IMG/VR virus record: IMGVR_UViG_3300020473_000020
Coordinates: 32,001-96,000 of that record
Length of the DNA: 64,000 nucleotides
Direction: 5' to 3' (one strand)
Origin: a virus
The position numbers were made by a program, and so were the translations under genes. Of the stretch, positions 1 to 64,000 are shown piece by piece. Below the pieces are notes generated by a model. That model was given only the letters and a program-made list of their open reading frames with translations. It had not been told where the DNA came from and searched no databases. Position 1 is the first letter of the stretch; each line of letters begins with the position of its first letter.

Positions 1-448
1 AGTTACCGCCCTTAACTTTTGTATGGTTTACGCCCACAGGTGTGCTCGTTAGGCCAAGCCCATAGTTATCGTGCGTCACTGTACCATCGTCAGTAGCCTC
101 AGCTGCGACATTTAAACCAACAACATCGGTCATCAGCTTAGCAACGTCTTTGCAGGTTTCTGGGCTATCACACTCAATGATGATTGTGTTCTTTAGGCTA
201 GCCACATCGTTCTTTGTGACTGCGCGTGAAACAGACCATGCAATCACGTCAAGGATTGTCACGTAGTGTGAGTCAGTTTCGCGGCTGCCCAAACAGCGCT
301 CAATAACTTCGAAATCCATTGGGCTTCGTGCGTCCTCATCTGATTCTTGACGAACGTCGATTACCTTAAAGTCTGGGAAAGTATTTGTGCCTGTCTCACG
401 CAAGTACATGGCAAGCAGCTCTTCGTTATAGATTGGCTTAATGCTCAT
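1..448 (-). CDS. hypothetical protein, partial (runs off window start)
   Basis: ATG at 448 overlaps the end of the 438..719 ORF; reads MSIKPIYNEELLAMYLRE... with no stop seen before position 1. Confidence 0.6.
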   Translation of the reverse strand, partial: MSIKPIYNEELLAMYLRETGTNTFPDFKVIDVRQESDEDARSPMDFEVIERCLGSRETDSHYVTILDVIAWSVSRAVTKNDVASLKNTIIIECDSPETCKDVAKLMTDVVGLNVAAEATDDGTVTHDNYGLGLTSTPVGVNHTKVKGGN

Positions 449-719
449 TATCGGCCTCTGATTTAATTATTGTTTGCGGTTCCATTGAGTTTAGTAGGTA
501 TTCGATATTCGCACTTTTAAGCAGCGATAAAGCATCTAGGTGCTGTCGTCCAAGGTGGTCGCTGTCGGCCGCATGGACACGACAAGCTACCGTTAATGTC
601 ATCTTCTTCTCTTCGAAAGATAATGCTGTTAACGTCTCGTCGTTAAAGTAACGCTGAATTAGTTCGGCGGCCTTCTTCAAGCTGTCGTCTAATGCACTGT
701 AGCTTATTTTATTATCCAT
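438..719 (-). CDS. hypothetical protein
   Basis: 93 aa ORF downstream of a sigma70-like promoter. Confidence 0.6.
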   Translation of the reverse strand: MDNKISYSALDDSLKKAAELIQRYFNDETLTALSFEEKKMTLTVACRVHAADSDHLGRQHLDALSLLKSANIEYLLNSMEPQTIIKSEADNEH

Positions 720-750
720 ACCATCTAGCTCGGGGTTCCAATTAGGCTTA

Positions 751-778
751 ACTATACACCTAAAACGCTGCGACGCAA
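751..778 (-). promoter_or_regulatory. sigma70-like promoter, TTGCRNYGCAG class
   Basis: minus strand TTGCGT-N16-TATAGT. Confidence 0.5.
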
Positions 779-837
779 GGGTTTTAGTTAATTTTATTGT
801 ACAATGATTTGGGTCTGCACCATTGGGTTCCCATCAC

Positions 838-862
838 AAAAAAGCAGCCCGTAGGCTGCTTT
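838..862 (-). terminator. intrinsic terminator
   Basis: AAAGCAGCC-CGTA-GGCTGCTTT hairpin with T-run, right after ORF 867..1310. Confidence 0.75.
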
Positions 863-866
863 CATA

Positions 867-1310
867 TTAGCGGTCGTAAACAAAGCCATCCGTCGGCTCA
901 AACAGGTAGATGTACTCAAGCTCGCCCGTCTCGACAGGGTTTATGCCCAGCCATTTCTTACTTGGGTCAGGGTCGTGCACAATGACACCACTGCGATCGA
1001 TAATAACCGCATGAGTGACGCCCTCAAAGTTCTTGCTAGGAACCACAGCGTAGAAGTGCCCCTTTACTGCAAAAAGGCTCTGTAGCGCCTCGTAGGTTAG
1101 TTCCTTTTCATCATGAGCGTTGATGACGCCCCCGTACTGGTACTTAGTGTTCGACTCAACCCAATCCATAAAGGGGATATGCCAGCCCGTCTCTTGGAAG
1201 TCTATTGGATTTATTGTCGAATCAAGGTCAGTCTCAAACAGGCTCGCAAGCACAGCCTGCATACAGGTTCCCTTTCCCTTATCTACGATGGTCTGGTTAA
1301 CAGGTATCAT
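867..1310 (-). CDS. putative cysteine-peptidase-like phage protein
   Basis: GTCMQAVLASL / THAVI / VHDPDP suggest a Cys-His-Asp triad. Confidence 0.4.
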   Translation of the reverse strand: MIPVNQTIVDKGKGTCMQAVLASLFETDLDSTINPIDFQETGWHIPFMDWVESNTKYQYGGVINAHDEKELTYEALQSLFAVKGHFYAVVPSKNFEGVTHAVIIDRSGVIVHDPDPSKKWLGINPVETGELEYIYLFEPTDGFVYDR

Positions 1311-1313
1311 GGC

Positions 1314-2267
1314 TTACCCCAACTCGGCGACAATAAGCTGGCCAAAGCGCTCTACCTTCGGGAACACGGCCTGTATCTCTTTCATGTAGCCATCAGTAGG
1401 GCGGTTTAGCTGATACTGGTCATCACCTGTAACCTTACCAACCGACGTTTTATCGCCCTCATGAACAGTGATGAACACCTTGCCGTCTTTGGCCAAGTTC
1501 TTCTTCGCATAGTCGAGCAGGTACTTACGGTTACCCAACTCCTTAATAACGTTCAGCACGTTGCTAATAGTGATTGTATTAACACGTTGCTGTGCAAGGC
1601 TCTGCCTTACTTTTTTATTGTGGTCGTCGCTGCGGTTGTATGGGTCTAAGATTAGGTTCGTTACACCGTGGTTCGACTTTAGTGCCTGTGTCAGTGTATC
1701 AAAGCGCCCGCCGCCTAAGTCTAGATTGCGCGTACCACGTTGCCAGCCGTACTTATTGGCCACAAGTGTGTAAACCTTTGGCGTATTCGCTGAGTTTATC
1801 GACGTGGCCGCTGACGTGTATTTCTGTGCCTCTTCCAACTCAGCTGCTTTTAGTTTCGAACGAAGGTCATTAATCGTTAGTTCGCGGAGTGAGCTGCGCG
1901 GCACTTTTAGAAGTCTTGCTAGCTTAGCAACAAGCTTATTGTACTCTGCAAGGTCTTGGGTTGCTGTCATCCCTCGGTCACCAAATCGGGCTTTCTGCTT
2001 GATGCTATCTACCTTTGCCGCAAGCTTTCGCTGCATGTCGATTTCGTCGGCGCTAAGGAACCCTTGATTGGCTCCCATCAATACAAAATGTGGATTTTTA
2101 TCTTGGAACTTTTCTATGCGGCGTTTTTCGATCTGTCTTAGTCGGTCTAGTATGCGCTCCATACGTTCAAGGTCGGCCTTACCAAGCTTACTTACATCAA
2201 TCTTACGTGAGAGTTCACATAGCGGTAGGTCTGCTGTACTTTCAAGCAGGTCTCGAATAATAGTCAT
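1314..2267 (-). CDS. SAM-dependent methyltransferase-domain protein, possible internal head protein
   Basis: C-terminal NLDLGGGRFD (SAM motif I), LDPYN and SNVLNVI; N-terminal IRDLLE. Confidence 0.65.
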   Translation of the reverse strand: MTIIRDLLESTADLPLCELSRKIDVSKLGKADLERMERILDRLRQIEKRRIEKFQDKNPHFVLMGANQGFLSADEIDMQRKLAAKVDSIKQKARFGDRGMTATQDLAEYNKLVAKLARLLKVPRSSLRELTINDLRSKLKAAELEEAQKYTSAATSINSANTPKVYTLVANKYGWQRGTRNLDLGGGRFDTLTQALKSNHGVTNLILDPYNRSDDHNKKVRQSLAQQRVNTITISNVLNVIKELGNRKYLLDYAKKNLAKDGKVFITVHEGDKTSVGKVTGDDQYQLNRPTDGYMKEIQAVFPKVERFGQLIVAELG

Positions 2268-2417
2268 ATCATGGTCTCAAAAAGTCTCGTTAGGTTACAA
2301 TTGTACAATGTTTCATTGGTGCGTTAAAAGTCACCGTGATATGATGCTTTTGTTGCGGCTAGTACCCGTAGCTTTAATAGACACATAGATATTTAGTTAG
2401 ATAGAAGGTAGTACCTT

Positions 2418-2744
2418 ATGAACCAAGTTAATTTCACATTGAAAACGCGCCGATCTTTACCTGATGGCGTCTCTGAACGAAAAGTCTACGCATGCCGTAG
2501 CTTCGAAATATCTCACGACCTTAACGATAACATTACGCTGGTGGCTCGTGGCCTGTCTGGTACTAATGAAAACGCCGTTATGCGTTTAAGAAGTCATGAC
2601 CACCCAAGTAAAGAAAACTACGAAGAGCTGATCCTTGAGAATATGGCGGGGAAGACCACTGAACGCTTCGTCGCATCACCTTCAATCGACGTAGACCTGC
2701 GTAACAGCCAGAAAGATGCAGACAGGTTACAGCTTAATAGCTAG
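2418..2744 (+). CDS. hypothetical protein
   Basis: 108 aa ORF with GAAGG RBS and downstream terminator. Confidence 0.6.
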   Translation: MNQVNFTLKTRRSLPDGVSERKVYACRSFEISHDLNDNITLVARGLSGTNENAVMRLRSHDHPSKENYEELILENMAGKTTERFVASPSIDVDLRNSQKDADRLQLNS

Positions 2745-2751
2745 GCTTGAG

Positions 2752-2776
2752 AAAAGGCGTCTTCTGACGCCTTTTT
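2752..2776. terminator. bidirectional intrinsic terminator
   Basis: AAAAGGCGTC-TTCT-GACGCCTTTT between convergent ORFs. Confidence 0.8.
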
Positions 2777-2777
2777 A

Positions 2778-3233
2778 TTAGACTTCAATGTCTCGAACTT
2801 CCATAATTTTTGCGGGGTATATGAAGTGCTCAACCTCCCAAACAAGGTAGTCAGCAAACGACGGTTTAGGTGCTAAGAAATAACTAATCGTTTCTTGCAG
2901 GTCGCTTTGCCATCTTAGCAATTCTTTTTCTTTGCCAAATAGCCTGCCTTCGACTTGCTTCTCTGCTAAAATGCGTGCGATGCGGTTCGGTGCATGAATG
3001 AAGTATTTACTCTTGAAGCACGTGTCACTAAAGTAACGCAGGTCATGTCGGTCTCTTACCTGTTTTAACAGGGGCACTATGACCGCGTAGTAATAGTTCG
3101 CGTAGTGCTCAGACGGATCCCAATCATTCTTAATTCTTCCTTGGTACAACAACTCGAAGTCGAGCACGTTGCCCGACATGAACTTAACTATTGTTGGATT
3201 CACTCGGGTTGTCATAATAGCTTCACCTCGCAC
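2778..3233 (-). CDS. hypothetical protein
   Basis: ORF coupled to the GNAT gene; true start probably MTTRVN. Confidence 0.55.
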   Translation of the reverse strand: MRGEAIMTTRVNPTIVKFMSGNVLDFELLYQGRIKNDWDPSEHYANYYYAVIVPLLKQVRDRHDLRYFSDTCFKSKYFIHAPNRIARILAEKQVEGRLFGKEKELLRWQSDLQETISYFLAPKPSFADYLVWEVEHFIYPAKIMEVRDIEV

Positions 3234-3514
3234 TCGTAGTATTCGTCGATAGTCTCACCGACTATATTAAAGCCTTTGCCAGCCCAAAACTTCTTACCAA
3301 CCTTGTTAAACTTAAACACCTCTAGCACAACTAATGGTATCTGCTGCTCTTTGACAATACCTAGAAACTGCTCATATAGCCTCGTACCTACACCTTTCCT
3401 GCGATGACTTGAATTAACAATCAGGTTTTGTACGCGCGCAACGTTGCATTGTTTATCATAGTAACCCCTTAGATAGCTACCGTTCTCCCTCAGCACAATT
3501 TCATGTCGTTTCAT
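3212..3514 (-). CDS. GNAT family N-acetyltransferase
   Basis: VNSSHRRKGVGTRL acetyl-CoA motif A and N-x-x-G-x-x-FW-x-x-x-GF motif B. Confidence 0.8.
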   Translation of the reverse strand: MKRHEIVLRENGSYLRGYYDKQCNVARVQNLIVNSSHRRKGVGTRLYEQFLGIVKEQQIPLVVLEVFKFNKVGKKFWAGKGFNIVGETIDEYYECEVKLL

Positions 3515-3900
3515 AGATTACGGCCTCTTACGCTGGCAGTGCGTAAGTACATTCTAAATGGGTCGGTCTTTACTTTCCGCGTTCTTATATTCTTTGATTT
3601 CTCATGTGCTTCGGCCAGCACAGCTTCGATGTCGGGTGTCTTGCTCACAAAGTGTTGAGCAATCGTTTTACGCCGTACTAGTGTATTCGAATGATGTTTT
3701 GCGAGGTCAGTTCCGTAGCGCGCCTTGGCTGCGACACTTTGCTCGTATAGAGTTCGAAGTTCATCGGTTACTACGTTGTTACCTTCTTGAAGAGTGAGAA
3801 GCATACGCGTACAGCGCGTGATCTTGGCTATTTGATTTTTATTAAAACCAAACGTGGCCTTTATGTGGTATATGGCACGTCGTGCACTTATTTCTGACAT
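3511..3900 (-). CDS. putative HTH-like protein
   Basis: IKATFGFNKNQIAKITRCTR resembles an Xre-type helix-turn-helix. Confidence 0.35.
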   Translation of the reverse strand: MSEISARRAIYHIKATFGFNKNQIAKITRCTRMLLTLQEGNNVVTDELRTLYEQSVAAKARYGTDLAKHHSNTLVRRKTIAQHFVSKTPDIEAVLAEAHEKSKNIRTRKVKTDPFRMYLRTASVRGRNL

Positions 3901-3961
3901 GGTTGTTCACTTTATCTTAGTATCAATTGTGCGAGCCAGTATACCCGCTTAGTTTGCAGTG

Positions 3962-4414
3962 CTACAAGGCGTGACGGCCTTCCGCCATAGCAGTCCTAAA
4001 CTGCTTTTTAAGCCAAAGTGTAAAGGCCGTATCATCACCCCGACGATTGTACGTAGCATTAAGAAAGCTGCGCATCGCCTTTGGGTCGATTGGTGCATTA
4101 AACTGCTCGACTAGGTCAGCTCCTTCTAACTCGTCGCTTTTTACGACTTCAATAGTTAGGGTCATCCCAACGGCGCTAAAGCACCAGCGTACTATGTTCG
4201 GGATTGATTTGAACCAGTTTTGCTGTAGGTTACATTCGTACTGACCACTGTACTTTAGGCAGCTATATATCTTAGGTATAGCGGGTCGATAAGTCCCAAA
4301 CAGATCGAGTAAGTCCTCAGTAACCTCGTATGAGGGCATGGCCTCCTGTCGCGTAATCTTAACTTTCACGTATTCGTCAGCCCATATACCGTAGGGTTGT
4401 TTAAGAGCCAGCAT
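3962..4414 (-). CDS. hypothetical protein
   Basis: 150 aa ORF in a minus-strand operon. Confidence 0.55.
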   Translation of the reverse strand: MLALKQPYGIWADEYVKVKITRQEAMPSYEVTEDLLDLFGTYRPAIPKIYSCLKYSGQYECNLQQNWFKSIPNIVRWCFSAVGMTLTIEVVKSDELEGADLVEQFNAPIDPKAMRSFLNATYNRRGDDTAFTLWLKKQFRTAMAEGRHAL

Positions 4415-4667
4415 TGATTCGCGCCTTCTGGTCGTGAGCAGCCTTTATAAGCTTTAGAACTGGGTAACCTGCTACAACGAACAGAATGAAGCCAAGAAGT
4501 AAGGTTACGGTGTACCATGGGTTATTGTTTTGGTACCACTGCAAGACGGCCACAGTCCCCAAGCTCATAAAACCTATAATGCCTAGCGGGAACACTAGTA
4601 GGAATATGTTTTCTGGGTTATCGCGCCAGTTAAAAAGCTTTCTTATCAGACTCATGTTATCGACCAC
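4401..4667 (-). CDS. small membrane protein (2 TM)
   Basis: two hydrophobic stretches. Confidence 0.55.
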   Translation of the reverse strand: MVDNMSLIRKLFNWRDNPENIFLLVFPLGIIGFMSLGTVAVLQWYQNNNPWYTVTLLLGFILFVVAGYPVLKLIKAAHDQKARINAGS

Positions 4668-4757
4668 CCATAGTTAAAAGTTGCCCAATCGAGTAGGTTG
4701 CATCTAGTATCATTGAAATTACCTTGTATAGGTTATCAGTGTCTCGTTACATACCAG

Positions 4758-4786
4758 ATTGTACAAGCTACACAGCTGCGCCGCAA
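4758..4786 (-). promoter_or_regulatory. sigma70-like promoter overlapping TTGTACAA
   Basis: minus strand TTGCGG-N17-TACAAT; the -10 overlaps the palindrome at 4759-4766. Confidence 0.65.
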
Positions 4787-4872
4787 CGGTTTACGTAAAA
4801 TAGTTCTTGCATTGTAATGACAGTCCCTCTAACATGTTGTACAACGTTTTGACCGATAGACATGGAATAACT

Positions 4873-5160
4873 ATGACCCCAAAGACTTTTTTGGCGTTAA
4901 AGAATAACCCAAAGGTTGATGACCTTAGCTATGAACCTGATAACAGCTCGAAAGAGATTAACCCTGAGACAGGGCACGAGTTCGAAGTAGGATCAATTTA
5001 CTGGGTGTATCTAGCTACGGGCTGGTACCACGATGACGAAGGCAAGCACCTTGTCACAGGTTCAAACTTAGCTGATATTCATGAACAAATGCGTGAGATC
5101 CAGCCTTGTGAGTGTGACCAGTGCCTTAGTCAAAAAGAGCAAAATAAAGACACCCCATGA
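4873..5160 (+). CDS. hypothetical protein
   Basis: start likely MTPKTF after GGAATAACT; C-terminal CxCxxC. Confidence 0.55.
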   Translation: MTPKTFLALKNNPKVDDLSYEPDNSSKEINPETGHEFEVGSIYWVYLATGWYHDDEGKHLVTGSNLADIHEQMREIQPCECDQCLSQKEQNKDTP

Positions 5161-5200
5161 GGGGCGTGAATCTAACCGATAAGAGAGCGTTGTACTACTG

Positions 5201-5593
5201 ATGTCAAAGAAAGACCACCGTAAGCTGGCCGAGCTATATGAGGCCATCCCTGAATTTAATTGCAAAGAGGGTTGTAACGATTGCTGCGGCTGTGTGCCCG
5301 TCACTAATGTGGAAGCTGAGAACGCTGGTATCAGTGCTGGCTTGACGGCAACTAAACTAGGTACCATGGATTGCGTGCACTCGACGCCGAATGGTTGCGC
5401 TATTTATGATGACCGACCATTTATGTGCCGATTATTCGGTACGACTGAAAAAATGAAATGCCCACACGGTTGTAAGCCTGACAAGATGCTGAATGATAAG
5501 CGGGCAGCGAAGCTAACCGAGCGTTACCAAAGCTTAAAGATACCCGCCATTGACGTCAGTGGCGCAATAACTTCATTAGCCAAACAGGCATAA
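5201..5593 (+). CDS. YkgJ-like CxxCxxCC Fe-S/zinc cluster protein
   Basis: CKEGCNDCC, C..., CAIYDDRPFMCRLFG. Confidence 0.8.
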   Translation: MSKKDHRKLAELYEAIPEFNCKEGCNDCCGCVPVTNVEAENAGISAGLTATKLGTMDCVHSTPNGCAIYDDRPFMCRLFGTTEKMKCPHGCKPDKMLNDKRAAKLTERYQSLKIPAIDVSGAITSLAKQA

Positions 5594-5620
5594 CGAAAAG
5601 GGAGCGCTAGGCTCCCTTTC

Positions 5621-5923
5621 TTAATCTACAGCACTACAGGCCGATATAATTATCTCGGCTTTTTCGTCACCGAAGCGAAAACGTATGGTTTCTATTGCTT
5701 CGCGCCAGCGTGACTGGCCATCACCTTTAATTTGATGCTTCCAAGGCTCCCAGTCTTCAACACCTGCTTGTACCTTCTGCTTAGCACCGTGCTCTGACAG
5801 GCCGTAGCCAGTGGCTAGCGCTTCGGCCTCAAATTCAGATAGGTCTGTATAGCGAAAGTCGTCAATTTCTTCATCAAACAGTGCAAGTTTTCCGTTTGGT
5901 TGTTTTACGTAGCGCCAAGGCAT
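5621..5923 (-). CDS. hypothetical protein
   Basis: 100 aa ORF with GGAG RBS. Confidence 0.6.
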   Translation of the reverse strand: MPWRYVKQPNGKLALFDEEIDDFRYTDLSEFEAEALATGYGLSEHGAKQKVQAGVEDWEPWKHQIKGDGQSRWREAIETIRFRFGDEKAEIIISACSAVD

Positions 5924-5933
5924 AATACTGCTC

Positions 5934-6563
5934 CTAATTCTTACCGATTGTTCTGTATTTACTCTGCCAAAAGCACACGAGAGTGCCGCTGATACCTTTT
6001 ACGTAGCTAACGTCGTAGTCTTGGCCAAACGTGTCTGAGAAGTCCTCAGAGTGCCCTGTAGCATAGTAACCAGCCTGACGTTCCCATTGACCAGTATCAA
6101 CCTCTAAGAATGAGAGTGATGCGACTCTGAGCACGTTTTTATTTTCGCGGTTCACGACATGGATCTCAACACGTACGTTTTCAGCGCCGCGCTCTTCGAC
6201 GTGCTTATCGACTAACGTTTTTAAGAAGTCGATGTGTAACTGGCTCTTACGATAGTCGCCACAACGGCCGCACCACGCATTTTCCATATCACCAAGGCTA
6301 TAACTCTTTATGAGACATTTAGGGCAGGCCGTGTGTCTAGGTTCTTGTGCCATAGAAGGGTTCTCATCTTTCTTTAGTTGAAACTTAACAAGATTATTAA
6401 GCTCAGGGTTAGTTAATCCTGTCGCACTATGGATAAGCTCGCCTATGTGCTCTGGGTCTAATTTATAGCCCATTGTAAGGGTGCCAATGCACATGTTTGA
6501 AATATCGGTTAAGGCGGCTAACAATTCGGTTTGGCAGAATTGTCCGTTTACGTGGTCGGTCAT
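5934..6563 (-). CDS. hypothetical protein with zinc-ribbon motif
   Basis: CPKC...CGRC. Confidence 0.55.
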   Translation of the reverse strand: MTDHVNGQFCQTELLAALTDISNMCIGTLTMGYKLDPEHIGELIHSATGLTNPELNNLVKFQLKKDENPSMAQEPRHTACPKCLIKSYSLGDMENAWCGRCGDYRKSQLHIDFLKTLVDKHVEERGAENVRVEIHVVNRENKNVLRVASLSFLEVDTGQWERQAGYYATGHSEDFSDTFGQDYDVSYVKGISGTLVCFWQSKYRTIGKN

Positions 6564-6648
6564 CTTTAGTCTCTATTAATTTATACAATTCAGTAGCTAG
6601 CTTTAGTCTAACTCACAATAAAAAAGCCTGCAATGCAGACTTTTATGA

Positions 6649-6951
6649 CTAGACGATACTGTCTTCCAAGGGCAGCACATCAATGAGGTGTACCTCTCGT
6701 ACTGGGCTGTTCCAAAACCCAAGGCTACAGTCCGCCGTCAGGTGCGGTATGCCATTGTTCTCATAGACGTAGATATAACCATCTTGGTTGCGTGAGATTT
6801 GATGCTCTTCACCCCACGGGTAGTGACCTACGCGGCCAGCCCACGTACCGCCCAGCTCGCCAAAGACAAAGTCATAGAACTGGTCAAGCTCCTTCGATTC
6901 TTTCTCAGGCAACTTGATCTTAAAGGGCAACGTTAAGTCGATACTAGACAT
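6649..6951 (-). CDS. hypothetical protein
   Basis: ORF coupled to 6944..7165. Confidence 0.55.
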   Translation of the reverse strand: MSSIDLTLPFKIKLPEKESKELDQFYDFVFGELGGTWAGRVGHYPWGEEHQISRNQDGYIYVYENNGIPHLTADCSLGFWNSPVREVHLIDVLPLEDSIV

Positions 6952-7165
6952 ACATATCCTTAAATTGGCTGATTGTCATTACACAGCCCGAGCCAACGTC
7001 ATTAGTAAATGAGACGGCACCTGCCTTAATCTCGTTCCCCTCGTCGTCTAAGACGGGCGGTGTTACCGCAGTGACTTTGGCGGTCGGTGTCTTCTTACGC
7101 GTGAAGTCTGTCTTACCCAGAAGCTCTATAAGCTGGTCTTCTTGTTGAATTGGTTCGTTACTCAT
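6944..7165 (-). CDS. hypothetical protein
   Basis: 73 aa ORF with AGGT RBS. Confidence 0.5.
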   Translation of the reverse strand: MSNEPIQQEDQLIELLGKTDFTRKKTPTAKVTAVTPPVLDDEGNEIKAGAVSFTNDVGSGCVMTISQFKDMYV

Positions 7166-7184
7166 CGTTACTACCTATTTAGCT

Positions 7185-7460
7185 TTAATCGTTGTACATG
7201 ATGTACTCGCCTACACGGCAAGAAACTGGTTTACCATCTTCTGTCAGGGCATTTACGGCCATACCTTTGCGTGAGTAATTAGCGCGGTACACTAGCTGAT
7301 CATGAACGCAGACGGGCTTCCAATCTTCGCTACTTGAACCCAGCTCTGAAAGCTCTTTCTCATAATGTAATCCATAGGCACACGCTGCAACACCTACGGC
7401 AATAAACAACAGCACTCGTCCGCTCATATAAATACTCATCTTAGTTCGATTAGAAGCCAC
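7185..7460 (-). CDS. membrane-anchored hypothetical protein
   Basis: N-terminal hydrophobic segment. Confidence 0.5.
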   Translation of the reverse strand: MASNRTKMSIYMSGRVLLFIAVGVAACAYGLHYEKELSELGSSSEDWKPVCVHDQLVYRANYSRKGMAVNALTEDGKPVSCRVGEYIMYND

Positions 7461-7543
7461 ACTTTACCTGATGAGGTTTGCAGCCACAATGCTTAGGTCG
7501 TTGTACAAAGAACTTATCTAACGTCTTTGTATCGAAAAAGGGG

Positions 7544-7634
7544 TGGGCACATGCTGGATTTGAACCAGCGACCTCCTACCGTAGTAGACGCTCCTTCCAC
7601 ATGGTTGATCAAGCCAATCTGAGCTAATGCACCC
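7544..7634 (-). ncRNA. tRNA-like RNA lacking a canonical anticodon loop
   Basis: acceptor GGGTGCAT/ATGTGCCC; TA-GCTC...GAGC D-stem; T-arm GCTGG-TTCAAAT-CCAGC; anticodon arm TCTAC-TACG-GTAGG has a 4-nt loop; enlarged D-loop; own promoter and downstream T-run. Confidence 0.75.
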
Positions 7635-7647
7635 TTTGTTTCGTTGT

Positions 7648-7676
7648 ACAATACTTTATAAGTTGCTGCGGTGCAA
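7648..7676 (-). promoter_or_regulatory. promoter of the tRNA-like RNA
   Basis: minus strand TTGCAC-N17-TATTGT overlapping TTGTACAA at 7644-7651. Confidence 0.65.
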
Positions 7677-7756
7677 CTACTTTAGTAAATTTTTTTACGT
7701 AGTTTGTATATGAGCGCTTTATGACTGTTTTATCCATCGCTCATAATCGGTAATCA

Positions 7757-8200
7757 TTAATCTTTTACTGATTTAACTCGGGGCACAAAGCGTTCAGAGT
7801 CATCCTCTAAGCCATCATAATCAACCCAGTCAATAAGCAGCTGCTCGTTACGATCAATAAACAGTCGGGCAGCCTTTAGGTATTTCGCAGGCACATCAGA
7901 CTCGGCCTTGTAAAAGCTACCCTTAACACGGAACCACTTACCCTTCGTTGAGCCTTTTATACCCATTGAGAAAGCTTTATCACTGGCACCCCAAGCTTTG
8001 CCTACTGAGACCTTTATGCGATAGGGGCTGTGCTTGCCACGGTCGTCGGCTCTACCTGCATAAATAACAACGCCGTCTATACCAGTACGCTTTGGCGACA
8101 AATTTGCCATTTCTGACATGTCGTAGACTTCAATTGAATCTAGGCAAACTGGCTCGTCTACATTGGCCAACAATTTACCTGCTCTTGATTCCGTACTCAT
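7757..8200 (-). CDS. hypothetical protein (DUF4160-like, possible internal head protein)
   Basis: EMANLSPKRTGI...H...RIKV pattern, which I recall from T4-like phage proteins. Confidence 0.45.
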   Translation of the reverse strand: MSTESRAGKLLANVDEPVCLDSIEVYDMSEMANLSPKRTGIDGVVIYAGRADDRGKHSPYRIKVSVGKAWGASDKAFSMGIKGSTKGKWFRVKGSFYKAESDVPAKYLKAARLFIDRNEQLLIDWVDYDGLEDDSERFVPRVKSVKD

Positions 8201-8234
8201 AACAAAACCATCCTATATCTCTGTACTTCGTTGT

Positions 8235-8263
8235 ACAATACTTTGTAATCGGCTGCAATGCAA
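8235..8263 (-). promoter_or_regulatory. sigma70-like promoter overlapping TTGTACAA
   Basis: minus strand TTGCAT-N17-TATTGT; near copy of the 7648-7676 promoter. Confidence 0.65.
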
Positions 8264-8273
8264 CCGATTTTGA

Positions 8274-10160
8274 TTATTTCTTAACTTCTAGCTGCCACAC
8301 TTGGCGTTTAACGCCCCATACTCGGTCGGCACCCACTTCTTTAAGGCGTGAATCGTGTAGCGTTGTATTCGCATTGAATGCTGGATCTATTAATGAAGCT
8401 CGCGCTACGAGTTCTTTACGTGGTAGACGGTTGCCATACTTACATGGTTTCATTAGAAACCACCCCTGACAGTCAATTTCTTTTTGATACTCAAACCCAG
8501 CCTCACCGTATGGAGTAGGATCATCGAAGGATGGATCTATCTCAACCGTGAACAATTTAGTGCCCCTTACGCGTGCGGCTGCTTCGGAGAGTAGACGCTT
8601 AAACCCTTTGGGAACTTGGTACCCGTTAATTACAGAGTACCTAAGTGCAGCCTTACCTACGGCGTCACCCCGTCTACGAGGGCGTTGCGCAACTTGAAGA
8701 ACGGCAGCTGCTTGGCCTTGGTATTTAAGGACGTAGCTAGTAACTACACCAGTCAGAGTGCCGTCGCGGTGATATAGCTCTAAGTCGTCACCGAACTCAG
8801 CTCCCGTCACAATCTCGCATTCATCAGCATCAATGACAGTGCCATGACCACAAGCTTCCATTATTGCCTGTTTAATGGCTGTAGGGCGGTTATAAAGCTC
8901 GTCTTCCCACACATAAATAAGTCGATAGCCTTGCTGGTTGGTAGCTTCTAACTTTGACTGATGGTAGTCTTTATCTTTCCCGCCTGCGTAGGCACTGTGC
9001 CAATAAATGCCGTTGTACTCAATTGCTAGCTTTAAGCTAGGGATCACGATGTCAAGCTCTCGGCCGCTAAGTAGCTCCCGATCCCCATGCTCGATATGTG
9101 TCCCGTCTGGGCAGGCCATCTTGACTACATCTAATATCTCACGCTCGCCTTGGCTAACTTCTTTAGGGAAGCAGCTAGGGCATCGTGGTTTACTCCCACT
9201 GATAGACCCATCATTCTCTAACCCACCCATAAATTCAGTACCACAGGCAAGACATTCCCAAGGGTAGCGGTGTGGCATTCCAGATTCGCGGTCAGCCATC
9301 ACACCGAAGTACTCGTCTTCTGCAAAAAGTGGTTTTATATCACCTACACGGTCAGTTTTATGAAGTTGTGCGTAGGCATGTTTACGCTTACCATTGCCTG
9401 CCTTATGCGCAAATTCTTGCACGCCCATAGGATTCTCACAGCCATACTTTCTAAGGTTTGTTACCTTAACCTTTTCTAAGGTCTGTTTGCTCGCGAAGGC
9501 ACTTGTTGATGCTGTCCCATACTTTGCTTTATTTGTGGCACGATGTTTAGTCCGAATAGCTTCCGAGTGGATTGGCGAAGTGACCCCATGGTTTTTTTGA
9601 AGCGTAGCTTGCATCTTATCACGAACCTCCTTTGACTTGGCTGGTACGTCGACACCGCGTCGCTCAATATTTGTATCTCGGCGCTGCTGTATAACTTCTG
9701 GGTCAGAAGACCCACACTTGATGTCGCAGTATGTTCCGTAGCCTGCCTTAGTCGCTTTAGAGTCCGTCATGCGGAAGCGCTTCTTAGGCTTGAGCTGCTT
9801 ACCGCAGGTCTTGCAGTTCGGTATTGCGGACAGATCATTGTAAAAAAGGTAATAGCGTTCTACCAGCTGAGCATCATCGGGTAGGAATGACGTTGCGGCT
9901 ACTAAGTCGTCCTCGACACTGGGTTTAAAAGCAATCAACGAGTTCATGCGTGATGAAAAGTCGGCTACAGGTATGTCAGTGATATGTGACAAGCCCGCGT
10001 TGATTAGCTCTGTCCACGGAGCCTTTGCGCGCTGGCTAGGTCGCTGGTTACGGTAGGCTGGTATAAGTTTTACAATCTGTTCTGAAAGCTGTAGGTACTT
10101 CTGCTTTATGTCACACATATCATTCGTCTCTGGCATTTGATGGAGCCAGTCTATGTGCAC
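8274..10160 (-). CDS. Hef-like putative homing endonuclease (PD-(D/E)xK / Vsr-like)
   Basis: repeated T-N-x-x-[KR]-[YRH]-G modules, zinc ribbons, VSQGERE...ELDIVIPSLKLAIEYNGIYWHS...IYVWEDE. Confidence 0.7.
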   Translation of the reverse strand: MHIDWLHQMPETNDMCDIKQKYLQLSEQIVKLIPAYRNQRPSQRAKAPWTELINAGLSHITDIPVADFSSRMNSLIAFKPSVEDDLVAATSFLPDDAQLVERYYLFYNDLSAIPNCKTCGKQLKPKKRFRMTDSKATKAGYGTYCDIKCGSSDPEVIQQRRDTNIERRGVDVPAKSKEVRDKMQATLQKNHGVTSPIHSEAIRTKHRATNKAKYGTASTSAFASKQTLEKVKVTNLRKYGCENPMGVQEFAHKAGNGKRKHAYAQLHKTDRVGDIKPLFAEDEYFGVMADRESGMPHRYPWECLACGTEFMGGLENDGSISGSKPRCPSCFPKEVSQGEREILDVVKMACPDGTHIEHGDRELLSGRELDIVIPSLKLAIEYNGIYWHSAYAGGKDKDYHQSKLEATNQQGYRLIYVWEDELYNRPTAIKQAIMEACGHGTVIDADECEIVTGAEFGDDLELYHRDGTLTGVVTSYVLKYQGQAAAVLQVAQRPRRRGDAVGKAALRYSVINGYQVPKGFKRLLSEAAARVRGTKLFTVEIDPSFDDPTPYGEAGFEYQKEIDCQGWFLMKPCKYGNRLPRKELVARASLIDPAFNANTTLHDSRLKEVGADRVWGVKRQVWQLEVKK

Positions 10161-10378
10161 ATTTTAGTGATGTCAACTAAATGTATATAAAAATATGATA
10201 CCGTGCGGTAGTGCTTTTGTTACGACTAAAGGCATGTATGATGGTAGATTTTTAGCGTGTAGGCCACCATACTCAAGGGCTTAATGGGGGTCTTAGCGAC
10301 GAGTGGTGTACAGAATGCCACCAACGGCATGTATGGCAAATAAGCTACGAGTAGCATATAAATAAAATTTTAGGCAAC

Positions 10379-10405
10379 AAAAAAGGCGACTTAGGTCGCC
10401 TTTTT
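10379..10405 (-). terminator. terminator after major capsid gene
   Basis: AAAAAGGCGAC-TTAG-GTCGCCTTTTT. Confidence 0.85.
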
Positions 10406-10426
10406 AGTGTCAAATCTAGGACTAGA

Positions 10427-11827
10427 TTAAACTAACTTGATCTTAGTGATGAAGTTAGGAACTAGTACGTCGATTGCACCCCAAACAGCCGCAGCCTTTT
10501 GATTCATAAGAGGATTTGAACCGTGCGGTAGGGCTGATGTAACAACTAAAGGCATATATGGGGCTGATACAAGTGCACTTTCAAAGTTAGATTTACCTTT
10601 GTAAAGAGCAACAGCTTCGTCTGGGTGCATCACGTGTTGGTTAGGAACACGGATTACTAAGATACCGTCTAAAGTACCGAAGATGTGTGGACCGATTGCC
10701 GCGCCGTCAGAAAGCTTGTTGAAGCCTTGTAGAGTACCGATTAGGGCACAAACGTTACGACCAGCTACTAGAGCTGAGATAGTACCACGACCAGCGTTAC
10801 CAAGGATTACAGCTTCTGCTTGTGCAAGAGCGTCTTTGAAGCCTTGCTTGTGCTCAGCGTAAGAGATACCGCTTGGCGCAGCTTTTTGGAACGTAGTCTC
10901 ACCTTGAGCTTTAGCTAGAAGCATGCGAGTAGCAGCGTTCATTTGCTCAGAGTTGATAGCAGCAACTAAGTCTTGTGCAACTTCGTCTTCTGCAACCATA
11001 CCGAAACGACGACGTAGCGCGTATGACTGTTGCATACCGATAGTGTCTTTCAGTGCCCATAGACGAGCGTTAACAGTCTTAGAAGTGAACTTCATTAGGA
11101 TCTTAGGAATGTCTTCCGCAGACTCGTAATCAGACTGGTAAGAAGCTGTGATCGTGTGACCGTCAGCTGGGTTGTTCTTCAACGTGATAGTTACAGCACC
11201 AGTGTTGTAGTCAACTGTACCTTGGATGTCGAAACCGATTAACTGGCCAGCGCCGTTATCAGTAGCAACTAGACCAAGCTGTGCAAGTTCGATGCGAACT
11301 GAACCAGCGCGTAGTGGAGTGTTAACTAGTACGAAAGAGTACTCAGTTGTACCGTCAACAGTGTCACCGTGAGCTTCGCCAACAACAGCAGAAGAAGCGT
11401 AACCGTCAGCTGCGTAGTTGTCACCACCCATAGGACCTGATAGTACGTCACCTGCGTTAACGCCGCCTTTAGTTGAAGCAGCAACAACGTTTTTGTAGTA
11501 GATAGTGCCTTGCTCTTCGTCAATCGGTTGGATTGAAGCGATAGCAGAAAGCGGAGAAGTACCGTAAGCAACAGTTAATACGTCGAATGCAACGTCAGGG
11601 ATCTTGCCTAATTGGCCGATTGAACCGTCTTCTTCACAAAGCTCTTTGTAGATTTCAAAGTTTTCTAACTGCTTACCAAGAGCGTAAACGTCGTTAGAAG
11701 TGATAGAGCGTACTTTTGAAAGTAGTGACTGGCTTTGTAACGCTTCCATGAATGGTGCGTATTTTTCAGCGTACTGACTTGCGCCGCTGTCGATGCGTGC
11801 GCCGATTGCATTTTCATTGATAGACAT
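10427..11827 (-). CDS. major capsid protein (T4 gp23-like HK97 fold with insertion domain)
   Basis: IASIQPIDEEQGTIYY, VNARLWALK, SAPYMPL; position after the protease; GAGG RBS before MSINEN; strong codon bias. Confidence 0.85.
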   Translation of the reverse strand: MSINENAIGARIDSGASQYAEKYAPFMEALQSQSLLSKVRSITSNDVYALGKQLENFEIYKELCEEDGSIGQLGKIPDVAFDVLTVAYGTSPLSAIASIQPIDEEQGTIYYKNVVAASTKGGVNAGDVLSGPMGGDNYAADGYASSAVVGEAHGDTVDGTTEYSFVLVNTPLRAGSVRIELAQLGLVATDNGAGQLIGFDIQGTVDYNTGAVTITLKNNPADGHTITASYQSDYESAEDIPKILMKFTSKTVNARLWALKDTIGMQQSYALRRRFGMVAEDEVAQDLVAAINSEQMNAATRMLLAKAQGETTFQKAAPSGISYAEHKQGFKDALAQAEAVILGNAGRGTISALVAGRNVCALIGTLQGFNKLSDGAAIGPHIFGTLDGILVIRVPNQHVMHPDEAVALYKGKSNFESALVSAPYMPLVVTSALPHGSNPLMNQKAAAVWGAIDVLVPNFITKIKLV

Positions 11828-11957
11828 GGTAGTTATCCTCATTTGTCTCAATCACACCGTTGTACAATTATTTCTGTGTAGTACAACTACAGTGGTGTTT
11901 TTAAATTTGTAAACTTTGCAGCCACTCTCAATAGCGACTGCTAATCATGTTCGAGTA

Positions 11958-13736
11958 TTAGTTGCAGCTCTCGAATAAGCCACCAACAGTAAGTTTCTTA
12001 CCGCTGTGACGTGCACTAACGTCTTCTTCTGACAGCTCAACCGAGTCAGTAGTAACTTGGCCGAATTGCTTCATAAGAGTTTCAGTTAAAGAACCAGCAC
12101 GTGAACGAGTTGGTGCAGACTCAGAAACCTTTGCTTTAGCAGCAGCTTCGTCTACAGAATCGTCTTCATCGCTGTCGTCGTTGTCGATACCGTCAACGTC
12201 GTCTTCATCTTCGTCGTCATCGCAGTCTTTACCTTCAACCACTGTGTGTTCAGTAGTTGCAGTAGTTGCTGTAGTTGCAGCAGACTCAGCTACAGTGCCA
12301 CCCGATAGACGAGTTAACATTGCGCGAGCTTGGTCTTCGCCGAATGACTCAAGCATTTCTGCTACGATGTCGTTCGGTGCATTAGTTTCAGCAGCTAGTA
12401 CTGCAACTTCCGCTTCGAATTTTTGCTGACGTAGAGACTCAGCCATGTGCTCAGTACGCTCGATTAGTGCTTCAACTTGAGAAACAGTACCTAGTTCTAG
12501 GTAAGCTTCTAATAGGTCAGTTGCTTGCTCTAATTCAACAGGCGTAGCTACAGCTTGGTAAGCTTCTAATAGGTCAAGGGCAGCGTTGATTTCTTCAACA
12601 GTACCTAGCTCTGCGTAAGCTTCTGAAACGTTCGATGCTTCTGCGATAGCGTTCTCGCCGCCATCAAGTAGCTTTTCTGCAACGTCCATAACGCCTTCGA
12701 TAGCTTCAACAGTACCTAGTGCTTGGTAAGCAGCTAGTTGCTCTTGTACAGACTCTAAAGAACCCGCTTTTTCAGTTAAGTCGCCGTGTGCTGTTTTCAT
12801 GCTGTTGAACTGTTCGAAAACAGTTGAAATTGCTTCAACAGAACCAAGCTTCTTGTACTTAGTAAGTTCTTCATTAACTGCATTGAAGTTTTCTACTTTA
12901 GCTGTAAGTTCAGCTACAGTAGCTGTCAATGTTTCGTTAGTGCCACTTAGTGCCTCATTCTCTGCGTAAGAAGCAGTTAAGTCGTTTTCAACTTGTGCTT
13001 TTTGACGCGCAAGAGCTGAGATAGTAGCAGCAGTATCAGTTGCGCTCATTTCTCTTTCCTCAGAAGTGTTTTTTGGGTCAGTGGTTACCTGTTCAGAGTC
13101 CGCACCTTCACCGAGCAGTGATGTGTGGATCTTAGAGGCTTCCATATCTAAACTTTCGACTAATTTTGGAATAGCAATAGCCACGCCCTGCACGCGAACA
13201 AAGTCAAAGGTCTCTAATTCAAAAGACTCTTCGTCGATGATTGGTGCGCCGTCACGTTTTTCATTGCGGAAACCGCCGTAGCCTCGGCTAGATACAGGAA
13301 ACTGTACCCCGCCTCGAAGGTAAGCGTTTAATGCCCGTCCAGATGGAGTGTTCAAGACAAGGATTTCGCCCATGCCAACACCTTGATCTTCATCGATCCA
13401 CAGACGAGCCACGCGGTGACTTGCTAGACCTTGAAGAAGTGCTTCATCGTCAAGCTTCTGGGAGTGACCAATGGTACCCAGCATAGTGCCGTTTGCCATT
13501 GCTTCACTGGTACGCTCGATAGCCTTTTCCCAAAGTTTGCGAGTGTAGAAGCGGCCGTTACGGGATTTCCCGTCGACTAAAAAGAAAGGACCAACCACGC
13601 GGGCTAGTATATTCTCACCATCAACCACACCAGCATTTGGAGAATCATCAGGGATAGAAATATCTTTCGCCTCATGAATCTCGTACTTTGCTACAGGCAT
13701 TTCAAACGCATCAACGAATAAATCTCGTTGTGACAT
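11958..13736 (-). CDS. prohead protease (T4 gp21-like) fused to scaffold region
   Basis: SRNGRFY, GTIGH, ASH, LNTPSG, VSSRGYG, FELETFDFV; coiled-coil repeats and acidic C-terminus. Confidence 0.85.
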   Translation of the reverse strand: MSQRDLFVDAFEMPVAKYEIHEAKDISIPDDSPNAGVVDGENILARVVGPFFLVDGKSRNGRFYTRKLWEKAIERTSEAMANGTMLGTIGHSQKLDDEALLQGLASHRVARLWIDEDQGVGMGEILVLNTPSGRALNAYLRGGVQFPVSSRGYGGFRNEKRDGAPIIDEESFELETFDFVRVQGVAIAIPKLVESLDMEASKIHTSLLGEGADSEQVTTDPKNTSEEREMSATDTAATISALARQKAQVENDLTASYAENEALSGTNETLTATVAELTAKVENFNAVNEELTKYKKLGSVEAISTVFEQFNSMKTAHGDLTEKAGSLESVQEQLAAYQALGTVEAIEGVMDVAEKLLDGGENAIAEASNVSEAYAELGTVEEINAALDLLEAYQAVATPVELEQATDLLEAYLELGTVSQVEALIERTEHMAESLRQQKFEAEVAVLAAETNAPNDIVAEMLESFGEDQARAMLTRLSGGTVAESAATTATTATTEHTVVEGKDCDDDEDEDDVDGIDNDDSDEDDSVDEAAAKAKVSESAPTRSRAGSLTETLMKQFGQVTTDSVELSEEDVSARHSGKKLTVGGLFESCN

Positions 13737-13764
13737 GCGTTACCTCATTAGTTCAATTAAAAAT

Positions 13765-14475
13765 CTAAGCCTTGCTTAGTCGAGTTTCAAACTCTTGTAC
13801 AAAACTTAACTCATTTTCATCCATTGTACAATGGTGCAGTGTGCTTTGTACAACATTAATGTAATTTTCTGAACAGCCTGCTTCAAAAAATGCTGAGTTA
13901 AGCGCATTCGGATGTGTCAGGCAAAGAAGCATTTCTAGCTCATCTTCGCTGAGTGACACGGCATTAGTCTCAACAAGCATTTCACCGTCGCTTTCGTTCC
14001 ACCAACGTTGCTCGATCTCAAGCAGGGCAGGTACCACGTGATCCATCATGATACCCAAGTCACGTTGGTCTGCCATCGGCTGGTACGTTTCGTTCTCGAT
14101 GTACAGGTGCGTACGCATGCTGGCCACTGCTTTAAGTAGTGTCTCGCGTAGCATCTTAGATGACTTGGTACCGCTCGACGTAATACGAGAAGCTAGGAAG
14201 CGTCCCATTTGACGGTGCATGCGCTTACCTTTAGTCGACTTGTGGTACTTAGATAAACCTTTCTTGTACGACTTACGGTTTTTACGCCAGCCTTTCTTTG
14301 CGTTCTTAGCTACCTTGGCGCTTTTGGCACCACGGATAAGACCTGAACGGCGCTTAATAAACTCATGTACTTCCTCTTCTGGAATTGAGTCCATCGGTGT
14401 ACTAATGGAGTAGCCTAGCTCACTTAGGAAACTAATGCGGTCTGCTTCTTCGTTAATACGCATCATAGTGGTCAT
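13765..14475 (-). CDS. putative head assembly/core protein
   Basis: lies between portal and protease; very basic central segment. Confidence 0.5.
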   Translation of the reverse strand: MTTMMRINEEADRISFLSELGYSISTPMDSIPEEEVHEFIKRRSGLIRGAKSAKVAKNAKKGWRKNRKSYKKGLSKYHKSTKGKRMHRQMGRFLASRITSSGTKSSKMLRETLLKAVASMRTHLYIENETYQPMADQRDLGIMMDHVVPALLEIEQRWWNESDGEMLVETNAVSLSEDELEMLLCLTHPNALNSAFFEAGCSENYINVVQSTLHHCTMDENELSFVQEFETRLSKA

Positions 14476-16349
14476 TGTGGGGTGTCCTCGCTTTCTTCGG
14501 TACTATTGGCAACTGGTGCCGTTGCTTCTTGGTTTTTAGCAGCAATCGTGTCGGACTCATCGAAAACTTGCATATCTTTAGGTGCAATGTCTTCTTTGAT
14601 AGATTCACCCGCTTTTTCTTCGCTGTTAGTTCGAACTTCGTCGTAATTGATTTCATCGCCCACGTCGGCCGCAGCTTCTTGGAGCTTAGCTGCTAGTAGA
14701 CCAAAGGCTTCTTGCATGATCGCATCTTGTGGGACGTCGGCGTTTGTAGCGTCACGACCTTTCTTTTCCGAAGTAGGGCGTTTCTTCTTGCCGTCTGACC
14801 TCGGGTCAGGCTCATCCTCGTTAAGGTCTTCTGACAATGGAAGGATGAATGAACGGTTACTACCAAATAGAGCCATTTGGCGACGCATCCAGTCCGATAG
14901 TGCTTCAAAGTCAATACGGCCATTGAACTGTTCACTGTCGTTAAGTTCAGTCATGAACATCCAAAGGTCAGATACCATCGCGTTTACTTGGTCAGCAAAT
15001 TCAAGCTTATCTAACTCATCAATGTTTACTACTTCATTACGGAATACGACGTGAATATCTTGCGGTAGTGCTTCAATGCCTTTCGTTAGAAGGTGAGCCA
15101 TAGCCAGCTGTTTAGCACCTGATGCTAATGCAGCTTGAATAGACTTGATCTTGCGAAGGTAACGCGCGTGGCGCTTCAAGAACTCGCCTTTAGATTCGGC
15201 TGACTCGCTGCCGAATAGTAACTCTGGTGGAACCCCGATAGTTGCACAGATTGTTGCGCGGTTATCACGGATGTTGCTGAGCATGTCGTCAGCTGTACGG
15301 TTTTCTTTTACGTCGACTGTTTGCAGGTTGCCTTTATCACCCATAACAGGCACACACTTAGTACGGCCAGCGGTTGATAAGATCGAGCCTACGTCTGACA
15401 AGTCACCTGAGCGCTTATCTAATGCAGTTTTATTGTTTAATAGTTGCTCGTAGCGACGTGAAATTGCAAAAGCTTCTTTAGGGTCTGTTTGCGCAGGCAC
15501 TGTCACGCCTACGATAGAACCTGTGCTAAGCTGATGTAGCTTACTAGCAGGTACTAGCGACTCTAACAGCTGTAATTCTTTCAGTTTTGACTGTACGCCA
15601 TATAGCAAAGGACGACCAACACGTATGTAGTTCGGCAGCTTCTTCTTTAGGGCTTCAAGGTCTTTGTCGTTTACGCCGAACTCTTCACCAAGGTCAATAC
15701 GCAGTTTACTTCGGCCAAGGGCAAAGTGAAGGTGCGAACTCGCTGGCTTAATAAGAATACGGTTAGTCTCGCGGACAAGATACTTTTCAGGAAGACCATG
15801 GCGGTATAGCGCTACAATGTTCTCTTGCTTAACATCATCGCTGATAGCCACTACACCTTCTTCTGGGTCTAACTCCATTGATAACGTGTAGTCCCCGTTA
15901 CTGAGTAAGTCGAGGGTAATGTCTTCGAAGATTTGGTCAATGTTCAAGCGGCGTTGAAGTACTTTAAGCTCTTCGTCAATCTCTTTGACTGGGCTTTGTA
16001 GATGTACGATCTCACCCGTCATAATATCGGCGACAAGTGTCTCGTCGGCGATAAGGTTTAACAGTGCATCAACTAGGTAATACTTCTGAACATCCTTTAG
16101 TGACTGCGAATAAGCCCGTTTAGTATCGGCCGCTTTTGTAAAGGCTGATACCATGGCCATTGCAGCTGAACCGCCGAGTGAAGCACGGTCAGCTTCTTTA
16201 TCGACCATTTGGTCACGGACGGCATCACGGAACTTGCTCAGGTGCTGGTTTACGAGGTCACCAGCTTGGTCGTTTGTGCTCGCGAATGCGTTACTCTCAT
16301 TAATAGAGTCAAACGTCGGCACATTTTTGGATGAATACAACTCAGGCAT
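14472..16349 (-). CDS. portal protein (T4 gp20-like)
   Basis: synteny; ICATIGVPPELL and RYLRKIKSIQ helices; acidic tail. Confidence 0.75.
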   Translation of the reverse strand: MPELYSSKNVPTFDSINESNAFASTNDQAGDLVNQHLSKFRDAVRDQMVDKEADRASLGGSAAMAMVSAFTKAADTKRAYSQSLKDVQKYYLVDALLNLIADETLVADIMTGEIVHLQSPVKEIDEELKVLQRRLNIDQIFEDITLDLLSNGDYTLSMELDPEEGVVAISDDVKQENIVALYRHGLPEKYLVRETNRILIKPASSHLHFALGRSKLRIDLGEEFGVNDKDLEALKKKLPNYIRVGRPLLYGVQSKLKELQLLESLVPASKLHQLSTGSIVGVTVPAQTDPKEAFAISRRYEQLLNNKTALDKRSGDLSDVGSILSTAGRTKCVPVMGDKGNLQTVDVKENRTADDMLSNIRDNRATICATIGVPPELLFGSESAESKGEFLKRHARYLRKIKSIQAALASGAKQLAMAHLLTKGIEALPQDIHVVFRNEVVNIDELDKLEFADQVNAMVSDLWMFMTELNDSEQFNGRIDFEALSDWMRRQMALFGSNRSFILPLSEDLNEDEPDPRSDGKKKRPTSEKKGRDATNADVPQDAIMQEAFGLLAAKLQEAAADVGDEINYDEVRTNSEEKAGESIKEDIAPKDMQVFDESDTIAAKNQEATAPVANSTEESEDTPQ

Positions 16350-16612
16350 GATCGCCCCCTGTATTTAGTCCTAATAACAGCATAGTCATACTGTAGTGTC
16401 TCCTAACAAGTGTTTAGGCTGACTGTCTCAATTCAGCGTCTCAATCAGTGTGGGTTAAACATCGCAATGGTGCGACGCCACTGGGGGAGTTTATCAACAG
16501 ATTCGTTGTACAACAAGCTGCAACGTAAAGTTTTTAGGCTCGTCAGGCCGCGTGAATACTGGGTTTGCTAGGCTTTTGCAGGTAGGTGAAAATTAAATCA
16601 TTGTACAATGTA

Positions 16613-16641
16613 TTGCGCCGCAGGGGTTTTCGTGGTTTAAT
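16613..16641 (+). promoter_or_regulatory. sigma70-like promoter, TTGCRNYGCAG class
   Basis: TTGCGC-N17-TTTAAT with TTGTACAA just upstream at 16601. Confidence 0.6.
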
Positions 16642-16683
16642 AGCTTCAACTTAACCGATTAGCAACCTCCCACGGAGAACTTA

Positions 16684-16908
16684 ATGACCGCACAAACTGA
16701 AATTCAAGATAACCGTTATACTTATGGTTCTGACTGGCCTGCTGGCTCTGTAATTGAAATGTTCGGTACGCAGTATCGAATCCGTGAGAACAACGGCACT
16801 TCGGGTGAGGTCGAATACTTAGATGGTACCTTTGCAACAAGTAACTTCTCATGGTGGTACGCCGATGAGAAGGCTGTATTGGTCTCTCGCCCTGAGCAGG
16901 CTAAATGA
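16684..16908 (+). CDS. hypothetical protein
   Basis: GGAG RBS, downstream of promoter. Confidence 0.6.
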   Translation: MTAQTEIQDNRYTYGSDWPAGSVIEMFGTQYRIRENNGTSGEVEYLDGTFATSNFSWWYADEKAVLVSRPEQAK

Positions 16909-17111
16909 CCATGTCTGAGAAAGAAGTGTCAATTATCACGGGTACTCTGCGCGGTGATTTGTATGCTGTTTGGTACTACATTGCTGGGAACGGTTCGCAC
17001 GTTCATCCTTGTGTGCGGTTACTGTTCGCACCGTTTGTCGCTTATACGGTGCTGACCATTGGGTTTGCTACTATCCTAGACCACCTCTTTAAAGGTCGAC
17101 CTGAAAACTAG
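16905..17111 (+). CDS. small membrane protein
   Basis: ATGA coupling, hydrophobic segment. Confidence 0.5.
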   Translation: MTMSEKEVSIITGTLRGDLYAVWYYIAGNGSHVHPCVRLLFAPFVAYTVLTIGFATILDHLFKGRPEN

Positions 17112-17171
17112 ATGCGCCCGCACCTAGGCGCGGACGACTTTACTCTGGCGAGCTGCTAGGCAGCTCCGACA

Positions 17172-17471
17172 CTACCTAGCTACTAAAGCGTAGCACTTGT
17201 TATTACTTTTCGAGCACATATAGCGCATGCCGTTGCTATATTCTTCTAGCCATAGCTGTTCGTTGTTCCGTGCCGACATAAGTTTACTAACGTAAAAGGT
17301 TCCTTCTGTTGTGATGACTTTGGCTCGTGCATTGCCATACTCATCAGTGATACCTTCGGAGCTTACAAACGTACCGATGCTCTCTTGCCCCATGTAATGT
17401 GGCGGTGGTTCACTGCACCCAGTTAATGCTAACGTTGTTGCGATGGCTAAGATTGTTGCAAGTTTTCTCAT
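17172..17471 (-). CDS. lipoprotein
   Basis: signal peptide with LTGC lipobox. Confidence 0.7.
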   Translation of the reverse strand: MRKLATILAIATTLALTGCSEPPPHYMGQESIGTFVSSEGITDEYGNARAKVITTEGTFYVSKLMSARNNEQLWLEEYSNGMRYMCSKSNNKCYALVAR

Positions 17472-17494
17472 TCTTTTATGTCTCTATGTCTCGT

Positions 17495-17806
17495 TTAGTT
17501 GATATACGGTTTGCTGCTTTGTTCTTCTAGGACTTTACGTGCGTAAGCAGTTGCCTCTTGTATGTCCTCAATCGCGTGAGATTGCAGGTCAAAGCTAATA
17601 ACAGGTATTCCGTTGACTTCACCACGTTGGTAAGCGTGATAGAGGTAAACAATACCTGCCTCGTCGCTGTCGTCGAAACCTTCTAGTTGCTCGATAACAT
17701 GCGTTAAGCTCCTAAAGTTTCCCTTTTGCTCGAAGTGCTGGCCGTGGCTGTTCGATACCTCGTAGCATTCTTTTAGTACAGCAATGATGCGTTCGATACA
17801 TTTCAT
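17495..17806 (-). CDS. hypothetical protein
   Basis: 103 aa ORF following the transporter. Confidence 0.55.
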   Translation of the reverse strand: MKCIERIIAVLKECYEVSNSHGQHFEQKGNFRSLTHVIEQLEGFDDSDEAGIVYLYHAYQRGEVNGIPVISFDLQSHAIEDIQEATAYARKVLEEQSSKPYIN

Positions 17807-17809
17807 TGT

Positions 17810-19102
17810 TTAAGCCTTAGCTGTTGCGTTTGGGTCGTTATAGACATCACGGTCTAGCTTACCTTCTGAGTGAGCCACAACCATCGTCACGGCGCTATCA
17901 CCCGTTAAGTTTACGGCTGTTCGGATCATGTCTAAGATAGCGTCCACAGCCATGATCATAAGGATCCCTTCTACAGGTAAACCTACTTGTGAGAAGACCA
18001 TTACGAGTGTCACGGTACCAGCGCCTCGAACCGCTGCTGTGCCCATGCTAGCAAGCGTGGCGGTTAGGACTACCATGCCAAGCTGCTCGAACGTTAGCGT
18101 TATACCAAACGCTTGCGCTACAAAAATCGTGGCAACACCCTGCATAATACTGGTGCCGTCCATGTTTAAGGTTGCACCGAGTGGTACGTTAAACGAGGTT
18201 ACCGACTTACAGACACCCATACCTTTTTCTAGAACGCGTTGCGTCACTGGGATCGTAGCTGAGCTTGATGCAGTCGAGAAACCGAAGAGCCAGACTTGCG
18301 GCATTTTCTTAAAAAAGTTGATTGGATTGATGCGCGCAAAGACAGCCATATAAGCAGGGTAGACAACTAGCATTTGGATAGCGAGTGCAGCGACAACGAC
18401 AAAGAAGTAGCCCATTAATGGTGCAAGCGCGTCGACGCCTTTATCAGCTATTGTTTTTGTCATCATCATGAATAGGCCATACGGGGCTAATCCCATGACA
18501 GTTTTTACAACAGACAGTGTAATATCGTTGGCGTCTTTAGCTAAGTTCTTTACGTTTTGATTGCCTGTCGCAGCCGCGTGGCCTAATACGGCAATACCTA
18601 TGAAAACTGCAAATACCATAACAGCAATCATGTTTCCCTCTACCATGGATTGTATCGGGTTGGCAGGTATCATGTTCAAAAATGTTTCAACCATCGGCGG
18701 TGCTTGTACAACCTCGACGGTCTTACCTGTAACCTCAGCGTTAACACCCTCACCAACGCCAAAGGCCAGCGCAAGTGCAAGACCCAATGTGATAGCAATG
18801 ACCGTCGTGAGGACGTAACTGGCCATCGCTTTAACTCCCATGCGGCCAGCTTGGCCTACGTCATCATTATCGGCGACTGCGAGCATGATGCCTAGAAAAA
18901 CGAGAGGTATAACCATCATCTTCATCAGGCCAATGAAGCCCTGACCCCCAACATAGAACAAGCCGTCAAGAATGTATGTTCGGAATACTGAACCCTCTGC
19001 GGCTAGACCTGTTGCTTGAAGGAAAACACCCACTACCACTGCGGCTAGTAAGGCTATAAGTATTTGTGCGGTTAAGTTACCGCGTATCTGGATCCCACTC
19101 AT
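17810..19102 (-). CDS. dicarboxylate/amino acid:cation symporter (DAACS, GltP-like)
   Basis: FSTASSSATIP, PLGATLNMDGT, DAILDMIRTAVN; multiple TM helices. Confidence 0.92.
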   Translation of the reverse strand: MSGIQIRGNLTAQILIALLAAVVVGVFLQATGLAAEGSVFRTYILDGLFYVGGQGFIGLMKMMVIPLVFLGIMLAVADNDDVGQAGRMGVKAMASYVLTTVIAITLGLALALAFGVGEGVNAEVTGKTVEVVQAPPMVETFLNMIPANPIQSMVEGNMIAVMVFAVFIGIAVLGHAAATGNQNVKNLAKDANDITLSVVKTVMGLAPYGLFMMMTKTIADKGVDALAPLMGYFFVVVAALAIQMLVVYPAYMAVFARINPINFFKKMPQVWLFGFSTASSSATIPVTQRVLEKGMGVCKSVTSFNVPLGATLNMDGTSIMQGVATIFVAQAFGITLTFEQLGMVVLTATLASMGTAAVRGAGTVTLVMVFSQVGLPVEGILMIMAVDAILDMIRTAVNLTGDSAVTMVVAHSEGKLDRDVYNDPNATAKA

Positions 19103-19425
19103 TAGTGTAGTACCTTATTTTTGTTATCATCGTTCGATTGATTATGTTGTTCGTCGGTTTGGCTTTCGGCCTGTTCTTTTGCACGTTCTCTCGATTCTTC
19201 AAGGTCAGCTAAGCGCTTTAAGCGCTTCATTGCAGCCACCTCGCGTTTTATCCACTTAGGCGTAGGCACTGCATCAACAGCGCTTGCAATAAGACCCGTG
19301 ATGAAGTTAAGTGCTGCGCAAAGAAAGATAATGGCGAAGATTGGAAGTAGTATTGTGCACGATGCCGTTAGGAATAGCGCAAGGTTACGTGCGCGCCTGT
19401 GCTGATAGCGGCGTCTATAGTTCAT
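19102..19425 (-). CDS. membrane protein
   Basis: start likely MNYRRR; long hydrophobic segment. Confidence 0.5.
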   Translation of the reverse strand: MNYRRRYQHRRARNLALFLTASCTILLPIFAIIFLCAALNFITGLIASAVDAVPTPKWIKREVAAMKRLKRLADLEESRERAKEQAESQTDEQHNQSNDDNKNKVLH

Positions 19426-19753
19426 CTTTGGCCTTTGCTTTAGGGTAATCGGTTTTGACCTTTGGAGAGTGACCCTGTAGCACCTGTGAAGCACCCGTCG
19501 TCATCTTAAAGCCTTCGCTTTGTGCCTCGATCCATTCTGGTGTGGCCAGCTCTCGGTGAAACTCGTTGTGCCATGTTCCACCTTTACGATTAGGACTACC
19601 GTCTGCAAAAAGAGCAGGGGTGCAAGCTGAACACAACTTCTCGCCTTCTTCTATGGCGTCGCCGAACCAGCGCTTATGGGCGCTAGCACGGTTGAACATC
19701 CCCAGCGCTGTATTTTCAATCGTGTGACAACGGTCGCAAATATAAAGGCTCAT
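19415..19753 (-). CDS. zinc-finger hypothetical protein
   Basis: CDRC...ENTA...LCSAC. Confidence 0.55.
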   Translation of the reverse strand: MSLYICDRCHTIENTALGMFNRASAHKRWFGDAIEEGEKLCSACTPALFADGSPNRKGGTWHNEFHRELATPEWIEAQSEGFKMTTGASQVLQGHSPKVKTDYPKAKAKDEL

Positions 19754-19804
19754 TTAAGTCTCTCTGTAGATCAGAAAAGGGCACAGTGCGTGCCCTTGTA
19801 GTGT

Positions 19805-20488
19805 TTAAAGTTTGGTTACATCACCAGCGATACGGTCACGTAGGCCAGTGAAGAGACCTGCACAAGCGTTGTATAAGCCCTCAAACAATGAGACTAGCGG
19901 GTCATACGCCGTGTAGAAGATTGCGAATGGCCACATACCCCACCAGTTCATGATATAGGCAGGCATAACTTTTGGCTTAACAACATTCACAGTCTTGCCC
20001 TCAACAAGTTGGCTCTCTTGGAAGACTTGTGGTAGGCGACCACCTTTAAGTTCTGACTTGTACATAGTTGAGAATTTTGAATAGATGTACTCATTCAGCT
20101 CGGCAACGTAATCATGTGTCGCCGCATTAAATTTTGTTTGTTTATCGAAGTCGGCCTTGAACTCTCGCGCTTTCGCTTTATAACGCGACATCATGAAGCC
20201 CCAATTTATGAGCGCAACAAAGAACCCGACAAGAATGTAGGCACCCAGTGTTAAGAGTCCTCTAAACATAAGGTTTTCAGCGTACCACGCATTAAGGGTA
20301 GGGTTGCCATAGGCAAATATACCGAAGGCCAGCACTACAACGAGTACGCCCCAGCTTTTTGTTAAGGCTTTAACATCGTCGGAATACAAGGCAAATAGGA
20401 TAACGAGTGATATAGCCATATACACCCAAAAAGCTATACCCGTCGCGAAGAAGCTTACGCCCGTCAATAGAAGGTCTAATACTATCAT
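19805..20488 (-). CDS. multi-pass membrane protein
   Basis: several TM segments; start likely MIVLDLL. Confidence 0.6.
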   Translation of the reverse strand: MIVLDLLLTGVSFFATGIAFWVYMAISLVILFALYSDDVKALTKSWGVLVVVLAFGIFAYGNPTLNAWYAENLMFRGLLTLGAYILVGFFVALINWGFMMSRYKAKAREFKADFDKQTKFNAATHDYVAELNEYIYSKFSTMYKSELKGGRLPQVFQESQLVEGKTVNVVKPKVMPAYIMNWWGMWPFAIFYTAYDPLVSLFEGLYNACAGLFTGLRDRIAGDVTKL

Positions 20489-20569
20489 TATCTCAAGTCT
20501 CAATTAATTTTAATATTGTGTTGTACAAGGTAATGCCTTGTACAACTTATTAAGACTTGGGCTAGCTGA

Positions 20570-22483
20570 CTACCAAGGGCTATGGCCAGAATCTGATAAG
20601 AAACCGCCAAAGTCATCCATAAATCGGTCGTCTCGGTTTTGCAGGAACGATGCGTAGGTAGACTCATTGTCCACGTCACTCGTATCACCTAGCATGCCTA
20701 GTATGTCACGGCTAGTTACGCCACCATCTTTGGCAAGAGCTTGATAGGCATTCCAAGCAGCACCACAGCAAGCATCGGCTAAATCTTTTGAGCCTCGTGA
20801 GCCATCAGGGTTTTCCATGGGGTGGTCAATTTTATTGCCCAAATCCATGATATTCTTTAACTCGGTCTCAAGTAGCGTATGCTTCGGTAGGTTTAAGCGT
20901 CCTGCCAGTAGTGCCATCTTAAAGCTATCGTATGGGTCGCGGAATCTATCTACTGATTCTATCGTCGCTTCAAAACCTGCTAGCTCCAAATCTTGTCTCA
21001 AGTTTCGCGATTGGTAACCATCGGCAGAAACCTTGGCGATAGGATAACCGAATTGAGAGCGTAATAAAAACAAAAATTCCTTAATTTTATAAAACGGAAT
21101 CTCCTGCCCCGCTTTGGCTTCCACACAAATCAACCAGTCGAACATGTACACTGGTTCCCGTGTTTCTTGCACGGTACCATCCAGTACGTTTGTGTGCTTA
21201 CGCGTGACATAACCAGCAACGTAGCAGCTAGCTATGCCGAGCTTATCTTTAGTTAAGCCGACGTCGATGTGAATGTAGCGTGGTTCGCGTACAGTCAGTT
21301 TAAGCGCCGACTGGTCAAGATAGTTGATAAGCTGGTCGTGCGTCTCGTAGAAATCAAGCTGAACCACTTCACGGCGAACAGGGTTTACCTTCGTCATGGC
21401 TTGCCCAATACGTTCGGTTGATGGGATAAACTTATGTGCCGACCATGTGCCTTTACCCGCCAAATCCTGTAGTGACTTGTAGATGTCAGACTCGAAGTTC
21501 TGTTTAAGCTCGACAGGTACGTCAATGATGAGTGTTTCATCAAGGCCAATGATTTGCTTAGGCTCTGTTAAGATAAACGGGTCTCGTGTCGATGAGCCGA
21601 TGAATACCTTGAATGTTTCACCTGAGTAACGGCCACGGAATGCGTGTACTTCCCACTGAGCGTAATCGAATACGCGCACGTCTCTACGGTTGCGGCCTTT
21701 GTCAATCTGAACGTCTAGGAATGAGTCAGAGTCTTTACGAGATGAATCCAACCATATACGCCCAGCCCATGAACCTGTTTTAGAGTATGCAGTACCAAAA
21801 CGTGAGTCTTGACGTGAGAGCACACCGTTATAGTTGTCTTCGGCTTGACCTTTAATTGCTTTTTGGTCGTTAAGCTCCGATAGCAGTGCGCCCGCCACAG
21901 CCTTACCTAGCAAGTCATTCTTACGTGACGCTGCAATTGCTGTGATCTTCTTCGGGAACATGATGCCTTTGTCTTTCGCTTTTTCCATTTGGCCAAGGAA
22001 GTAGGGCGATGCTTCCGCAAGCTCTTTAAACTGTGACAGTAAGTTCTTTTCAGCAAGGTCTTTCGTCGCTGATACCATGGCAAATACAATCGGGTCGGTC
22101 TTTAGTATACCGAACGTCTTATGGGGGTTCTTCAAATGAAGCATTCGACAGGCATCGTACATATTGCCTGCTAATGAGAATGTAGATTTACCTAGACCGA
22201 TTGCCCCCGTGATCATTATCTCACGGTACGGTGAATAGAACGGGTTTGCGTAGATTTCTTCTAACGCTGCACGCCAAACGGGGAACAAGTTCTCACCTAG
22301 AACCTCACCCAAGTAGTCGTGGTTAAAGATAAACTCAAGGATGGTCGGTGGCATGGATTCATACCCCGACATTTGAGCCAGTGCGTTCATGGCTTGTTTA
22401 TACCCGAAGCCATCAACTAGCTGCCGAGCCAGTTGTTCGCGCTGCCTGTCTACAACAGGATCCAGCTTATTTGCATGTAGCAT
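20570..22483 (-). CDS. terL: terminase large subunit
   Basis: Walker A TGAIGLGKST, Walker B-like ALLSE, RNase H nuclease HIDVGLTKD, SADGYQS, SKDLADA. Confidence 0.9.
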   Translation of the reverse strand: MLHANKLDPVVDRQREQLARQLVDGFGYKQAMNALAQMSGYESMPPTILEFIFNHDYLGEVLGENLFPVWRAALEEIYANPFYSPYREIMITGAIGLGKSTFSLAGNMYDACRMLHLKNPHKTFGILKTDPIVFAMVSATKDLAEKNLLSQFKELAEASPYFLGQMEKAKDKGIMFPKKITAIAASRKNDLLGKAVAGALLSELNDQKAIKGQAEDNYNGVLSRQDSRFGTAYSKTGSWAGRIWLDSSRKDSDSFLDVQIDKGRNRRDVRVFDYAQWEVHAFRGRYSGETFKVFIGSSTRDPFILTEPKQIIGLDETLIIDVPVELKQNFESDIYKSLQDLAGKGTWSAHKFIPSTERIGQAMTKVNPVRREVVQLDFYETHDQLINYLDQSALKLTVREPRYIHIDVGLTKDKLGIASCYVAGYVTRKHTNVLDGTVQETREPVYMFDWLICVEAKAGQEIPFYKIKEFLFLLRSQFGYPIAKVSADGYQSRNLRQDLELAGFEATIESVDRFRDPYDSFKMALLAGRLNLPKHTLLETELKNIMDLGNKIDHPMENPDGSRGSKDLADACCGAAWNAYQALAKDGGVTSRDILGMLGDTSDVDNESTYASFLQNRDDRFMDDFGGFLSDSGHSPW

Positions 22484-22546
22484 GTAGTCTCACTCTCATT
22501 ATTGCCCTACGGCAAAAGTGCCGCCCAAAGGCAGCACCAGTCTCAA

Positions 22547-22744
22547 TTACTTTTGCTTTGGCATCCCAGCTGGACGCCTTGGCTTACGTGGCTTGCGATT
22601 TTGCATGGCCTTTCGGGCACCTTCTCGGCGGCGCTGCATTTCAATGTCAGACATCTTCACGCAGGTGCCACGGAAAAGCTTAAACCCCTTCGGGCACGAC
22701 TTTTTCACTTCACCACGCTTACTTACTTTTATCATCGGATCCAT
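22547..22744 (-). CDS. small basic prohead-core-like protein
   Basis: CPKGFK...CVKMS...RRREGARKA resembles T4-like prohead core proteins; GAGG RBS. Confidence 0.5.
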   Translation of the reverse strand: MDPMIKVSKRGEVKKSCPKGFKLFRGTCVKMSDIEMQRRREGARKAMQNRKPRKPRRPAGMPKQK

Positions 22745-22788
22745 AACGAATACCTCTAGTTAGATAAATAACTCAGTCAGCTCAGTCT

Positions 22789-23826
22789 CTAAACATCAAA
22801 TTCCATATCAAAATCAGCTAGCGGGTCGTCCTTACCACCTAGCGTATCGTCGCCCCACAAGGCACTTTCTTCATCGGATAACGGAGCATCCGCTATCAAT
22901 TCAATTTCATCAGGGTCTATGCGTTCTACGTCGTCATCTGTTGGGTTTTTTGGTGCAAGAAAGTCACTCAGATCAAGCGAGCCACTTTCTCCCATTTCCT
23001 CGGCCATGACGAGTTCCCATTGGTCTTCATCTAAGCCCGCACATGGTACCCCATTCGTGGTATCGTCATCAGGAAGTGCCAACGTGGCTGACTCCTGCTT
23101 TTGTTCTAGTTTCGGAGTTGATGCAGACTGCTGCTTTCGGTGTTCTTCACGGGCTTCCTCTACAACGGCCTTGTTAGATTCAACGCGAGCCTTTTCGGCT
23201 TCCTTACGTCCTTCTTCATCTAGCAGGTCATTCGGAAGATGCTGTGGGTTAACCTCTGGCACTTCCACGTCTTTATTCGTTGGTATAGTTTGACCAAGCG
23301 TTGATACACGGCGGAAGATGTCAGTAACAACTTCGCGTGTGCTGTGGTCGCCTTCATCACCGTCAGAATTGCTGCCACCTGACACAAGGTCTGTGATTTG
23401 CTCTTGCAACTCGCCAACGTTAACAGACCACATAGACTCTTTAACGTACTTCTGAGACACCTCAAGCGATGTACCGAGCAACTTATACATGTTAGTTAGC
23501 TCTTTCGTCGTCATCTGCGCCAAACGGTCAGGCGTTGCAAGCTGCTGCTCGATCATGTTCATTGCACGGTCTAATCTGCCTAGTCGCTTAATGTGCGACT
23601 CAGACATACCAAGAATTGAGAGTTTAATAGCAAGGTCTTTAAGGTCATTGGCGGGCAATGCCTCTTCACGTCCTCGATCAATGATGTCTACCGCGTCGGT
23701 TAGCGCATGACCACTGAACTTATGGTCATGAAGGTCAACCGTTTTGTATAGCTGTGCCTGTTCATCGGCTGGCGCTTCAAGGTCATTGTTGATAACGACT
23801 TTTAGGTGTGAATTGTCATCACTCAT
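22789..23826 (-). CDS. hypothetical protein, candidate terminase small subunit
   Basis: upstream of terL; helical N-terminus and acidic disordered tail. Confidence 0.3.
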   Translation of the reverse strand: MSDDNSHLKVVINNDLEAPADEQAQLYKTVDLHDHKFSGHALTDAVDIIDRGREEALPANDLKDLAIKLSILGMSESHIKRLGRLDRAMNMIEQQLATPDRLAQMTTKELTNMYKLLGTSLEVSQKYVKESMWSVNVGELQEQITDLVSGGSNSDGDEGDHSTREVVTDIFRRVSTLGQTIPTNKDVEVPEVNPQHLPNDLLDEEGRKEAEKARVESNKAVVEEAREEHRKQQSASTPKLEQKQESATLALPDDDTTNGVPCAGLDEDQWELVMAEEMGESGSLDLSDFLAPKNPTDDDVERIDPDEIELIADAPLSDEESALWGDDTLGGKDDPLADFDMEFDV

Positions 23827-23843
23827 AAATCAATCTCTCGATA

Positions 23844-24185
23844 CTATTCAGCCCCAGCTGACAACGTCGGCTGAGTCTTAGAATTAGGGTTAGCGTAAAA
23901 GGCTGGCATATCTTCGGCAAAGAACGGTTCTTGTTCCTCTGCAAAGTAGGGTTGGTTCTCTTCCTTCGGGCTAGGTGAGACTAAGTCTCCCTCGGCCAAA
24001 AGTGCTTCTGCTTCACTTAATGCACGTCGAATGGTTAAGAACTCGCGGCTGTGTAGGCCATGCACCGTTCTATTCTGGGAGCAGGTACTACGACCTGCCT
24101 CAGTAACAGCTCCACTAGTTGATTGCCAAGGTTTCGCCTTGGTTACCACAGCTTGTCGTTTTTTAGAGACGATAGAATAGGCCAT
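23844..24185 (-). CDS. HGGxSTG-related protein
   Basis: KPWQSTSGAVTEAGRSTCSQNRTVHG matches the PW-x-x-STGP-x-T-x-x-GK...N-x-x-x-HG pattern. Confidence 0.45.
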   Translation of the reverse strand: MAYSIVSKKRQAVVTKAKPWQSTSGAVTEAGRSTCSQNRTVHGLHSREFLTIRRALSEAEALLAEGDLVSPSPKEENQPYFAEEQEPFFAEDMPAFYANPNSKTQPTLSAGAE

Positions 24186-24191
24186 TGGTGC

Positions 24192-24611
24192 TTAGCCTGT
24201 TTTTTGCTGTTGATGCGGTACGGAAGATAGCTTAGGCTTCGCTTTAGGTTTCGCTTTCTCAGCAATATCAGCCATTGACTCCATTGTTTGGCGTGACGCA
24301 TTCTGAGCGCGCAAGGCGACCGTCATCATTGTACTAAATGCTTTTGGGTTATTTTGCTGTAGCCCTTGCTCTACGCATAGCTGGAACACTTGGTCGAGAA
24401 CCAATGATTGTGTTGCAAGCACTTCTTTGAGCTTTTCTGGGTCGTCTTTTAACCCTTTGATCTCGGCCGTTACTTGAGATAGGACGTCGCCGAGTGAGGC
24501 GTTAGCCCCATAGCGCTTTGCTATCAGCGCTTGCACAGTTTTACTACCATTTGCGACTGATGACGTCGATAGCTGTATAGCAGCTTTTGTAAATTGGTCA
24601 TTCGTTGACAT
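24192..24611 (-). CDS. hypothetical helical protein (typical HGGxSTG partner)
   Basis: LATQSLVLDQVF...VALRAQNASRQTMESMA. Confidence 0.45.
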   Translation of the reverse strand: MSTNDQFTKAAIQLSTSSVANGSKTVQALIAKRYGANASLGDVLSQVTAEIKGLKDDPEKLKEVLATQSLVLDQVFQLCVEQGLQQNNPKAFSTMMTVALRAQNASRQTMESMADIAEKAKPKAKPKLSSVPHQQQKTG

Positions 24612-24686
24612 AATACTGCCTCTCATAACAAAAAACGGGTCACCCTAAGACGACCCGTTCTAAACTTGAAGCAGTTAACGTATATG

Positions 24687-26675
24687 TTAACCCCAGCGCA
24701 ATTGGTACTTCTCAGCGAAGTCCTTTGGTAGCATTATGGGTAGCCCCATTTCGCGCGCTTTTTTAAGTTTAGTCGTCGAGCCTTCTGGATTTAGCGTGAC
24801 AACCATTGTGGTTTTCTTTGTAACACTGCTGCCGACCTTACCGCCTTCTAATTCGATAATGTCTTGCAAATCAGCGTCTCTAAATTCAGTGAATACAATC
24901 ACTTCATTGTCTAGTACACCTGATGAAGCTGTCATGTCTGTTAACACCTTCACGCTCTTCACGTCTTCAAGGAATGACAGGAACTCTGACCAGCATTGTA
25001 CAAAGTTTTCGGCTGACTCTAGTGTAAAGTCTTCACCGTTAGCAATTCGTTGTACAATTGTGGCATTATAGGCCATCGGCTGCAAGTCTAATAGCTCTGG
25101 GACAGAGGTTAGCGCTGACTTAGACTTCGTTTCACCGAAACCACGTCCGAACACTGCTGAGGCTGCCATAAGCTTGTACAATGGCACGCCATTGTCCTGC
25201 ACGTTCTTGATTTGACCATAAATGCTTTCCGCAGAACGTTCTTTAATACCTTGGATGTCTACAAGCGCTCGTACGTCTAGCGATAGGAAATCTTTAAGCG
25301 TTGTGTAGCCTTCTTGGTAGATTTTCTTAACGGTACCAATCTTCATACCTGCCATGCCCATTGCTGTCAGGATGTGAGAGATTTGCTTGATGTCTGCTGT
25401 TTCTGAGGTCTTACCCGCAGGAAGAACTAGGTCTACCTCAGTCTTGCCCCACTCGTAGGCATCATCAGGGAACTGTGGCTCAGCACGCTCAAGTACCTCA
25501 TAGATGTCTGGGATAACATCACCTGAGCGAAGTAATACAACTTTCGCACCAATGCCGATACCATCACGGATGATTGCACGGGCGTTTTCACCATGACACC
25601 AGTTATAAGTCGCACCACCGATAACAACAGGTTTGATTTTGATGCGCGGGATCCAAACATTGTAACGTGATAGGTTCCACTCGATGTACTCAACCTCAGT
25701 CTCGGCCATCTGTTCAGGCAATGGCATCTTGAAGGCTGCCATGTGTGTAGGGTTACCACTTGTGATCAGCTCGTGCTTAACATCGGCTGTAACGATGAGG
25801 CCGTCAATTTGGAACGGGCTATTTTCGCGGCGGTCGGCATAGATTTCTTCAAGGTCGGCCATGAAGTGTTCTTTGGTCTCATCGGTTACTGCAACCGTTG
25901 CATACCAAGCCATGTGGAAGCCACGCTGTTCAAGCTTATATAATTGCGTAGAAGGTAGTCCACCTTCGCTTGGGAAGCCAAACGCAATAAAATTAAGTAG
26001 GCTCTTATTAGCGTCGGCTTCTAGCTTGCCCGCAAGACCTGTTGCTACGTGACGAGCTGACGTGCGTTTACCATCAGTGAAATGTGAGTCAGGAATAGCT
26101 GCAAAGCTTTCTTCTGATATGATGACTTCGCCTTTAACCACATCGCCAACGTTCAATGGTGGTAGCTGCATGAACGGCATCAAGTGATCCCAGTTGGTAC
26201 CCTCGGCACCGTCACCACGGCTTGCTAGGTGGTGGCCATTTTCGTCACGCCAGTAAGTACCGCTCAAACCATCAAGTTTATCACCTAGGGTGAAGGTCAC
26301 TTCACCGCCTTTAGGAATAAATTTATTTGTGAAGCGTTCAAGCTCCTTTGTACGTGCTTTGATTTTATCGGCACTACCGCTGTAGTATGGCAGTTTAACT
26401 GTCTCACCTGTTGCCACAGCGCCCGTATGGTGGTCTAGTGCGATACCTTGGCTAACTGATAGCTCGCGTAGTAAGTCGTATGTGCCATCGGCAAGGATTG
26501 GCTCAGAAGTATTGTAATAGAAGTCATCTAGGGTGGTGATGATTTTAAGTAGGTCATCTTTAGGCGTAGACGCAACCGTGTCAGTTGGATTGCCTATGAA
26601 AACGTTTAGCCAGTCAGCCACTTCTGGACTGTCAGCAAGTAATGTTTTCGCTAATGGCGAAATCTTATCAGTCAT
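24687..26675 (-). CDS. ligA: NAD-dependent DNA ligase
   Basis: DDFYYN and YD domain Ia motifs, KLDG, SRGDG, KGE, IDGLI, AFK, RSGDVIP, HhH and C-terminal BRCT; start likely MTDKIS. Confidence 0.92.
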   Translation of the reverse strand: MTDKISPLAKTLLADSPEVADWLNVFIGNPTDTVASTPKDDLLKIITTLDDFYYNTSEPILADGTYDLLRELSVSQGIALDHHTGAVATGETVKLPYYSGSADKIKARTKELERFTNKFIPKGGEVTFTLGDKLDGLSGTYWRDENGHHLASRGDGAEGTNWDHLMPFMQLPPLNVGDVVKGEVIISEESFAAIPDSHFTDGKRTSARHVATGLAGKLEADANKSLLNFIAFGFPSEGGLPSTQLYKLEQRGFHMAWYATVAVTDETKEHFMADLEEIYADRRENSPFQIDGLIVTADVKHELITSGNPTHMAAFKMPLPEQMAETEVEYIEWNLSRYNVWIPRIKIKPVVIGGATYNWCHGENARAIIRDGIGIGAKVVLLRSGDVIPDIYEVLERAEPQFPDDAYEWGKTEVDLVLPAGKTSETADIKQISHILTAMGMAGMKIGTVKKIYQEGYTTLKDFLSLDVRALVDIQGIKERSAESIYGQIKNVQDNGVPLYKLMAASAVFGRGFGETKSKSALTSVPELLDLQPMAYNATIVQRIANGEDFTLESAENFVQCWSEFLSFLEDVKSVKVLTDMTASSGVLDNEVIVFTEFRDADLQDIIELEGGKVGSSVTKKTTMVVTLNPEGSTTKLKKAREMGLPIMLPKDFAEKYQLRWG

Positions 26676-26842
26676 AATTTTTTCTTCTAGTAAATTCGTT
26701 GTACAACGAATTGTTAGTCTCAATTGATTTTTTCATTGCTTAGTCAAGCAATCGCCGTTATTATACCCATCTAAAATTGATACGCAATCCCCTCTGGGGC
26801 AGTGATTTACTAACCGATACAAGCCTATAGAAGAGCACCGAT

Positions 26843-27073
26843 ATGAGCACTAAATTTTACGCTGTGCGCCGCGATAATGGCGAACGCTGGACACCTGTTA
26901 AAAAGAAATATGGCAGCGACTGTAAGCAATATTTAATGATGTGGGATAGTGGCTATTTAGCTGTTGTCACCGAGACTAAAGGGTATGACGCATCCGTCTC
27001 TATAGACCCTTTATGCACTAAGACGTGGAAAACCGTCATACCTAAACCAATTGAACAAAGAGAGCCTAAGTAA
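26843..27073 (+). CDS. hypothetical protein
   Basis: first ORF of the divergent primase operon. Confidence 0.55.
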   Translation: MSTKFYAVRRDNGERWTPVKKKYGSDCKQYLMMWDSGYLAVVTETKGYDASVSIDPLCTKTWKTVIPKPIEQREPK

Positions 27074-27075
27074 CA

Positions 27076-28107
27076 ATGGCACGTAAACTTAAATTTGATA
27101 TTTTAGCATTCCTTCAACTGCATGGTATTGAGTACCGTACATCTGGTAAAAACTGTGCAAAGGGGCATGCCGTCGTCTCTTGCCCATTTTGTGAGGATGA
27201 GGGTGACCCTGACCCGTCGATGCACATGGGTATCGAGCTTAAAAGCGGTAACTGGGGTTGCTGGCGTTCAAGTCACCACCGTGGTAAGAAACTCGCAAAT
27301 CTCATGGCTAAGTTGACGGGTATTAGCTACAAAGAGGCCGCCGAATTAGTGGGCGATGCCTCAGCTTCCGTTGATAAGGAAGAATTTGATTCACTTGCAG
27401 CTTGGTTGCGAGGTATTGAGGACGAGAGCGGCGACCCTCTTGAGGTTAAGCCACCTAAGACTATCCCTATGCCTAGTAGCTTTCGTCCTATTACGGATAG
27501 CCGATTCTCTCAGCCTTATAGAACCTATTTAAAGAAAAAGCGTGGCTTCCTGAGCCGTGATATAGATAAGGTTATCGAGACCTACGACTTACGTTACTGC
27601 TCGCAGTCTGGGAGCTGGAACAAGCGTCTTATCCTACCTATCTATCGTGATAAGAAGCTCGGCACCTACACTGGCCGCTCCATCGACCCTAACGAAGAAC
27701 TTCGTTATAACTCGCTAGGTAAGGAAAAGTCACCTGTCAACATTAAAGAAACTATCTACGACTTTGATGGCTTACTGAATACAACGGGGCGTGCACTGTT
27801 CGTCGTGGAAGGTCCACTAGACATGCTCAAGATGGATTTCTATGGAAGACCCTATAACTGCCGTACTACGTGCTTATTCTCAAAGACTGCAACCCCTGAG
27901 CAAATCGCGGACTTATACCTCGTACACAAGAACTTTGCCTTTGTGATCGTATTACTCGATGCGGGTGAGTCCAAATCAGCTAGCGTTCTACTCGATGAGC
28001 TATCGCTTATACCGAACCTTCGTTCTATGGAAATCCCATTTGAAGGCGTAGACGACCCCGCAGACCTTTATCCTAGTGAAATCGCAGAAATGTGCGCAGA
28101 AATCTAA
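27076..28107 (+). CDS. DNA primase (zinc finger plus TOPRIM)
   Basis: CPFC...CWR, RLILPI, TGRSI, VVEGPLD, LLDAGE, DDPADL. Confidence 0.85.
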   Translation: MARKLKFDILAFLQLHGIEYRTSGKNCAKGHAVVSCPFCEDEGDPDPSMHMGIELKSGNWGCWRSSHHRGKKLANLMAKLTGISYKEAAELVGDASASVDKEEFDSLAAWLRGIEDESGDPLEVKPPKTIPMPSSFRPITDSRFSQPYRTYLKKKRGFLSRDIDKVIETYDLRYCSQSGSWNKRLILPIYRDKKLGTYTGRSIDPNEELRYNSLGKEKSPVNIKETIYDFDGLLNTTGRALFVVEGPLDMLKMDFYGRPYNCRTTCLFSKTATPEQIADLYLVHKNFAFVIVLLDAGESKSASVLLDELSLIPNLRSMEIPFEGVDDPADLYPSEIAEMCAEI

Positions 28108-28120
28108 TGAGACAATCACC

Positions 28121-28738
28121 ATGTCAGATATGAATATTTTTATGATGGGCGGTTTTGCTGGCCATGACCGCAGCCCCCGTTATAGCACGACAGTGCATAC
28201 CGAGTTAAAGTCGACAACCTTTAGCTTTCTAGGATCAACGTACTGCGTACACTGTGGCGATCCTGCCAAGGCCATACAAGCAAACATCCAAACACTTAAT
28301 TGCTATAAAACCACTGGCCACCGATGTACGTGTGAGGGTGCGCTAGACGAAATGGCAGAGCGTCTTGCATACGAGCTAGGTAGCTTTTCACGGTGTAGTC
28401 TTATTGATAAGCCTGAAACGAAGAAGCCTAATACCTTTATGCTGAAAAAGCTGGTCGAGAAACGCGAAAGAGTTCGCCTTAGTGACTTTGAGCGCCCGAG
28501 TACTATTACAGAGGGCTGTGCTTCACGTCGATTTATCACGTCGCAGCGCACAGAAATCAAGTACAACCTCCACCATGAACGCTGCAAGGACTACCCATTT
28601 ACCAAGTTCATGCACCGTGTAAAAGAGCATTACGAAGCCTACCAGACGGCACTCGACAGCGCCATTGCATCACTGAAAGAGACAAGCGTTAATGAGTTCC
28701 AAAAAGTCTTTGACCCCGTTAAGGCGCGAGAACTGTGA
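28121..28738 (+). CDS. hypothetical Cys-containing protein
   Basis: CVHCG...CTC; start likely MSDMNIF. Confidence 0.5.
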   Translation: MSDMNIFMMGGFAGHDRSPRYSTTVHTELKSTTFSFLGSTYCVHCGDPAKAIQANIQTLNCYKTTGHRCTCEGALDEMAERLAYELGSFSRCSLIDKPETKKPNTFMLKKLVEKRERVRLSDFERPSTITEGCASRRFITSQRTEIKYNLHHERCKDYPFTKFMHRVKEHYEAYQTALDSAIASLKETSVNEFQKVFDPVKAREL

Positions 28739-29046
28739 CAATTGATTGGAAGGCATTCCCTGAGCACAAACCACCTGTTGGTAAGCTCATACTTGTTGAG
28801 ATTACCAAGACCCCTTTGCGCTTTACACAAGAATACACGGCACTTTGTGACGGGACAGACCGCACGGCAAGTGAGCTTAGGTTTCGTGAGCTGACAGCCA
28901 CGTTTTACCGTGAGAACCCCTTACAGTTGGCCAAGACATACAAGTCCTTCATGCACGATGTAAAAATCATGGTTAGGGCTAATCATGACAGCCGTCAGGG
29001 CTTCATCGTTTGTGATGAGGTCAGCCGCTGGGCTTTAGTCGAATAA
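28735..29046 (+). CDS. hypothetical protein
   Basis: GTGA coupling. Confidence 0.5.
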   Translation: MTIDWKAFPEHKPPVGKLILVEITKTPLRFTQEYTALCDGTDRTASELRFRELTATFYRENPLQLAKTYKSFMHDVKIMVRANHDSRQGFIVCDEVSRWALVE

Positions 29047-29084
29047 GCACGTCTATCACTTAATTAGGCACAAAAAAGCCAGCG

Positions 29085-29333
29085 CTATGCTGGCTTTTTC
29101 TTTCCATACCTCTTGTAGCTGGCAAGAAGCTGTCGTTGATTCATCGTGGATGGGACTATCTTATCTATGACACTATCGGCTAACCTTAGCCTTTCCTCTA
29201 ACTGCGTGATGTAGTCGGCCGCAGCTACGCATTCATCGTATGGGTCGCCATCACAACCTTCCTGCGCTGCGATGTCGCGGAGAACCTGTACTATCGGCGC
29301 GTTTCGACCTGTTAGTGGATGTTTTATTTGCAT
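29085..29333 (-). CDS. hypothetical protein
   Basis: start likely MQIKHP after GGAG. Confidence 0.5.
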   Translation of the reverse strand: MQIKHPLTGRNAPIVQVLRDIAAQEGCDGDPYDECVAAADYITQLEERLRLADSVIDKIVPSTMNQRQLLASYKRYGKKKPA

Positions 29334-29428
29334 GATAGGCTCCTGTTTCCATACAGACCTCACAGACCTTTCCGTCGCGAGTATTGTAGTACGGTGTGTT
29401 AAATAGCTGATTTTTGCATTCGGGACAC

Positions 29429-29842
29429 TTATACATCGTTTTGTTTACCAGACTTTTTAGTAATTAAGTCACTAAAAAAGTTCTCTATAGTGTCTTCGTA
29501 TAGTATGAAAAACAAGGTCTTATCAACCGACCGTTTTTCGTGAACCTTGAAATCATTGTACAAACTGATATGTTCGGCTCCCACCACACCGTGAGGGGCG
29601 CTATCGCCACACCACATACGCGCTCGGTAATCAAAAATAGCGTGGTCAACCTTTAGGCAGAAGTGTGGAAGGGAACCGTTACCAGTATCGAGCATCCCGA
29701 ATAGAACTTGGTGCTCAATACCTGCATAGGTTAGGGCACAGGTTGCTAAGTTAGCAAAGCCGTCACACTCCACGCGAGCGTTGTCTAACGCGGAGAGTAT
29801 GTCATACGCTTTTAAGCCATGGCCATCAAATAAAGAACTCAT
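29429..29842 (-). CDS. transglutaminase-like protein
   Basis: ECDG / PHFCL / IFDYR Cys-His-Asp pattern. Confidence 0.45.
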   Translation of the reverse strand: MSSLFDGHGLKAYDILSALDNARVECDGFANLATCALTYAGIEHQVLFGMLDTGNGSLPHFCLKVDHAIFDYRARMWCGDSAPHGVVGAEHISLYNDFKVHEKRSVDKTLFFILYEDTIENFFSDLITKKSGKQNDV

Positions 29843-30327
29843 TACTTATGCAACCATTCTTTAAGCTGCACAACGAGGTTGTCATGCTTTGTACGCGCCT
29901 CTTTGCTGCTGTAAGGTCGGTAACCGCCACTTTCCCATGAGCTATCAACAATCGAGTTTGATGTAAGCGAGCCTGTCTCTATGAGCTGTTTAGCCAGCAT
30001 ATAGAGGTTACTCGCATCGGGTGACCCGAACATGTCCTCTTCATCGTCGAACGCTGGGTCAAAGTCTGCATTCATTTCGGCATGGACTAGCAGAAAGTTA
30101 AGCACTTTGTTCGCAAGCAGATTTGGCTCCGCAGCTGACTGCCCGTTGTACATCGCCATAATGCCCGCTTTAACACTACCATACTCATTTGTAAGGTGCT
30201 CTTTTAAGGCATCCCACGCTTGAGGGTCATCACTTGCAGCTAGGTTAACTTTAATGATGGTTTTGCCACGGCCAGTCGACTCGTACTTACGTCTGGCTTT
30301 GGTTTGGCTATCTACATGATCGGTCAT
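29842..30327 (-). CDS. hypothetical protein
   Basis: start likely MTDHVDS. Confidence 0.5.
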   Translation of the reverse strand: MTDHVDSQTKARRKYESTGRGKTIIKVNLAASDDPQAWDALKEHLTNEYGSVKAGIMAMYNGQSAAEPNLLANKVLNFLLVHAEMNADFDPAFDDEEDMFGSPDASNLYMLAKQLIETGSLTSNSIVDSSWESGGYRPYSSKEARTKHDNLVVQLKEWLHK

Positions 30328-30395
30328 GATTGTCTCGTTTTCTTGTTCTAGTTCGCCTAGTGTATGTCGTGGTACACGATAAATCAAGCCCTTAT

Positions 30396-30875
30396 TTAGA
30401 CCTTACTCACTGTAGGGTAGTGCTTTTCGAGAAGCGTGCGTACAGCCTGCCAATCTGGGCATTGAACCGTCGCAAAGTGCAACAGGATGCCCTCAAACTT
30501 GTCTTGGCCATGTGAGTCACACTTATCATCAATTAAGACAGCGCCTTTCAGCTTTGACTTGTCATAACAAATGATTGTCTTCTTCGCCATTTCGCGGCCA
30601 AAGTGCTTGAGAACCCACACGATTTTTTCAGTGTAGCTAAGTGGGTTGTCGACTGATGGCGCAGTCAGAAACCATACATCAAACTTGCCTTGAGCTATGA
30701 TCTCCTTGATTGTTTCCACAGCATCACGTACTGGTTCTAGGTTGGCGTAAAAGCCATAGGCCGCGTGAGGATAGGCTTGCTCAGGGCACTCGCCAAGCGC
30801 ATGCTGCTTTGCCGCAGAGAAGGCGCAGGCCGTATCGTCCATGTCAATGTATAGGACTGGTTTTTCTTCACTCAT
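30396..30875 (-). CDS. HAD-family 5'(3')-deoxyribonucleotidase
   Basis: YIDMDD, LTAPS, EK-x-x-WV, LIDD. Confidence 0.85.
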   Translation of the reverse strand: MSEEKPVLYIDMDDTACAFSAAKQHALGECPEQAYPHAAYGFYANLEPVRDAVETIKEIIAQGKFDVWFLTAPSVDNPLSYTEKIVWVLKHFGREMAKKTIICYDKSKLKGAVLIDDKCDSHGQDKFEGILLHFATVQCPDWQAVRTLLEKHYPTVSKV

Positions 30876-30880
30876 ATCAA

Positions 30881-31138
30881 TCATTCCGTTGGGTTCCAAA
30901 TATAGAGAGTTCGCTTTTTGCTAGCCTTAAACTCTGTATAGCCGTCAGGTATTGCACCTTGTCTGCCAGCCTGTCTGGCTTTCGAGGTTGATGGGTACGC
31001 ACCGACTTCAACCATTAAGTTCGGTAAGTCTTGGGCGTCACAGTACAGCACTTCTTCACCTTCGAAAAGTGTAGGGATGTCCGACTCTAACCAAGGTGCA
31101 TGGCTGATCACAATGTTGTTAATCTGTTCTTTTTTCAT
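30881..31138 (-). CDS. stand-alone S4-like RNA-binding protein
   Basis: LPNLMVEVGAYPSTSKARQAGRQG resembles the TyrRS C-terminal S4 motif. Confidence 0.4.
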   Translation of the reverse strand: MKKEQINNIVISHAPWLESDIPTLFEGEEVLYCDAQDLPNLMVEVGAYPSTSKARQAGRQGAIPDGYTEFKASKKRTLYIWNPTE

Positions 31139-31350
31139 TACATCGTTACCGCTGGCAATAAGCCGTAGTGGCGGGCAAGTGCTGCTACGTCTTCTTTGCT
31201 TAAATTAATCGTGGCCTCGTCGCCGTCTTCGTTATCAGGCTCAGGACGGTACAAGCTTAGCTCGTCACCTTCCTGCGGGCTTAGGGTATTCAGTTCCCAC
31301 TGCGCGTCGCTAAACTCGTGATGGACGATGTCAGATACTTCTCTGGCCAT
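31138..31350 (-). CDS. hypothetical protein
   Basis: TAATG coupling. Confidence 0.5.
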   Translation of the reverse strand: MAREVSDIVHHEFSDAQWELNTLSPQEGDELSLYRPEPDNEDGDEATINLSKEDVAALARHYGLLPAVTM

Positions 31351-31355
31351 AATCG

Positions 31356-32030
31356 TTACTTGTACTGTTGTCGACGTGCCGCATTGGCTGCGTCGCGGTT
31401 TCGGCGATACTTGTGGGCACGCTTGCTGACTTGCTTAGCTTCTTGCGTTTTGCCTTCTTTCACGTGACCTGCCTTGCCTTTGACACGCTTTTGAAGCGTC
31501 GCAAATACGACCATGTGGAGAAGCCCTGATTTGATGTATGACGGGAACTCTCGGTCGAAGAGTACAGGGGCTTTATCAAGCCAGTTTAGCATCGTACTCA
31601 TCGTAAACACGACTTTCATGTCTTTAAGAGCTGCCCCTATAAGGTTCGCTGCAATTGTGTAGAATTTCAAGCGCTCAGCAATAGTCAGCTCGTGCTTCCC
31701 CGTGGCCTCATCAAGGAACTTGTCAAACTCTTTAGCTTTGGCCACTGCCAGCTTTGCAGTATTATCCTGCGAAGCCAGTAGAATTTGGAAAGGTTTAACG
31801 CGCTGCCGAGTCTCGGTGTACATGTAGTCTGCCATAGCTGTGTACAACGACTCTGCCTGACTATGCTGACCACCTGTGTCGACCTTAGTAACTTTATCAC
31901 TTACGACAAATTTACCGCCTGTCATACTGGCCACGAGCTTACCGACGGCTTCAAGCTCAGCGCTACTTAGGGATGCAAGTTCGGCCTTGAGTGCCTGCGG
32001 TATTGTGACCTTTTTAGTCTTAGCAGTCAT
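31356..32030 (-). CDS. hypothetical protein with basic C-terminus
   Basis: 224 aa ORF. Confidence 0.6.
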   Translation of the reverse strand: MTAKTKKVTIPQALKAELASLSSAELEAVGKLVASMTGGKFVVSDKVTKVDTGGQHSQAESLYTAMADYMYTETRQRVKPFQILLASQDNTAKLAVAKAKEFDKFLDEATGKHELTIAERLKFYTIAANLIGAALKDMKVVFTMSTMLNWLDKAPVLFDREFPSYIKSGLLHMVVFATLQKRVKGKAGHVKEGKTQEAKQVSKRAHKYRRNRDAANAARRQQYK

Positions 32031-32287
32031 CTGGTTTAGACCTTACTGTCGAGCTGTTTAGCATTGTCGAGGATCTTTTTTAAATCGGCCTCAATCTCAG
32101 GCTTTAGCTCGTGGTTTTGGAAATCTTTCATAGAAAGCCTTATAAGGTTACGCGTTGCCAAGTATCTCTTGTACAACGGTATAGTCTCAATTGACCTCCA
32201 TGTTACTTGATATTTTCTACTAAATAAAGACGAAAGTGCCTGCACGCTAGTAAACTAGGGCAGGCACTTTTAGCTGTTGGGATGCTT

Positions 32288-32986
32288 CTACGCCTTTTTT
32301 GTTAGGGCACGGAAAACATAAGGGAACTGGTTCTTATCGTCGGCAGGGTAGGTGCCACGCTCCATCAACTCTACATAATCACTCGGTACGTCAAAGCGCG
32401 CCCAGCCTGTTTCTGCTGAGGCTTCGGCAATTGTCGTTTGTACAACCGTATGCCAAATTCGCTGTACGTCTAACTCGACTAAGGCTTGTTTGTAAATCGA
32501 GTCACCGCCGATGATAAATAGCTTTTTACTCTCGTCGATGTAGTCAGGTAAACGGCGCTCAAGTTCTGCGAAGCTGGCCACAATGAGTGGCTGATGCGCA
32601 CCATTGAGGCGCTTTTCGTCCTCTTCAAGCCATGCTGAAAGATTTATAGGGTCTTTCGTCATAATGACATTCAAGCGGTTAGGTAATAATCGTCCGATGC
32701 TATCTAGCGTCTTACGCCCCATGATGACTACGTTATCCGTTGTCAGCGCCTTAAAGTTTTTAAGGTCTGCACTTTGCCTGAATGGTAGATTACCATTTGG
32801 CGTACCTATCCACCCGTCAAGCGTAGAGCCTACAATCAGATCAAACTGTAGTCGGTTACCATCGTTGCCTTCTACCGTCGGCGGCAGGTAATCATCGTCG
32901 TGGCCTTCTGGAAATTCACCATCGTTTTCTACGTCAACTAATGGCTCTTCTTGTTCAAAGTTTTCTATTTGAGTCTCATCACTCAT
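32288..32986 (-). CDS. folA: dihydrofolate reductase with acidic N-terminal extension
   Basis: IG...LPF...DLKNFKALT, VIMGRKT, LPNRLNVIMT, FIIGG. Confidence 0.92.
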   Translation of the reverse strand: MSDETQIENFEQEEPLVDVENDGEFPEGHDDDYLPPTVEGNDGNRLQFDLIVGSTLDGWIGTPNGNLPFRQSADLKNFKALTTDNVVIMGRKTLDSIGRLLPNRLNVIMTKDPINLSAWLEEDEKRLNGAHQPLIVASFAELERRLPDYIDESKKLFIIGGDSIYKQALVELDVQRIWHTVVQTTIAEASAETGWARFDVPSDYVELMERGTYPADDKNQFPYVFRALTKKA

Positions 32987-33006
32987 TTGGTACCTCAGCG
33001 TTTCAA

Positions 33007-33312
33007 TTATTGGTTATTAAGTTGCTTTTTAAGGGCTTCGTTATCAAGCTTCGCGTTGTGCAATGCGGCCTTCGTTTCTTCTAACTCTAAAAGCACAGGG
33101 ACTCGGCGCTGTATATCTAGCAGTGCTCGGTCGCAAAGACCCGCGACTTCTTGATTATCCGTTGCTACGCGGATCCGATGAAACTCATCCGCCTGTAAGT
33201 CAAGCTGGTCAAGTAACTGGTCAATGGTGCCCCACGCGGTGGCTAGCTGTGGATTTTCAGCTAGGGCAGCACTATCGGGGCGGTCTATTGTAATACTTGG
33301 TTTTACGTGCAT
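33007..33312 (-). CDS. hypothetical coiled-coil protein
   Basis: GGAG RBS before MHVKPS. Confidence 0.55.
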   Translation of the reverse strand: MHVKPSITIDRPDSAALAENPQLATAWGTIDQLLDQLDLQADEFHRIRVATDNQEVAGLCDRALLDIQRRVPVLLELEETKAALHNAKLDNEALKKQLNNQ

Positions 33313-33326
33313 TATCGTCTCCTTGG

Positions 33327-33644
33327 TTAAAAAGTTTGCAGCGTACCACAGCATGTGCACAGGCACCCGTCAGAGCTAACCATGAAGAACTCATTACTAC
33401 ATGCTGCGCATTCCCAGTAGTTATCAGGCGCAGTTAGTAGACTCATTATACCTTTATGCAGGCCACACTCTGGACACGTAAAGGTGGTCTCACCTACCTC
33501 TGAGACACACTGCCAGCTATGGCGGCATGCCAAACAAGTAGCCTTGCCTTCTAGGTACTTGTATTTATCGGCATCCGACGGTTTGTCGTCAACCTCTTTA
33601 TTACGGCGCTTGAACGCGTCGAATTGTACAACTTTATCGTCCAT
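33327..33644 (-). CDS. zinc-ribbon protein
   Basis: CLAC, CPECG, CAAC, CTCCG. Confidence 0.6.
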   Translation of the reverse strand: MDDKVVQFDAFKRRNKEVDDKPSDADKYKYLEGKATCLACRHSWQCVSEVGETTFTCPECGLHKGIMSLLTAPDNYWECAACSNEFFMVSSDGCLCTCCGTLQTF

Positions 33645-33746
33645 ATAACGCCCTTTGGGTCACACCCAGTTCAATTACATGGCTTTCGCCAATTTCTCAT
33701 AGTCTCACGGTGCATTATATGCCCAATCGAAGCACTGTCAAACCTA

Positions 33747-34334
33747 CTATGACTCAATTGTAATGCGTATATCGTCAGGGCTTACGCCTAGCGTTAGCGC
33801 TAAACGGCGCTTAGCTTCTGGGATCGTTAGCGGGGTTTCATCTGCCGTAGGCTGAGTAGTTTCTGTGCTGTCCCCAGTCTCACGCTCTTCTTGGTTTAAG
33901 TCCTCATCGTCGACTTTTAGCTCCATAGTTGGGGCAGGCATCGCTTTCCAAGCAAGTGCATCAAGGTCAAAGTGATTGCTTAACTCATCAGTCTGTGTGT
34001 AGCGTACAGGGTTACGGTTCGCTGTAAGGAATGATTTCAGGTCGATCTCTGCGTACTCGCTAAACTGTATAGAATATCGCTGAGCATGGTTTGCGTGGCG
34101 CTTAGGCAGCTTAATGACATCCTTTATTTTGCCAATAACAAACATGTGCTTGTGAGGTGCTGAGACGCCGCCCCAGTCATTACCTTCATTAGCAAAGCTT
34201 CTGTTCTGAATTACGACAGCGTAATCCGCACGCTTTGCACGCCTTGGGTCGAGAACCCATGCTTGGGTACCCCCTTCTTTAATGATGCGTTCGATACCTC
34301 GGGCACTAAATACTGATACAAACTCGTTAGTCAT
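33747..34334 (-). CDS. conserved hypothetical protein (moron-like)
   Basis: GGTQAWVLD N-terminal domain and LTIPEAKRRLA...IRITIE C-terminal motif; own upstream region. Confidence 0.6.
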   Translation of the reverse strand: MTNEFVSVFSARGIERIIKEGGTQAWVLDPRRAKRADYAVVIQNRSFANEGNDWGGVSAPHKHMFVIGKIKDVIKLPKRHANHAQRYSIQFSEYAEIDLKSFLTANRNPVRYTQTDELSNHFDLDALAWKAMPAPTMELKVDDEDLNQEERETGDSTETTQPTADETPLTIPEAKRRLALTLGVSPDDIRITIES

Positions 34335-34512
34335 AACTTACCCCTATGCAGGCGATTACGTTTAATTAGCTGCGAGCATAGTAGATACTTTCTCTTGGCT
34401 TTTCAAGCCAAAGTATCGTAAAAGTATTTAAAAAGCCTAGAGCACTAAATTAAGCCTTTGTTTTTAGTGGTGAATTATTTTGAAAAGTATTTTAGAGGTC
34501 TCTGGATTTGCA

Positions 34513-34543
34513 TAAAAAAAAGGGGTGCATCGCTGCGCCCCTT
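34513..34543 (-). terminator. terminator ending the AAA/VWA operon
   Basis: GGGGCGCAGCGATGCACCCC hairpin followed by a long T-run on the minus strand. Confidence 0.75.
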
Positions 34544-34562
34544 GGTTTCTGTAACTAAATAG

Positions 34563-37500
34563 TTAGCGTGGGTCTTTGAGCTTTACCATGGCTGCCGTGC
34601 CATCGTTCTCAACAACCATGCCCTCAAAGTTGATCTTCGACTTCCACTTCTTAGCATTATTGTCATGGAACTGGTACAAGTATTCCACGGTACGCGCGCC
34701 TTGTGTAAGCCAGCACATGTTCAGCCAAGGTAGCTTGCCGCCCTTGACGTTCATGGCCTTCACTAAGCGCGCAGGTACGATACTCTTAGGCGAACCATCA
34801 CCGTCAATGCTCGTACCACCTCGGTATCTATCATCAAAGATGTCAAAGTCAGAGATAACCATTACGCCGCCAATTACGAGCTGAGTCGGGTCACCCTTAT
34901 ACTTTGTCTTATCAAACTTGGCGGTACCTTCAAACAGTTGAACTAGGTACTCATACGCTGGTGAAATAAACGACCCCGAAGATTTCAAATACTTCGGCAT
35001 GGCTTTATCAAGCTCTTTAACCGTATAGATACCTGAACCATACTCCCGACCGTCAAAGTTGATAGGAACTACGTACTTAACACCCATCTTCTTATCAAGC
35101 TCGAACACTGTTGCAGCTATCGCTTTTGAAATAAGTCTTGCTGACGATGCTAAGGAACCCGAGGCATCAATGATAACCACAAGTGCCTTATCACCCGAGC
35201 CACGTCGAACAGGCATGTCGTCGTCCGCGCCCCAAGCGCCCTTAATTCGACGGCTAAGCTTAGAAGCGTTGTGACCTACTTCTGTATCGATCTTAAAGCC
35301 TTTGACCTTACGCGCCCACTTACGAATAAGCGATACCAAGCCCATAGTTTGTCGATCTGCACGTTGGCCGCCTCCAAACTGGTAGGCATCACTGCCTTTA
35401 CCTGCGTTTTGAAGTTGGTCTCGTACGTTGTCTAGGTCAAGCTCACCATCGTTCTTCTCACGCTCGTTACGGTTGTCCTCCATAGTTTCGCCAGCTTCAC
35501 GAAGCATGTCGTTCATCTTATCGAGGTTATCCTTTAAGCGCTGCTGAGCTTCTTTACGCTTAGCACGCTCTTCGTCTGTATCAGGATCGCGGTCAAACAT
35601 ATCAGACGTATCTGGCTGCTCATCGTCGCCATCAGCATCGCTGCCGTCTGCGTCCGAATCTGCATCAGAGTCTGAGTTAGCGTCGGTGTTGTCAGTGTCG
35701 TTACCATCACCCGAGGTCGAGTCACCGCTCATATCGCTATCGTCATCAGCGTCGTCACCCTCTGGTTGACCACCTTGAGTTGTGTCAGGTCTATCGACGG
35801 CGTCATCAGACTCATCATTTGAGCCGATAGTACTGCTATTCATGTCGTTCGCCAGCGAGTCTAAGTAGTCATCCCAGTCAGATTCAGAGTCTTGCTCTTC
35901 TGAGTCGGCATCACCGCCACCGCTTTGCTGGTCGTCGCTGTCTGCGTCGGCATCGTCCCCTGATTGGTCACTTCCACCGCCACTCTGGTTTGAGTCTGCA
36001 TCAGGTGAATCACCATCGCTATCAGCTGCATCGTCTTGGTTGCTTGTTGCATCCGAGTCAGTACCTGACTGGTCTTGGTCGCCATCGGTATTATCACCAG
36101 CCGCATCATTACCATCTTGGTCGTTATCGACATCGTCACCCGTTGTGCTGTCCCCGTCTTGGTCGTCACTAGGGTCTAAATCGTCGTCGGTACCATCACC
36201 CGCTGTGCCGTCACCACTTTGGTCGGCCGAAGCGTCTTGGTCGTCTTCGTCGTCAGGGTCTTCGTCGTTAGCATCACCGCCACCTGCCGCATCATTATCG
36301 TCATCTTCGTCGTCGGTACCATCATCTTGAGAGGCACCACCGCCAGCTGAGCCATCATCTTGAGGTGGCATATCAGGCTCATTGTTGACTTCAATATCTG
36401 GTTGCGGCTCAGGGTCTTCATCTGACCCATTATCTTGCTGCTGATTAGGGTCGACTTGAACCTCATCGCGTACATCAAGATAAACAGGGCGAAGGTCTTT
36501 CGCGCGCTTAACTTCTAGCTCGTCTTCTTTGATCAGGTTATCAGCTGTAGTCGCAAGTAAGACCTCATCGAAGACATTATCATTGAGGCGTACAGGTGCA
36601 TTTGGTGAACCACCGACATTCGCCAATGCGGTTGCTTTAGCGATTTCTTCGTCATTTAAAACGCCACTGTCCTTATTACCTTGAACAGCGCTCATGATCT
36701 TACCCGATAACGTGCCATTCAAGCGTGTTACTGGGTACGTTAGTAACTGCTGAGCACCTTGCTCGTCATTTGGCAGCACACCGATTACGACTTGGTAGAT
36801 GCCAGTTACTTTATCGAGAACCACATCGCCACGTTCCATTTCTGGCGTGTAAATTTCTGGCTCTTTTTGTGTATCTTCTGGGGCTGCTTGGTCACCTGCG
36901 TCACCTGCGTCGTTGTCTTTTTCAACCTCTGTCACAGTCACATCAGGCTTACGTGCATCGCCGTAAGTTGGCTTCTTCTTAACTAGCTCGTCGTCAGTTA
37001 GTGTTGCGCTAAACGCACGACGTACCATTAATTCTAAATCCCAGAAAGAGGGGAGTGGTAGTGTACCGTCTGCGAAGAAGGTATATTCCTCTGGCATGGT
37101 TTCGAGCCTTCCGATATTAACATCATCAGCTCGGTTAACAACAAAGATAACTGGGAACCAAACGTCATAAGACATTTTGTCTTGTGCTGAGCTAAGCTCG
37201 TCAAGTAGTGCCTCGCGGTAGTCAGGCGAATTTCCGCTATCTTTAAGGCGGTTCTGAACGTCGCTTACTTTAGCTGCGTCAAGATTGCCCTTGCCGAATA
37301 CAATTTGGTCACCAATATACCAACGGCCACATGTAATACGGTTAAACGTTGCACCCGTACTAGTATTGCCTCGGGCATCCATTGTACGGAACTCAGGGAC
37401 TGTATAACCGCCATTGGTCGCAGGCATATCGAACATCGCCGACATAAAGCGGTTATTCATTAGCTCTTCAATCGGTACCGTGTTACTCATCACGCGTTGA

Positions 37501-38399
37501 AGTGCTTTACTGTTGGTCTTGTTTACCACAGGTGGTAACTGCATGTCCTTCAAGCCTTGGTTTACATCAGCATTGAAGTGATCATAAATAACGTGCAGAA
37601 GTTCGTGGCCAATCATATAACCGAGTGACGCCATCGCACCACCATAGTTTTCCATACCGCTTAGACCGACTTTTGCAGCAACCATGTCTTGTACAATAGC
37701 TTTTGCAATAAAGGCAGGGTTATAGCGTAGGATCCGCTTAGTCGTCGTGACTTTCTGTACGTAAAGCGTCGAGCCTTTTTCACGAGTTTCTTCTACGGCA
37801 CCAAGCTCTTGATACATCTTTGAGAACGTTGGCATGTTCGACATGCTCGCAACAAAGCGCGCCATCAATTGAATATCTGACGGTTTTAAGCTTAGCTCGG
37901 GAACGTCAGCCATAATGTGCTGGTGGTCGTCCCAAATACGGTTTTTAACCGTTAAGGCGCTTGATTTAGCTGATACAACTTGGCGACCACTCGTGAAAAC
38001 CTCTTCGACAGGCATCGTTGTTGCGTGACCTGCGGCTGAGAAGCTTTTATCTTTTAGTGCATCTTGTAAGAGGGCACTTAAATCATCACGCTGTGCTAGG
38101 GTGTTTTGGATCACACTCTGAGGTGCATCAAGAAGTGGGACGCCGCCCATATTCTTTACCATGCGATCCATGTCTGAGTAGCGCACACCTTGGCGGCTTG
38201 CTAGAGCAACACCATTGTACACTTCTACGTTGTTTGTTTCTGAGTTTACTCGTGCCAAGAAGCCAAAGGTTTGACCTTGGTCTTGGATATTACCTGCGGC
38301 GCGTGTCAACACAGAGGTATAGTCAGAAATATCGGCAGTAACTTTCTGGTTAATGATCTCTTTTACTGCTGATTCAAACTCTAATAATGACAGTCCCAT
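34563..38399 (-). CDS. metallopeptidase (HExxH) / acidic linker / VWA-MIDAS protein
   Basis: LRYNPAF...GHELLHVIYDH; about 300 aa D/S/G-rich linker; VVIIDASGS MIDAS, FD and ISD motifs. Confidence 0.8.
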   Translation of the reverse strand: MGLSLLEFESAVKEIINQKVTADISDYTSVLTRAAGNIQDQGQTFGFLARVNSETNNVEVYNGVALASRQGVRYSDMDRMVKNMGGVPLLDAPQSVIQNTLAQRDDLSALLQDALKDKSFSAAGHATTMPVEEVFTSGRQVVSAKSSALTVKNRIWDDHQHIMADVPELSLKPSDIQLMARFVASMSNMPTFSKMYQELGAVEETREKGSTLYVQKVTTTKRILRYNPAFIAKAIVQDMVAAKVGLSGMENYGGAMASLGYMIGHELLHVIYDHFNADVNQGLKDMQLPPVVNKTNSKALQRVMSNTVPIEELMNNRFMSAMFDMPATNGGYTVPEFRTMDARGNTSTGATFNRITCGRWYIGDQIVFGKGNLDAAKVSDVQNRLKDSGNSPDYREALLDELSSAQDKMSYDVWFPVIFVVNRADDVNIGRLETMPEEYTFFADGTLPLPSFWDLELMVRRAFSATLTDDELVKKKPTYGDARKPDVTVTEVEKDNDAGDAGDQAAPEDTQKEPEIYTPEMERGDVVLDKVTGIYQVVIGVLPNDEQGAQQLLTYPVTRLNGTLSGKIMSAVQGNKDSGVLNDEEIAKATALANVGGSPNAPVRLNDNVFDEVLLATTADNLIKEDELEVKRAKDLRPVYLDVRDEVQVDPNQQQDNGSDEDPEPQPDIEVNNEPDMPPQDDGSAGGGASQDDGTDDEDDDNDAAGGGDANDEDPDDEDDQDASADQSGDGTAGDGTDDDLDPSDDQDGDSTTGDDVDNDQDGNDAAGDNTDGDQDQSGTDSDATSNQDDAADSDGDSPDADSNQSGGGSDQSGDDADADSDDQQSGGGDADSEEQDSESDWDDYLDSLANDMNSSTIGSNDESDDAVDRPDTTQGGQPEGDDADDDSDMSGDSTSGDGNDTDNTDANSDSDADSDADGSDADGDDEQPDTSDMFDRDPDTDEERAKRKEAQQRLKDNLDKMNDMLREAGETMEDNRNEREKNDGELDLDNVRDQLQNAGKGSDAYQFGGGQRADRQTMGLVSLIRKWARKVKGFKIDTEVGHNASKLSRRIKGAWGADDDMPVRRGSGDKALVVIIDASGSLASSARLISKAIAATVFELDKKMGVKYVVPINFDGREYGSGIYTVKELDKAMPKYLKSSGSFISPAYEYLVQLFEGTAKFDKTKYKGDPTQLVIGGVMVISDFDIFDDRYRGGTSIDGDGSPKSIVPARLVKAMNVKGGKLPWLNMCWLTQGARTVEYLYQFHDNNAKKWKSKINFEGMVVENDGTAAMVKLKDPR

Positions 38400-38467
38400 A
38401 TAGGCTGTCCTCCATTTCTCTCAAGTCTCGATTTAGGGGAGTCCTAAGTGACTCCCCCTCGTGCAGT

Positions 38468-39523
38468 TTAACTCTTACGAATAAGCTGCGGCATGTCTTT
38501 CAAGATAGCGTTAGCACGTTTGATTAACGCGTCACCGTCAAGCGTTTCTTTACGACTAGCTTGTTCGTCTAGATGCTCGGCCAGTTTGTTAACCATCGTT
38601 TCAACCATCTTCGTCATGTCAACGTACTCGATAGTCTCAGAAGCCGTATCACCTGATACACGTGGCGTCATGTTGATGTTTGAGTTAGCTAACGTTTGAC
38701 GGCCTTTAATCGCTTTCGCGACAACCTTATCATAACGAGCGTTCTTACGAGATACTTCGTTACGTGGTAGGCTCGTGACGCCCATGATAGCGCCTAAGCT
38801 CTTTTGTAACCACTTATACAAGTTCAGTGCCTCGTCGTAGCTAAAAAAGTTACCCGTCGTTACGTGGTCGCGTACCATGCTTAGCGCCATAGACGTTGAC
38901 ATGGCTGAGTATAAACCAAGCAGTAAGTGAGCAATGCCTTTGGCGTAATCTTCGTGAATCGAGCTTACAGGTGTGTCTAAATTGATGTTATCAATATTAG
39001 CCATGTTGTAGCGTACAAGCGTAGCCGAATCTAGCGTAGCCATGAGCGCCGCAACGATTGAGCTATCTAGCGATTCAGCGGTGTCCATCAAGACGTCATA
39101 ACGTAGCTTGAAATTGGCTGGATTAAAGCCTGTACCTAGCACATGACCTGATAAGTCACCAACGAGGTTATCCATATTCGTGTTAGACGTTACGGTGGCG
39201 TTATAGATACCACCCGCAGCGGCTGCGTTATTAGCACCTACACCACCTGCGCTCTGACTATCCATAGACACCTTGCCTGACCCATCCGTTTTAAGCATGG
39301 AAGGCGTGATACGGTAAACAAGGTCGTTAGGCGAAAAGCCTAACAACTCTGCTGCACGATTTAAGTGGTAGCGTGTTAACGAATAACAGCCAGTGCGCTC
39401 ACGCGCACCCACTAAGTCTGACTTTTTCATGCCAAAGATATTGGCAAGGTCTGTTCTTGTTAGTAGCGGATCTTCACCTTTTTCAATCAGTGACGCCGCT
39501 ACACTAAAACCATTAATTAACAT
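38468..39523 (-). CDS. hypothetical protein of the AAA/VWA operon
   Basis: 351 aa ORF between AAA and VWA genes. Confidence 0.65.
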   Translation of the reverse strand: MLINGFSVAASLIEKGEDPLLTRTDLANIFGMKKSDLVGARERTGCYSLTRYHLNRAAELLGFSPNDLVYRITPSMLKTDGSGKVSMDSQSAGGVGANNAAAAGGIYNATVTSNTNMDNLVGDLSGHVLGTGFNPANFKLRYDVLMDTAESLDSSIVAALMATLDSATLVRYNMANIDNINLDTPVSSIHEDYAKGIAHLLLGLYSAMSTSMALSMVRDHVTTGNFFSYDEALNLYKWLQKSLGAIMGVTSLPRNEVSRKNARYDKVVAKAIKGRQTLANSNINMTPRVSGDTASETIEYVDMTKMVETMVNKLAEHLDEQASRKETLDGDALIKRANAILKDMPQLIRKS

Positions 39524-39536
39524 TGTCTAGTACCCC

Positions 39537-42500
39537 TTATTTCCAGACATCACGAAGCAAGCGTGAATAGCGAGAAAACGCTTGAATCATGTCTTTATTC
39601 ACGAGCTGTTGCTGGCGTTCAGACACTGACAGGCTCACATCACTGTCAATCACAACTGATGGATCAATGTTCATTGACGTAAGCGTATCTCGAAGATTTT
39701 GAGATACTTTCGCTGACACCTTGTCTTCATCGGCTAGTACGCCCATCGAGCGCGTATTAGCAATACCAGCCATAACGATTTGTGTATCAGTGAAATCGTG
39801 TGAGTCGTCCGACGCAAGCGCTGACGGAGAACGTAACAAGTCTAAAGCTTGCAGCTGATCGACTTCTTTTGTACCGCCCTGTTTAACGAACGTTGCTTCG
39901 TAATTGATTTGTGCGAAGGTTGCACTGTGTACAAGGTCATCTTCTGAAAGGTTCGCTAGTGCACCTAAGTTACCTGCTCCCTCATCACCCATAAAGGCTG
40001 TTGGGCGAGCAGGGGTACCGTCCATCGTGACTTGAGCAACAGCTAGTGCGATACGGCGTAGCTGATCACCCTCAAGTCCAATAACGGAAGGTGTTTCAAC
40101 AATAGGTATCTCAAGCAGCTGCTGATGAGGTGCCGCGATAACATCTTCTACGCGTAACGTAATAGCAACACCATATCGGTTGCCCTTGTACACAAGGTCT
40201 AGGAACCAGTCTGGATTCTCTTTTGCTGCTTCTGTATTACGTGATGCGTTATCAATGCGAGAAAGTGGCAATACATCTTTTAGGTGAAGTGCATAAGCTT
40301 TAGATGACTTACCGATAATGGTTGTGCCCGCGTAGTTGCCTTTACCTTGATCAAAACGATGTAGCGTGTTGTAGTCAGGGTAGATATGGCCATCGTGTGC
40401 GTTGACACTGCCTAAAGACATAAGCTCGAAGCGTTTATTATCTTCAAAGAAGCGGCCAACGGCGTCGATTGTTGAGCGGCCACGCGCTTCCATCATAACA
40501 CCAAGGAGTGCTGCGGCCTGTAGTGGGCTGATACCCTTATCGGCTAGGTAGTTCGTTGCGTCTTTAACCGTTTTGAAATCGCCATTCCATGAGAAGGACT
40601 TAGCGTTTTCATTAGTGACAGCTTTCTTGTAGACGTCGGTACCCGATGAAATAGCAGGTAGCACTACCGTTTCGATTGCATCTGCATTATCTAGGCGTTC
40701 GCCAATTGAACTTGCGAAAGACTTAAAGATAAGGCTTGTTGCCGTAATGACCTTTGGCACTTCGAGCATATCTACAACTAGCTTGTTTAGTGTCTCTACT
40801 GCTTTTTCTGCACCTGACACTTTGTTACGGTAGTCGTTTAAGAACATTGAGATACGAGCGTCCGTGATAGGGCGCGCTGCCGCTAATGGATGGCCGTTGT
40901 ATACGTTCTTCAATCGTAATAAATGAGCTGCCGATGGTTTGAGGTCTGGATTTTGCGCCAGTGTGTCCTCAAGAAGACGGATGAATAGCTCATTAAAGTC
41001 GAGTGTCGTCTCTGAGGCTACCATTGCCATGTGGCGGTTAATTAGACCTTCAAGCTCTTCATCACTGGCCGACTCGTTGAAAAGTTCAAGTGGCTCAAAG
41101 CCTGCTACCTGTGCGGCCGCTACCGATTTCTCAACATAGAATTGTTCTAGTGCTTCGCCAACAACGTCTTTGGCGTAGTCAGGTACGATACCTGCGTATG
41201 TAAGCTGAACGCTCGCATCGTCTAGCGTGTTCTCAATTTCTTCGATCACGGCTTGGCAGCGGAACATAAAGCTGTTCAGGTTTCCGAACTGGTCTTTAAG
41301 GCGGCTAATCGTCTCCATATCACCGTTCGTGATGCTGATACATACATCACGGATAGCATTGAAGATGTCTTTTGCGGCCACTGTTGAGGTGTTCGGTAGT
41401 TCAAGTGCCGTGTGTAAACCTGTCGACTTTAACTCACGTAAAGGGTAGCCCATGTTCGGGTCTTCTTTAAACAAGATAAGGTCAGGGTTTTCACTTACTG
41501 CAATGAATGCCTGTGCCTGTGCTAATACAGGGTCTGCACCACCTGCGGCAACGGCCGCTTCGCTTAATGCAATGTTTGCATAAACGTAAGGGTGGTTTGT
41601 TACCATCATATTGTGCAACGCTTGAAGAGTACGCATTGTGAATACTGGGCTGGCTAGGCCGCCTTCGTTTTCATCGTCGTAGTCATCACCGCCCATTTCG
41701 TCATAAGGCGTGTTAAGCAGCTCCATTAGGGTCTCAGCACCCATCTTTTCAGCAACGTAATGCGCAGCTGGCAGTTCGGTCTCTAAGTACTCAATGAATT
41801 GCTCAGTATCACGCAATGAGACTTCACGTGTAATTTTAGTCGCGAAACGGTGTAGCGTTGCCGTATCAATTGGTGCAGCATCAAACGTTGAACCCATAGA
41901 GCCTGACTCTGCGTCAAAACCTTCTGAGTCATCGTAGTTACCTGCTGCAATTACTGAGTAATTGATGCCAGATAAGTCACAACCAAAGAGACGAGAATCT
42001 GAGATCGCTTCAAACACGGCTGACTGTACTACTGGTGTACAACGGTTGATCTCATCGAAAACAAGTACAAGACGTTTGCCTTCTTCTTGTGATTCGCGGA
42101 TCGCGTCAAGCTGGTCTTGAAGCTGTTTGTTCGGGATGTAGCTCGTTGTCTGATGTGGTACATCGCCATTTTGTTTCACTTCGGCTTCAAATGCTTCAAA
42201 CAGTGGTGATGTAACCGCCGCCATTTTTGCGTTCAGCGCATCTTCTTTCGAGGCAGCGCCTTTCTCTTTAAAGCCAAAGCCAAATGCTTCGCGTAGGAAT
42301 GGAGCAGGGCGTGGGAAACCACCCACGTTTACACGGTCAGTACTTGAAAGGTCAATGCGGATGGCTTCGTCATCGTTTTTCTTAATGGCCTGATTGATAC
42401 CAGCTGTTTTAGCGATACCCATACGGCCTAAAAGCATTAACGGTAGACCCGCACGATAAGTGTGGTCAATGAAGCTTTCTGAATCCGTCGTCGTGATGTC

Positions 42501-43967
42501 AACTTCAATGCCTGAGCTTTCTAACCAGCGAAGTACGCCACCTGCTGTGGTTGCACCTAGGATGCCAGAAATTACTTGTCGGTACGGTAGCTCGTTATTC
42601 TCAAGACACCATGCTAGATACGTCATTGTATCTTCCCAACCACGGAACGTAGGGAATTTGCCGTCGCCATCCATCGCACTGATGTCGTGCAGTGATTGCT
42701 GGTCGAAACCAAAACGGGCTAGTTCTTGTAGCTGAGGGTGCTTTTGAACGGCCTCTAATTCAACGAGATAGTCGAAAGCGCCTTTTTGTATGCTTGGGTC
42801 ACTAGAACTCACTACATACGGGATAAAGCGGTCTACTTTTGCAACGTCATCAACGTTTTGAACTAGGTAGATTAGTTTTTCGTATTGCTCTGGGTCTAGC
42901 TCGTCGAGCTTATCCATTTCAACAGGTAAGTTCGCAGCGGCTAGCTTAGGCGCAATAGAAATATCGTAGTCATTTAACGCGTGGCCATTGATCATAACCA
43001 TTAACTGGTTCATCACTTCTTTAGGCGTACGGTTAATTTCATCGAAGAACATGACAGGCGTCTTCGCATATTCGCGTAGGCGCGCTTCAAATTCTTTGTC
43101 GCTTTCGCTTACGGTTACTTCACCCGAGTCGATACGTTGAACCATTGAACGGCATGACTCAACAAATGGCGTCGTACACGTCAGTAATTCAAGTTTAGGT
43201 GAGTCCGTCCAGCGCTCATTCATTTGAGAAAGCAATGAACCGTCTGAACCGTCAGTCTCTGAGGTCAGTGTGATCATACCCAGCATGTCCATCTTATCGA
43301 AGAACGCTGCACGGATGTCGACTAGACGGTAACCCCAATCGCCTGCTGCTTCGTTAGCGCTTGAGTTTAGCTCTTTAATAACAGACTTAACTGATGCAGA
43401 TTTGGAAATACCTGAGTGACCAATTAGAAGTGGTGCCTTGTTCACTTTCTTGGCATCAAAGCCCACAATCGACGTCTTAATCACATTGCTGATATTCGAA
43501 ACCGTACGGAAGCGGTTTAGCGGATTATCGGCGCGTGATTTAAGTGATTGTTTGTTTGAGGCGCGTGAGAAACGAGCTTCCATTAAATCTCCATCTTCTA
43601 ATAACTCTTCTGCAACCGTCTCGGGCTGAGTCATCGAAGCGAGGGCTAACACCTCTTCTGGGTCGGCTCCAAATACGCTGATGGCACGCTCGCGAGCGGC
43701 TTCTTCGTCAGTATAGACTGACACTGCGTATTCAGTTGAAGGATTTAGCTTCATGTAGGCACAGTGGAATGGCAAATCTTGCGCTGCACCCATGATGTAT
43801 ACTTCACCGTCAAACATCGCCAGCTCAGGGCGGCGTGCATGCGGTTCGATAAACGCAGGTACTTCACCATAGTTCTTTACCATGGTAGTTGCAACCTGCA
43901 TAAACTGTTCACTAACTACGCTGCGGTATTCTAACAGCGAAATAGTATCTCTAACAGACTTAAACAT
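39537..43967 (-). CDS. tandem MoxR/dynein-clade AAA+ ATPase (two AAA modules)
   Basis: GHSGISKS/FFDEINR/AAN/DRF and GRMGIAKT/VFDEINR/AGN/HRF. Confidence 0.85.
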   Translation of the reverse strand: MFKSVRDTISLLEYRSVVSEQFMQVATTMVKNYGEVPAFIEPHARRPELAMFDGEVYIMGAAQDLPFHCAYMKLNPSTEYAVSVYTDEEAARERAISVFGADPEEVLALASMTQPETVAEELLEDGDLMEARFSRASNKQSLKSRADNPLNRFRTVSNISNVIKTSIVGFDAKKVNKAPLLIGHSGISKSASVKSVIKELNSSANEAAGDWGYRLVDIRAAFFDKMDMLGMITLTSETDGSDGSLLSQMNERWTDSPKLELLTCTTPFVESCRSMVQRIDSGEVTVSESDKEFEARLREYAKTPVMFFDEINRTPKEVMNQLMVMINGHALNDYDISIAPKLAAANLPVEMDKLDELDPEQYEKLIYLVQNVDDVAKVDRFIPYVVSSSDPSIQKGAFDYLVELEAVQKHPQLQELARFGFDQQSLHDISAMDGDGKFPTFRGWEDTMTYLAWCLENNELPYRQVISGILGATTAGGVLRWLESSGIEVDITTTDSESFIDHTYRAGLPLMLLGRMGIAKTAGINQAIKKNDDEAIRIDLSSTDRVNVGGFPRPAPFLREAFGFGFKEKGAASKEDALNAKMAAVTSPLFEAFEAEVKQNGDVPHQTTSYIPNKQLQDQLDAIRESQEEGKRLVLVFDEINRCTPVVQSAVFEAISDSRLFGCDLSGINYSVIAAGNYDDSEGFDAESGSMGSTFDAAPIDTATLHRFATKITREVSLRDTEQFIEYLETELPAAHYVAEKMGAETLMELLNTPYDEMGGDDYDDENEGGLASPVFTMRTLQALHNMMVTNHPYVYANIALSEAAVAAGGADPVLAQAQAFIAVSENPDLILFKEDPNMGYPLRELKSTGLHTALELPNTSTVAAKDIFNAIRDVCISITNGDMETISRLKDQFGNLNSFMFRCQAVIEEIENTLDDASVQLTYAGIVPDYAKDVVGEALEQFYVEKSVAAAQVAGFEPLELFNESASDEELEGLINRHMAMVASETTLDFNELFIRLLEDTLAQNPDLKPSAAHLLRLKNVYNGHPLAAARPITDARISMFLNDYRNKVSGAEKAVETLNKLVVDMLEVPKVITATSLIFKSFASSIGERLDNADAIETVVLPAISSGTDVYKKAVTNENAKSFSWNGDFKTVKDATNYLADKGISPLQAAALLGVMMEARGRSTIDAVGRFFEDNKRFELMSLGSVNAHDGHIYPDYNTLHRFDQGKGNYAGTTIIGKSSKAYALHLKDVLPLSRIDNASRNTEAAKENPDWFLDLVYKGNRYGVAITLRVEDVIAAPHQQLLEIPIVETPSVIGLEGDQLRRIALAVAQVTMDGTPARPTAFMGDEGAGNLGALANLSEDDLVHSATFAQINYEATFVKQGGTKEVDQLQALDLLRSPSALASDDSHDFTDTQIVMAGIANTRSMGVLADEDKVSAKVSQNLRDTLTSMNIDPSVVIDSDVSLSVSERQQQLVNKDMIQAFSRYSRLLRDVWK

Positions 43968-43984
43968 TTATTTTCCCCTGCTTT

Positions 43985-44302
43985 TTACACCGCGCCTAAC
44001 AGGTCGCGATAGTGTAGTTCTTCCACTTGGCCAAGTAGCGTTTTGGCTTCTTCAAGTGTTTTACCATTTAGGGCAAATTTACCCATTTCTGCACGGAAGT
44101 CGCGCTTATAAATCCAAGCCTTTTTGTAATCTAGGCTTAGTTTTACTTGGCATTCCAACCGAATACTGGCTTGAACAGGCAGAGTGACGTTTGAAACTTT
44201 GCCAGCGACTACGCCTGCCTTAACTAGTTCCGCGCCTTCGCTTGGTTCTAGAAAAGTTACGCCGTCGAAGGTAAGTCTCGAAAGCACCTCAATTGCGCTC
44301 AT
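43985..44302 (-). CDS. hypothetical protein
   Basis: GAGGATGAG RBS. Confidence 0.6.
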   Translation of the reverse strand: MSAIEVLSRLTFDGVTFLEPSEGAELVKAGVVAGKVSNVTLPVQASIRLECQVKLSLDYKKAWIYKRDFRAEMGKFALNGKTLEEAKTLLGQVEELHYRDLLGAV

Positions 44303-44339
44303 ATTCTCATCCTCGTACGCACCATTACAGTGCTTGTTA

Positions 44340-44558
44340 TTAATCGTTCAACAACATTTCTGCTGTCAGGTTAGTTAAAACTGGCTGTTCGACTTCCGAA
44401 GGCTGGGCAGCTTCTGCAAGTGCTGCGCGTTGTGTCGTCAACGACTCGACAACAGCTCTAGACTTAGTACGCATACGTTGGTCACGTTCCATAAAGCGCT
44501 GCTTCGCTGATCGTGGGGCGTGCGTTTCTTGCACGTTTAAGAGTGCTGATAGACTCAT
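44340..44558 (-). CDS. small hypothetical protein
   Basis: GGAG RBS before MSLSALL. Confidence 0.55.
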   Translation of the reverse strand: MSLSALLNVQETHAPRSAKQRFMERDQRMRTKSRAVVESLTTQRAALAEAAQPSEVEQPVLTNLTAEMLLND

Positions 44559-44968
44559 AGCATTACTCCACAAGTAAATAAATTTACGTCTCTTGTACCT
44601 GCAAACAGGCACGGTTGTCTCAATCTCAATTCACTACCGTGATTGCAGGTAAAGCCCTAGAAAGTCACAGGTAAGTGAACTTATTGTACAACGCTACGGG
44701 GCAAAGAGAAAGCCAAAAGGGGTGGTGCGTGAGGTGGTGGGGTGCCAGATAAACGACAACCCGCACACATACGTGTAGCGGGTTGTTAATATATAATAAG
44801 ACTTTTAGTGTTAAAGCTAACCTTGTGCCCTTTAAGCCATTGTGACCTAAAGGTTTTGCTTATCTCGGTTTGCAGGAGCATAGTAGCAAAAACAGATCCC
44901 TGCTTCCACCCTTAATTCACTTATTTTCCTATGTTTTTGTACAATGCTTTCGAGGTCTTGTACACGAC

Positions 44969-45199
44969 CTAATTCGCGACATGCGGCTCGTGCATAAGGT
45001 AATCAGTGATCCATGTCGTGGCAGCCGTTAAAGTCTTAAACTTTAACCAATCACCGTCTGGCGTGACCGATGCGCAGCTATGCTCGCCAATTACTACAAA
45101 GTTGCCGTCTTCACCCCGAATACGGAAGATGCGTTCTTGCTTCGAGTACACATCCCAATGATGTGTATTGCGATGATAAAAGCTAAATGATTTGTTCAT
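44969..45199 (-). CDS. hypothetical protein
   Basis: 76 aa ORF with AGGT RBS. Confidence 0.55.
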   Translation of the reverse strand: MNKSFSFYHRNTHHWDVYSKQERIFRIRGEDGNFVVIGEHSCASVTPDGDWLKFKTLTAATTWITDYLMHEPHVAN

Positions 45200-45303
45200 G
45201 TATGTACCTGATTTTTTTGTCTAAAAATAAAACCCCAGACACTTGAAAGTGCCTAGGGGTTTGCTTTGTTTGTTAGTGCTTATTTACGCTAAAGCCCTTT
45301 ATT

Positions 45304-47907
45304 TTAGATGCCGCCCGAAATCTTGGCTCTCAGATTTGGTATAAAGTCAGCTGATGAGTATTCACCAATAACTTCTTGGGCTGCCCAGTGTGGACCTGCT
45401 TCGGCTTCTACTAGTAACGGCACGTTAATGAAGTCAAATTCAGACAAGCACATTAGCTCGGCAACAAACTCCACCGTGTCGATAACTTCGTCTTCTGGGC
45501 AGTAGAACGTAATATCATCGTGAATGTTTACCGCAGGTTGAATACCTTCTTTAACCATGCGGTTCATTGCATCTACTACGATGTCTGACGCTGTGCCCTG
45601 TACTGGCGAGTTAACGAGCTGGTTGTAGGAGAGGGGACCATGGCGTTTACGGCCTGTCATTGTTTGTACGTAACCATTGCGCTTATAGAAATCAACCATA
45701 CGCTCTTGGTAACGCTTAACCCCTGCGAACGTGTCCCAGAACTCGTCGTATAGCGGTTGGATTACGTCTGTAGGGATTTGCAGTGTACGCGCACAACTAA
45801 ACATACTTGAACCGAAGAACAGCGGGAATACCCATTGGTTTTTAACGTTACCACGGAACGTTTTTAACGCTTTCGGGTCATTTAGCTTATCTTCGCCGCC
45901 GATAACTTTAGGGTAGGCTTGAGAGATTTTCTTAGCCCATTCCATGTGAACGTCGTAGTTATCCCAAAGTGCCTTACAGAAGTTGACGTCGTGACTGATC
46001 ATACCCCACACACGTGCCTCTATTTGGCCATAATCCACTGACACAATGTGGTGCCCCTTCGGACAGTTAATACCCTCACGTACCTTCTTACCATCACCAC
46101 GCTTAGGGAAGTTTTGTGCATTCGGATCCGAACTAGAAAGACGGCCAGTACCTGTACGATAAAGGTTAAAGCTCGCGTGAAGCTTACCGTCATCATGGAC
46201 TAGCCCCTTTCGCTTACCCTTCTTGTCAGTCTCTTCGTTAGAGTACGTCCACGCGTCAACGTAAGTCGACATGATCTTCGTAAGCTTACGTAGTTTACGA
46301 ATAATACCTGCGCTCTCTAAGCCTGCATTTTCAAGCTTTTCCATCACGGTGTCATCGGTTGATGGCTTACGATTACCGAAGTTATCTTCAACCATAACCT
46401 CTGGGCGTTGCAGCATATCTTTATACAAGGCTAGAAGGTCTGCTGGTGATGAGTGTTGCAGCTTACCCTTACGTCGTCCGTACTTCTTATTGTACTTCTC
46501 GATCTCGTAAACGTTTTCTAGGTCTTCTTCTAACTCCGCAATGTTAGTAACGCATTCTTTACGGAACTCGGCTAGCCACTCGTTGTTAATGTTTAGACCA
46601 ACCTGCTGTGTACGGGCAAGTGTCGCGCAGCTTCGGATCAAGTGGCCATGAACCCATTCGGCGTCTTTGTCACCTTCAATCTTTGGCCACAGCTTTTGCT
46701 TCAACATGTATGTGTATTTGGTGTCCATACCGTTGTACAGTAGGAGCGTGCGCAGGTCGGCTTTTAGAACGTTACGCGTATCGACGTTAGTCAGTTCTTT
46801 TAAGCGGAAGCCTAAGTGTATTTGACACAGTGCATCTAGGTTTAGAACACCTTGGCGCACGTCAAGAACATAACCCATGGCCATCGTGTCATCCCAAGGC
46901 GTATTCAAGATATTATCGCCGTAGAAGTAGCTTAGCCATTCTTGCTCAAACGGTAAGTTATGGGCGATTTTGCTTGTCTTCTTGCGACGGAAGAAACGAC
47001 GCAGTGCCTTCTCAATACGCTCGCGTTGGTTCGTGTTCCAACCCATAGGGTGGTAAACAGGAAAGGCAATGGTGTGCTTATCCGTTCCGATTGCGATAGT
47101 CACGACCTTACTTGCTTTTGAGTACGGACGTAGGCGAGTGGTCTCAATATCCACGCCGACCTCTGGCCATGTGCCCATTTCTTCCAATACCTCTTCGACA
47201 CGGTCAACCTCTGAGTCGGTTTGACCCATGATGATCTCAATATTGTCCTCATAGCCCGAGATAATCGGTTTAGGTGGGTTCTCAGCAAAGTCACCACGCT
47301 GAATGCCACGGCTAAAGCGCTTAATGTCCTGCAAGAATGCACGCTCATACTCGTTTATTTCTTTCTGTCGGTCACGACGTGTACTTGCAACATAATCGAC
47401 TGAGTAAAGCGGGAAGTACCAGAAGCTATGGCCTTTGTAATGGCACAGAACCTGACGCCCGCGCCATGCTTGCACGTCGCCTTCACCTAAAAAGTGCTTT
47501 AGCGGCGCATAGCCTAAACCAAGTACATACGTTGGCTTTTGTTTAAGGAAGTCCTCATCAAAGCGCGAACGACAGGCAATACCTGCATTAGCAGCTTCGT
47601 CGTTATCTGGCGTAGCCCCTTGTACAAGCGCATGGATTGTGATCTTTTTCTTGAGCCAGCCTGACGGGAAGGCGCTCTTGAGTTGTTGCCACTTAGAGCC
47701 TGTTAGGAACTCACCTGAGCGTTCATCAGTTACTGATGGACGGTCAACAATTAAGGCAATGTCGTTGTCTAGCTCGCCCGTGCAGGTCATCTGCTCGCAC
47801 GTGTCTTTCAATGGGCATACATGACAGCCGCCCTTGCCTAGGGTGCGCATAGGTACTTTCTTGTCAATGCGCTTCTTCTTTCTTTGACCAAAAAATGAAC
47901 CAGCCAC
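45304..47907 (-). CDS. polA: family A DNA polymerase with N-terminal UDG-like and 3'-5' exonuclease domains
   Basis: DIETT, HNLPFE, YNGMD, TGRLSSSDPNAQNFP, DYGQIEARV, NSPVQGTASD, IHDD. Confidence 0.92.
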   Translation of the reverse strand: MAGSFFGQRKKKRIDKKVPMRTLGKGGCHVCPLKDTCEQMTCTGELDNDIALIVDRPSVTDERSGEFLTGSKWQQLKSAFPSGWLKKKITIHALVQGATPDNDEAANAGIACRSRFDEDFLKQKPTYVLGLGYAPLKHFLGEGDVQAWRGRQVLCHYKGHSFWYFPLYSVDYVASTRRDRQKEINEYERAFLQDIKRFSRGIQRGDFAENPPKPIISGYEDNIEIIMGQTDSEVDRVEEVLEEMGTWPEVGVDIETTRLRPYSKASKVVTIAIGTDKHTIAFPVYHPMGWNTNQRERIEKALRRFFRRKKTSKIAHNLPFEQEWLSYFYGDNILNTPWDDTMAMGYVLDVRQGVLNLDALCQIHLGFRLKELTNVDTRNVLKADLRTLLLYNGMDTKYTYMLKQKLWPKIEGDKDAEWVHGHLIRSCATLARTQQVGLNINNEWLAEFRKECVTNIAELEEDLENVYEIEKYNKKYGRRKGKLQHSSPADLLALYKDMLQRPEVMVEDNFGNRKPSTDDTVMEKLENAGLESAGIIRKLRKLTKIMSTYVDAWTYSNEETDKKGKRKGLVHDDGKLHASFNLYRTGTGRLSSSDPNAQNFPKRGDGKKVREGINCPKGHHIVSVDYGQIEARVWGMISHDVNFCKALWDNYDVHMEWAKKISQAYPKVIGGEDKLNDPKALKTFRGNVKNQWVFPLFFGSSMFSCARTLQIPTDVIQPLYDEFWDTFAGVKRYQERMVDFYKRNGYVQTMTGRKRHGPLSYNQLVNSPVQGTASDIVVDAMNRMVKEGIQPAVNIHDDITFYCPEDEVIDTVEFVAELMCLSEFDFINVPLLVEAEAGPHWAAQEVIGEYSSADFIPNLRAKISGGI

Positions 47908-47910
47908 GAC

Positions 47911-49041
47911 TTACTCCACCGAAATAATGTGAGTGATGTAGTCGCCGTTTCTGAACACGATAACATTACCGCTTGCCCAGTGGCCTTCTTCTAGGATCTT
48001 AGCTGCGCGAAGCACATAGTTAGGGTTCACCATGATTTCAACATCAGGGGCTAAGCCTCCCACCCAGCGGTCGCTCAAGTCTTGCTGCTGTGTATCTTGT
48101 GATAGTACTGCTTCACTTTCTTTAGAGCCTTCGCTAATGCTCAGTGTCTCTTGAGTCTGGTGCTTGTTAACTGCGATCTTGTGCACACCTGCGGCACGCG
48201 TGAAGATAGCGCGTAGGTCGTCATCAACCTCAAACCATTCATCTTCTTTCGTTTCAGGCATTGCCTCGTCGAACACGTCTTCATAAGGCATGATGTCTGC
48301 GTCAGGTAGTTCTACCATTAACCAGCCGTAGTCCTCGCCGAAGTTACAGTGCAGGTAGGTCTCGCCGAAGCTCAGTTTTACCTTGCCGTTGTGGTCTTCA
48401 AAGAAGTGCTTGTACAACTTTAAGAACTGCTTACAGAAATCGTTGGGCAATAATACAAGGTCATTCTCGTAGTCGCCTTTCGGTGGACATTTCGCACCAT
48501 TGATGACTGCACGTGTCAGCGTCTGGTCATCTGTACTATAAAGCGTTAGTGGCTCACCTTCGCGCATTGAAAGTGCAACCGAGCCAAACACATCAAAAAA
48601 GTATTGTGTGTCGATGCTCAGCATTGCTGAGGCGAGGGCTTCTGAGAAAGCCATATCGACTTCCATGGTAAACACAGCATCGTCAGTTAGGCTATCAACA
48701 GTTAACACGAACTCTTCGGCAGGGTGGGTTACAAACGCCATCTTAGAGCGGCCATGCTTCAAAACTAGGTTGCCATCGTTCTCCACGAATGACACTTCCT
48801 CTGCTCGGATAGTGCTCACACATTTGTTAAGGGCGTTACCAGCTATTGCTGCTGAGAAAGAAGTATCAAGGGCTACGCCAATTGAAATGAAATCGTTATA
48901 TGCAAAAACGCAGTCGCCAGTAAAGCAATAGCTTTGCATGATCGGAAGGATGTTATTCAGGCTTAGTGCAGGTTTTACCAGCTGCAAAGCCTCTTGCAGA
49001 TCATCTGTTCTACAGGTCATATTGTTTCTCTTTAGTATCAA
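47911..49041 (-). CDS. beta sliding clamp-like protein
   Basis: 376 aa; ALSLNNILPI, F..HPAEEF, LYSTD; adjacent to the polymerase. Confidence 0.7.
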   Translation of the reverse strand: MILKRNNMTCRTDDLQEALQLVKPALSLNNILPIMQSYCFTGDCVFAYNDFISIGVALDTSFSAAIAGNALNKCVSTIRAEEVSFVENDGNLVLKHGRSKMAFVTHPAEEFVLTVDSLTDDAVFTMEVDMAFSEALASAMLSIDTQYFFDVFGSVALSMREGEPLTLYSTDDQTLTRAVINGAKCPPKGDYENDLVLLPNDFCKQFLKLYKHFFEDHNGKVKLSFGETYLHCNFGEDYGWLMVELPDADIMPYEDVFDEAMPETKEDEWFEVDDDLRAIFTRAAGVHKIAVNKHQTQETLSISEGSKESEAVLSQDTQQQDLSDRWVGGLAPDVEIMVNPNYVLRAAKILEEGHWASGNVIVFRNGDYITHIISVE

Positions 49042-49242
49042 TAAATATGCTTCTAGCGCTTGTACGCTATAGCTTTCTTAGTCTCGTTTATTGGGTAGCC
49101 CGTCACTTGTGCACGTCTACCGCGAGGCATTCTATCAGAAGTGGTATTATTTAGAAATGTCTGTGTTGCAGTGATTTATGGATTTGTTGCAAAAAAAAAA
49201 ATGGCCTCAAGATGAGACCATTTTAATTTACTAGTTTACTCG

Positions 49243-50469
49243 TTACTTCTTCGACTTTAAGTGCTTCGCTACCGCAGCGGATAGCTTAGCCGTGTACTCT
49301 TCATCCATTGCTGGGTCGACCTTGGCTAAGTCTTCTACAGACTTAAACTTGTTTAGCTGTTCTTGGTTGAACATACCCATAGATTCGAAGAACTCATACG
49401 CGCCACGAAGGTCTGATAACTTCGGCGACCACGTGCCTTTCTTAGCCTCAACACCTAGCTCTTTCATGATTAAATAAATCTCATCAAAGCGGATTTCTTT
49501 ATCAATCAGGAGCAAGCGGCGCATTGTACCTACAACGCCGTATGTGTTAGCGCTGATACTAGTCGTACGGACAGAACGCTTTCGAGCCTTCTCTTCGGCT
49601 TTACGCTTCGCTTCCGCTTCGGCCTTAGCCTTGGCCTCGGCTTCTTTTTGTGCTTTCTCTTCGGCTTTACGCTTCGCTTCCGCTTCGGCCTTAGCCTTGG
49701 CCTCAGCTTCTTCTTGTGCTTTCTTCTTAGCGGCTTCTTTTGCAGCGGCTTCTTCTTTGGCTTTTTTATCAGCGTCTTCTTTCGCTTTTTTCTCGGCTTC
49801 GGCCTTTGCTGCTTGCGCTTCGGCATCATCGTTTAGGTCGGTGCTTACTGCATCGTCGCCATCGGGGTCGCCGACTAAGTCAGAAATATCAGCAAGGGCT
49901 GCCAGTGTTTGGTCAGTACTACTTAATGCTGGCTCAACTTTTCGGCGCTGACGACGCGAGCGTGCTGGCTTCTTCTCAGTGCCAAAATGTGACGCTAGTG
50001 TGCTTTCAACATTTTTTAGCACGGCGTTACCTTTCAGCTCCGCTGTAATTTCTTTAGGTAGTGCCACACCGTCTGGCCAGTTAGCTAGTGCGTAGGCAAC
50101 CGTCAGGACATCGTCATCGTCACCAGCTTCATCAAGTGCTGGGAAATCTGCGAATAACTCAGCCTGAGCACCCATTGCATCAGGGTCAAGCTCGGCTTCG
50201 TGGTTGTCTGCAACCTCATCCGTCCATTCTTTTAGCTCGGCTAATGCCTTTGCACGCGAGGCTGACTTACGAGCACTCTCAACAAGTGCATTGTACTGGT
50301 CATCGTCTAATCCGTAGATGAACGCATCATAGATCTTACCGCTTACGACCTCAGCCGTGTCGGTGCTCTTGATGCAATAAGGTTCATTCTCGTCGGTAAG
50401 CATCGGTAGGACTTCCAACGCAGCTAATAAAACTGTGTTAAGTGTGTCGGTCATTTTTCGGTTATCCAT
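49243..50469 (-). CDS. hypothetical protein with Ala/Lys/Glu-rich linker
   Basis: acidic N-terminus, AEAKAKAEAEAKRKAEEKA repeats; own promoter and terminator. Confidence 0.65.
   Translation of the reverse strand: MDNRKMTDTLNTVLLAALEVLPMLTDENEPYCIKSTDTAEVVSGKIYDAFIYGLDDDQYNALVESARKSASRAKALAELKEWTDEVADNHEAELDPDAMGAQAELFADFPALDEAGDDDDVLTVAYALANWPDGVALPKEITAELKGNAVLKNVESTLASHFGTEKKPARSRRQRRKVEPALSSTDQTLAALADISDLVGDPDGDDAVSTDLNDDAEAQAAKAEAEKKAKEDADKKAKEEAAAKEAAKKKAQEEAEAKAKAEAEAKRKAEEKAQKEAEAKAKAEAEAKRKAEEKARKRSVRTTSISANTYGVVGTMRRLLLIDKEIRFDEIYLIMKELGVEAKKGTWSPKLSDLRGAYEFFESMGMFNQEQLNKFKSVEDLAKVDPAMDEEYTAKLSAAVAKHLKSKK
49590..49711. repeat. coding tandem duplication (66-bp period)
   Basis: TTCTCTTCGGCTTTACGCTTCGCTTCCGCTTCGGCCTTAGCCTTGGCCTC occurs twice. 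Confidence 0.8.
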
Positions 50470-50590
50470 TTATCGGTGTAATCGTCTGCGGCGCAGCGAT
50501 TTATTAAACATGGTTGTACAATACATTATTTTTTGCGGAAGTAAAACCTTTTTTATAAAAAGTTTGTACAACGCTTTACGAGGCAGTGCT

Positions 50591-51598
50591 CTAGTCTTCA
50601 TAACGCTTGCGTAATATTTGCTTGGCTGAGGCCATGGCAGCATCGTATTTGCGACCTAGGATGCGCTCTACTTTGTGCTTGTTCTCTTTCGAGACAAGGT
50701 CTGCCATTGACTTAATACCAAAGTTGGCGAGCTTGCGAACAAGCATCACACCTAAGCCTTCAACTTCCGTTAGCTCAGCAACAGACTGCGAGGTACCGTT
50801 CTTATAGCGTGTTTCAAGTAGATGCCAGTAACCCTCTGGGCGTTCCCAGTCGCATGCCTTAGCTATTTGGCGTACAGCTTGGAATATACGTGAGCTGTCG
50901 TATTTAAACGCAGAGAGTCGCGTTGCTGGGACGACCTTGCCGTTGATGTGGTCATAGATGTCCGCAGCGAGCGCCGTCGCACGTACACCACGGAGCTTCT
51001 TCGTCAACTCTGCTTCATAGGCTTCGACTTGCTTTGCTTGTCCTTTAGGGATGTAATCTAAGTTATAGCTCGGCGCACCTGCTACAACATGGGTCATGAC
51101 GTAATCATTTTCCCATAGGTCATTATCTGCGACATCTTGAAGACCACGCCACCAGTGAAAAACATCCTCTGGTTTGTAGTACCATACCGCCGAAACGCGG
51201 CCAATATCTGTGATAAGTAGGCGACCCCCTGTCTCTAAGAGCATCTTAGTGACCAACAAGTCGCGCAAAACCTTGTCGACGATTTCCTGATTAACTTTAC
51301 CCTGAACAAACGCAAGTGAGCGTTTGAACCACGTCTCAACGTCAGCTCGCGTTGTGATCACACCTGAGTCAACCTCGGCCAAAATGTGAAACCCCAGTGT
51401 TGATTCATCAACTAACTGAGAGTCCACGTTTCTCGCTTCTTGGATGCGCTCTTGCCATCTAGTAGGGTTATCGCAAATAAGCAAGCAATGACCATGGTAC
51501 TTATCAAGATAAGCTTGGTCGTTTTCGGCTAACCACGTTTTGGCGTCTTCAACGCTGTCAGCCTTAATAACTTTGTGGTGAGTCTTCAAAGCAGCCAT
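50591..51598 (-). CDS. C-terminal half of a Ski2/Hel308-like helicase
   Basis: GHCLLI..VDSQL..HILAEV..TWFKRSL winged helix, ITDIGRVSAVWYYKP, HhH VEGLGVMLVRKL. Confidence 0.8.
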   Translation of the reverse strand: MAALKTHHKVIKADSVEDAKTWLAENDQAYLDKYHGHCLLICDNPTRWQERIQEARNVDSQLVDESTLGFHILAEVDSGVITTRADVETWFKRSLAFVQGKVNQEIVDKVLRDLLVTKMLLETGGRLLITDIGRVSAVWYYKPEDVFHWWRGLQDVADNDLWENDYVMTHVVAGAPSYNLDYIPKGQAKQVEAYEAELTKKLRGVRATALAADIYDHINGKVVPATRLSAFKYDSSRIFQAVRQIAKACDWERPEGYWHLLETRYKNGTSQSVAELTEVEGLGVMLVRKLANFGIKSMADLVSKENKHKVERILGRKYDAAMASAKQILRKRYED

Positions 51599-52536
51599 TA
51601 GTCTAACCCTCCGAAATCAGTTTTAGTCTGTAACTTCTTCACGTTCCAAGTGTTTGACTTACGGCTAACAAATAGCTGTGTCTCTGGCTCATCTGCCCAC
51701 TTTTTCTTATCCTTTATGTTACGGCCAAATACCGTACGGAACGTGTAGGCCGTCACTGTTTTAACGCCTTTAGGCAGGCAAGACTCTCTAGCCTTCGGGT
51801 CACGCATCCCAACTGTCAGTGCCTCTTCTTCACCCGCTGATACGTAAGCACTAAAAGCTGAAACAAGCTTTAGCGCTAGGAATTGCTGCTTGCTCTCATA
51901 CTCGTTTAAATCTCCCGACAAGGTTGCATCGCTCATGTTACCGACATGGGTCTGATACTCTTTAATTGTCTTAGAACGAAGCAGAAGCGGGATGGTCGTG
52001 TGATGTGTCATGACGCGGCTGAACTCACCGTCATCCGTTGGGATAATGATGGCTAAGGCATTCTTATCAAGGTTTTCAGGTTTAACCATGACATTGCCCT
52101 CGGGACGATGAAAGTCGCTCAGAAGGGCATTCGTAACCGTCTTAACATGGTCTGCCGTGCGCATGTAAGTTACCATGAAGCTCGGTAAACGTACGCCATC
52201 ATACTCAAAGTTAGCTGGAAGCGTGAAAACAAAGTTAGACATCGGAAAGTTGAAGCCCTTGGCGTCATCCACGTCGTAGTCAGCGTTTAGTAGATTCACG
52301 ACATCTACCTCAGTTTCAGGGTAGATAACGTTACGCTTGGTTTTATTGAGCCAGTAGTGCTCTTCACTAAAGATATAATCATCCATTAGAGCACCATGTG
52401 GTAATCCTGCCCCAGCACGTTCGTCGACGATGGCATTCATCGCGCCTTTAAAGTCACCTTTTTTAAAGGTACGACCAAACGCCGCAAACATGTTCATGTG
52501 ATTCGTTGTTAGTAGTTTTATTTTAGAATAGCGCAT
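51598..52536 (-). CDS. hypothetical protein between the two helicase halves
   Basis: 312 aa, TAATG-coupled to the C-half; no motif recognised. Confidence 0.65.
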   Translation of the reverse strand: MRYSKIKLLTTNHMNMFAAFGRTFKKGDFKGAMNAIVDERAGAGLPHGALMDDYIFSEEHYWLNKTKRNVIYPETEVDVVNLLNADYDVDDAKGFNFPMSNFVFTLPANFEYDGVRLPSFMVTYMRTADHVKTVTNALLSDFHRPEGNVMVKPENLDKNALAIIIPTDDGEFSRVMTHHTTIPLLLRSKTIKEYQTHVGNMSDATLSGDLNEYESKQQFLALKLVSAFSAYVSAGEEEALTVGMRDPKARESCLPKGVKTVTAYTFRTVFGRNIKDKKKWADEPETQLFVSRKSNTWNVKKLQTKTDFGGLD

Positions 52537-52551
52537 CTTAGCTTCCCTTTA

Positions 52552-54537
52552 TTATGACGTTGCTGTAGCGCGGCGATTACGCCCGCGACGTGACTTACGC
52601 TGAGACTGTAAGTCGTTTACAAGTGCGTCGACGTCTATGTCGATTTCACGACGCTGTCTACGCTTACGGCGTGTTGCCGCAGGTTTTTCTGTTTTCGATT
52701 CTGTAGGTGTACTTTCCGTATAGTCATCGGTACGTATGTCTATCACTTGTGCCTGACCTAAAGACTTCTCATCAGTCGATAACAGACGGATTGATAAGCG
52801 GTCAAAGCTTGTCTGCGTATACACCTCAGCGTCTGGCGTTTGGATGTAATACTCAGGTGGTAGTGCACGGCCTGCACGACCTGCCATCTGGTGAATATCG
52901 GCCAAGTCGACTTGGTTGATACCTCGGGTTGTGCCTACGATGATTGCATTCTTTGCTGGAACGTTTACACCCCACGCAAGTGTACTGGTCGCCACAAGCA
53001 CGCGGATTTTACCCATCGGATCCTTAAACTCACTCTCAATACGCTTACGCGTGTCCTTCGGTGCATCGGCATTATGGAACTCAGTAACAACCCCCTCACC
53101 GCGCAGTTGACGAACAAGTTCTTTACCCGTCGTTTTGTCATGGACGAAAAGCAAGCATTTCTCATGCTCGCGCTCGGGAGCCATTACTGCGTTCACGGCC
53201 TCTTGTATTTTGGCCTGTTGGTTACGACGGTAATCACCTTGCTCAATGTACTGCGGAAAGTGCCACGTTAGCGGTGTCGGTCTCCACGGTGAATTGATGA
53301 CCTCTGTTTTCTTGCCGTTTAAGACTGTTAGCCACTTAGCAAAATCTTCAACGTTAGGCATTGTCGCCGACATGAAGAGAATGCGCGCTTTCGAGTTAAG
53401 ATTTGTAAAGCGCATCAAGCCTGCTTCAACAGCATGGCCACGGCTCGTGCCGATGATATGTGATTCATCGACAACAACCAGTCTAATATCGTCGATCCAT
53501 GCGCTTTTCTCTGAGCCGTACTTACGTGTACGCGAGTCAAGCATTTCAGACGTTACACACAGAATGTCAGAGTTATTCACCTCACGGGCACGTGCCTCAG
53601 TCAACTGGTGGTCACCCGTCATGATACCGATGTCGTAGTCATCACCGAAAGTCTCTGACCACTCTTCGTATTTTTCTTGGGTAAGTGCTCTTAGCGGCGA
53701 AACATAAACAACCTTATCGCCCTTGGCCAGTGTTCGCGCCATACAAAGCTCGGCACTGACAGTCTTACCTGACGACGTCGCGGTACCAAGTACTAGGTTT
53801 ACGTCATTTCGATGTATGTTATTCGCAAGTAGTGTACTTTGTACGCGGTTGAAATGACTAAACGGGTATTTCAAAAGCTTGTATTCGCTTGTTGGTATTA
53901 CGTCGGCGTCATTCACTAAAGGAAGACCTATGCCAGATTGGCCATCGGTCTCTGACACATCGCCAAAAGTTAGCGTACCATCTGCACTCGCCGCTTGCTT
54001 GTTGCCTTTCTCTGGTTGAAGCAGTGTATCAGGGAGCATCTGACCTTCTCGAAGAAAGTATTGCTGACTCGGGGCATCTAAAACGCGAAGAGGGTGCACT
54101 TTCTCTGTTGCTAGCTCGCGGCCAGAACATACAAAGTAGTCACTGCACGACTTCATAGGGCGGCCTGCGTTCACGCGAATAGTTTTATGCGAACCACATT
54201 TAGGGCAGAAATCTATTTCTGCATAATCCATTGACTGGTTATCAGCGGCACGGTCGAGAGCTTCTAGCGTTCTTTTATCGAACGTCGATGATTTCAGTAA
54301 CATCGGGTCGTACTCTCGAACCACCACGTTTGATTTAGGGTCGAAGGTTACGAGGCGCACAGACGATGGGTTGTACTCCATATCTGTGTTGAAGCCTGTC
54401 ACTAGCCAATTCTCAAGACGGCCATCAAGTGACTTAATTACAAGTTCGCGGTTGCCATCAAGGGCAAGGGCTACGTAACCCCATTTAGTCGATGCCCAAT
54501 CTAGCTGAGCATGAAGCTGGTCTTTAATCTGTGACAT
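52552..54537 (-). CDS. N-terminal half of a Ski2/Hel308-like DExH helicase
   Basis: FNRVQ, TSSGKT, SPLRAL, DESH, SAT, TSTLAWGVN, QMAGRAGR; N-terminal zinc ribbon; start likely MSQIKD. Confidence 0.88.
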   Translation of the reverse strand: MSQIKDQLHAQLDWASTKWGYVALALDGNRELVIKSLDGRLENWLVTGFNTDMEYNPSSVRLVTFDPKSNVVVREYDPMLLKSSTFDKRTLEALDRAADNQSMDYAEIDFCPKCGSHKTIRVNAGRPMKSCSDYFVCSGRELATEKVHPLRVLDAPSQQYFLREGQMLPDTLLQPEKGNKQAASADGTLTFGDVSETDGQSGIGLPLVNDADVIPTSEYKLLKYPFSHFNRVQSTLLANNIHRNDVNLVLGTATSSGKTVSAELCMARTLAKGDKVVYVSPLRALTQEKYEEWSETFGDDYDIGIMTGDHQLTEARAREVNNSDILCVTSEMLDSRTRKYGSEKSAWIDDIRLVVVDESHIIGTSRGHAVEAGLMRFTNLNSKARILFMSATMPNVEDFAKWLTVLNGKKTEVINSPWRPTPLTWHFPQYIEQGDYRRNQQAKIQEAVNAVMAPEREHEKCLLFVHDKTTGKELVRQLRGEGVVTEFHNADAPKDTRKRIESEFKDPMGKIRVLVATSTLAWGVNVPAKNAIIVGTTRGINQVDLADIHQMAGRAGRALPPEYYIQTPDAEVYTQTSFDRLSIRLLSTDEKSLGQAQVIDIRTDDYTESTPTESKTEKPAATRRKRRQRREIDIDVDALVNDLQSQRKSRRGRNRRATATS

Positions 54538-54603
54538 AGTACTGCCTAAAAGTGAATAGGTTGTCTTCGGTCTATAGCGCATAGCGCTTTATCTATGGGT
54601 GTA

Positions 54604-54632
54604 AGATAGCAGCTAACCCGCTGCGCCGCAAC
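54604..54632 (-). promoter_or_regulatory. sigma70-like promoter, TTGCRNYGCAG class
   Basis: minus strand TTGCGG-N17-TATCTT with TTGTACAA at 54637. Confidence 0.6.
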
Positions 54633-54870
54633 TGTTTTGTACAACGATTTTGCAAGCGTAATCTGTGAGCAGGCCGTGCACGCACCATTGTGCATGCAAT
54701 GGCTTTAGATGTTGACTGGCCATCACGCTAAGTCCTTGGGCTGTAGTCAAATATGCGCGCAATTCGGCGGTTAGTACTACACAAGTTGGACTGTTTCGTG
54801 TAGAGTGGCGCGATGCAAGGTGGCCTAAGTTGCTACCAACAAGAATTGAGACTTAGATACTGGGCATTTT

Positions 54871-57060
54871 ATGATTAATCCTAAAGCGATTGATGGCTTT
54901 ATCCGTGCCGACCGCGATGATTGGCGCTGGATTAAAAAGGCATCACTTGAAGAGCTAGAAGAGACGTTCGCCGACGTTCCTGTACACACCACACCTTATA
55001 AGCATCAATGGGCAAGTATTGCTCTTGGCGTTTCAAACCCAGCGTTCATGTACTTCCTAGACATGGGGCTTGGTAAAGCCTTGGAAGCATCACAGTTAGT
55101 ACTAACGCCGACAGGTTGGAAAGCTATTGGGACGCTAATGGTCGGTGAAACTGTCGTCCACCCATCGGGTGACCATTGTACTATCGAGGGGGTGTTCCCA
55201 CAGGGTAATAAAGACTTATTCGAAGTTGCGTTCGATGACGGTACTAAGAGTATTTGCTGCAAAGAGCACTTATGGTCACTCTGTGATGAGGACGGTACTA
55301 TTACCCAGACTCTTGAACTTCAAGAGTTCATGGGTGACATCAATAACCAAGAGCACCGAATCCCACTCATTTCAAAGACAATCGACCTCAAAGGAAAATC
55401 ACCAGAAATGGGGGCATATCATTCTCGCCGTGAGCTTCTTAATGAAACTACTTGTGATAACGATGCGCTGTACCTCTCAAGGTCATTAGGCCAGTGGAGT
55501 GCATTGGACGAACACGGCAAGCTCATTACTAAAGATACTAAATACAAAACTATCACGAGTGTGACGCCTCACGGCTACGGCCAAGCTGTATGTATCAAGG
55601 TTGACCGTGACGACGGGCTATTCATCACAAATGACTTTATTGTTACGCACAACACTAAGCTACTTCTAGATTTGTTCATGTACCGCCGAAAGCTTGGCCA
55701 AGCGAAGCGTGCGCTGGTATTGGTACCAAACTTCACAAACATCCAATCATGGGTTGATGAAATCCAAGTACACCAGCCCGAACTTGTGGGCATCGGCCTT
55801 GAGGGCAGTGCGAAGCAGCGCAAGGAACTACTTGAAGCCGAAGGTGACGTCTGGATCATCAACTACCAAGGCTTGCAATCACTTGTTACGAAGACTGAAA
55901 ACCGTCGTCGCACTATTGACGAAGAGGCGCTTGAGTACACAGCAAGCTTATTTGACATGGTCGCGATGGATGAGATACACAAATGTAAAAACCCTGAGTC
56001 ACTAACATTTGAAATCTGTGATGTCCTTTGTCAGGCCGCAAAGTTCCGCTATGGCCTGACTGGTACGCCATTCGGCCGTAACCCTATGGACTTGTGGGCG
56101 CAGTTCTTCTTGATTGACCGTGGCGAATCATTGAGCCATCACCCTCAAATCTTTAAAGAAACATTCTTTGACCAGAAGGTTAACGGCGCAGGCTTTATGG
56201 ACTGGGAGTTCAATAAGAAGAAAAAGCGCTTATTGAATCGCATGATCCAGCACCGCAGCATACGCTACCGCGACTCGGAGTGTATGGACTTACCTAGCCA
56301 AAACTTCATTCCTGTGCGTGTTGGCATGGGCAAAGATGCCTTGAAGTATATGCGCGAAATGCTTGACGAGATTCAGCAAAAGGCGATGGCTGGCGATGCG
56401 CTTGACGACCGTAAGAATGCTGAGAACGTCTTTATGAAGATGCGTACGCTAGCCTCGGGGTTTGTGCGTGTTTACGAGCTAGATGACGATGGCAAAAAGA
56501 CGAAAAACTACGAAGACATCATCTTTAAAGACCAGCCTAAGCTCGATGCACTTACCGACCTTATTGAGTCACTGCCAGAAGGTGAGAAAATCGTTATTTT
56601 CCACGAGTTCATCGCGACAGGTAATATGATTGAGGCTGCGCTCAAAAAGTCCAAGATTAAATACCTAGCGCTGAACGCACAAACCAAAGATAAAAAGGCG
56701 TTCTTACATGACTTCCGTGAAAATAAGTCTATTACAGCAGCCGTTGTAAACTCGAAGTCAGGTTCGACTGGTCTAAACCTACAGACAGCGAATCACATGG
56801 CCTTTTTTGAATCACCTGTTTCCCCGATTGAACGTCAGCAAGCAGAAAAGCGTACCCACCGTGGCGGCCAGAAGAAGCCGTGCTTTTACTACGACCTGAT
56901 TACGATCAACTCTGTCGATGAACGTATTCAAGAATTTATCAAAGAGGGTAAAGACTTGATGACTGAAATCGTAGAGCAGAAGTCTAGCATGCTGCTTGGC
57001 ATGATGGGCGAAATGGTAAGCGACGAGAAGTCGCGTACCAGCAAAAAGAAAAAGAAGTAA
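54871..57060 (+). CDS. SNF2-family helicase containing an intein
   Basis: DMGLGK|T, DEIH, LTGTP, GLNLQTA, QAEKRTHRGGQ. Confidence 0.9.
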   Translation: MINPKAIDGFIRADRDDWRWIKKASLEELEETFADVPVHTTPYKHQWASIALGVSNPAFMYFLDMGLGKALEASQLVLTPTGWKAIGTLMVGETVVHPSGDHCTIEGVFPQGNKDLFEVAFDDGTKSICCKEHLWSLCDEDGTITQTLELQEFMGDINNQEHRIPLISKTIDLKGKSPEMGAYHSRRELLNETTCDNDALYLSRSLGQWSALDEHGKLITKDTKYKTITSVTPHGYGQAVCIKVDRDDGLFITNDFIVTHNTKLLLDLFMYRRKLGQAKRALVLVPNFTNIQSWVDEIQVHQPELVGIGLEGSAKQRKELLEAEGDVWIINYQGLQSLVTKTENRRRTIDEEALEYTASLFDMVAMDEIHKCKNPESLTFEICDVLCQAAKFRYGLTGTPFGRNPMDLWAQFFLIDRGESLSHHPQIFKETFFDQKVNGAGFMDWEFNKKKKRLLNRMIQHRSIRYRDSECMDLPSQNFIPVRVGMGKDALKYMREMLDEIQQKAMAGDALDDRKNAENVFMKMRTLASGFVRVYELDDDGKKTKNYEDIIFKDQPKLDALTDLIESLPEGEKIVIFHEFIATGNMIEAALKKSKIKYLALNAQTKDKKAFLHDFRENKSITAAVVNSKSGSTGLNLQTANHMAFFESPVSPIERQQAEKRTHRGGQKKPCFYYDLITINSVDERIQEFIKEGKDLMTEIVEQKSSMLLGMMGEMVSDEKSRTSKKKKK
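55078..55653 (+). mobile_element. class 3 mini-intein (192 aa) in the SNF2 Walker A motif
   Basis: Ala1 ALEASQLVLTPTG, block B EHLW, block F VCIKVD, block G FIVTHN followed by Thr+1. Confidence 0.9.
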
Positions 57061-57102
57061 GTTGTTGTACAACGATTATTAATAAATGAGACTGAGATAC
57101 TA

Positions 57103-58014
57103 ATGGGACTTTTAGATAAAGCACGTGCGCGTGCGAATGCCGACCGACCTGACGACTGGGTGAAAACCCTGATGCTGGTGGATTACTCAAGCTTGCTATA
57201 CAAAGGCTTGAGCGTTAATGCTGAACTTATGTGCAAAGGTATGTACACGGGTGGCCTTGTTGGTTTGACCGACCAACTCGGCACCTTGGTTAGAGAGCAT
57301 AAGCCTGAGCACATGATTGTGTGCGCTGATGGTAACCCATACTACCGTAAGACTCAGGTCTTCCCTGAGTACAAAGAAGACCGTAAGAAGCGAAAGCAAC
57401 AGTTGCCCGATGAAGCCTTCGCGCACACGCGCATTTTAGGTGATGCGTTTTTAGAGGCAGCGGGTATTGACGTTTGGCGTGCTAAGGGATGGGAAGCTGA
57501 TGACCTTTTCGCACTGGCTGTTGAACACTTTGCTAAGGACTATGACCGTATCGTCATTGCGTCAGCTGATGATGACCTTTACCAACTCTTCAATCACAAG
57601 AACGTGTACTTAGTCAAAAAGTCGGGTCTATATGGGCACAAGCGTTTCGAGGCCGATTATCCTGACCTTACACCCGAAGACTGGGTGATCTTCAATGCTA
57701 TCAAAGGCAGTCACAATAACTATAAGGGCGTTAAGGGTATCGGTGAGAAAAAGGCTCTTGAAGTCATGCGCGATGACGACTTGCTAGACAAAACCTACGA
57801 AGAGCATAAAGACGTGATCGACCTCGGCTTAAAAGTATGTGCACTGCCACTCCCGCTAAGTGCCTTGGAAGAGGGCATTAAATACCCAGAAGTGCCGAAA
57901 CCCCGTGCGCCGCAGTACGATGAGCTTGCAGTTCGGGATTATTTAAGGCAACATGGCATCCGCCCACGACCAACGCTAGGTCAGGCGCTTACGCACTTAG
58001 CAGGGTTTAAATAA
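57103..58014 (+). CDS. 5'-3' flap exonuclease
   Basis: YYRK..FPEYKEDR, WEADD, SADDDLYQL, GVKGIGEKKA. Confidence 0.9.
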   Translation: MGLLDKARARANADRPDDWVKTLMLVDYSSLLYKGLSVNAELMCKGMYTGGLVGLTDQLGTLVREHKPEHMIVCADGNPYYRKTQVFPEYKEDRKKRKQQLPDEAFAHTRILGDAFLEAAGIDVWRAKGWEADDLFALAVEHFAKDYDRIVIASADDDLYQLFNHKNVYLVKKSGLYGHKRFEADYPDLTPEDWVIFNAIKGSHNNYKGVKGIGEKKALEVMRDDDLLDKTYEEHKDVIDLGLKVCALPLPLSALEEGIKYPEVPKPRAPQYDELAVRDYLRQHGIRPRPTLGQALTHLAGFK

Positions 58015-58141
58015 TCCTGCCAATGGGTACCGTACTAATAGAGGGCAGGTTTACAGCCAGCCCCTTGTACAATGAATTGTTGATACTAGCTTATAGAGTA
58101 AGCTAATGCGCTGATGGCGCTTAAATATAATTGAGACTTTG

Positions 58142-59566
58142 ATGAGCACTAAAAAACTATCTGATAACATGCAGGTAAATATCCTGTCTATGCTGATTTT
58201 CGACCACGAGCATAGCAGTACCATCCATTCACTGGTTGACCCTAACTACCTTGATAACCGCGTTATGCGTGAGATCTGCCGCGAGGCTCAAGCATACATT
58301 AACCGCTATAAGGCACCACCTTGCGAGCACATTGCTGACCTTCTTGAGGATAAGCTTAAAGGCGATAAAGCTTCAATCCGAAAGATGTACGAAGACATCT
58401 TGTATGACCTGTTTGAACAGCGCGATTCTATTAACGGTCAGTTCGTGATCAACCAGCTTCGCGGCTTTATCCGTGGGGCGCACCTAAAGCGTGAGCTAGC
58501 CAGTGCAGTAGAACATCTTCAAAACGGTGACATTGAGCGCGCCGAGCTGAGCGTTAACCAAGCACTTAGACTCCCCGACGCTTCTTTGGATTTGGGTATG
58601 TTCTTCGGTGAAGACATTGAACGTACTTTATCGTTCCTTGAAGAAATGACCGATTGTTTCCCTACGGGCATCCCTGAGTTTGATAAAGCGGGCATTGGTG
58701 CGGTACCAAAAGAACTTCTAATCGTAATGGCACCACCGAATACGGGTAAGACGTGGTGTCTACTTAACTACACCAAGTTTGCACTGCTAGCTCGTAAAAA
58801 AGTACTCCACCTAACCCTTGAAATGCACGAGGGTCGTACGGCTCAACGTTACTTGCAAATGCTTTTCAGTATTTCGAAGCGTAACTCTGATGTACCTATC
58901 GTTGAAATGGAAAAGGACGACGATGGTAACTTACTTGGCATTGCGCCTTCGAATATTGAGCGTCCTGTGCTTGAGGGCAATGATGGCATCCGACATGAGC
59001 TGATCCACAAACTTAAATACCAAAAGCGTCTGCAACTGGTAATCAAGCAGTTCCCTACAGGTCAGCTGACAGTGCCTATGCTAGAGTCATACCTCGACCA
59101 GTTAGAGCGCCACAGCAATTTCGTACCAGACATGATCGTGATTGACTATGCTGACCTTATGAAACTCGACGTATCTAAGATGCGTGAAAGCTTAGGCCAG
59201 TTGTACAAAGATTTACGTGGTATCGCGGTAGACCGTAACCTCGCCATGGTAACAGCAACACAGACAAACCGTGATGGTGCTGATGTCGGGGTAATCACTG
59301 AAAAGCACGTAGCTGAGGACTTCTCGAAGATAGCGATAGCCGATAATATTATCTCACTCAACCAAACAGAAGCTGAGCGAGCACTCGGCCTAATGCGAGC
59401 GTACGTCGTAAAAGCACGTAATGACGAGAAGGGTTGGCAAGTTCTTATGACACAGGCATACCAAGCAGGTCAGTTCGTACTCGACAGTGTCCGAATGAAC
59501 GACAGTTACATTGACCATATCGAGTCCTTGAGCGAAACACAAAAGGCGATGGCCGACGTGGATTAA
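58142..59566 (+). CDS. dnaB: DnaB-like replicative helicase
   Basis: PTGIPEFD, APPNTGKT, TLEM, IDYADL, TATQTNR, KARN. Confidence 0.9.
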   Translation: MSTKKLSDNMQVNILSMLIFDHEHSSTIHSLVDPNYLDNRVMREICREAQAYINRYKAPPCEHIADLLEDKLKGDKASIRKMYEDILYDLFEQRDSINGQFVINQLRGFIRGAHLKRELASAVEHLQNGDIERAELSVNQALRLPDASLDLGMFFGEDIERTLSFLEEMTDCFPTGIPEFDKAGIGAVPKELLIVMAPPNTGKTWCLLNYTKFALLARKKVLHLTLEMHEGRTAQRYLQMLFSISKRNSDVPIVEMEKDDDGNLLGIAPSNIERPVLEGNDGIRHELIHKLKYQKRLQLVIKQFPTGQLTVPMLESYLDQLERHSNFVPDMIVIDYADLMKLDVSKMRESLGQLYKDLRGIAVDRNLAMVTATQTNRDGADVGVITEKHVAEDFSKIAIADNIISLNQTEAERALGLMRAYVVKARNDEKGWQVLMTQAYQAGQFVLDSVRMNDSYIDHIESLSETQKAMADVD

Positions 59567-59588
59567 ACAGGCGACATCTAAAAAACCA

Positions 59589-59617
59589 AAAAGAGCTTTC
59601 ATTAGCTCTTTTTTTTT
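59589..59617 (+). terminator. terminator after dnaB
   Basis: AAAGAGCT-TTCATT-AGCTCTTT with long T-run. Confidence 0.75.
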
Positions 59618-59983
59618 GCCTTGTTTTTAGGTTCTATAGGAAGCGCTGTAAGGTGTCGTAAAGCGCGTAGCGGTACATTGGCATCAAAATAGCGCGAACG
59701 CCGCGCACAGAAGCGCTGAGGTGGCCTAGAGGCGGTTTTAGGCCGCAGTTTTATCTTTAAGTTCAAGAAGTGAGACCGCTACAGCTACAAGTTACCTTTA
59801 TTTATAGGATCCATAGTAGCGACCGTCATCAAGTGATCGTACAACTTCCAACAATACCATGTTCTAGCTCACTCACACGTAACGTAGTGGAGTGGGAGTG
59901 TGGTAGGTTCACTTGTGAACCTACCCCCATCTGGTTGCATAATATGATTACGTTATGGGTTACGTTAGTTATCGTAATGTGTT

Positions 59984-60023
59984 CTTTCTAGATCTATCTT
60001 TCTAAATATACTTTCTAAATAAA
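59984..60023. repeat. three AT-rich 13-14-mers, candidate DNA unwinding element
   Basis: CTTTCTAGATCTAT, CTTTCTAAATATA, CTTTCTAAATAAA in tandem. Confidence 0.65.
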
Positions 60024-60083
60024 CTCTCCACCTTTTGAAATCGACCTACAGCCCTTGCACTGTCTGCGTTCTCCACTTTTTCA

Positions 60084-60177
60084 TTAATATTCGATCACGC
60101 ACTTTTTAATATTCGATCACGCACTTTAGAGGGTTCGTTAATATTCGATCACGCACCCTTAATATTCGATCACGCAC
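60084..60177. repeat. four identical 19-bp iterons (replication origin)
   Basis: TTAATATTCGATCACGCAC at 60084, 60106, 60138 and 60159, upstream of rep. Confidence 0.9.
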
Positions 60178-60486
60178 TTTTTGCCAGAGAAACACCCTCC
60201 AAATTAGCGTTATCTTTTGACCGTTTTGCTACCAAGCTTTGTGGGCTTCATTTCGTGAGATCCACAAGGAGTTGTACAATCCTTGACTAGCAGCCTGTAT
60301 AACTATTGTGCTTTCTGCAAAGACCATCCATTTTTTACTGGAATTTTAGCGCGTTAGTGGCTATTATCGGCCAGCTTTGTGATCGACCTGATCGCTGAGC
60401 ACTTAATGAGACTTGAGATACAAATTGGGCGAAGACCCAATAATGAGTGTTAAAGACCTTGAGGTCTTTTAATGTGAGACTATTAT

Positions 60487-61521
60487 ATGAGCTTAAAAAC
60501 AAACAGCTCGGCTGTTGCACCGCTGGTGGCCTATGCTCCATTTAGTGAGAGTTATAGCACCCCAACTAAGAAACGTAGTGCTAAGCCAAGCGTTGCCCAA
60601 ACAAACATAAACTTCTTGGATAAGCCGTTGTTTATACCATCGCGTTCGCTAGAAGACCCCGTAACAGGAATAAAAACCAAGCTAGACCAATGCCGCTATT
60701 ACAACGACGGTAATGGCTTTGAAATCCAAGCTATGGTTAATACCGAACTTAAAGCGCAAGGCTTTAAAGCATTCTTTGGACTGCCATCGTTCTTTGATAA
60801 AAAAGTGCTGTACATGCTCGCGTCACACCTGCCTGTATTTGATGTCAACCTAGCTGATGCTAAGAGTCTTCTAGATGACGACCATGAAGGTCTTATCCGA
60901 ACAGTTGAGATTACAAACATTCGAGGGTTCCTGCGTAGCATCGGAACTTCGACATGTGGTAAGCAGGTCTTGCACCTGAAAGAGGCGCTGCTACGTTGGA
61001 AAAATCTAATACTAAGCTTTCACAACAATTCATTGACGGTGTCAGCTGGTGAAGACGGTGACGTCGTTCGAACTGTTGTCGAGTCAAAGCGTATTGAGGT
61101 TCTTGACCGCGTCGAGTTCGTTGAAGGTGCCACAGGTAAGATACAATCAATTAAGGTTACCTTTAACCCCAACTTCCTGATCTGCAATAATGATAAGTTT
61201 TCTAGACGTGTGTCGCTGGATGTTTTTTGTAACCTAGCCAGACCCACAGCTGCTCGCCTCTATGAAATTCTTTCAAAGAACTTCTGGGGAACATCTGGCC
61301 GTAAGCTGTGCCGACGCACCCAAGCTCCAAAATGGAGCATAAACCTAGACAACCTTCTTGCTAAGATGGGGTCAAAATCTGATTACAATGCTAAGTCCAC
61401 AATCCGTAAGGCGATAAAAGAGATTAACGAAAAGGACGAGTCTTACTTGTTCCGCGTTGATTTTAGAACAGGTGTTGAAGGCCAAACGGTTGTTGATTTT
61501 GTTCGTCACAAAATGAGATAG
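60487..61521 (+). CDS. plasmid-type replication initiator (winged-helix Rep)
   Basis: FDKKVL, LKEALLRW, VTFNPNF, ARLYEIL, INLDNLLAKMG, IRKAIKEI; adjacent iterons. Confidence 0.72.
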   Translation: MSLKTNSSAVAPLVAYAPFSESYSTPTKKRSAKPSVAQTNINFLDKPLFIPSRSLEDPVTGIKTKLDQCRYYNDGNGFEIQAMVNTELKAQGFKAFFGLPSFFDKKVLYMLASHLPVFDVNLADAKSLLDDDHEGLIRTVEITNIRGFLRSIGTSTCGKQVLHLKEALLRWKNLILSFHNNSLTVSAGEDGDVVRTVVESKRIEVLDRVEFVEGATGKIQSIKVTFNPNFLICNNDKFSRRVSLDVFCNLARPTAARLYEILSKNFWGTSGRKLCRRTQAPKWSINLDNLLAKMGSKSDYNAKSTIRKAIKEINEKDESYLFRVDFRTGVEGQTVVDFVRHKMR

Positions 61522-61529
61522 GGCATAGC

Positions 61530-61826
61530 ATGAAAGACTTTTCACCGATCACCATCCCAAATTTTACGGGAATGGGAAGTATTAGTAATGACGGGCAGAA
61601 TGGTGCCCCATACGAATTGATGCTCGTCATCAAGAACCCAATTACTGGGCAGCTTGAAGAGGCTCAGTATTCACTCAGGTTGAGTAAAGTCGACGCCTTT
61701 GTCCGTTGGTCATTGAAGTGGTTTGGCTGGCCGCAGGGTTATGTCGAGCCACAGAAATTCGTTGTACAAGAGTTGTGTGTAACTCAAGACAGCATCGACG
61801 CAGCGAAAGACACGGCTGCTTCTTAA
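61530..61826 (+). CDS. hypothetical protein
   Basis: 98 aa ORF after rep. Confidence 0.55.
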   Translation: MKDFSPITIPNFTGMGSISNDGQNGAPYELMLVIKNPITGQLEEAQYSLRLSKVDAFVRWSLKWFGWPQGYVEPQKFVVQELCVTQDSIDAAKDTAAS

Positions 61827-61860
61827 AGTATTAACTGAACATTAAACAGGAGATTTTGAA

Positions 61861-62178
61861 ATGAGCAAAGTTATTGCTTGTACTGATGAAACGCTAAAGA
61901 CTGAGTCGAGTGAGGGCTTAGTGCTGATCGACTTCATGGCCGACTGGTGTAACCCATGCCAGCAACTTATGCCAATTCTTGATGAGGTGGCACAGGAGCA
62001 CGACGGTCAAGCTAAGATTGTTAAAGTTAACGTTGACCAATCACCAGCTTCTACAAAGGAGTACGGTGTCAGAGGTATTCCCGCACTGTTTATTGTCAAA
62101 AACGGTGAAATAGTGCAGCGCCTAGTGGGGCTACAAACAAAAGATGCGCTTACAAAAGCACTTAATAGTCACGCGTAA
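61861..62178 (+). CDS. trxA: thioredoxin
   Basis: DFMADWCNPC, KVNVD, GVRGIPAL. Confidence 0.92.
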   Translation: MSKVIACTDETLKTESSEGLVLIDFMADWCNPCQQLMPILDEVAQEHDGQAKIVKVNVDQSPASTKEYGVRGIPALFIVKNGEIVQRLVGLQTKDALTKALNSHA

Positions 62179-62205
62179 ACACGCGAGCGACGCGTAAGCG
62201 CTTGC

Positions 62206-62754
62206 TTACGCGTTTTTTGTAAATGTCATTTGTTCTTCGGCTTTTACTGAGTATAGACGTGCAGCCTTCTCAGTTAACTCAGCCTTCTCAAAGATTGCAT
62301 CTAGTAACGGTATTAAGTGCTGTGATTTCATGTCATCGTCTAGACCAAGCATAAGGTCGAATAAACCACCTTCATTTACGAGCTTAGTCTCAACCTCACC
62401 GAGCAATTGAATTAGTAAGGTAGAGATCTTTACCTTTGGTAGTAGGCGCTTAACGTCTACTTCTTCGAGATTAGCTGTTGTCGTACCTGCGTCAAATTTA
62501 CCACCCTGAGCTTTAACGCTCGGTGTAATCGCAAGTGCAATCTGCTCTAGACGTGTATCTATTTTATTTTTTTCTTGAATGAGTCGTCCCGCTGCTTCTA
62601 CAACGTTAGTAAGCTGACTGTTGCTAGCCACTTCCGTTTGATTTTCAGCAGAATCTTTGATTGATGTGCCAAGGATCTTTGCAAACCTATTTGCAGAACT
62701 TGTACGAGTCTCAATGCTCGTCGATGTCGCGTTGTCTACTAAAGCGTTAACCAT
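62206..62754 (-). CDS. hypothetical protein
   Basis: start likely MVNALV; convergent hairpin at about 62190-62214. Confidence 0.55.
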   Translation of the reverse strand: MVNALVDNATSTSIETRTSSANRFAKILGTSIKDSAENQTEVASNSQLTNVVEAAGRLIQEKNKIDTRLEQIALAITPSVKAQGGKFDAGTTTANLEEVDVKRLLPKVKISTLLIQLLGEVETKLVNEGGLFDLMLGLDDDMKSQHLIPLLDAIFEKAELTEKAARLYSVKAEEQMTFTKNA

Positions 62755-63641
62755 GGTATTGTTCTCTTTTTCATGTGCATCGCTTGTAACCACGTGCACC
62801 TCTTTAATAATCCGACAGAACCCATAAGGCGCTGTCCCATGAAAGTAATCCTAATGTCAAGTATAGTAAAACTTTATTATAGTCATATCCCTTATATACC
62901 GATTCAGAGTTTTTCAAGGAAGCTTTTTGTGAGTCTTAACACATTATTTACTTCTTTGGGATTTTTATGTCTCCGCTACCGATATGCGCACTTTACTTAA
63001 TACATTAATAAAGTGCAACCCCTATTACACAGTGCCACAGGGGATTAGCGCAGATTTTAGGCCATAAAACCACGTAGGTTTGTAACAAAGTTGCGTAATA
63101 TTAGAAACAGCTAATATGTCTGCGAACCCACGCATGGCGCACCCTAGAGAGGTTATTCGTTGTACAACAACTCGCTCACATTTTAAGCAAATATTTCCAT
63201 GAAAATATTTATAAAAAATATTTATTTTTTGTAATGCGTAGAACGCTAAGTCCTACTTAACTAGCCATTTAACCTATGTGCAGTAAGGGTTTTACCTTAA
63301 CCTAGGCTGACTAGCTCGCAAACAAAAATGTTGTTATTTTGTCGACGGGGTACATGAGCACGCTGCACATTAAATAGGCAAATCATTGTACAACGTTGTT
63401 GAGCTAGATGGGACGCTAAACTGATGCGTGAGCAGAGTATGGCACCCTTGGGTACTCGTGATTAACAATTAGCTAACACTGTGCTATTTAATGCAACTTT
63501 AGTTAGCAATTATCGCAACAAGCATATCACCTTGCATTTTTCTACTATACGCGTATTCTAGTCGCCCTATATTTTGCTGCAAGTTACTGTGCGGCAGTTA
63601 TATTGCTTAAAACGATACTAAAGATACTAAATAGGATTAAC

Positions 63642-64000
63642 ATGACCGATCTTCATAAAGAACTTCGACCGTCAAAGCTAGCCGAAGTCATCGGACAAGA
63701 CGCTGTCGCTACGTCGTTACAAAAATTAAAAGCAGAGAACCGTCTGCCGCACCTTTTCTTATTCACGGGCGGGTCAGGCATTGGTAAGACTACGTTTGCC
63801 CGTATTATTGGTAGTGAGCTTTTGGGTGTCACACCTAACAACCTTATTGAGGTCGATGCCGCCAGTAATTCAAAGGTTGAAGACGTTCGCGCATTGATGG
63901 CACAAGTCAAGAAGCGTGGTCTCGTTAAAGGCCAGAAAAAGATGGTTATTATAGATGAGTGTCACCGCCTTTCAGGTAATGCGTGGGATGCACTGCTAAA
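63642..64000 (+). CDS. dnaX: DnaX-like clamp loader subunit, partial (not in ORF track)
   Basis: MTDLHKELRPSKLAEVIGQ...FLFTGGSGIGKTTFARI...EVDAAS...IIDECHRLSGNAWDALL; AGGA RBS. Confidence 0.9.
   Translation, partial: MTDLHKELRPSKLAEVIGQDAVATSLQKLKAENRLPHLFLFTGGSGIGKTTFARIIGSELLGVTPNNLIEVDAASNSKVEDVRALMAQVKKRGLVKGQKKMVIIDECHRLSGNAWDALL

What the first reader, a model, noticed from the sequence alone, without database searches (positions are those of the whole stretch)
11845..60412. Strand-oriented leader motif A(T/A)TGAGAC upstream of core genes, sometimes in hairpin loops
Seen on the sense strand in front of capsid (11845), portal (16425 and 16438), the membrane/transporter operon (20497), terL (22540), ligase (26717), the AAA operon (44617), SNF2 (54845), exonuclease (57085), dnaB (58130) and rep (60405). 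It is often followed by TGAGATA. Distance to the start codon ranges from about 4 to 90 nt, and the capsid gene has a separate GAGG, so it is not simply a Shine-Dalgarno. At the portal it is the loop of GCTGA-ATTGAGACAG-TCAGC (16418-16437). At the AAA operon it is in the loop of a long stem (about 44596-44651). Inference: an RNA-level operator or processing site, or a phage-specific promoter element.
Basis: partly seen in the sequence, partly recalled or inferred. Interest (0 to 1): 0.7.

Follow-up and report, generated by a model that had tools for sequence, protein, structure and literature searches.

The report
Phage-private leader word before start codons
A family of giant marine phages places its own short, one-stranded word (AAWT-GAGAC) just before the start codons of about a fifth of its genes, where a ribosome-binding site normally sits, although the word cannot pair with ribosomal RNA and the host does not use it.

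Summary
A[AT]TGAGAC occurs 18 times in the window against 4.1 expected. In the whole 138-kb contig it has 21 intergenic sense copies and 0 intergenic antisense copies.

It is the long form of a compact signal, A-A-W-T-GAGAC-W. GAGAC is the most enriched 5-mer upstream of start codons in four contigs of this phage lineage: 41 vs 3.3, 42 vs 2.8, 22 vs 1.4 and 79 vs 7.1 expected. It is not enriched on the Pseudoalteromonas host chromosome (2 vs 1.5).

The signal peaks 6-7 nt before the AUG. It can also lie upstream of a true Shine-Dalgarno (SD) or between the SD and the AUG, and it is often tandem. It marks genes that have their own leader, not translationally coupled genes. Orthologous leaders keep it while their flanks diverge. 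It pairs with the anti-SD no better than random sequence. Assembled metatranscriptome contigs run through three sites.

Best reading, at about 0.5: an SD-independent mRNA signal for translation initiation, read by a protein. A promoter role is disfavoured, and a nuclease target is not excluded. The "hairpin loop" claim is mostly not supported.

The scan has no note of it on other DNA.

The parts
11845..11852 (-). ATTGAGAC in the capsid leader, 17 nt before ATG 11827, with a canonical GAGGA between the motif and the ATG
   Evidence: The last 35 nt of the leader are identical in the 89%-capsid relative. An RNA-library contig (10450-13061) spans it.
16425..16445 (-). Two ATTGAGAC copies (16438-16445 and 16425-16432) in the portal leader, joined by a weak 5-bp inverted repeat
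   Evidence: They lie in a block of about 60 nt that is nearly identical in the relative while both flanks are unalignable. The fold is not better than shuffles.
16398..16403 (-). GGAGAC, 8 nt before the ATG (16389) of a 15-codon uORF whose stop overlaps the portal ATG at 16349
   Evidence: The relative has a 20-codon uORF ending in the same ATGnCTGA overlap.
20497..20504 (-). ATTGAGAC followed by TTGAGATA, 8 nt before the ATG of gene 19805-20488. No canonical SD.
22540..22547 (-). Distal ATTGAGAC, 2 nt before a 9-bp hairpin followed by TTTTGCC, in the terL leader
   Evidence: z = -2.0. The relative keeps the motif, a hairpin with different stem bases, and TTTTGCC.
22487..22492 (-). Proximal TGAGAC, 3 nt before the terL start (22483)
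   Evidence: Conserved in the relative (TGAGACaacGTG).
26717..26724 (-). ATTGAGAC in the ligase 5' leader, mostly unpaired between two hairpins (its last three bases pair weakly in the minimum-energy fold), 41 nt before ATG 26675
   Evidence: The relative keeps TTGCGT-N16-TATAAT, the 5' hairpin, the motif and a TTGTACAA-apex hairpin. RNA-library contig 26305-26743 reaches 19 nt upstream of it.
26760..26765 (-). TATAAT box of a sigma-70-like promoter (with TTGCGT 16 nt upstream) that would place the ligase motif about 30 nt inside the transcript
   Evidence: Sequence. Conserved in the relative. The start-site position is inferred, not shown.
28106..28113 (+). AATGAGAC 7 nt before the ATG of the plus-strand gene 28121-28738, inside a mostly minus-strand region. 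The orientation follows the local gene.
32184..32191 (-). Sense-strand ATTGAGAC followed by TTGTACAA, in the region upstream of gene 31356-32030. Its target start is not resolved.
44588..44632 (-). AAA-operon leader: overlapping TTGAGAT/TTGAGAC copies (8-mer at 44617-24) in the 20-nt loop of a two-part stem, plus GAGAC at 44588-92. ATG 44558 has its own GGAG.
   Evidence: (z = -1.17). No ortholog of this leader was found in the relatives.
54845..54852 (+). ATTGAGAC 18 nt before the SNF2 helicase ATG
57085..57092 (+). AATGAGAC followed by TGAGATA, 10 nt before the exonuclease ATG
   Evidence: The ortholog keeps AATGAGAC at 9 nt.
58130..58137 (+). ATTGAGAC 4 nt before the dnaB ATG. No other SD-like word.
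   Evidence: The ortholog keeps GAGACTTTGATG while the bases upstream differ.
60405..60420 (+). Distal tandem AATGAGAC-TTGAGATA in the rep leader
   Evidence: A tandem GAGAY pair is conserved in the relative.
60476..60480 (+). Proximal GAGAC, 6 nt before the rep ATG (60487)
2274..2288 (-). Tandem GAGAC-N5-GAGAC; the proximal copy is 6 nt before ATG 2267
6569..6573 (-). GAGAC 5 nt before ATG 6563, downstream of a terminator-like hairpin
17480..17492 (-). Tandem GAGAC-N3-GAGAC, 8 and 16 nt before ATG 17471
19758..19762 (-). GAGAC 4 nt before ATG 19753, about 12 nt after a hairpin and T-run
   Evidence: RNA-library contig 19643-20116 spans it.
30332..30336 (-). GAGAC 4 nt before ATG 30327
38425..38429 (-). 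GAGAC followed by TTGAGAGA, 25 nt before the ATG of the 1278-aa gene, with GGAGGA between

Best explanation
A(A/T)TGAGAC is the long form of a compact, strictly sense-oriented mRNA signal with consensus A-A-W-U-GAGAC-W. It is private to a lineage of giant Pseudoalteromonas phages. It is transcribed as part of 5' leaders and intercistronic spacers, usually in an open stretch just after a hairpin. It is set in register with the start codon: mostly 6-7 nt before it, less often 0-1 nt, and often with one or more extra copies 6-10 nt further upstream. In about half of the genes that carry it, it is the only purine-rich word where a Shine-Dalgarno would sit, yet it cannot pair usefully with the 16S tail. 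I therefore read it as a Shine-Dalgarno-independent translation-initiation signal. It would be a docking word for a protein, either ribosome-associated or phage-encoded, that recruits, positions or gates the 30S subunit on cistrons that must initiate on their own. Translationally coupled cistrons do without it and use ordinary SDs. What is shown: the statistics, orientation, spacing, leader specificity, conservation, absence from the host, lack of rRNA pairing, and presence inside assembled RNA-library contigs.
For: (1) Enrichment and strand. The window has 18 copies vs 4.1 expected. The contig has 21 intergenic-sense and 0 intergenic-antisense copies. G010 has 32 vs 4. Sense:antisense counts of the top 8-mer in upstream spacers are 13:2, 16:1 and 12:0 in three phages.
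(2) Position. With a start rule that ignores SD words, GAGAC is the top 5-mer in -25..-1 (41 vs 3.3) and peaks at -11 (11 of 45). Pooled over four contigs, 186 of 891 called genes carry it within 35 nt; the proximal copy is at d = 6-7 in 53 genes and at d = 0-1 in 22.
(3) Not an SD by pairing. Anti-SD duplex energy is -3.4 for GAGAC-only leaders (n = 46), -3.3 for random 20-mers and -6.8 for canonical leaders. G010 gives -3.5, -3.6 and -7.0. The host-genus 16S tail is canonical. A full 16S from the same genus has no GUCUC, and its best complementarity equals that of shuffled motifs.
(4) Independent of the SD. The proximal copy lies upstream of a canonical SD in 31 genes, inside the SD-AUG spacer in 13, abuts the AUG in 24 and stands alone at d = 4-9 in 87. 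In the 72% relative it mostly sits 13-24 nt upstream with an SD between.
(5) Leader-specific. It is present at 51 of 209 genes with a spacer over 50 nt, against 9 of 148 coupled genes (p = 2.7e-6), while canonical words show no bias (84/209 vs 70/148). G010 gives 29/119 vs 12/133.
(6) Lineage-private. 200 kb of host chromosome gives 2 vs 1.5 expected in 174 genes. The whole host assembly has 361 copies of the 8-mer vs 496 for the reversed control.
(7) Selection. Of 45 ortholog pairs with concordant N-termini, both members have it in 7, only this phage in 2, only the relative in 1 and neither in 35. Footprints in the capsid, portal, terL, ligase and rep leaders keep proximal and distal copies while the flanks diverge.
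(8) Tandem copies. GAGA recurs within 6-12 nt at 34 of 156 sites vs 8 of 346 coding controls (p = 4e-12). G010 has an (ACTGAGAC)x5 array ending 1 nt before an ATG.
(9) RNA. In metatranscriptome run X1, contigs at 1,670-2,343x over the capsid operon, against 5-110x nearby, run through the 11845 site. Other contigs run through the 19758 and 26717 sites.
Against: No reader protein was found. S1, CsrA, cold-shock, RegA, RegB, sigma-70 region 2 and T4 gp55 searches were all negative on the phage contigs. The RegA and RegB searches had no positive control, and the gp55 search was a single-sequence phmmer. The only S21 signal is sub-threshold. The RNA evidence comes from assembled contigs, which cannot show 5' ends, strand or processing, and the two raw-read runs laid 0 reads. 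Gene starts come from my own crude caller (first ATG in the first quarter of the longest ORF), so some distances, especially d = 0-2, may rest on wrong starts. The motif precedes both replication and structural genes, so no regulatory logic by gene class emerges. A GAG core in register with the GAG of AGGAGG keeps a weak-SD contribution possible. The more distant Rhizobium-phage relative shows little of the signal (5 vs 1.4 in 50 kb), so the lineage is narrow and four contigs are few.
Confidence: 0.5

Rival explanations
1. It is an ordinary but weak ribosome landing pad with no special reader. A three-base GAG Shine-Dalgarno sits in an open, A/U-rich context that suits ribosomal protein S1, and upstream copies act as standby sites next to structured leaders.
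For: The GAG of the motif is in nearly the same register as the GAG of AGGAGG: GAGAC peaks at -11, AGGA at -12/-11 and GGAG at -12/-10. 87 of 186 proximal copies stand alone at d = 4-9. The motif is somewhat more open than its flanks (34/51 and 41/61 sites), and a more structured zone lies 15-35 nt upstream. In the terL, ligase and rep leaders, distal copies sit in unpaired stretches beside hairpins.
Against: Pairing energy equals that of random sequence. Host genes run through the identical pipeline do not use the word (2 vs 1.5). The positions flanking GAG (A at -3, T at -1, AC after GAG) are conserved although they cannot pair with the tail. 13 copies sit between a real SD and the AUG, and 31 lie upstream of a real SD. 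Coupled genes use canonical words but almost never this one.
Confidence: 0.17
2. It is the target of a sequence-specific endoribonuclease, phage or host. Cutting at or next to the word would process polycistronic RNA or inactivate translation-initiation regions at a set time, on the logic I recall for T4 RegB acting on GGAG.
For: Like the RegB targets as I recall them, it is a short word concentrated in translation-initiation regions, single-stranded, sense-only and virus-specific. Flexible placement upstream of, at, or downstream of the SD and tandem copies suit a cleavage site as well as a binding site.
Against: No RegB homolog was found, though that search had no positive control. The sharp register with the AUG (d = 6-7 and 0-1) is not needed for a nuclease. 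Assembled RNA contigs run through three sites at high depth without a break, though contigs cannot exclude partial cleavage. The word precedes capsid, portal and terL as well as replication genes, so no class of mRNA is singled out.
Confidence: 0.13
3. It is a compact DNA promoter element with no -35 partner, in the manner I recall for the T4 late promoter box. It would be read by host RNA polymerase with a phage factor, and transcripts would start a few bases downstream, giving very short or no leaders.
For: It is virus-specific, strand-specific and compact. It is absent from coupled genes, often lies 10-25 nt after a terminator-like hairpin and has an A/T-rich stretch just upstream (A+T 0.76 at -5..-1). 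A spacing of 6-7 nt to the ATG would fit leaderless transcripts. The T4-type box TATAAATA is rare (5, 12 and 12 copies on both strands across three contigs).
Against: Canonical SDs lie only 1-4 nt after several copies (capsid; the gene starting at 85779; -8676; relative site 29773) or just upstream of them (13 genes), so a start 6-7 nt downstream would discard the SD. No partner element exists within +-55 nt. Capsid-part RNA depth (1,670) is not above that of the gene upstream (2,343), and contigs extend 19 to 1,209 nt upstream of three copies. In the ligase leader a conserved TTGCGT-N16-TATAAT lies about 36 nt upstream of the motif. No sigma-70 region 2 or gp55-like protein was found in about 750 kb of lineage DNA. 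None of the 15 consensus promoter-like sites in 10000-29999 falls on a motif copy.
Confidence: 0.1
4. It has no function of its own. It would be a remnant carried along by duplicated or shuffled regulatory cassettes (promoter plus stem-loop units), as described for PeSLs in T4-type phages.
For: Intergenic regions are modular: a TTGTACAA element, a hairpin, then the motif, with TGTACAA upstream of GAGAC in 20 of 21 and 21 of 22 spacers that hold both. PeSL cassettes are known to spread by recombination (abstract of PMC2839356).
Against: Only 8-10 nt are shared between sites, and the surrounding bases are unrelated. Orthologous leaders keep the word and its distance to the ATG while the flanks diverge. 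The same word is used on non-overlapping DNA of a fourth contig.
Confidence: 0.05

Closest known systems
Shine-Dalgarno sequence
   Same: Purine-rich and on the sense strand. It most often lies 6-7 nt before the AUG, with its GAG in about the same register as the GAG of AGGAGG.
   Different: It has no useful complementarity to the canonical host 16S tail. It is not used by host genes. Its non-pairing flanks are conserved. It can sit beside, upstream of or downstream of a true SD. It is almost absent from coupled genes, which do carry SD words.
Translational operators of phage global regulators (T4 RegA sites) and the T4 RegB nuclease target GGAG; properties recalled, not tested here
   Same: They are short, virus-specific, single-stranded words inside the translation-initiation regions of many phage mRNAs, read by a phage protein.
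   Different: The sequence is different. No RegA or RegB homolog was detected (those searches had no positive control). The word here precedes both structural and replication genes, whereas I recall RegA and RegB acting on early mRNAs.
CsrA/RsmA binding sites (GGA in hairpin loops, one site over the SD); properties recalled
   Same: Multiple copies per leader with one overlapping the ribosome-binding region, and occasional presentation in a loop (the AAA-operon leader).
   Different: The core is GAGAC, not GGA. Most copies are in open stretches, not loops. No CsrA domain was found in the phage contigs. The word is not enriched in host leaders.
SD-independent translational enhancers (the T7 gene 10 'epsilon' element, A/U-rich S1 enhancers); recalled
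   Same: A leader element that would raise initiation without canonical SD pairing.
   Different: As I recall, epsilon was proposed to pair with 16S rRNA. Here no 16S complementarity beyond chance exists. The word is G/C-containing and sequence-specific rather than merely A/U-rich.
PeSL regulatory cassettes of T4-type phages (PMC2839356; abstract read)
   Same: Repeated modular intergenic units that combine a promoter-like element and a stem-loop in a large myovirus genome.
   Different: As described in that abstract, PeSLs are promoter plus terminator. The element here is a further, downstream, sense-only word tied to the start codon.
Compact late-promoter box of T4-type phages (TATAAATA); recalled
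   Same: An 8-10 bp virus-specific word without a -35 partner in front of many genes.
   Different: See the promoter rival: SD geometry, RNA contigs and the absence of a gp55-like factor argue against it.

Membership tests
Shine-Dalgarno sequence | Lies about 5-10 nt upstream of the start codon | tested here: inconclusive
   87 of 186 proximal copies stand alone at d = 4-9, but 37 are at d = 0-3 and 62 are further upstream.
Shine-Dalgarno sequence | Base-pairs with the 3' tail of 16S rRNA | tested here: not met
   Duplex energy is -3.4 for GAGAC-only leaders, -3.3 for random sequence and -6.8 for canonical leaders, repeated on G010. The tail sequence is canonical.
Shine-Dalgarno sequence | Shared with the host's own genes | tested here: not met
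   Host chromosome: GAGAC 2 vs 1.5 expected in 174 genes, with AGGA/AAGGA dominant.
Promoter element (sigma-70 type or T4-late type) | Lies upstream of the transcription start and of the SD | tested here: not met
   13 copies lie between the SD and the AUG, and several have an SD 1-4 nt downstream. RNA-library contigs extend 19-1,209 nt upstream of three copies. Contigs cannot show starts, so the test is indirect.
Promoter element (sigma-70 type or T4-late type) | A fixed-distance partner (-35), or a dedicated sigma or activator | tested here: not met
   No informative position beyond -7..+11 in 137 pooled sites. No Sigma70_r2 and no gp55 by phmmer. The contigs are incomplete.
T4 RegB target / RegA operator | A homologous nuclease or repressor encoded by the phage | tested here: inconclusive
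   PF10715 and PF01818 gave no match in G000, G001 or G002, but neither search had a positive control. G010 was not searched with these two families.
T4 RegB target / RegA operator | Cleavage or binding at the word | not testable with these tools
   This needs 5'-end mapping or binding assays. Only assembled contigs were available.
CsrA/RsmA site | GGA core presented in a hairpin loop | tested here: not met
   The core is GAGAC. G at the base before GAGAC occurs in only 3 of 48 sites in this phage. Mean unpaired probability is 0.51-0.55, only modestly above the flanks. One loop case was found.
Known RNA families (Rfam 15) | A match at the gathering score | tested here: not met
   0 matches on the 64-kb window, both strands.
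Antisense-RNA target | A phage RNA with an exposed complement (GUCUCAWU) | tested here: not met
   27 of 29 intergenic 7-mer copies are sense. 0 of 9 tRNAs hold the 6-mer complement, and one tRNA-Asp of the relative holds the 5-mer.

The most novel reading that the evidence does not exclude
These giant phages run a private translation-initiation code. A phage-encoded protein, or a phage-modified ribosome, recognises AAWU-GAGAC at a fixed distance from the AUG. It loads ribosomes onto phage cistrons that have no Shine-Dalgarno at all, which gives phage mRNAs access to ribosomes independently of the anti-SD and of competition from host mRNAs. The tandem copies and the (ACUGAGAC)x5 array would be multivalent docking sites.
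Probability: 0.22. Interest if true: 0.85.

Novelty: new variant of a known kind. Interest (0 to 1): 0.62.

Why it matters
Virulent phages are generally reported to carry stronger Shine-Dalgarno sequences than their hosts (abstract of Hockenberry et al., bioRxiv 10.1101/2021.04.21.440840). Here about a fifth of the genes in a roughly 400-kb phage type carry a conserved word that cannot pair with the ribosome, and the host does not use that word. The word stands alone in the SD slot at 87 of the 891 genes called, roughly a tenth.

If a dedicated reader exists, this would be a virus-private route to the ribosome. That would matter for how giant phages take over translation. It would also give a compact orthogonal initiation signal for engineering.

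There is a practical point too. Gene callers that score starts by SD pairing will mis-rank the starts of these genes, and using the word improves start prediction in this lineage.

The system is testable. Two named Pseudoalteromonas strains, P. umbrosa B95 and P. peptidolytica DSM 14001, have assemblies that carry related phage contigs.

Tried and rejected
**Circular start calling.** My first gene caller rewarded GAG upstream of starts, which made partly circular. I replaced it with an SD-blind rule (onward), and the result held.

**Near relatives in the phage collection.** Megablast of 24 kb found none. The terL tblastn search gave only hits at 45% identity or less.

**Metagenome scan with the capsid alignment.** 288 pattern hits, none a relative.

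**Relative G001 as an ortholog set.** Only 18 reciprocal pairs, too few.

**16S rRNA.** There was no full 16S in the two phage-bearing host assemblies, and only tail fragments were found. I used a full 16S from another genome of the same genus instead, so the complementarity test is on a congener, not the exact host.

**rRNA-pairing enhancer.** Rejected.

**Hidden mini-ORFs behind distal copies.** Rejected: an ATG follows at 4-9 nt in 9 of 79 distal sites vs 38 of 346 controls.

**Antisense small RNA or tRNA.** Rejected.

**Restriction-site avoidance or enrichment.** GAGAC plus GTCTC total 233 in the contig. By my own arithmetic from base composition about 248 are expected, so there is no genome-wide bias.

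**Calibrating the promoter rival on the Rhizobium phage.** Only 6 of 62 annotated starts had a TATAAA/ATAAAT word within 60 nt, too few to use.

**16-mer scan of viral contigs.** 19 hits. 18 showed no sign of the lineage (single matches, 0-1 TTGTACAA), and one led to G010.

**Raw-read RNA runs X20 and X23.** 0 reads laid, so there was no test.

**Consensus promoter and terminator scan.** Promoter-like sites were fewer than in shuffles (15 vs 25.3), terminator-like sites were about as expected (21 vs 18.2), and none of the promoter-like sites falls on a motif copy.

**S21 lead.** 16.5 bits against a cut-off of 27, over the first 25 model positions only. I make no claim from it.

**Literature.** Searches for TTGTACAA + phage returned items that look unrelated to this phage by their titles. 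Pseudoalteromonas + jumbo phage gave 17 papers, 12 listed, none on this lineage by title. GAGAC + Shine-Dalgarno + bacteriophage gave 0 papers. The non-canonical RBS and phage genomes search and Kleczkowskaviridae, with 4 papers, showed no description of this word. I saw listings only, plus the abstracts and outlines of PMC2839356 and 10.1101/2021.04.21.440840. No body text and no supplements were read, and supplements were closed.

Full report
**What the window is.** The window is bases 32001-96000 of a single 138,059-base viral contig that CheckV rates as about 33% complete. It encodes a Gp23-type capsid (PF07068), a family-A DNA polymerase, an NAD-dependent ligase, an SNF2 helicase, a DEAD-box helicase and a 1,476-aa AAA protein. 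No near relative is in the phage collection. The nearest cultured relatives are Rhizobium phages, with terL at 45% identity and capsid at 58%. Closer relatives are:
- a 202.6-kb contig in a Pseudoalteromonas umbrosa assembly (capsid 89%) and a 128-kb contig in P. peptidolytica (72%);
- an IMG/VR contig, G001 (72%);
- a 281.6-kb IMG/VR contig, G010, which shares no nucleotide similarity with my contig but carries the same signals.

G010 therefore covers another part of this roughly 400-kb genome type.

**Checking the observation.** A[AT]TGAGAC occurs 18 times in the window against 4.12 expected, and 0 of 100 shuffles reach 18. I called genes with a rule that ignores SD words: the longest ORF, starting at the first ATG in its first quarter, which gives 189 genes. 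Under that call the contig has 37 copies: 21 intergenic and sense, 0 intergenic and antisense, 8 coding-sense and 8 coding-antisense, with 10.7% of bases intergenic. Orientation follows the local gene. One example is the plus-strand copy at 28106, before a plus-strand gene inside a minus-strand block.

**The real unit.** GAGAC is the most enriched 5-mer in the 25 nt before starts: 41 observed vs 3.3 expected, with a peak at -11 (11 of 45 occurrences). Aligned sites give the consensus A-A-W-T-GAGAC-W. A occupies position -3 in 37 of 48 sites, and G just before GAGAC occurs in only 3 of 48. Coding-sense copies of GAGAC show no flank preference. Pooling 137 intergenic sites from three phages shows no informative position outside -7..+11, so no partner element sits at a fixed distance. 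An unbiased scan of 7- and 8-mers in sense-oriented upstream spacers finds the same two families in all three phages. One is the symmetric TTGTACAA. The other is the one-stranded WTGAGAC(T), with sense:antisense counts of 13:2, 16:1 and 12:0.

**It belongs to the phage, not the host.** The same pipeline on 200 kb of host chromosome gives GAGAC 2 vs 1.5 expected in 174 genes, with AGGA, AAGGA and GGAG on top. The three phage contigs give 41 vs 3.3, 42 vs 2.8 and 22 vs 1.4, and G010 gives 79 vs 7.1 in 380 genes. The whole host assembly holds 361 copies of the 8-mer against 496 for the reversed control. A 50-kb piece of Rhizobium phage RHph_TM30 shows little (5 vs 1.4), so the signal is confined to the Pseudoalteromonas-phage lineage as far as I sampled.

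**It is not a Shine-Dalgarno by pairing.** The host-genus 16S tail is canonical, GGAUCACCUCCUUA. Leaders whose only purine word is GAGAC (n = 46) give a mean duplex energy of -3.4 kcal/mol with that tail. Random 20-mers give -3.3 and canonical leaders give -6.8. G010 gives -3.5, -3.6 and -7.0. A full 16S from a genome of the same genus has no GUCUC. Its best complementarity to 12-base forms of the motif (runs of 6-9 with G-U allowed) equals that of shuffled 12-mers, whose median is 8.

**It is separate from the SD.** Over four contigs, 186 of 891 called genes have GAGAC within 35 nt of the start. The proximal copy falls into these classes:

| Class | Genes |
|---|---|
| Alone at d = 4-9 | 87 |
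| Upstream of a canonical SD | 31 |
| Abutting the AUG without a canonical SD | 24 |
| Upstream of another GAGA word | 16 |
| Upstream with nothing SD-like between | 15 |
| Inside the SD-AUG spacer, e.g. AAGGAAAATTGAGACtATG | 13 |

Spacing is bimodal, with 53 genes at d = 6-7 and 22 at d = 0-1. In the 72% relative the word (AATGAGACTTG) mostly lies 13-24 nt upstream, with AAGGA, GGAG or GAGG between it and the start. Copies are often tandem: GAGA recurs within 6-12 nt at 34 of 156 sites vs 8 of 346 coding controls (p = 4e-12). G010 has five ACTGAGAC units ending 1 nt before an ATG. Distal copies are not SDs of hidden mini-ORFs, because an ATG follows at 4-9 nt in 9 of 79 distal sites vs 38 of 346 controls.

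**It marks genes with their own leader.** Across three phages, GAGAC is present at 51 of 209 same-strand genes with a spacer over 50 nt, but at only 9 of 148 genes with a spacer of 20 nt or less (p = 2.7e-6). Canonical SD words show no such bias, at 84/209 vs 70/148. G010 repeats this, with 29/119 vs 12/133 (p = 0.001) and canonical words unbiased. The word often follows a terminator-like hairpin by 10-25 nt. Where a spacer holds both signals, TGTACAA lies upstream of GAGAC in 20 of 21 and 21 of 22 cases.

**Selection.** The umbrosa phage is syntenic at about 72% nucleotide identity in genes. It gives 61 reciprocal-best pairs, of which I kept the 45 with concordant N-termini and dropped 16. 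Among those 45, both orthologs carry GAGAC in -33..-6 in 7 pairs, only mine in 2, only the relative in 1, and neither in 35. Pairwise alignments show clear footprints:
- **dnaB** keeps GAGACTTTGATG while the bases upstream change.
- **Capsid:** the last 35 nt of the leader are identical.
- **Portal:** a block of about 60 nt holding both ATTGAGAC copies and a GGAGAC is nearly identical between unalignable flanks.
- **terL** keeps the motif, a 9-bp hairpin with different stem bases, TTTTGCC, and then TGAGAC-N3-start.
- **Ligase** keeps TTGCGT-N16-TATAAT, a 5' hairpin, the motif, and a hairpin with TTGTACAA at its apex and different arms.
- **rep** keeps a distal tandem pair, hairpins, and a proximal copy.

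**RNA.** Four runs were laid on window 8000-27999. In marine metatranscriptome run X1 (Logan contigs), the capsid and the 592-aa gene upstream sit on contigs of 1,670x and 2,343x depth, against 5-110x elsewhere. Uniform DNA carry-over would not give that contrast. One contig (10450-13061) runs through the 11845 site, and the upstream-only contig is the deeper one, so the capsid needs no promoter of its own at the motif. Contigs 19643-20116 and 26305-26743 run through the 19758 and 26717 sites. Contigs cannot show 5' ends, strand or partial cleavage. The two raw-read runs gave 0 reads.

**Structure.** Mean unpaired probability of the 8 bases is 0.51 and 0.55, against 0.45 and 0.46 for the flanks. 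34 of 51 and 41 of 61 sites are more open than their flanks, and a more structured zone lies 15-35 nt upstream. In single leaders:
- the AAA-operon stem with the motif in its loop is the best fold but is not significant (z = -1.17);
- the terL (z = -2.0) and ligase (z = -1.8) leaders have stable hairpins, with the motif lying between them, unpaired in terL and mostly unpaired in the ligase leader.

No Rfam family matches the window.

**Candidate readers.** The following searches were negative:
- Sigma70_r2 in G000, G001, the phage contig of G002, and G010;
- T4 gp55 by phmmer against all ORFs of 50 aa or more in the four contigs;
- the S1, CsrA and CSD domains in G000, G010 and G001;
- RegA and RegB in G000, G001 and G002, where neither search had a positive control.

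An S21-like match in G010 is sub-threshold at 16.5 bits against a cut-off of 27. It covers only model positions 1-25, in a 122-aa protein. All contigs are incomplete.

**Reading.**
- The promoter reading is disfavoured by the SD geometry, the RNA contigs, the lack of a partner element and the lack of a dedicated sigma.
- The plain weak-SD reading is disfavoured by the energy equal to background, the conserved non-pairing flanks, absence from the host, absence from coupled genes, and copies lying next to true SDs.
- What remains is an mRNA signal tied to the start codon and read by a protein. I favour SD-independent recruitment or gating of initiation, because 87 genes have nothing else in the SD slot and because the register with the AUG is sharp.
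- A nuclease target, on the logic I recall for T4 RegB, is the main alternative at the RNA level.

**Novelty.** Searches of the held library turned up no description of this word or of this phage lineage. I saw listings only, plus two abstracts.

Noticed in passing
Whole window, e.g. 13795-13853, 20521-20545, 26699-26706; genome-wide: The palindrome TTGTACAA occurs 93 times in the 138-kb contig (about 2 expected for an 8-mer by rough arithmetic), and 106 of its 186 strand-counts are intergenic. The umbrosa relative has 102 copies, and G010 has 149 vs 4 for the reversed control. It often extends to CGTTGTACAACG or CATTGTACAATG. The 5' edge of the highly expressed capsid-operon RNA contig (13829) falls inside a triple cluster. 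The consensus scan reads TGTACA-18-TACAAT there as promoter-like. In the ligase leader it forms the apex of a hairpin whose arms differ between phages. Other first readers flagged it separately.
   Followed up: partly
window 16342-16403 (-): A 15-codon uORF (MTMLLLGLNTGGDHA) is led by GGAGAC, and its TGA stop overlaps the portal ATG (ATGCCTGA). The 89% relative has a 20-codon uORF ending in the same overlap (ATGTCTGA). This looks like translational coupling of the portal gene to a leader peptide.
   Followed up: partly
window 4720-4740, 7660-7680, 8245-8265 and other spacers: A third recurring spacer element, TTGC-N4-GCAG (e.g. GTTGCGGCGCAGC, TTGCACCGCAGC, TTGCATTGCAGC), lies about 13 nt upstream of many TTGTACAA copies. 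A-rich sequence of the form tataaagta lies between the two. At 6600-6625 a similar word is the stem of a small hairpin followed by a T-run. I did not test whether it is a -35-like box or a hairpin.
   Followed up: no
window 26754-26795 (-): A sigma-70-like promoter, TTGCGT-N16-TATAAT, lies in front of the ligase leader and is conserved in the relative together with a 5' hairpin (ATTGC/GCAAT stem, different loops). The RNA-library contig ends at 26743, about 10 nt inside the start I would predict.
   Followed up: partly
G010:C1:141685-141725 (locus L064, about 1685-1725): Five tandem ACTGAGAC units (period 8) end 1 nt before the ATG of a 255-aa gene. This is the most extreme array of the motif.
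   Followed up: no
G010:C1:146265-146633 (L064:6265-6633 +): A 122-aa protein has a sub-threshold match to the first 25 positions of ribosomal protein S21 (16.5 bits, cut-off 27). In the translation its C-terminal part does not look lysine/arginine-rich. It is too weak to call, but I recall S21 lying next to the anti-SD, so a mimic would bear on this finding.
   Followed up: partly
G010 vs G000: The 281.6-kb contig G010 (67% complete) and my 138-kb contig (33% complete) share no blastn match, yet they share both intergenic signals and similar G+C (0.477 vs 0.465). Together they add up to about the size of the 400-kb contig that holds capsid relative P0006. They may be complementary parts of one genome type.
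   Followed up: partly
window 10450-13829: In one marine metatranscriptome the capsid gene and the 592-aa gene upstream are covered about 30-60 times more deeply than the neighbouring portal, terL and ligase regions. The phage was therefore being expressed in that sample.
   Followed up: no
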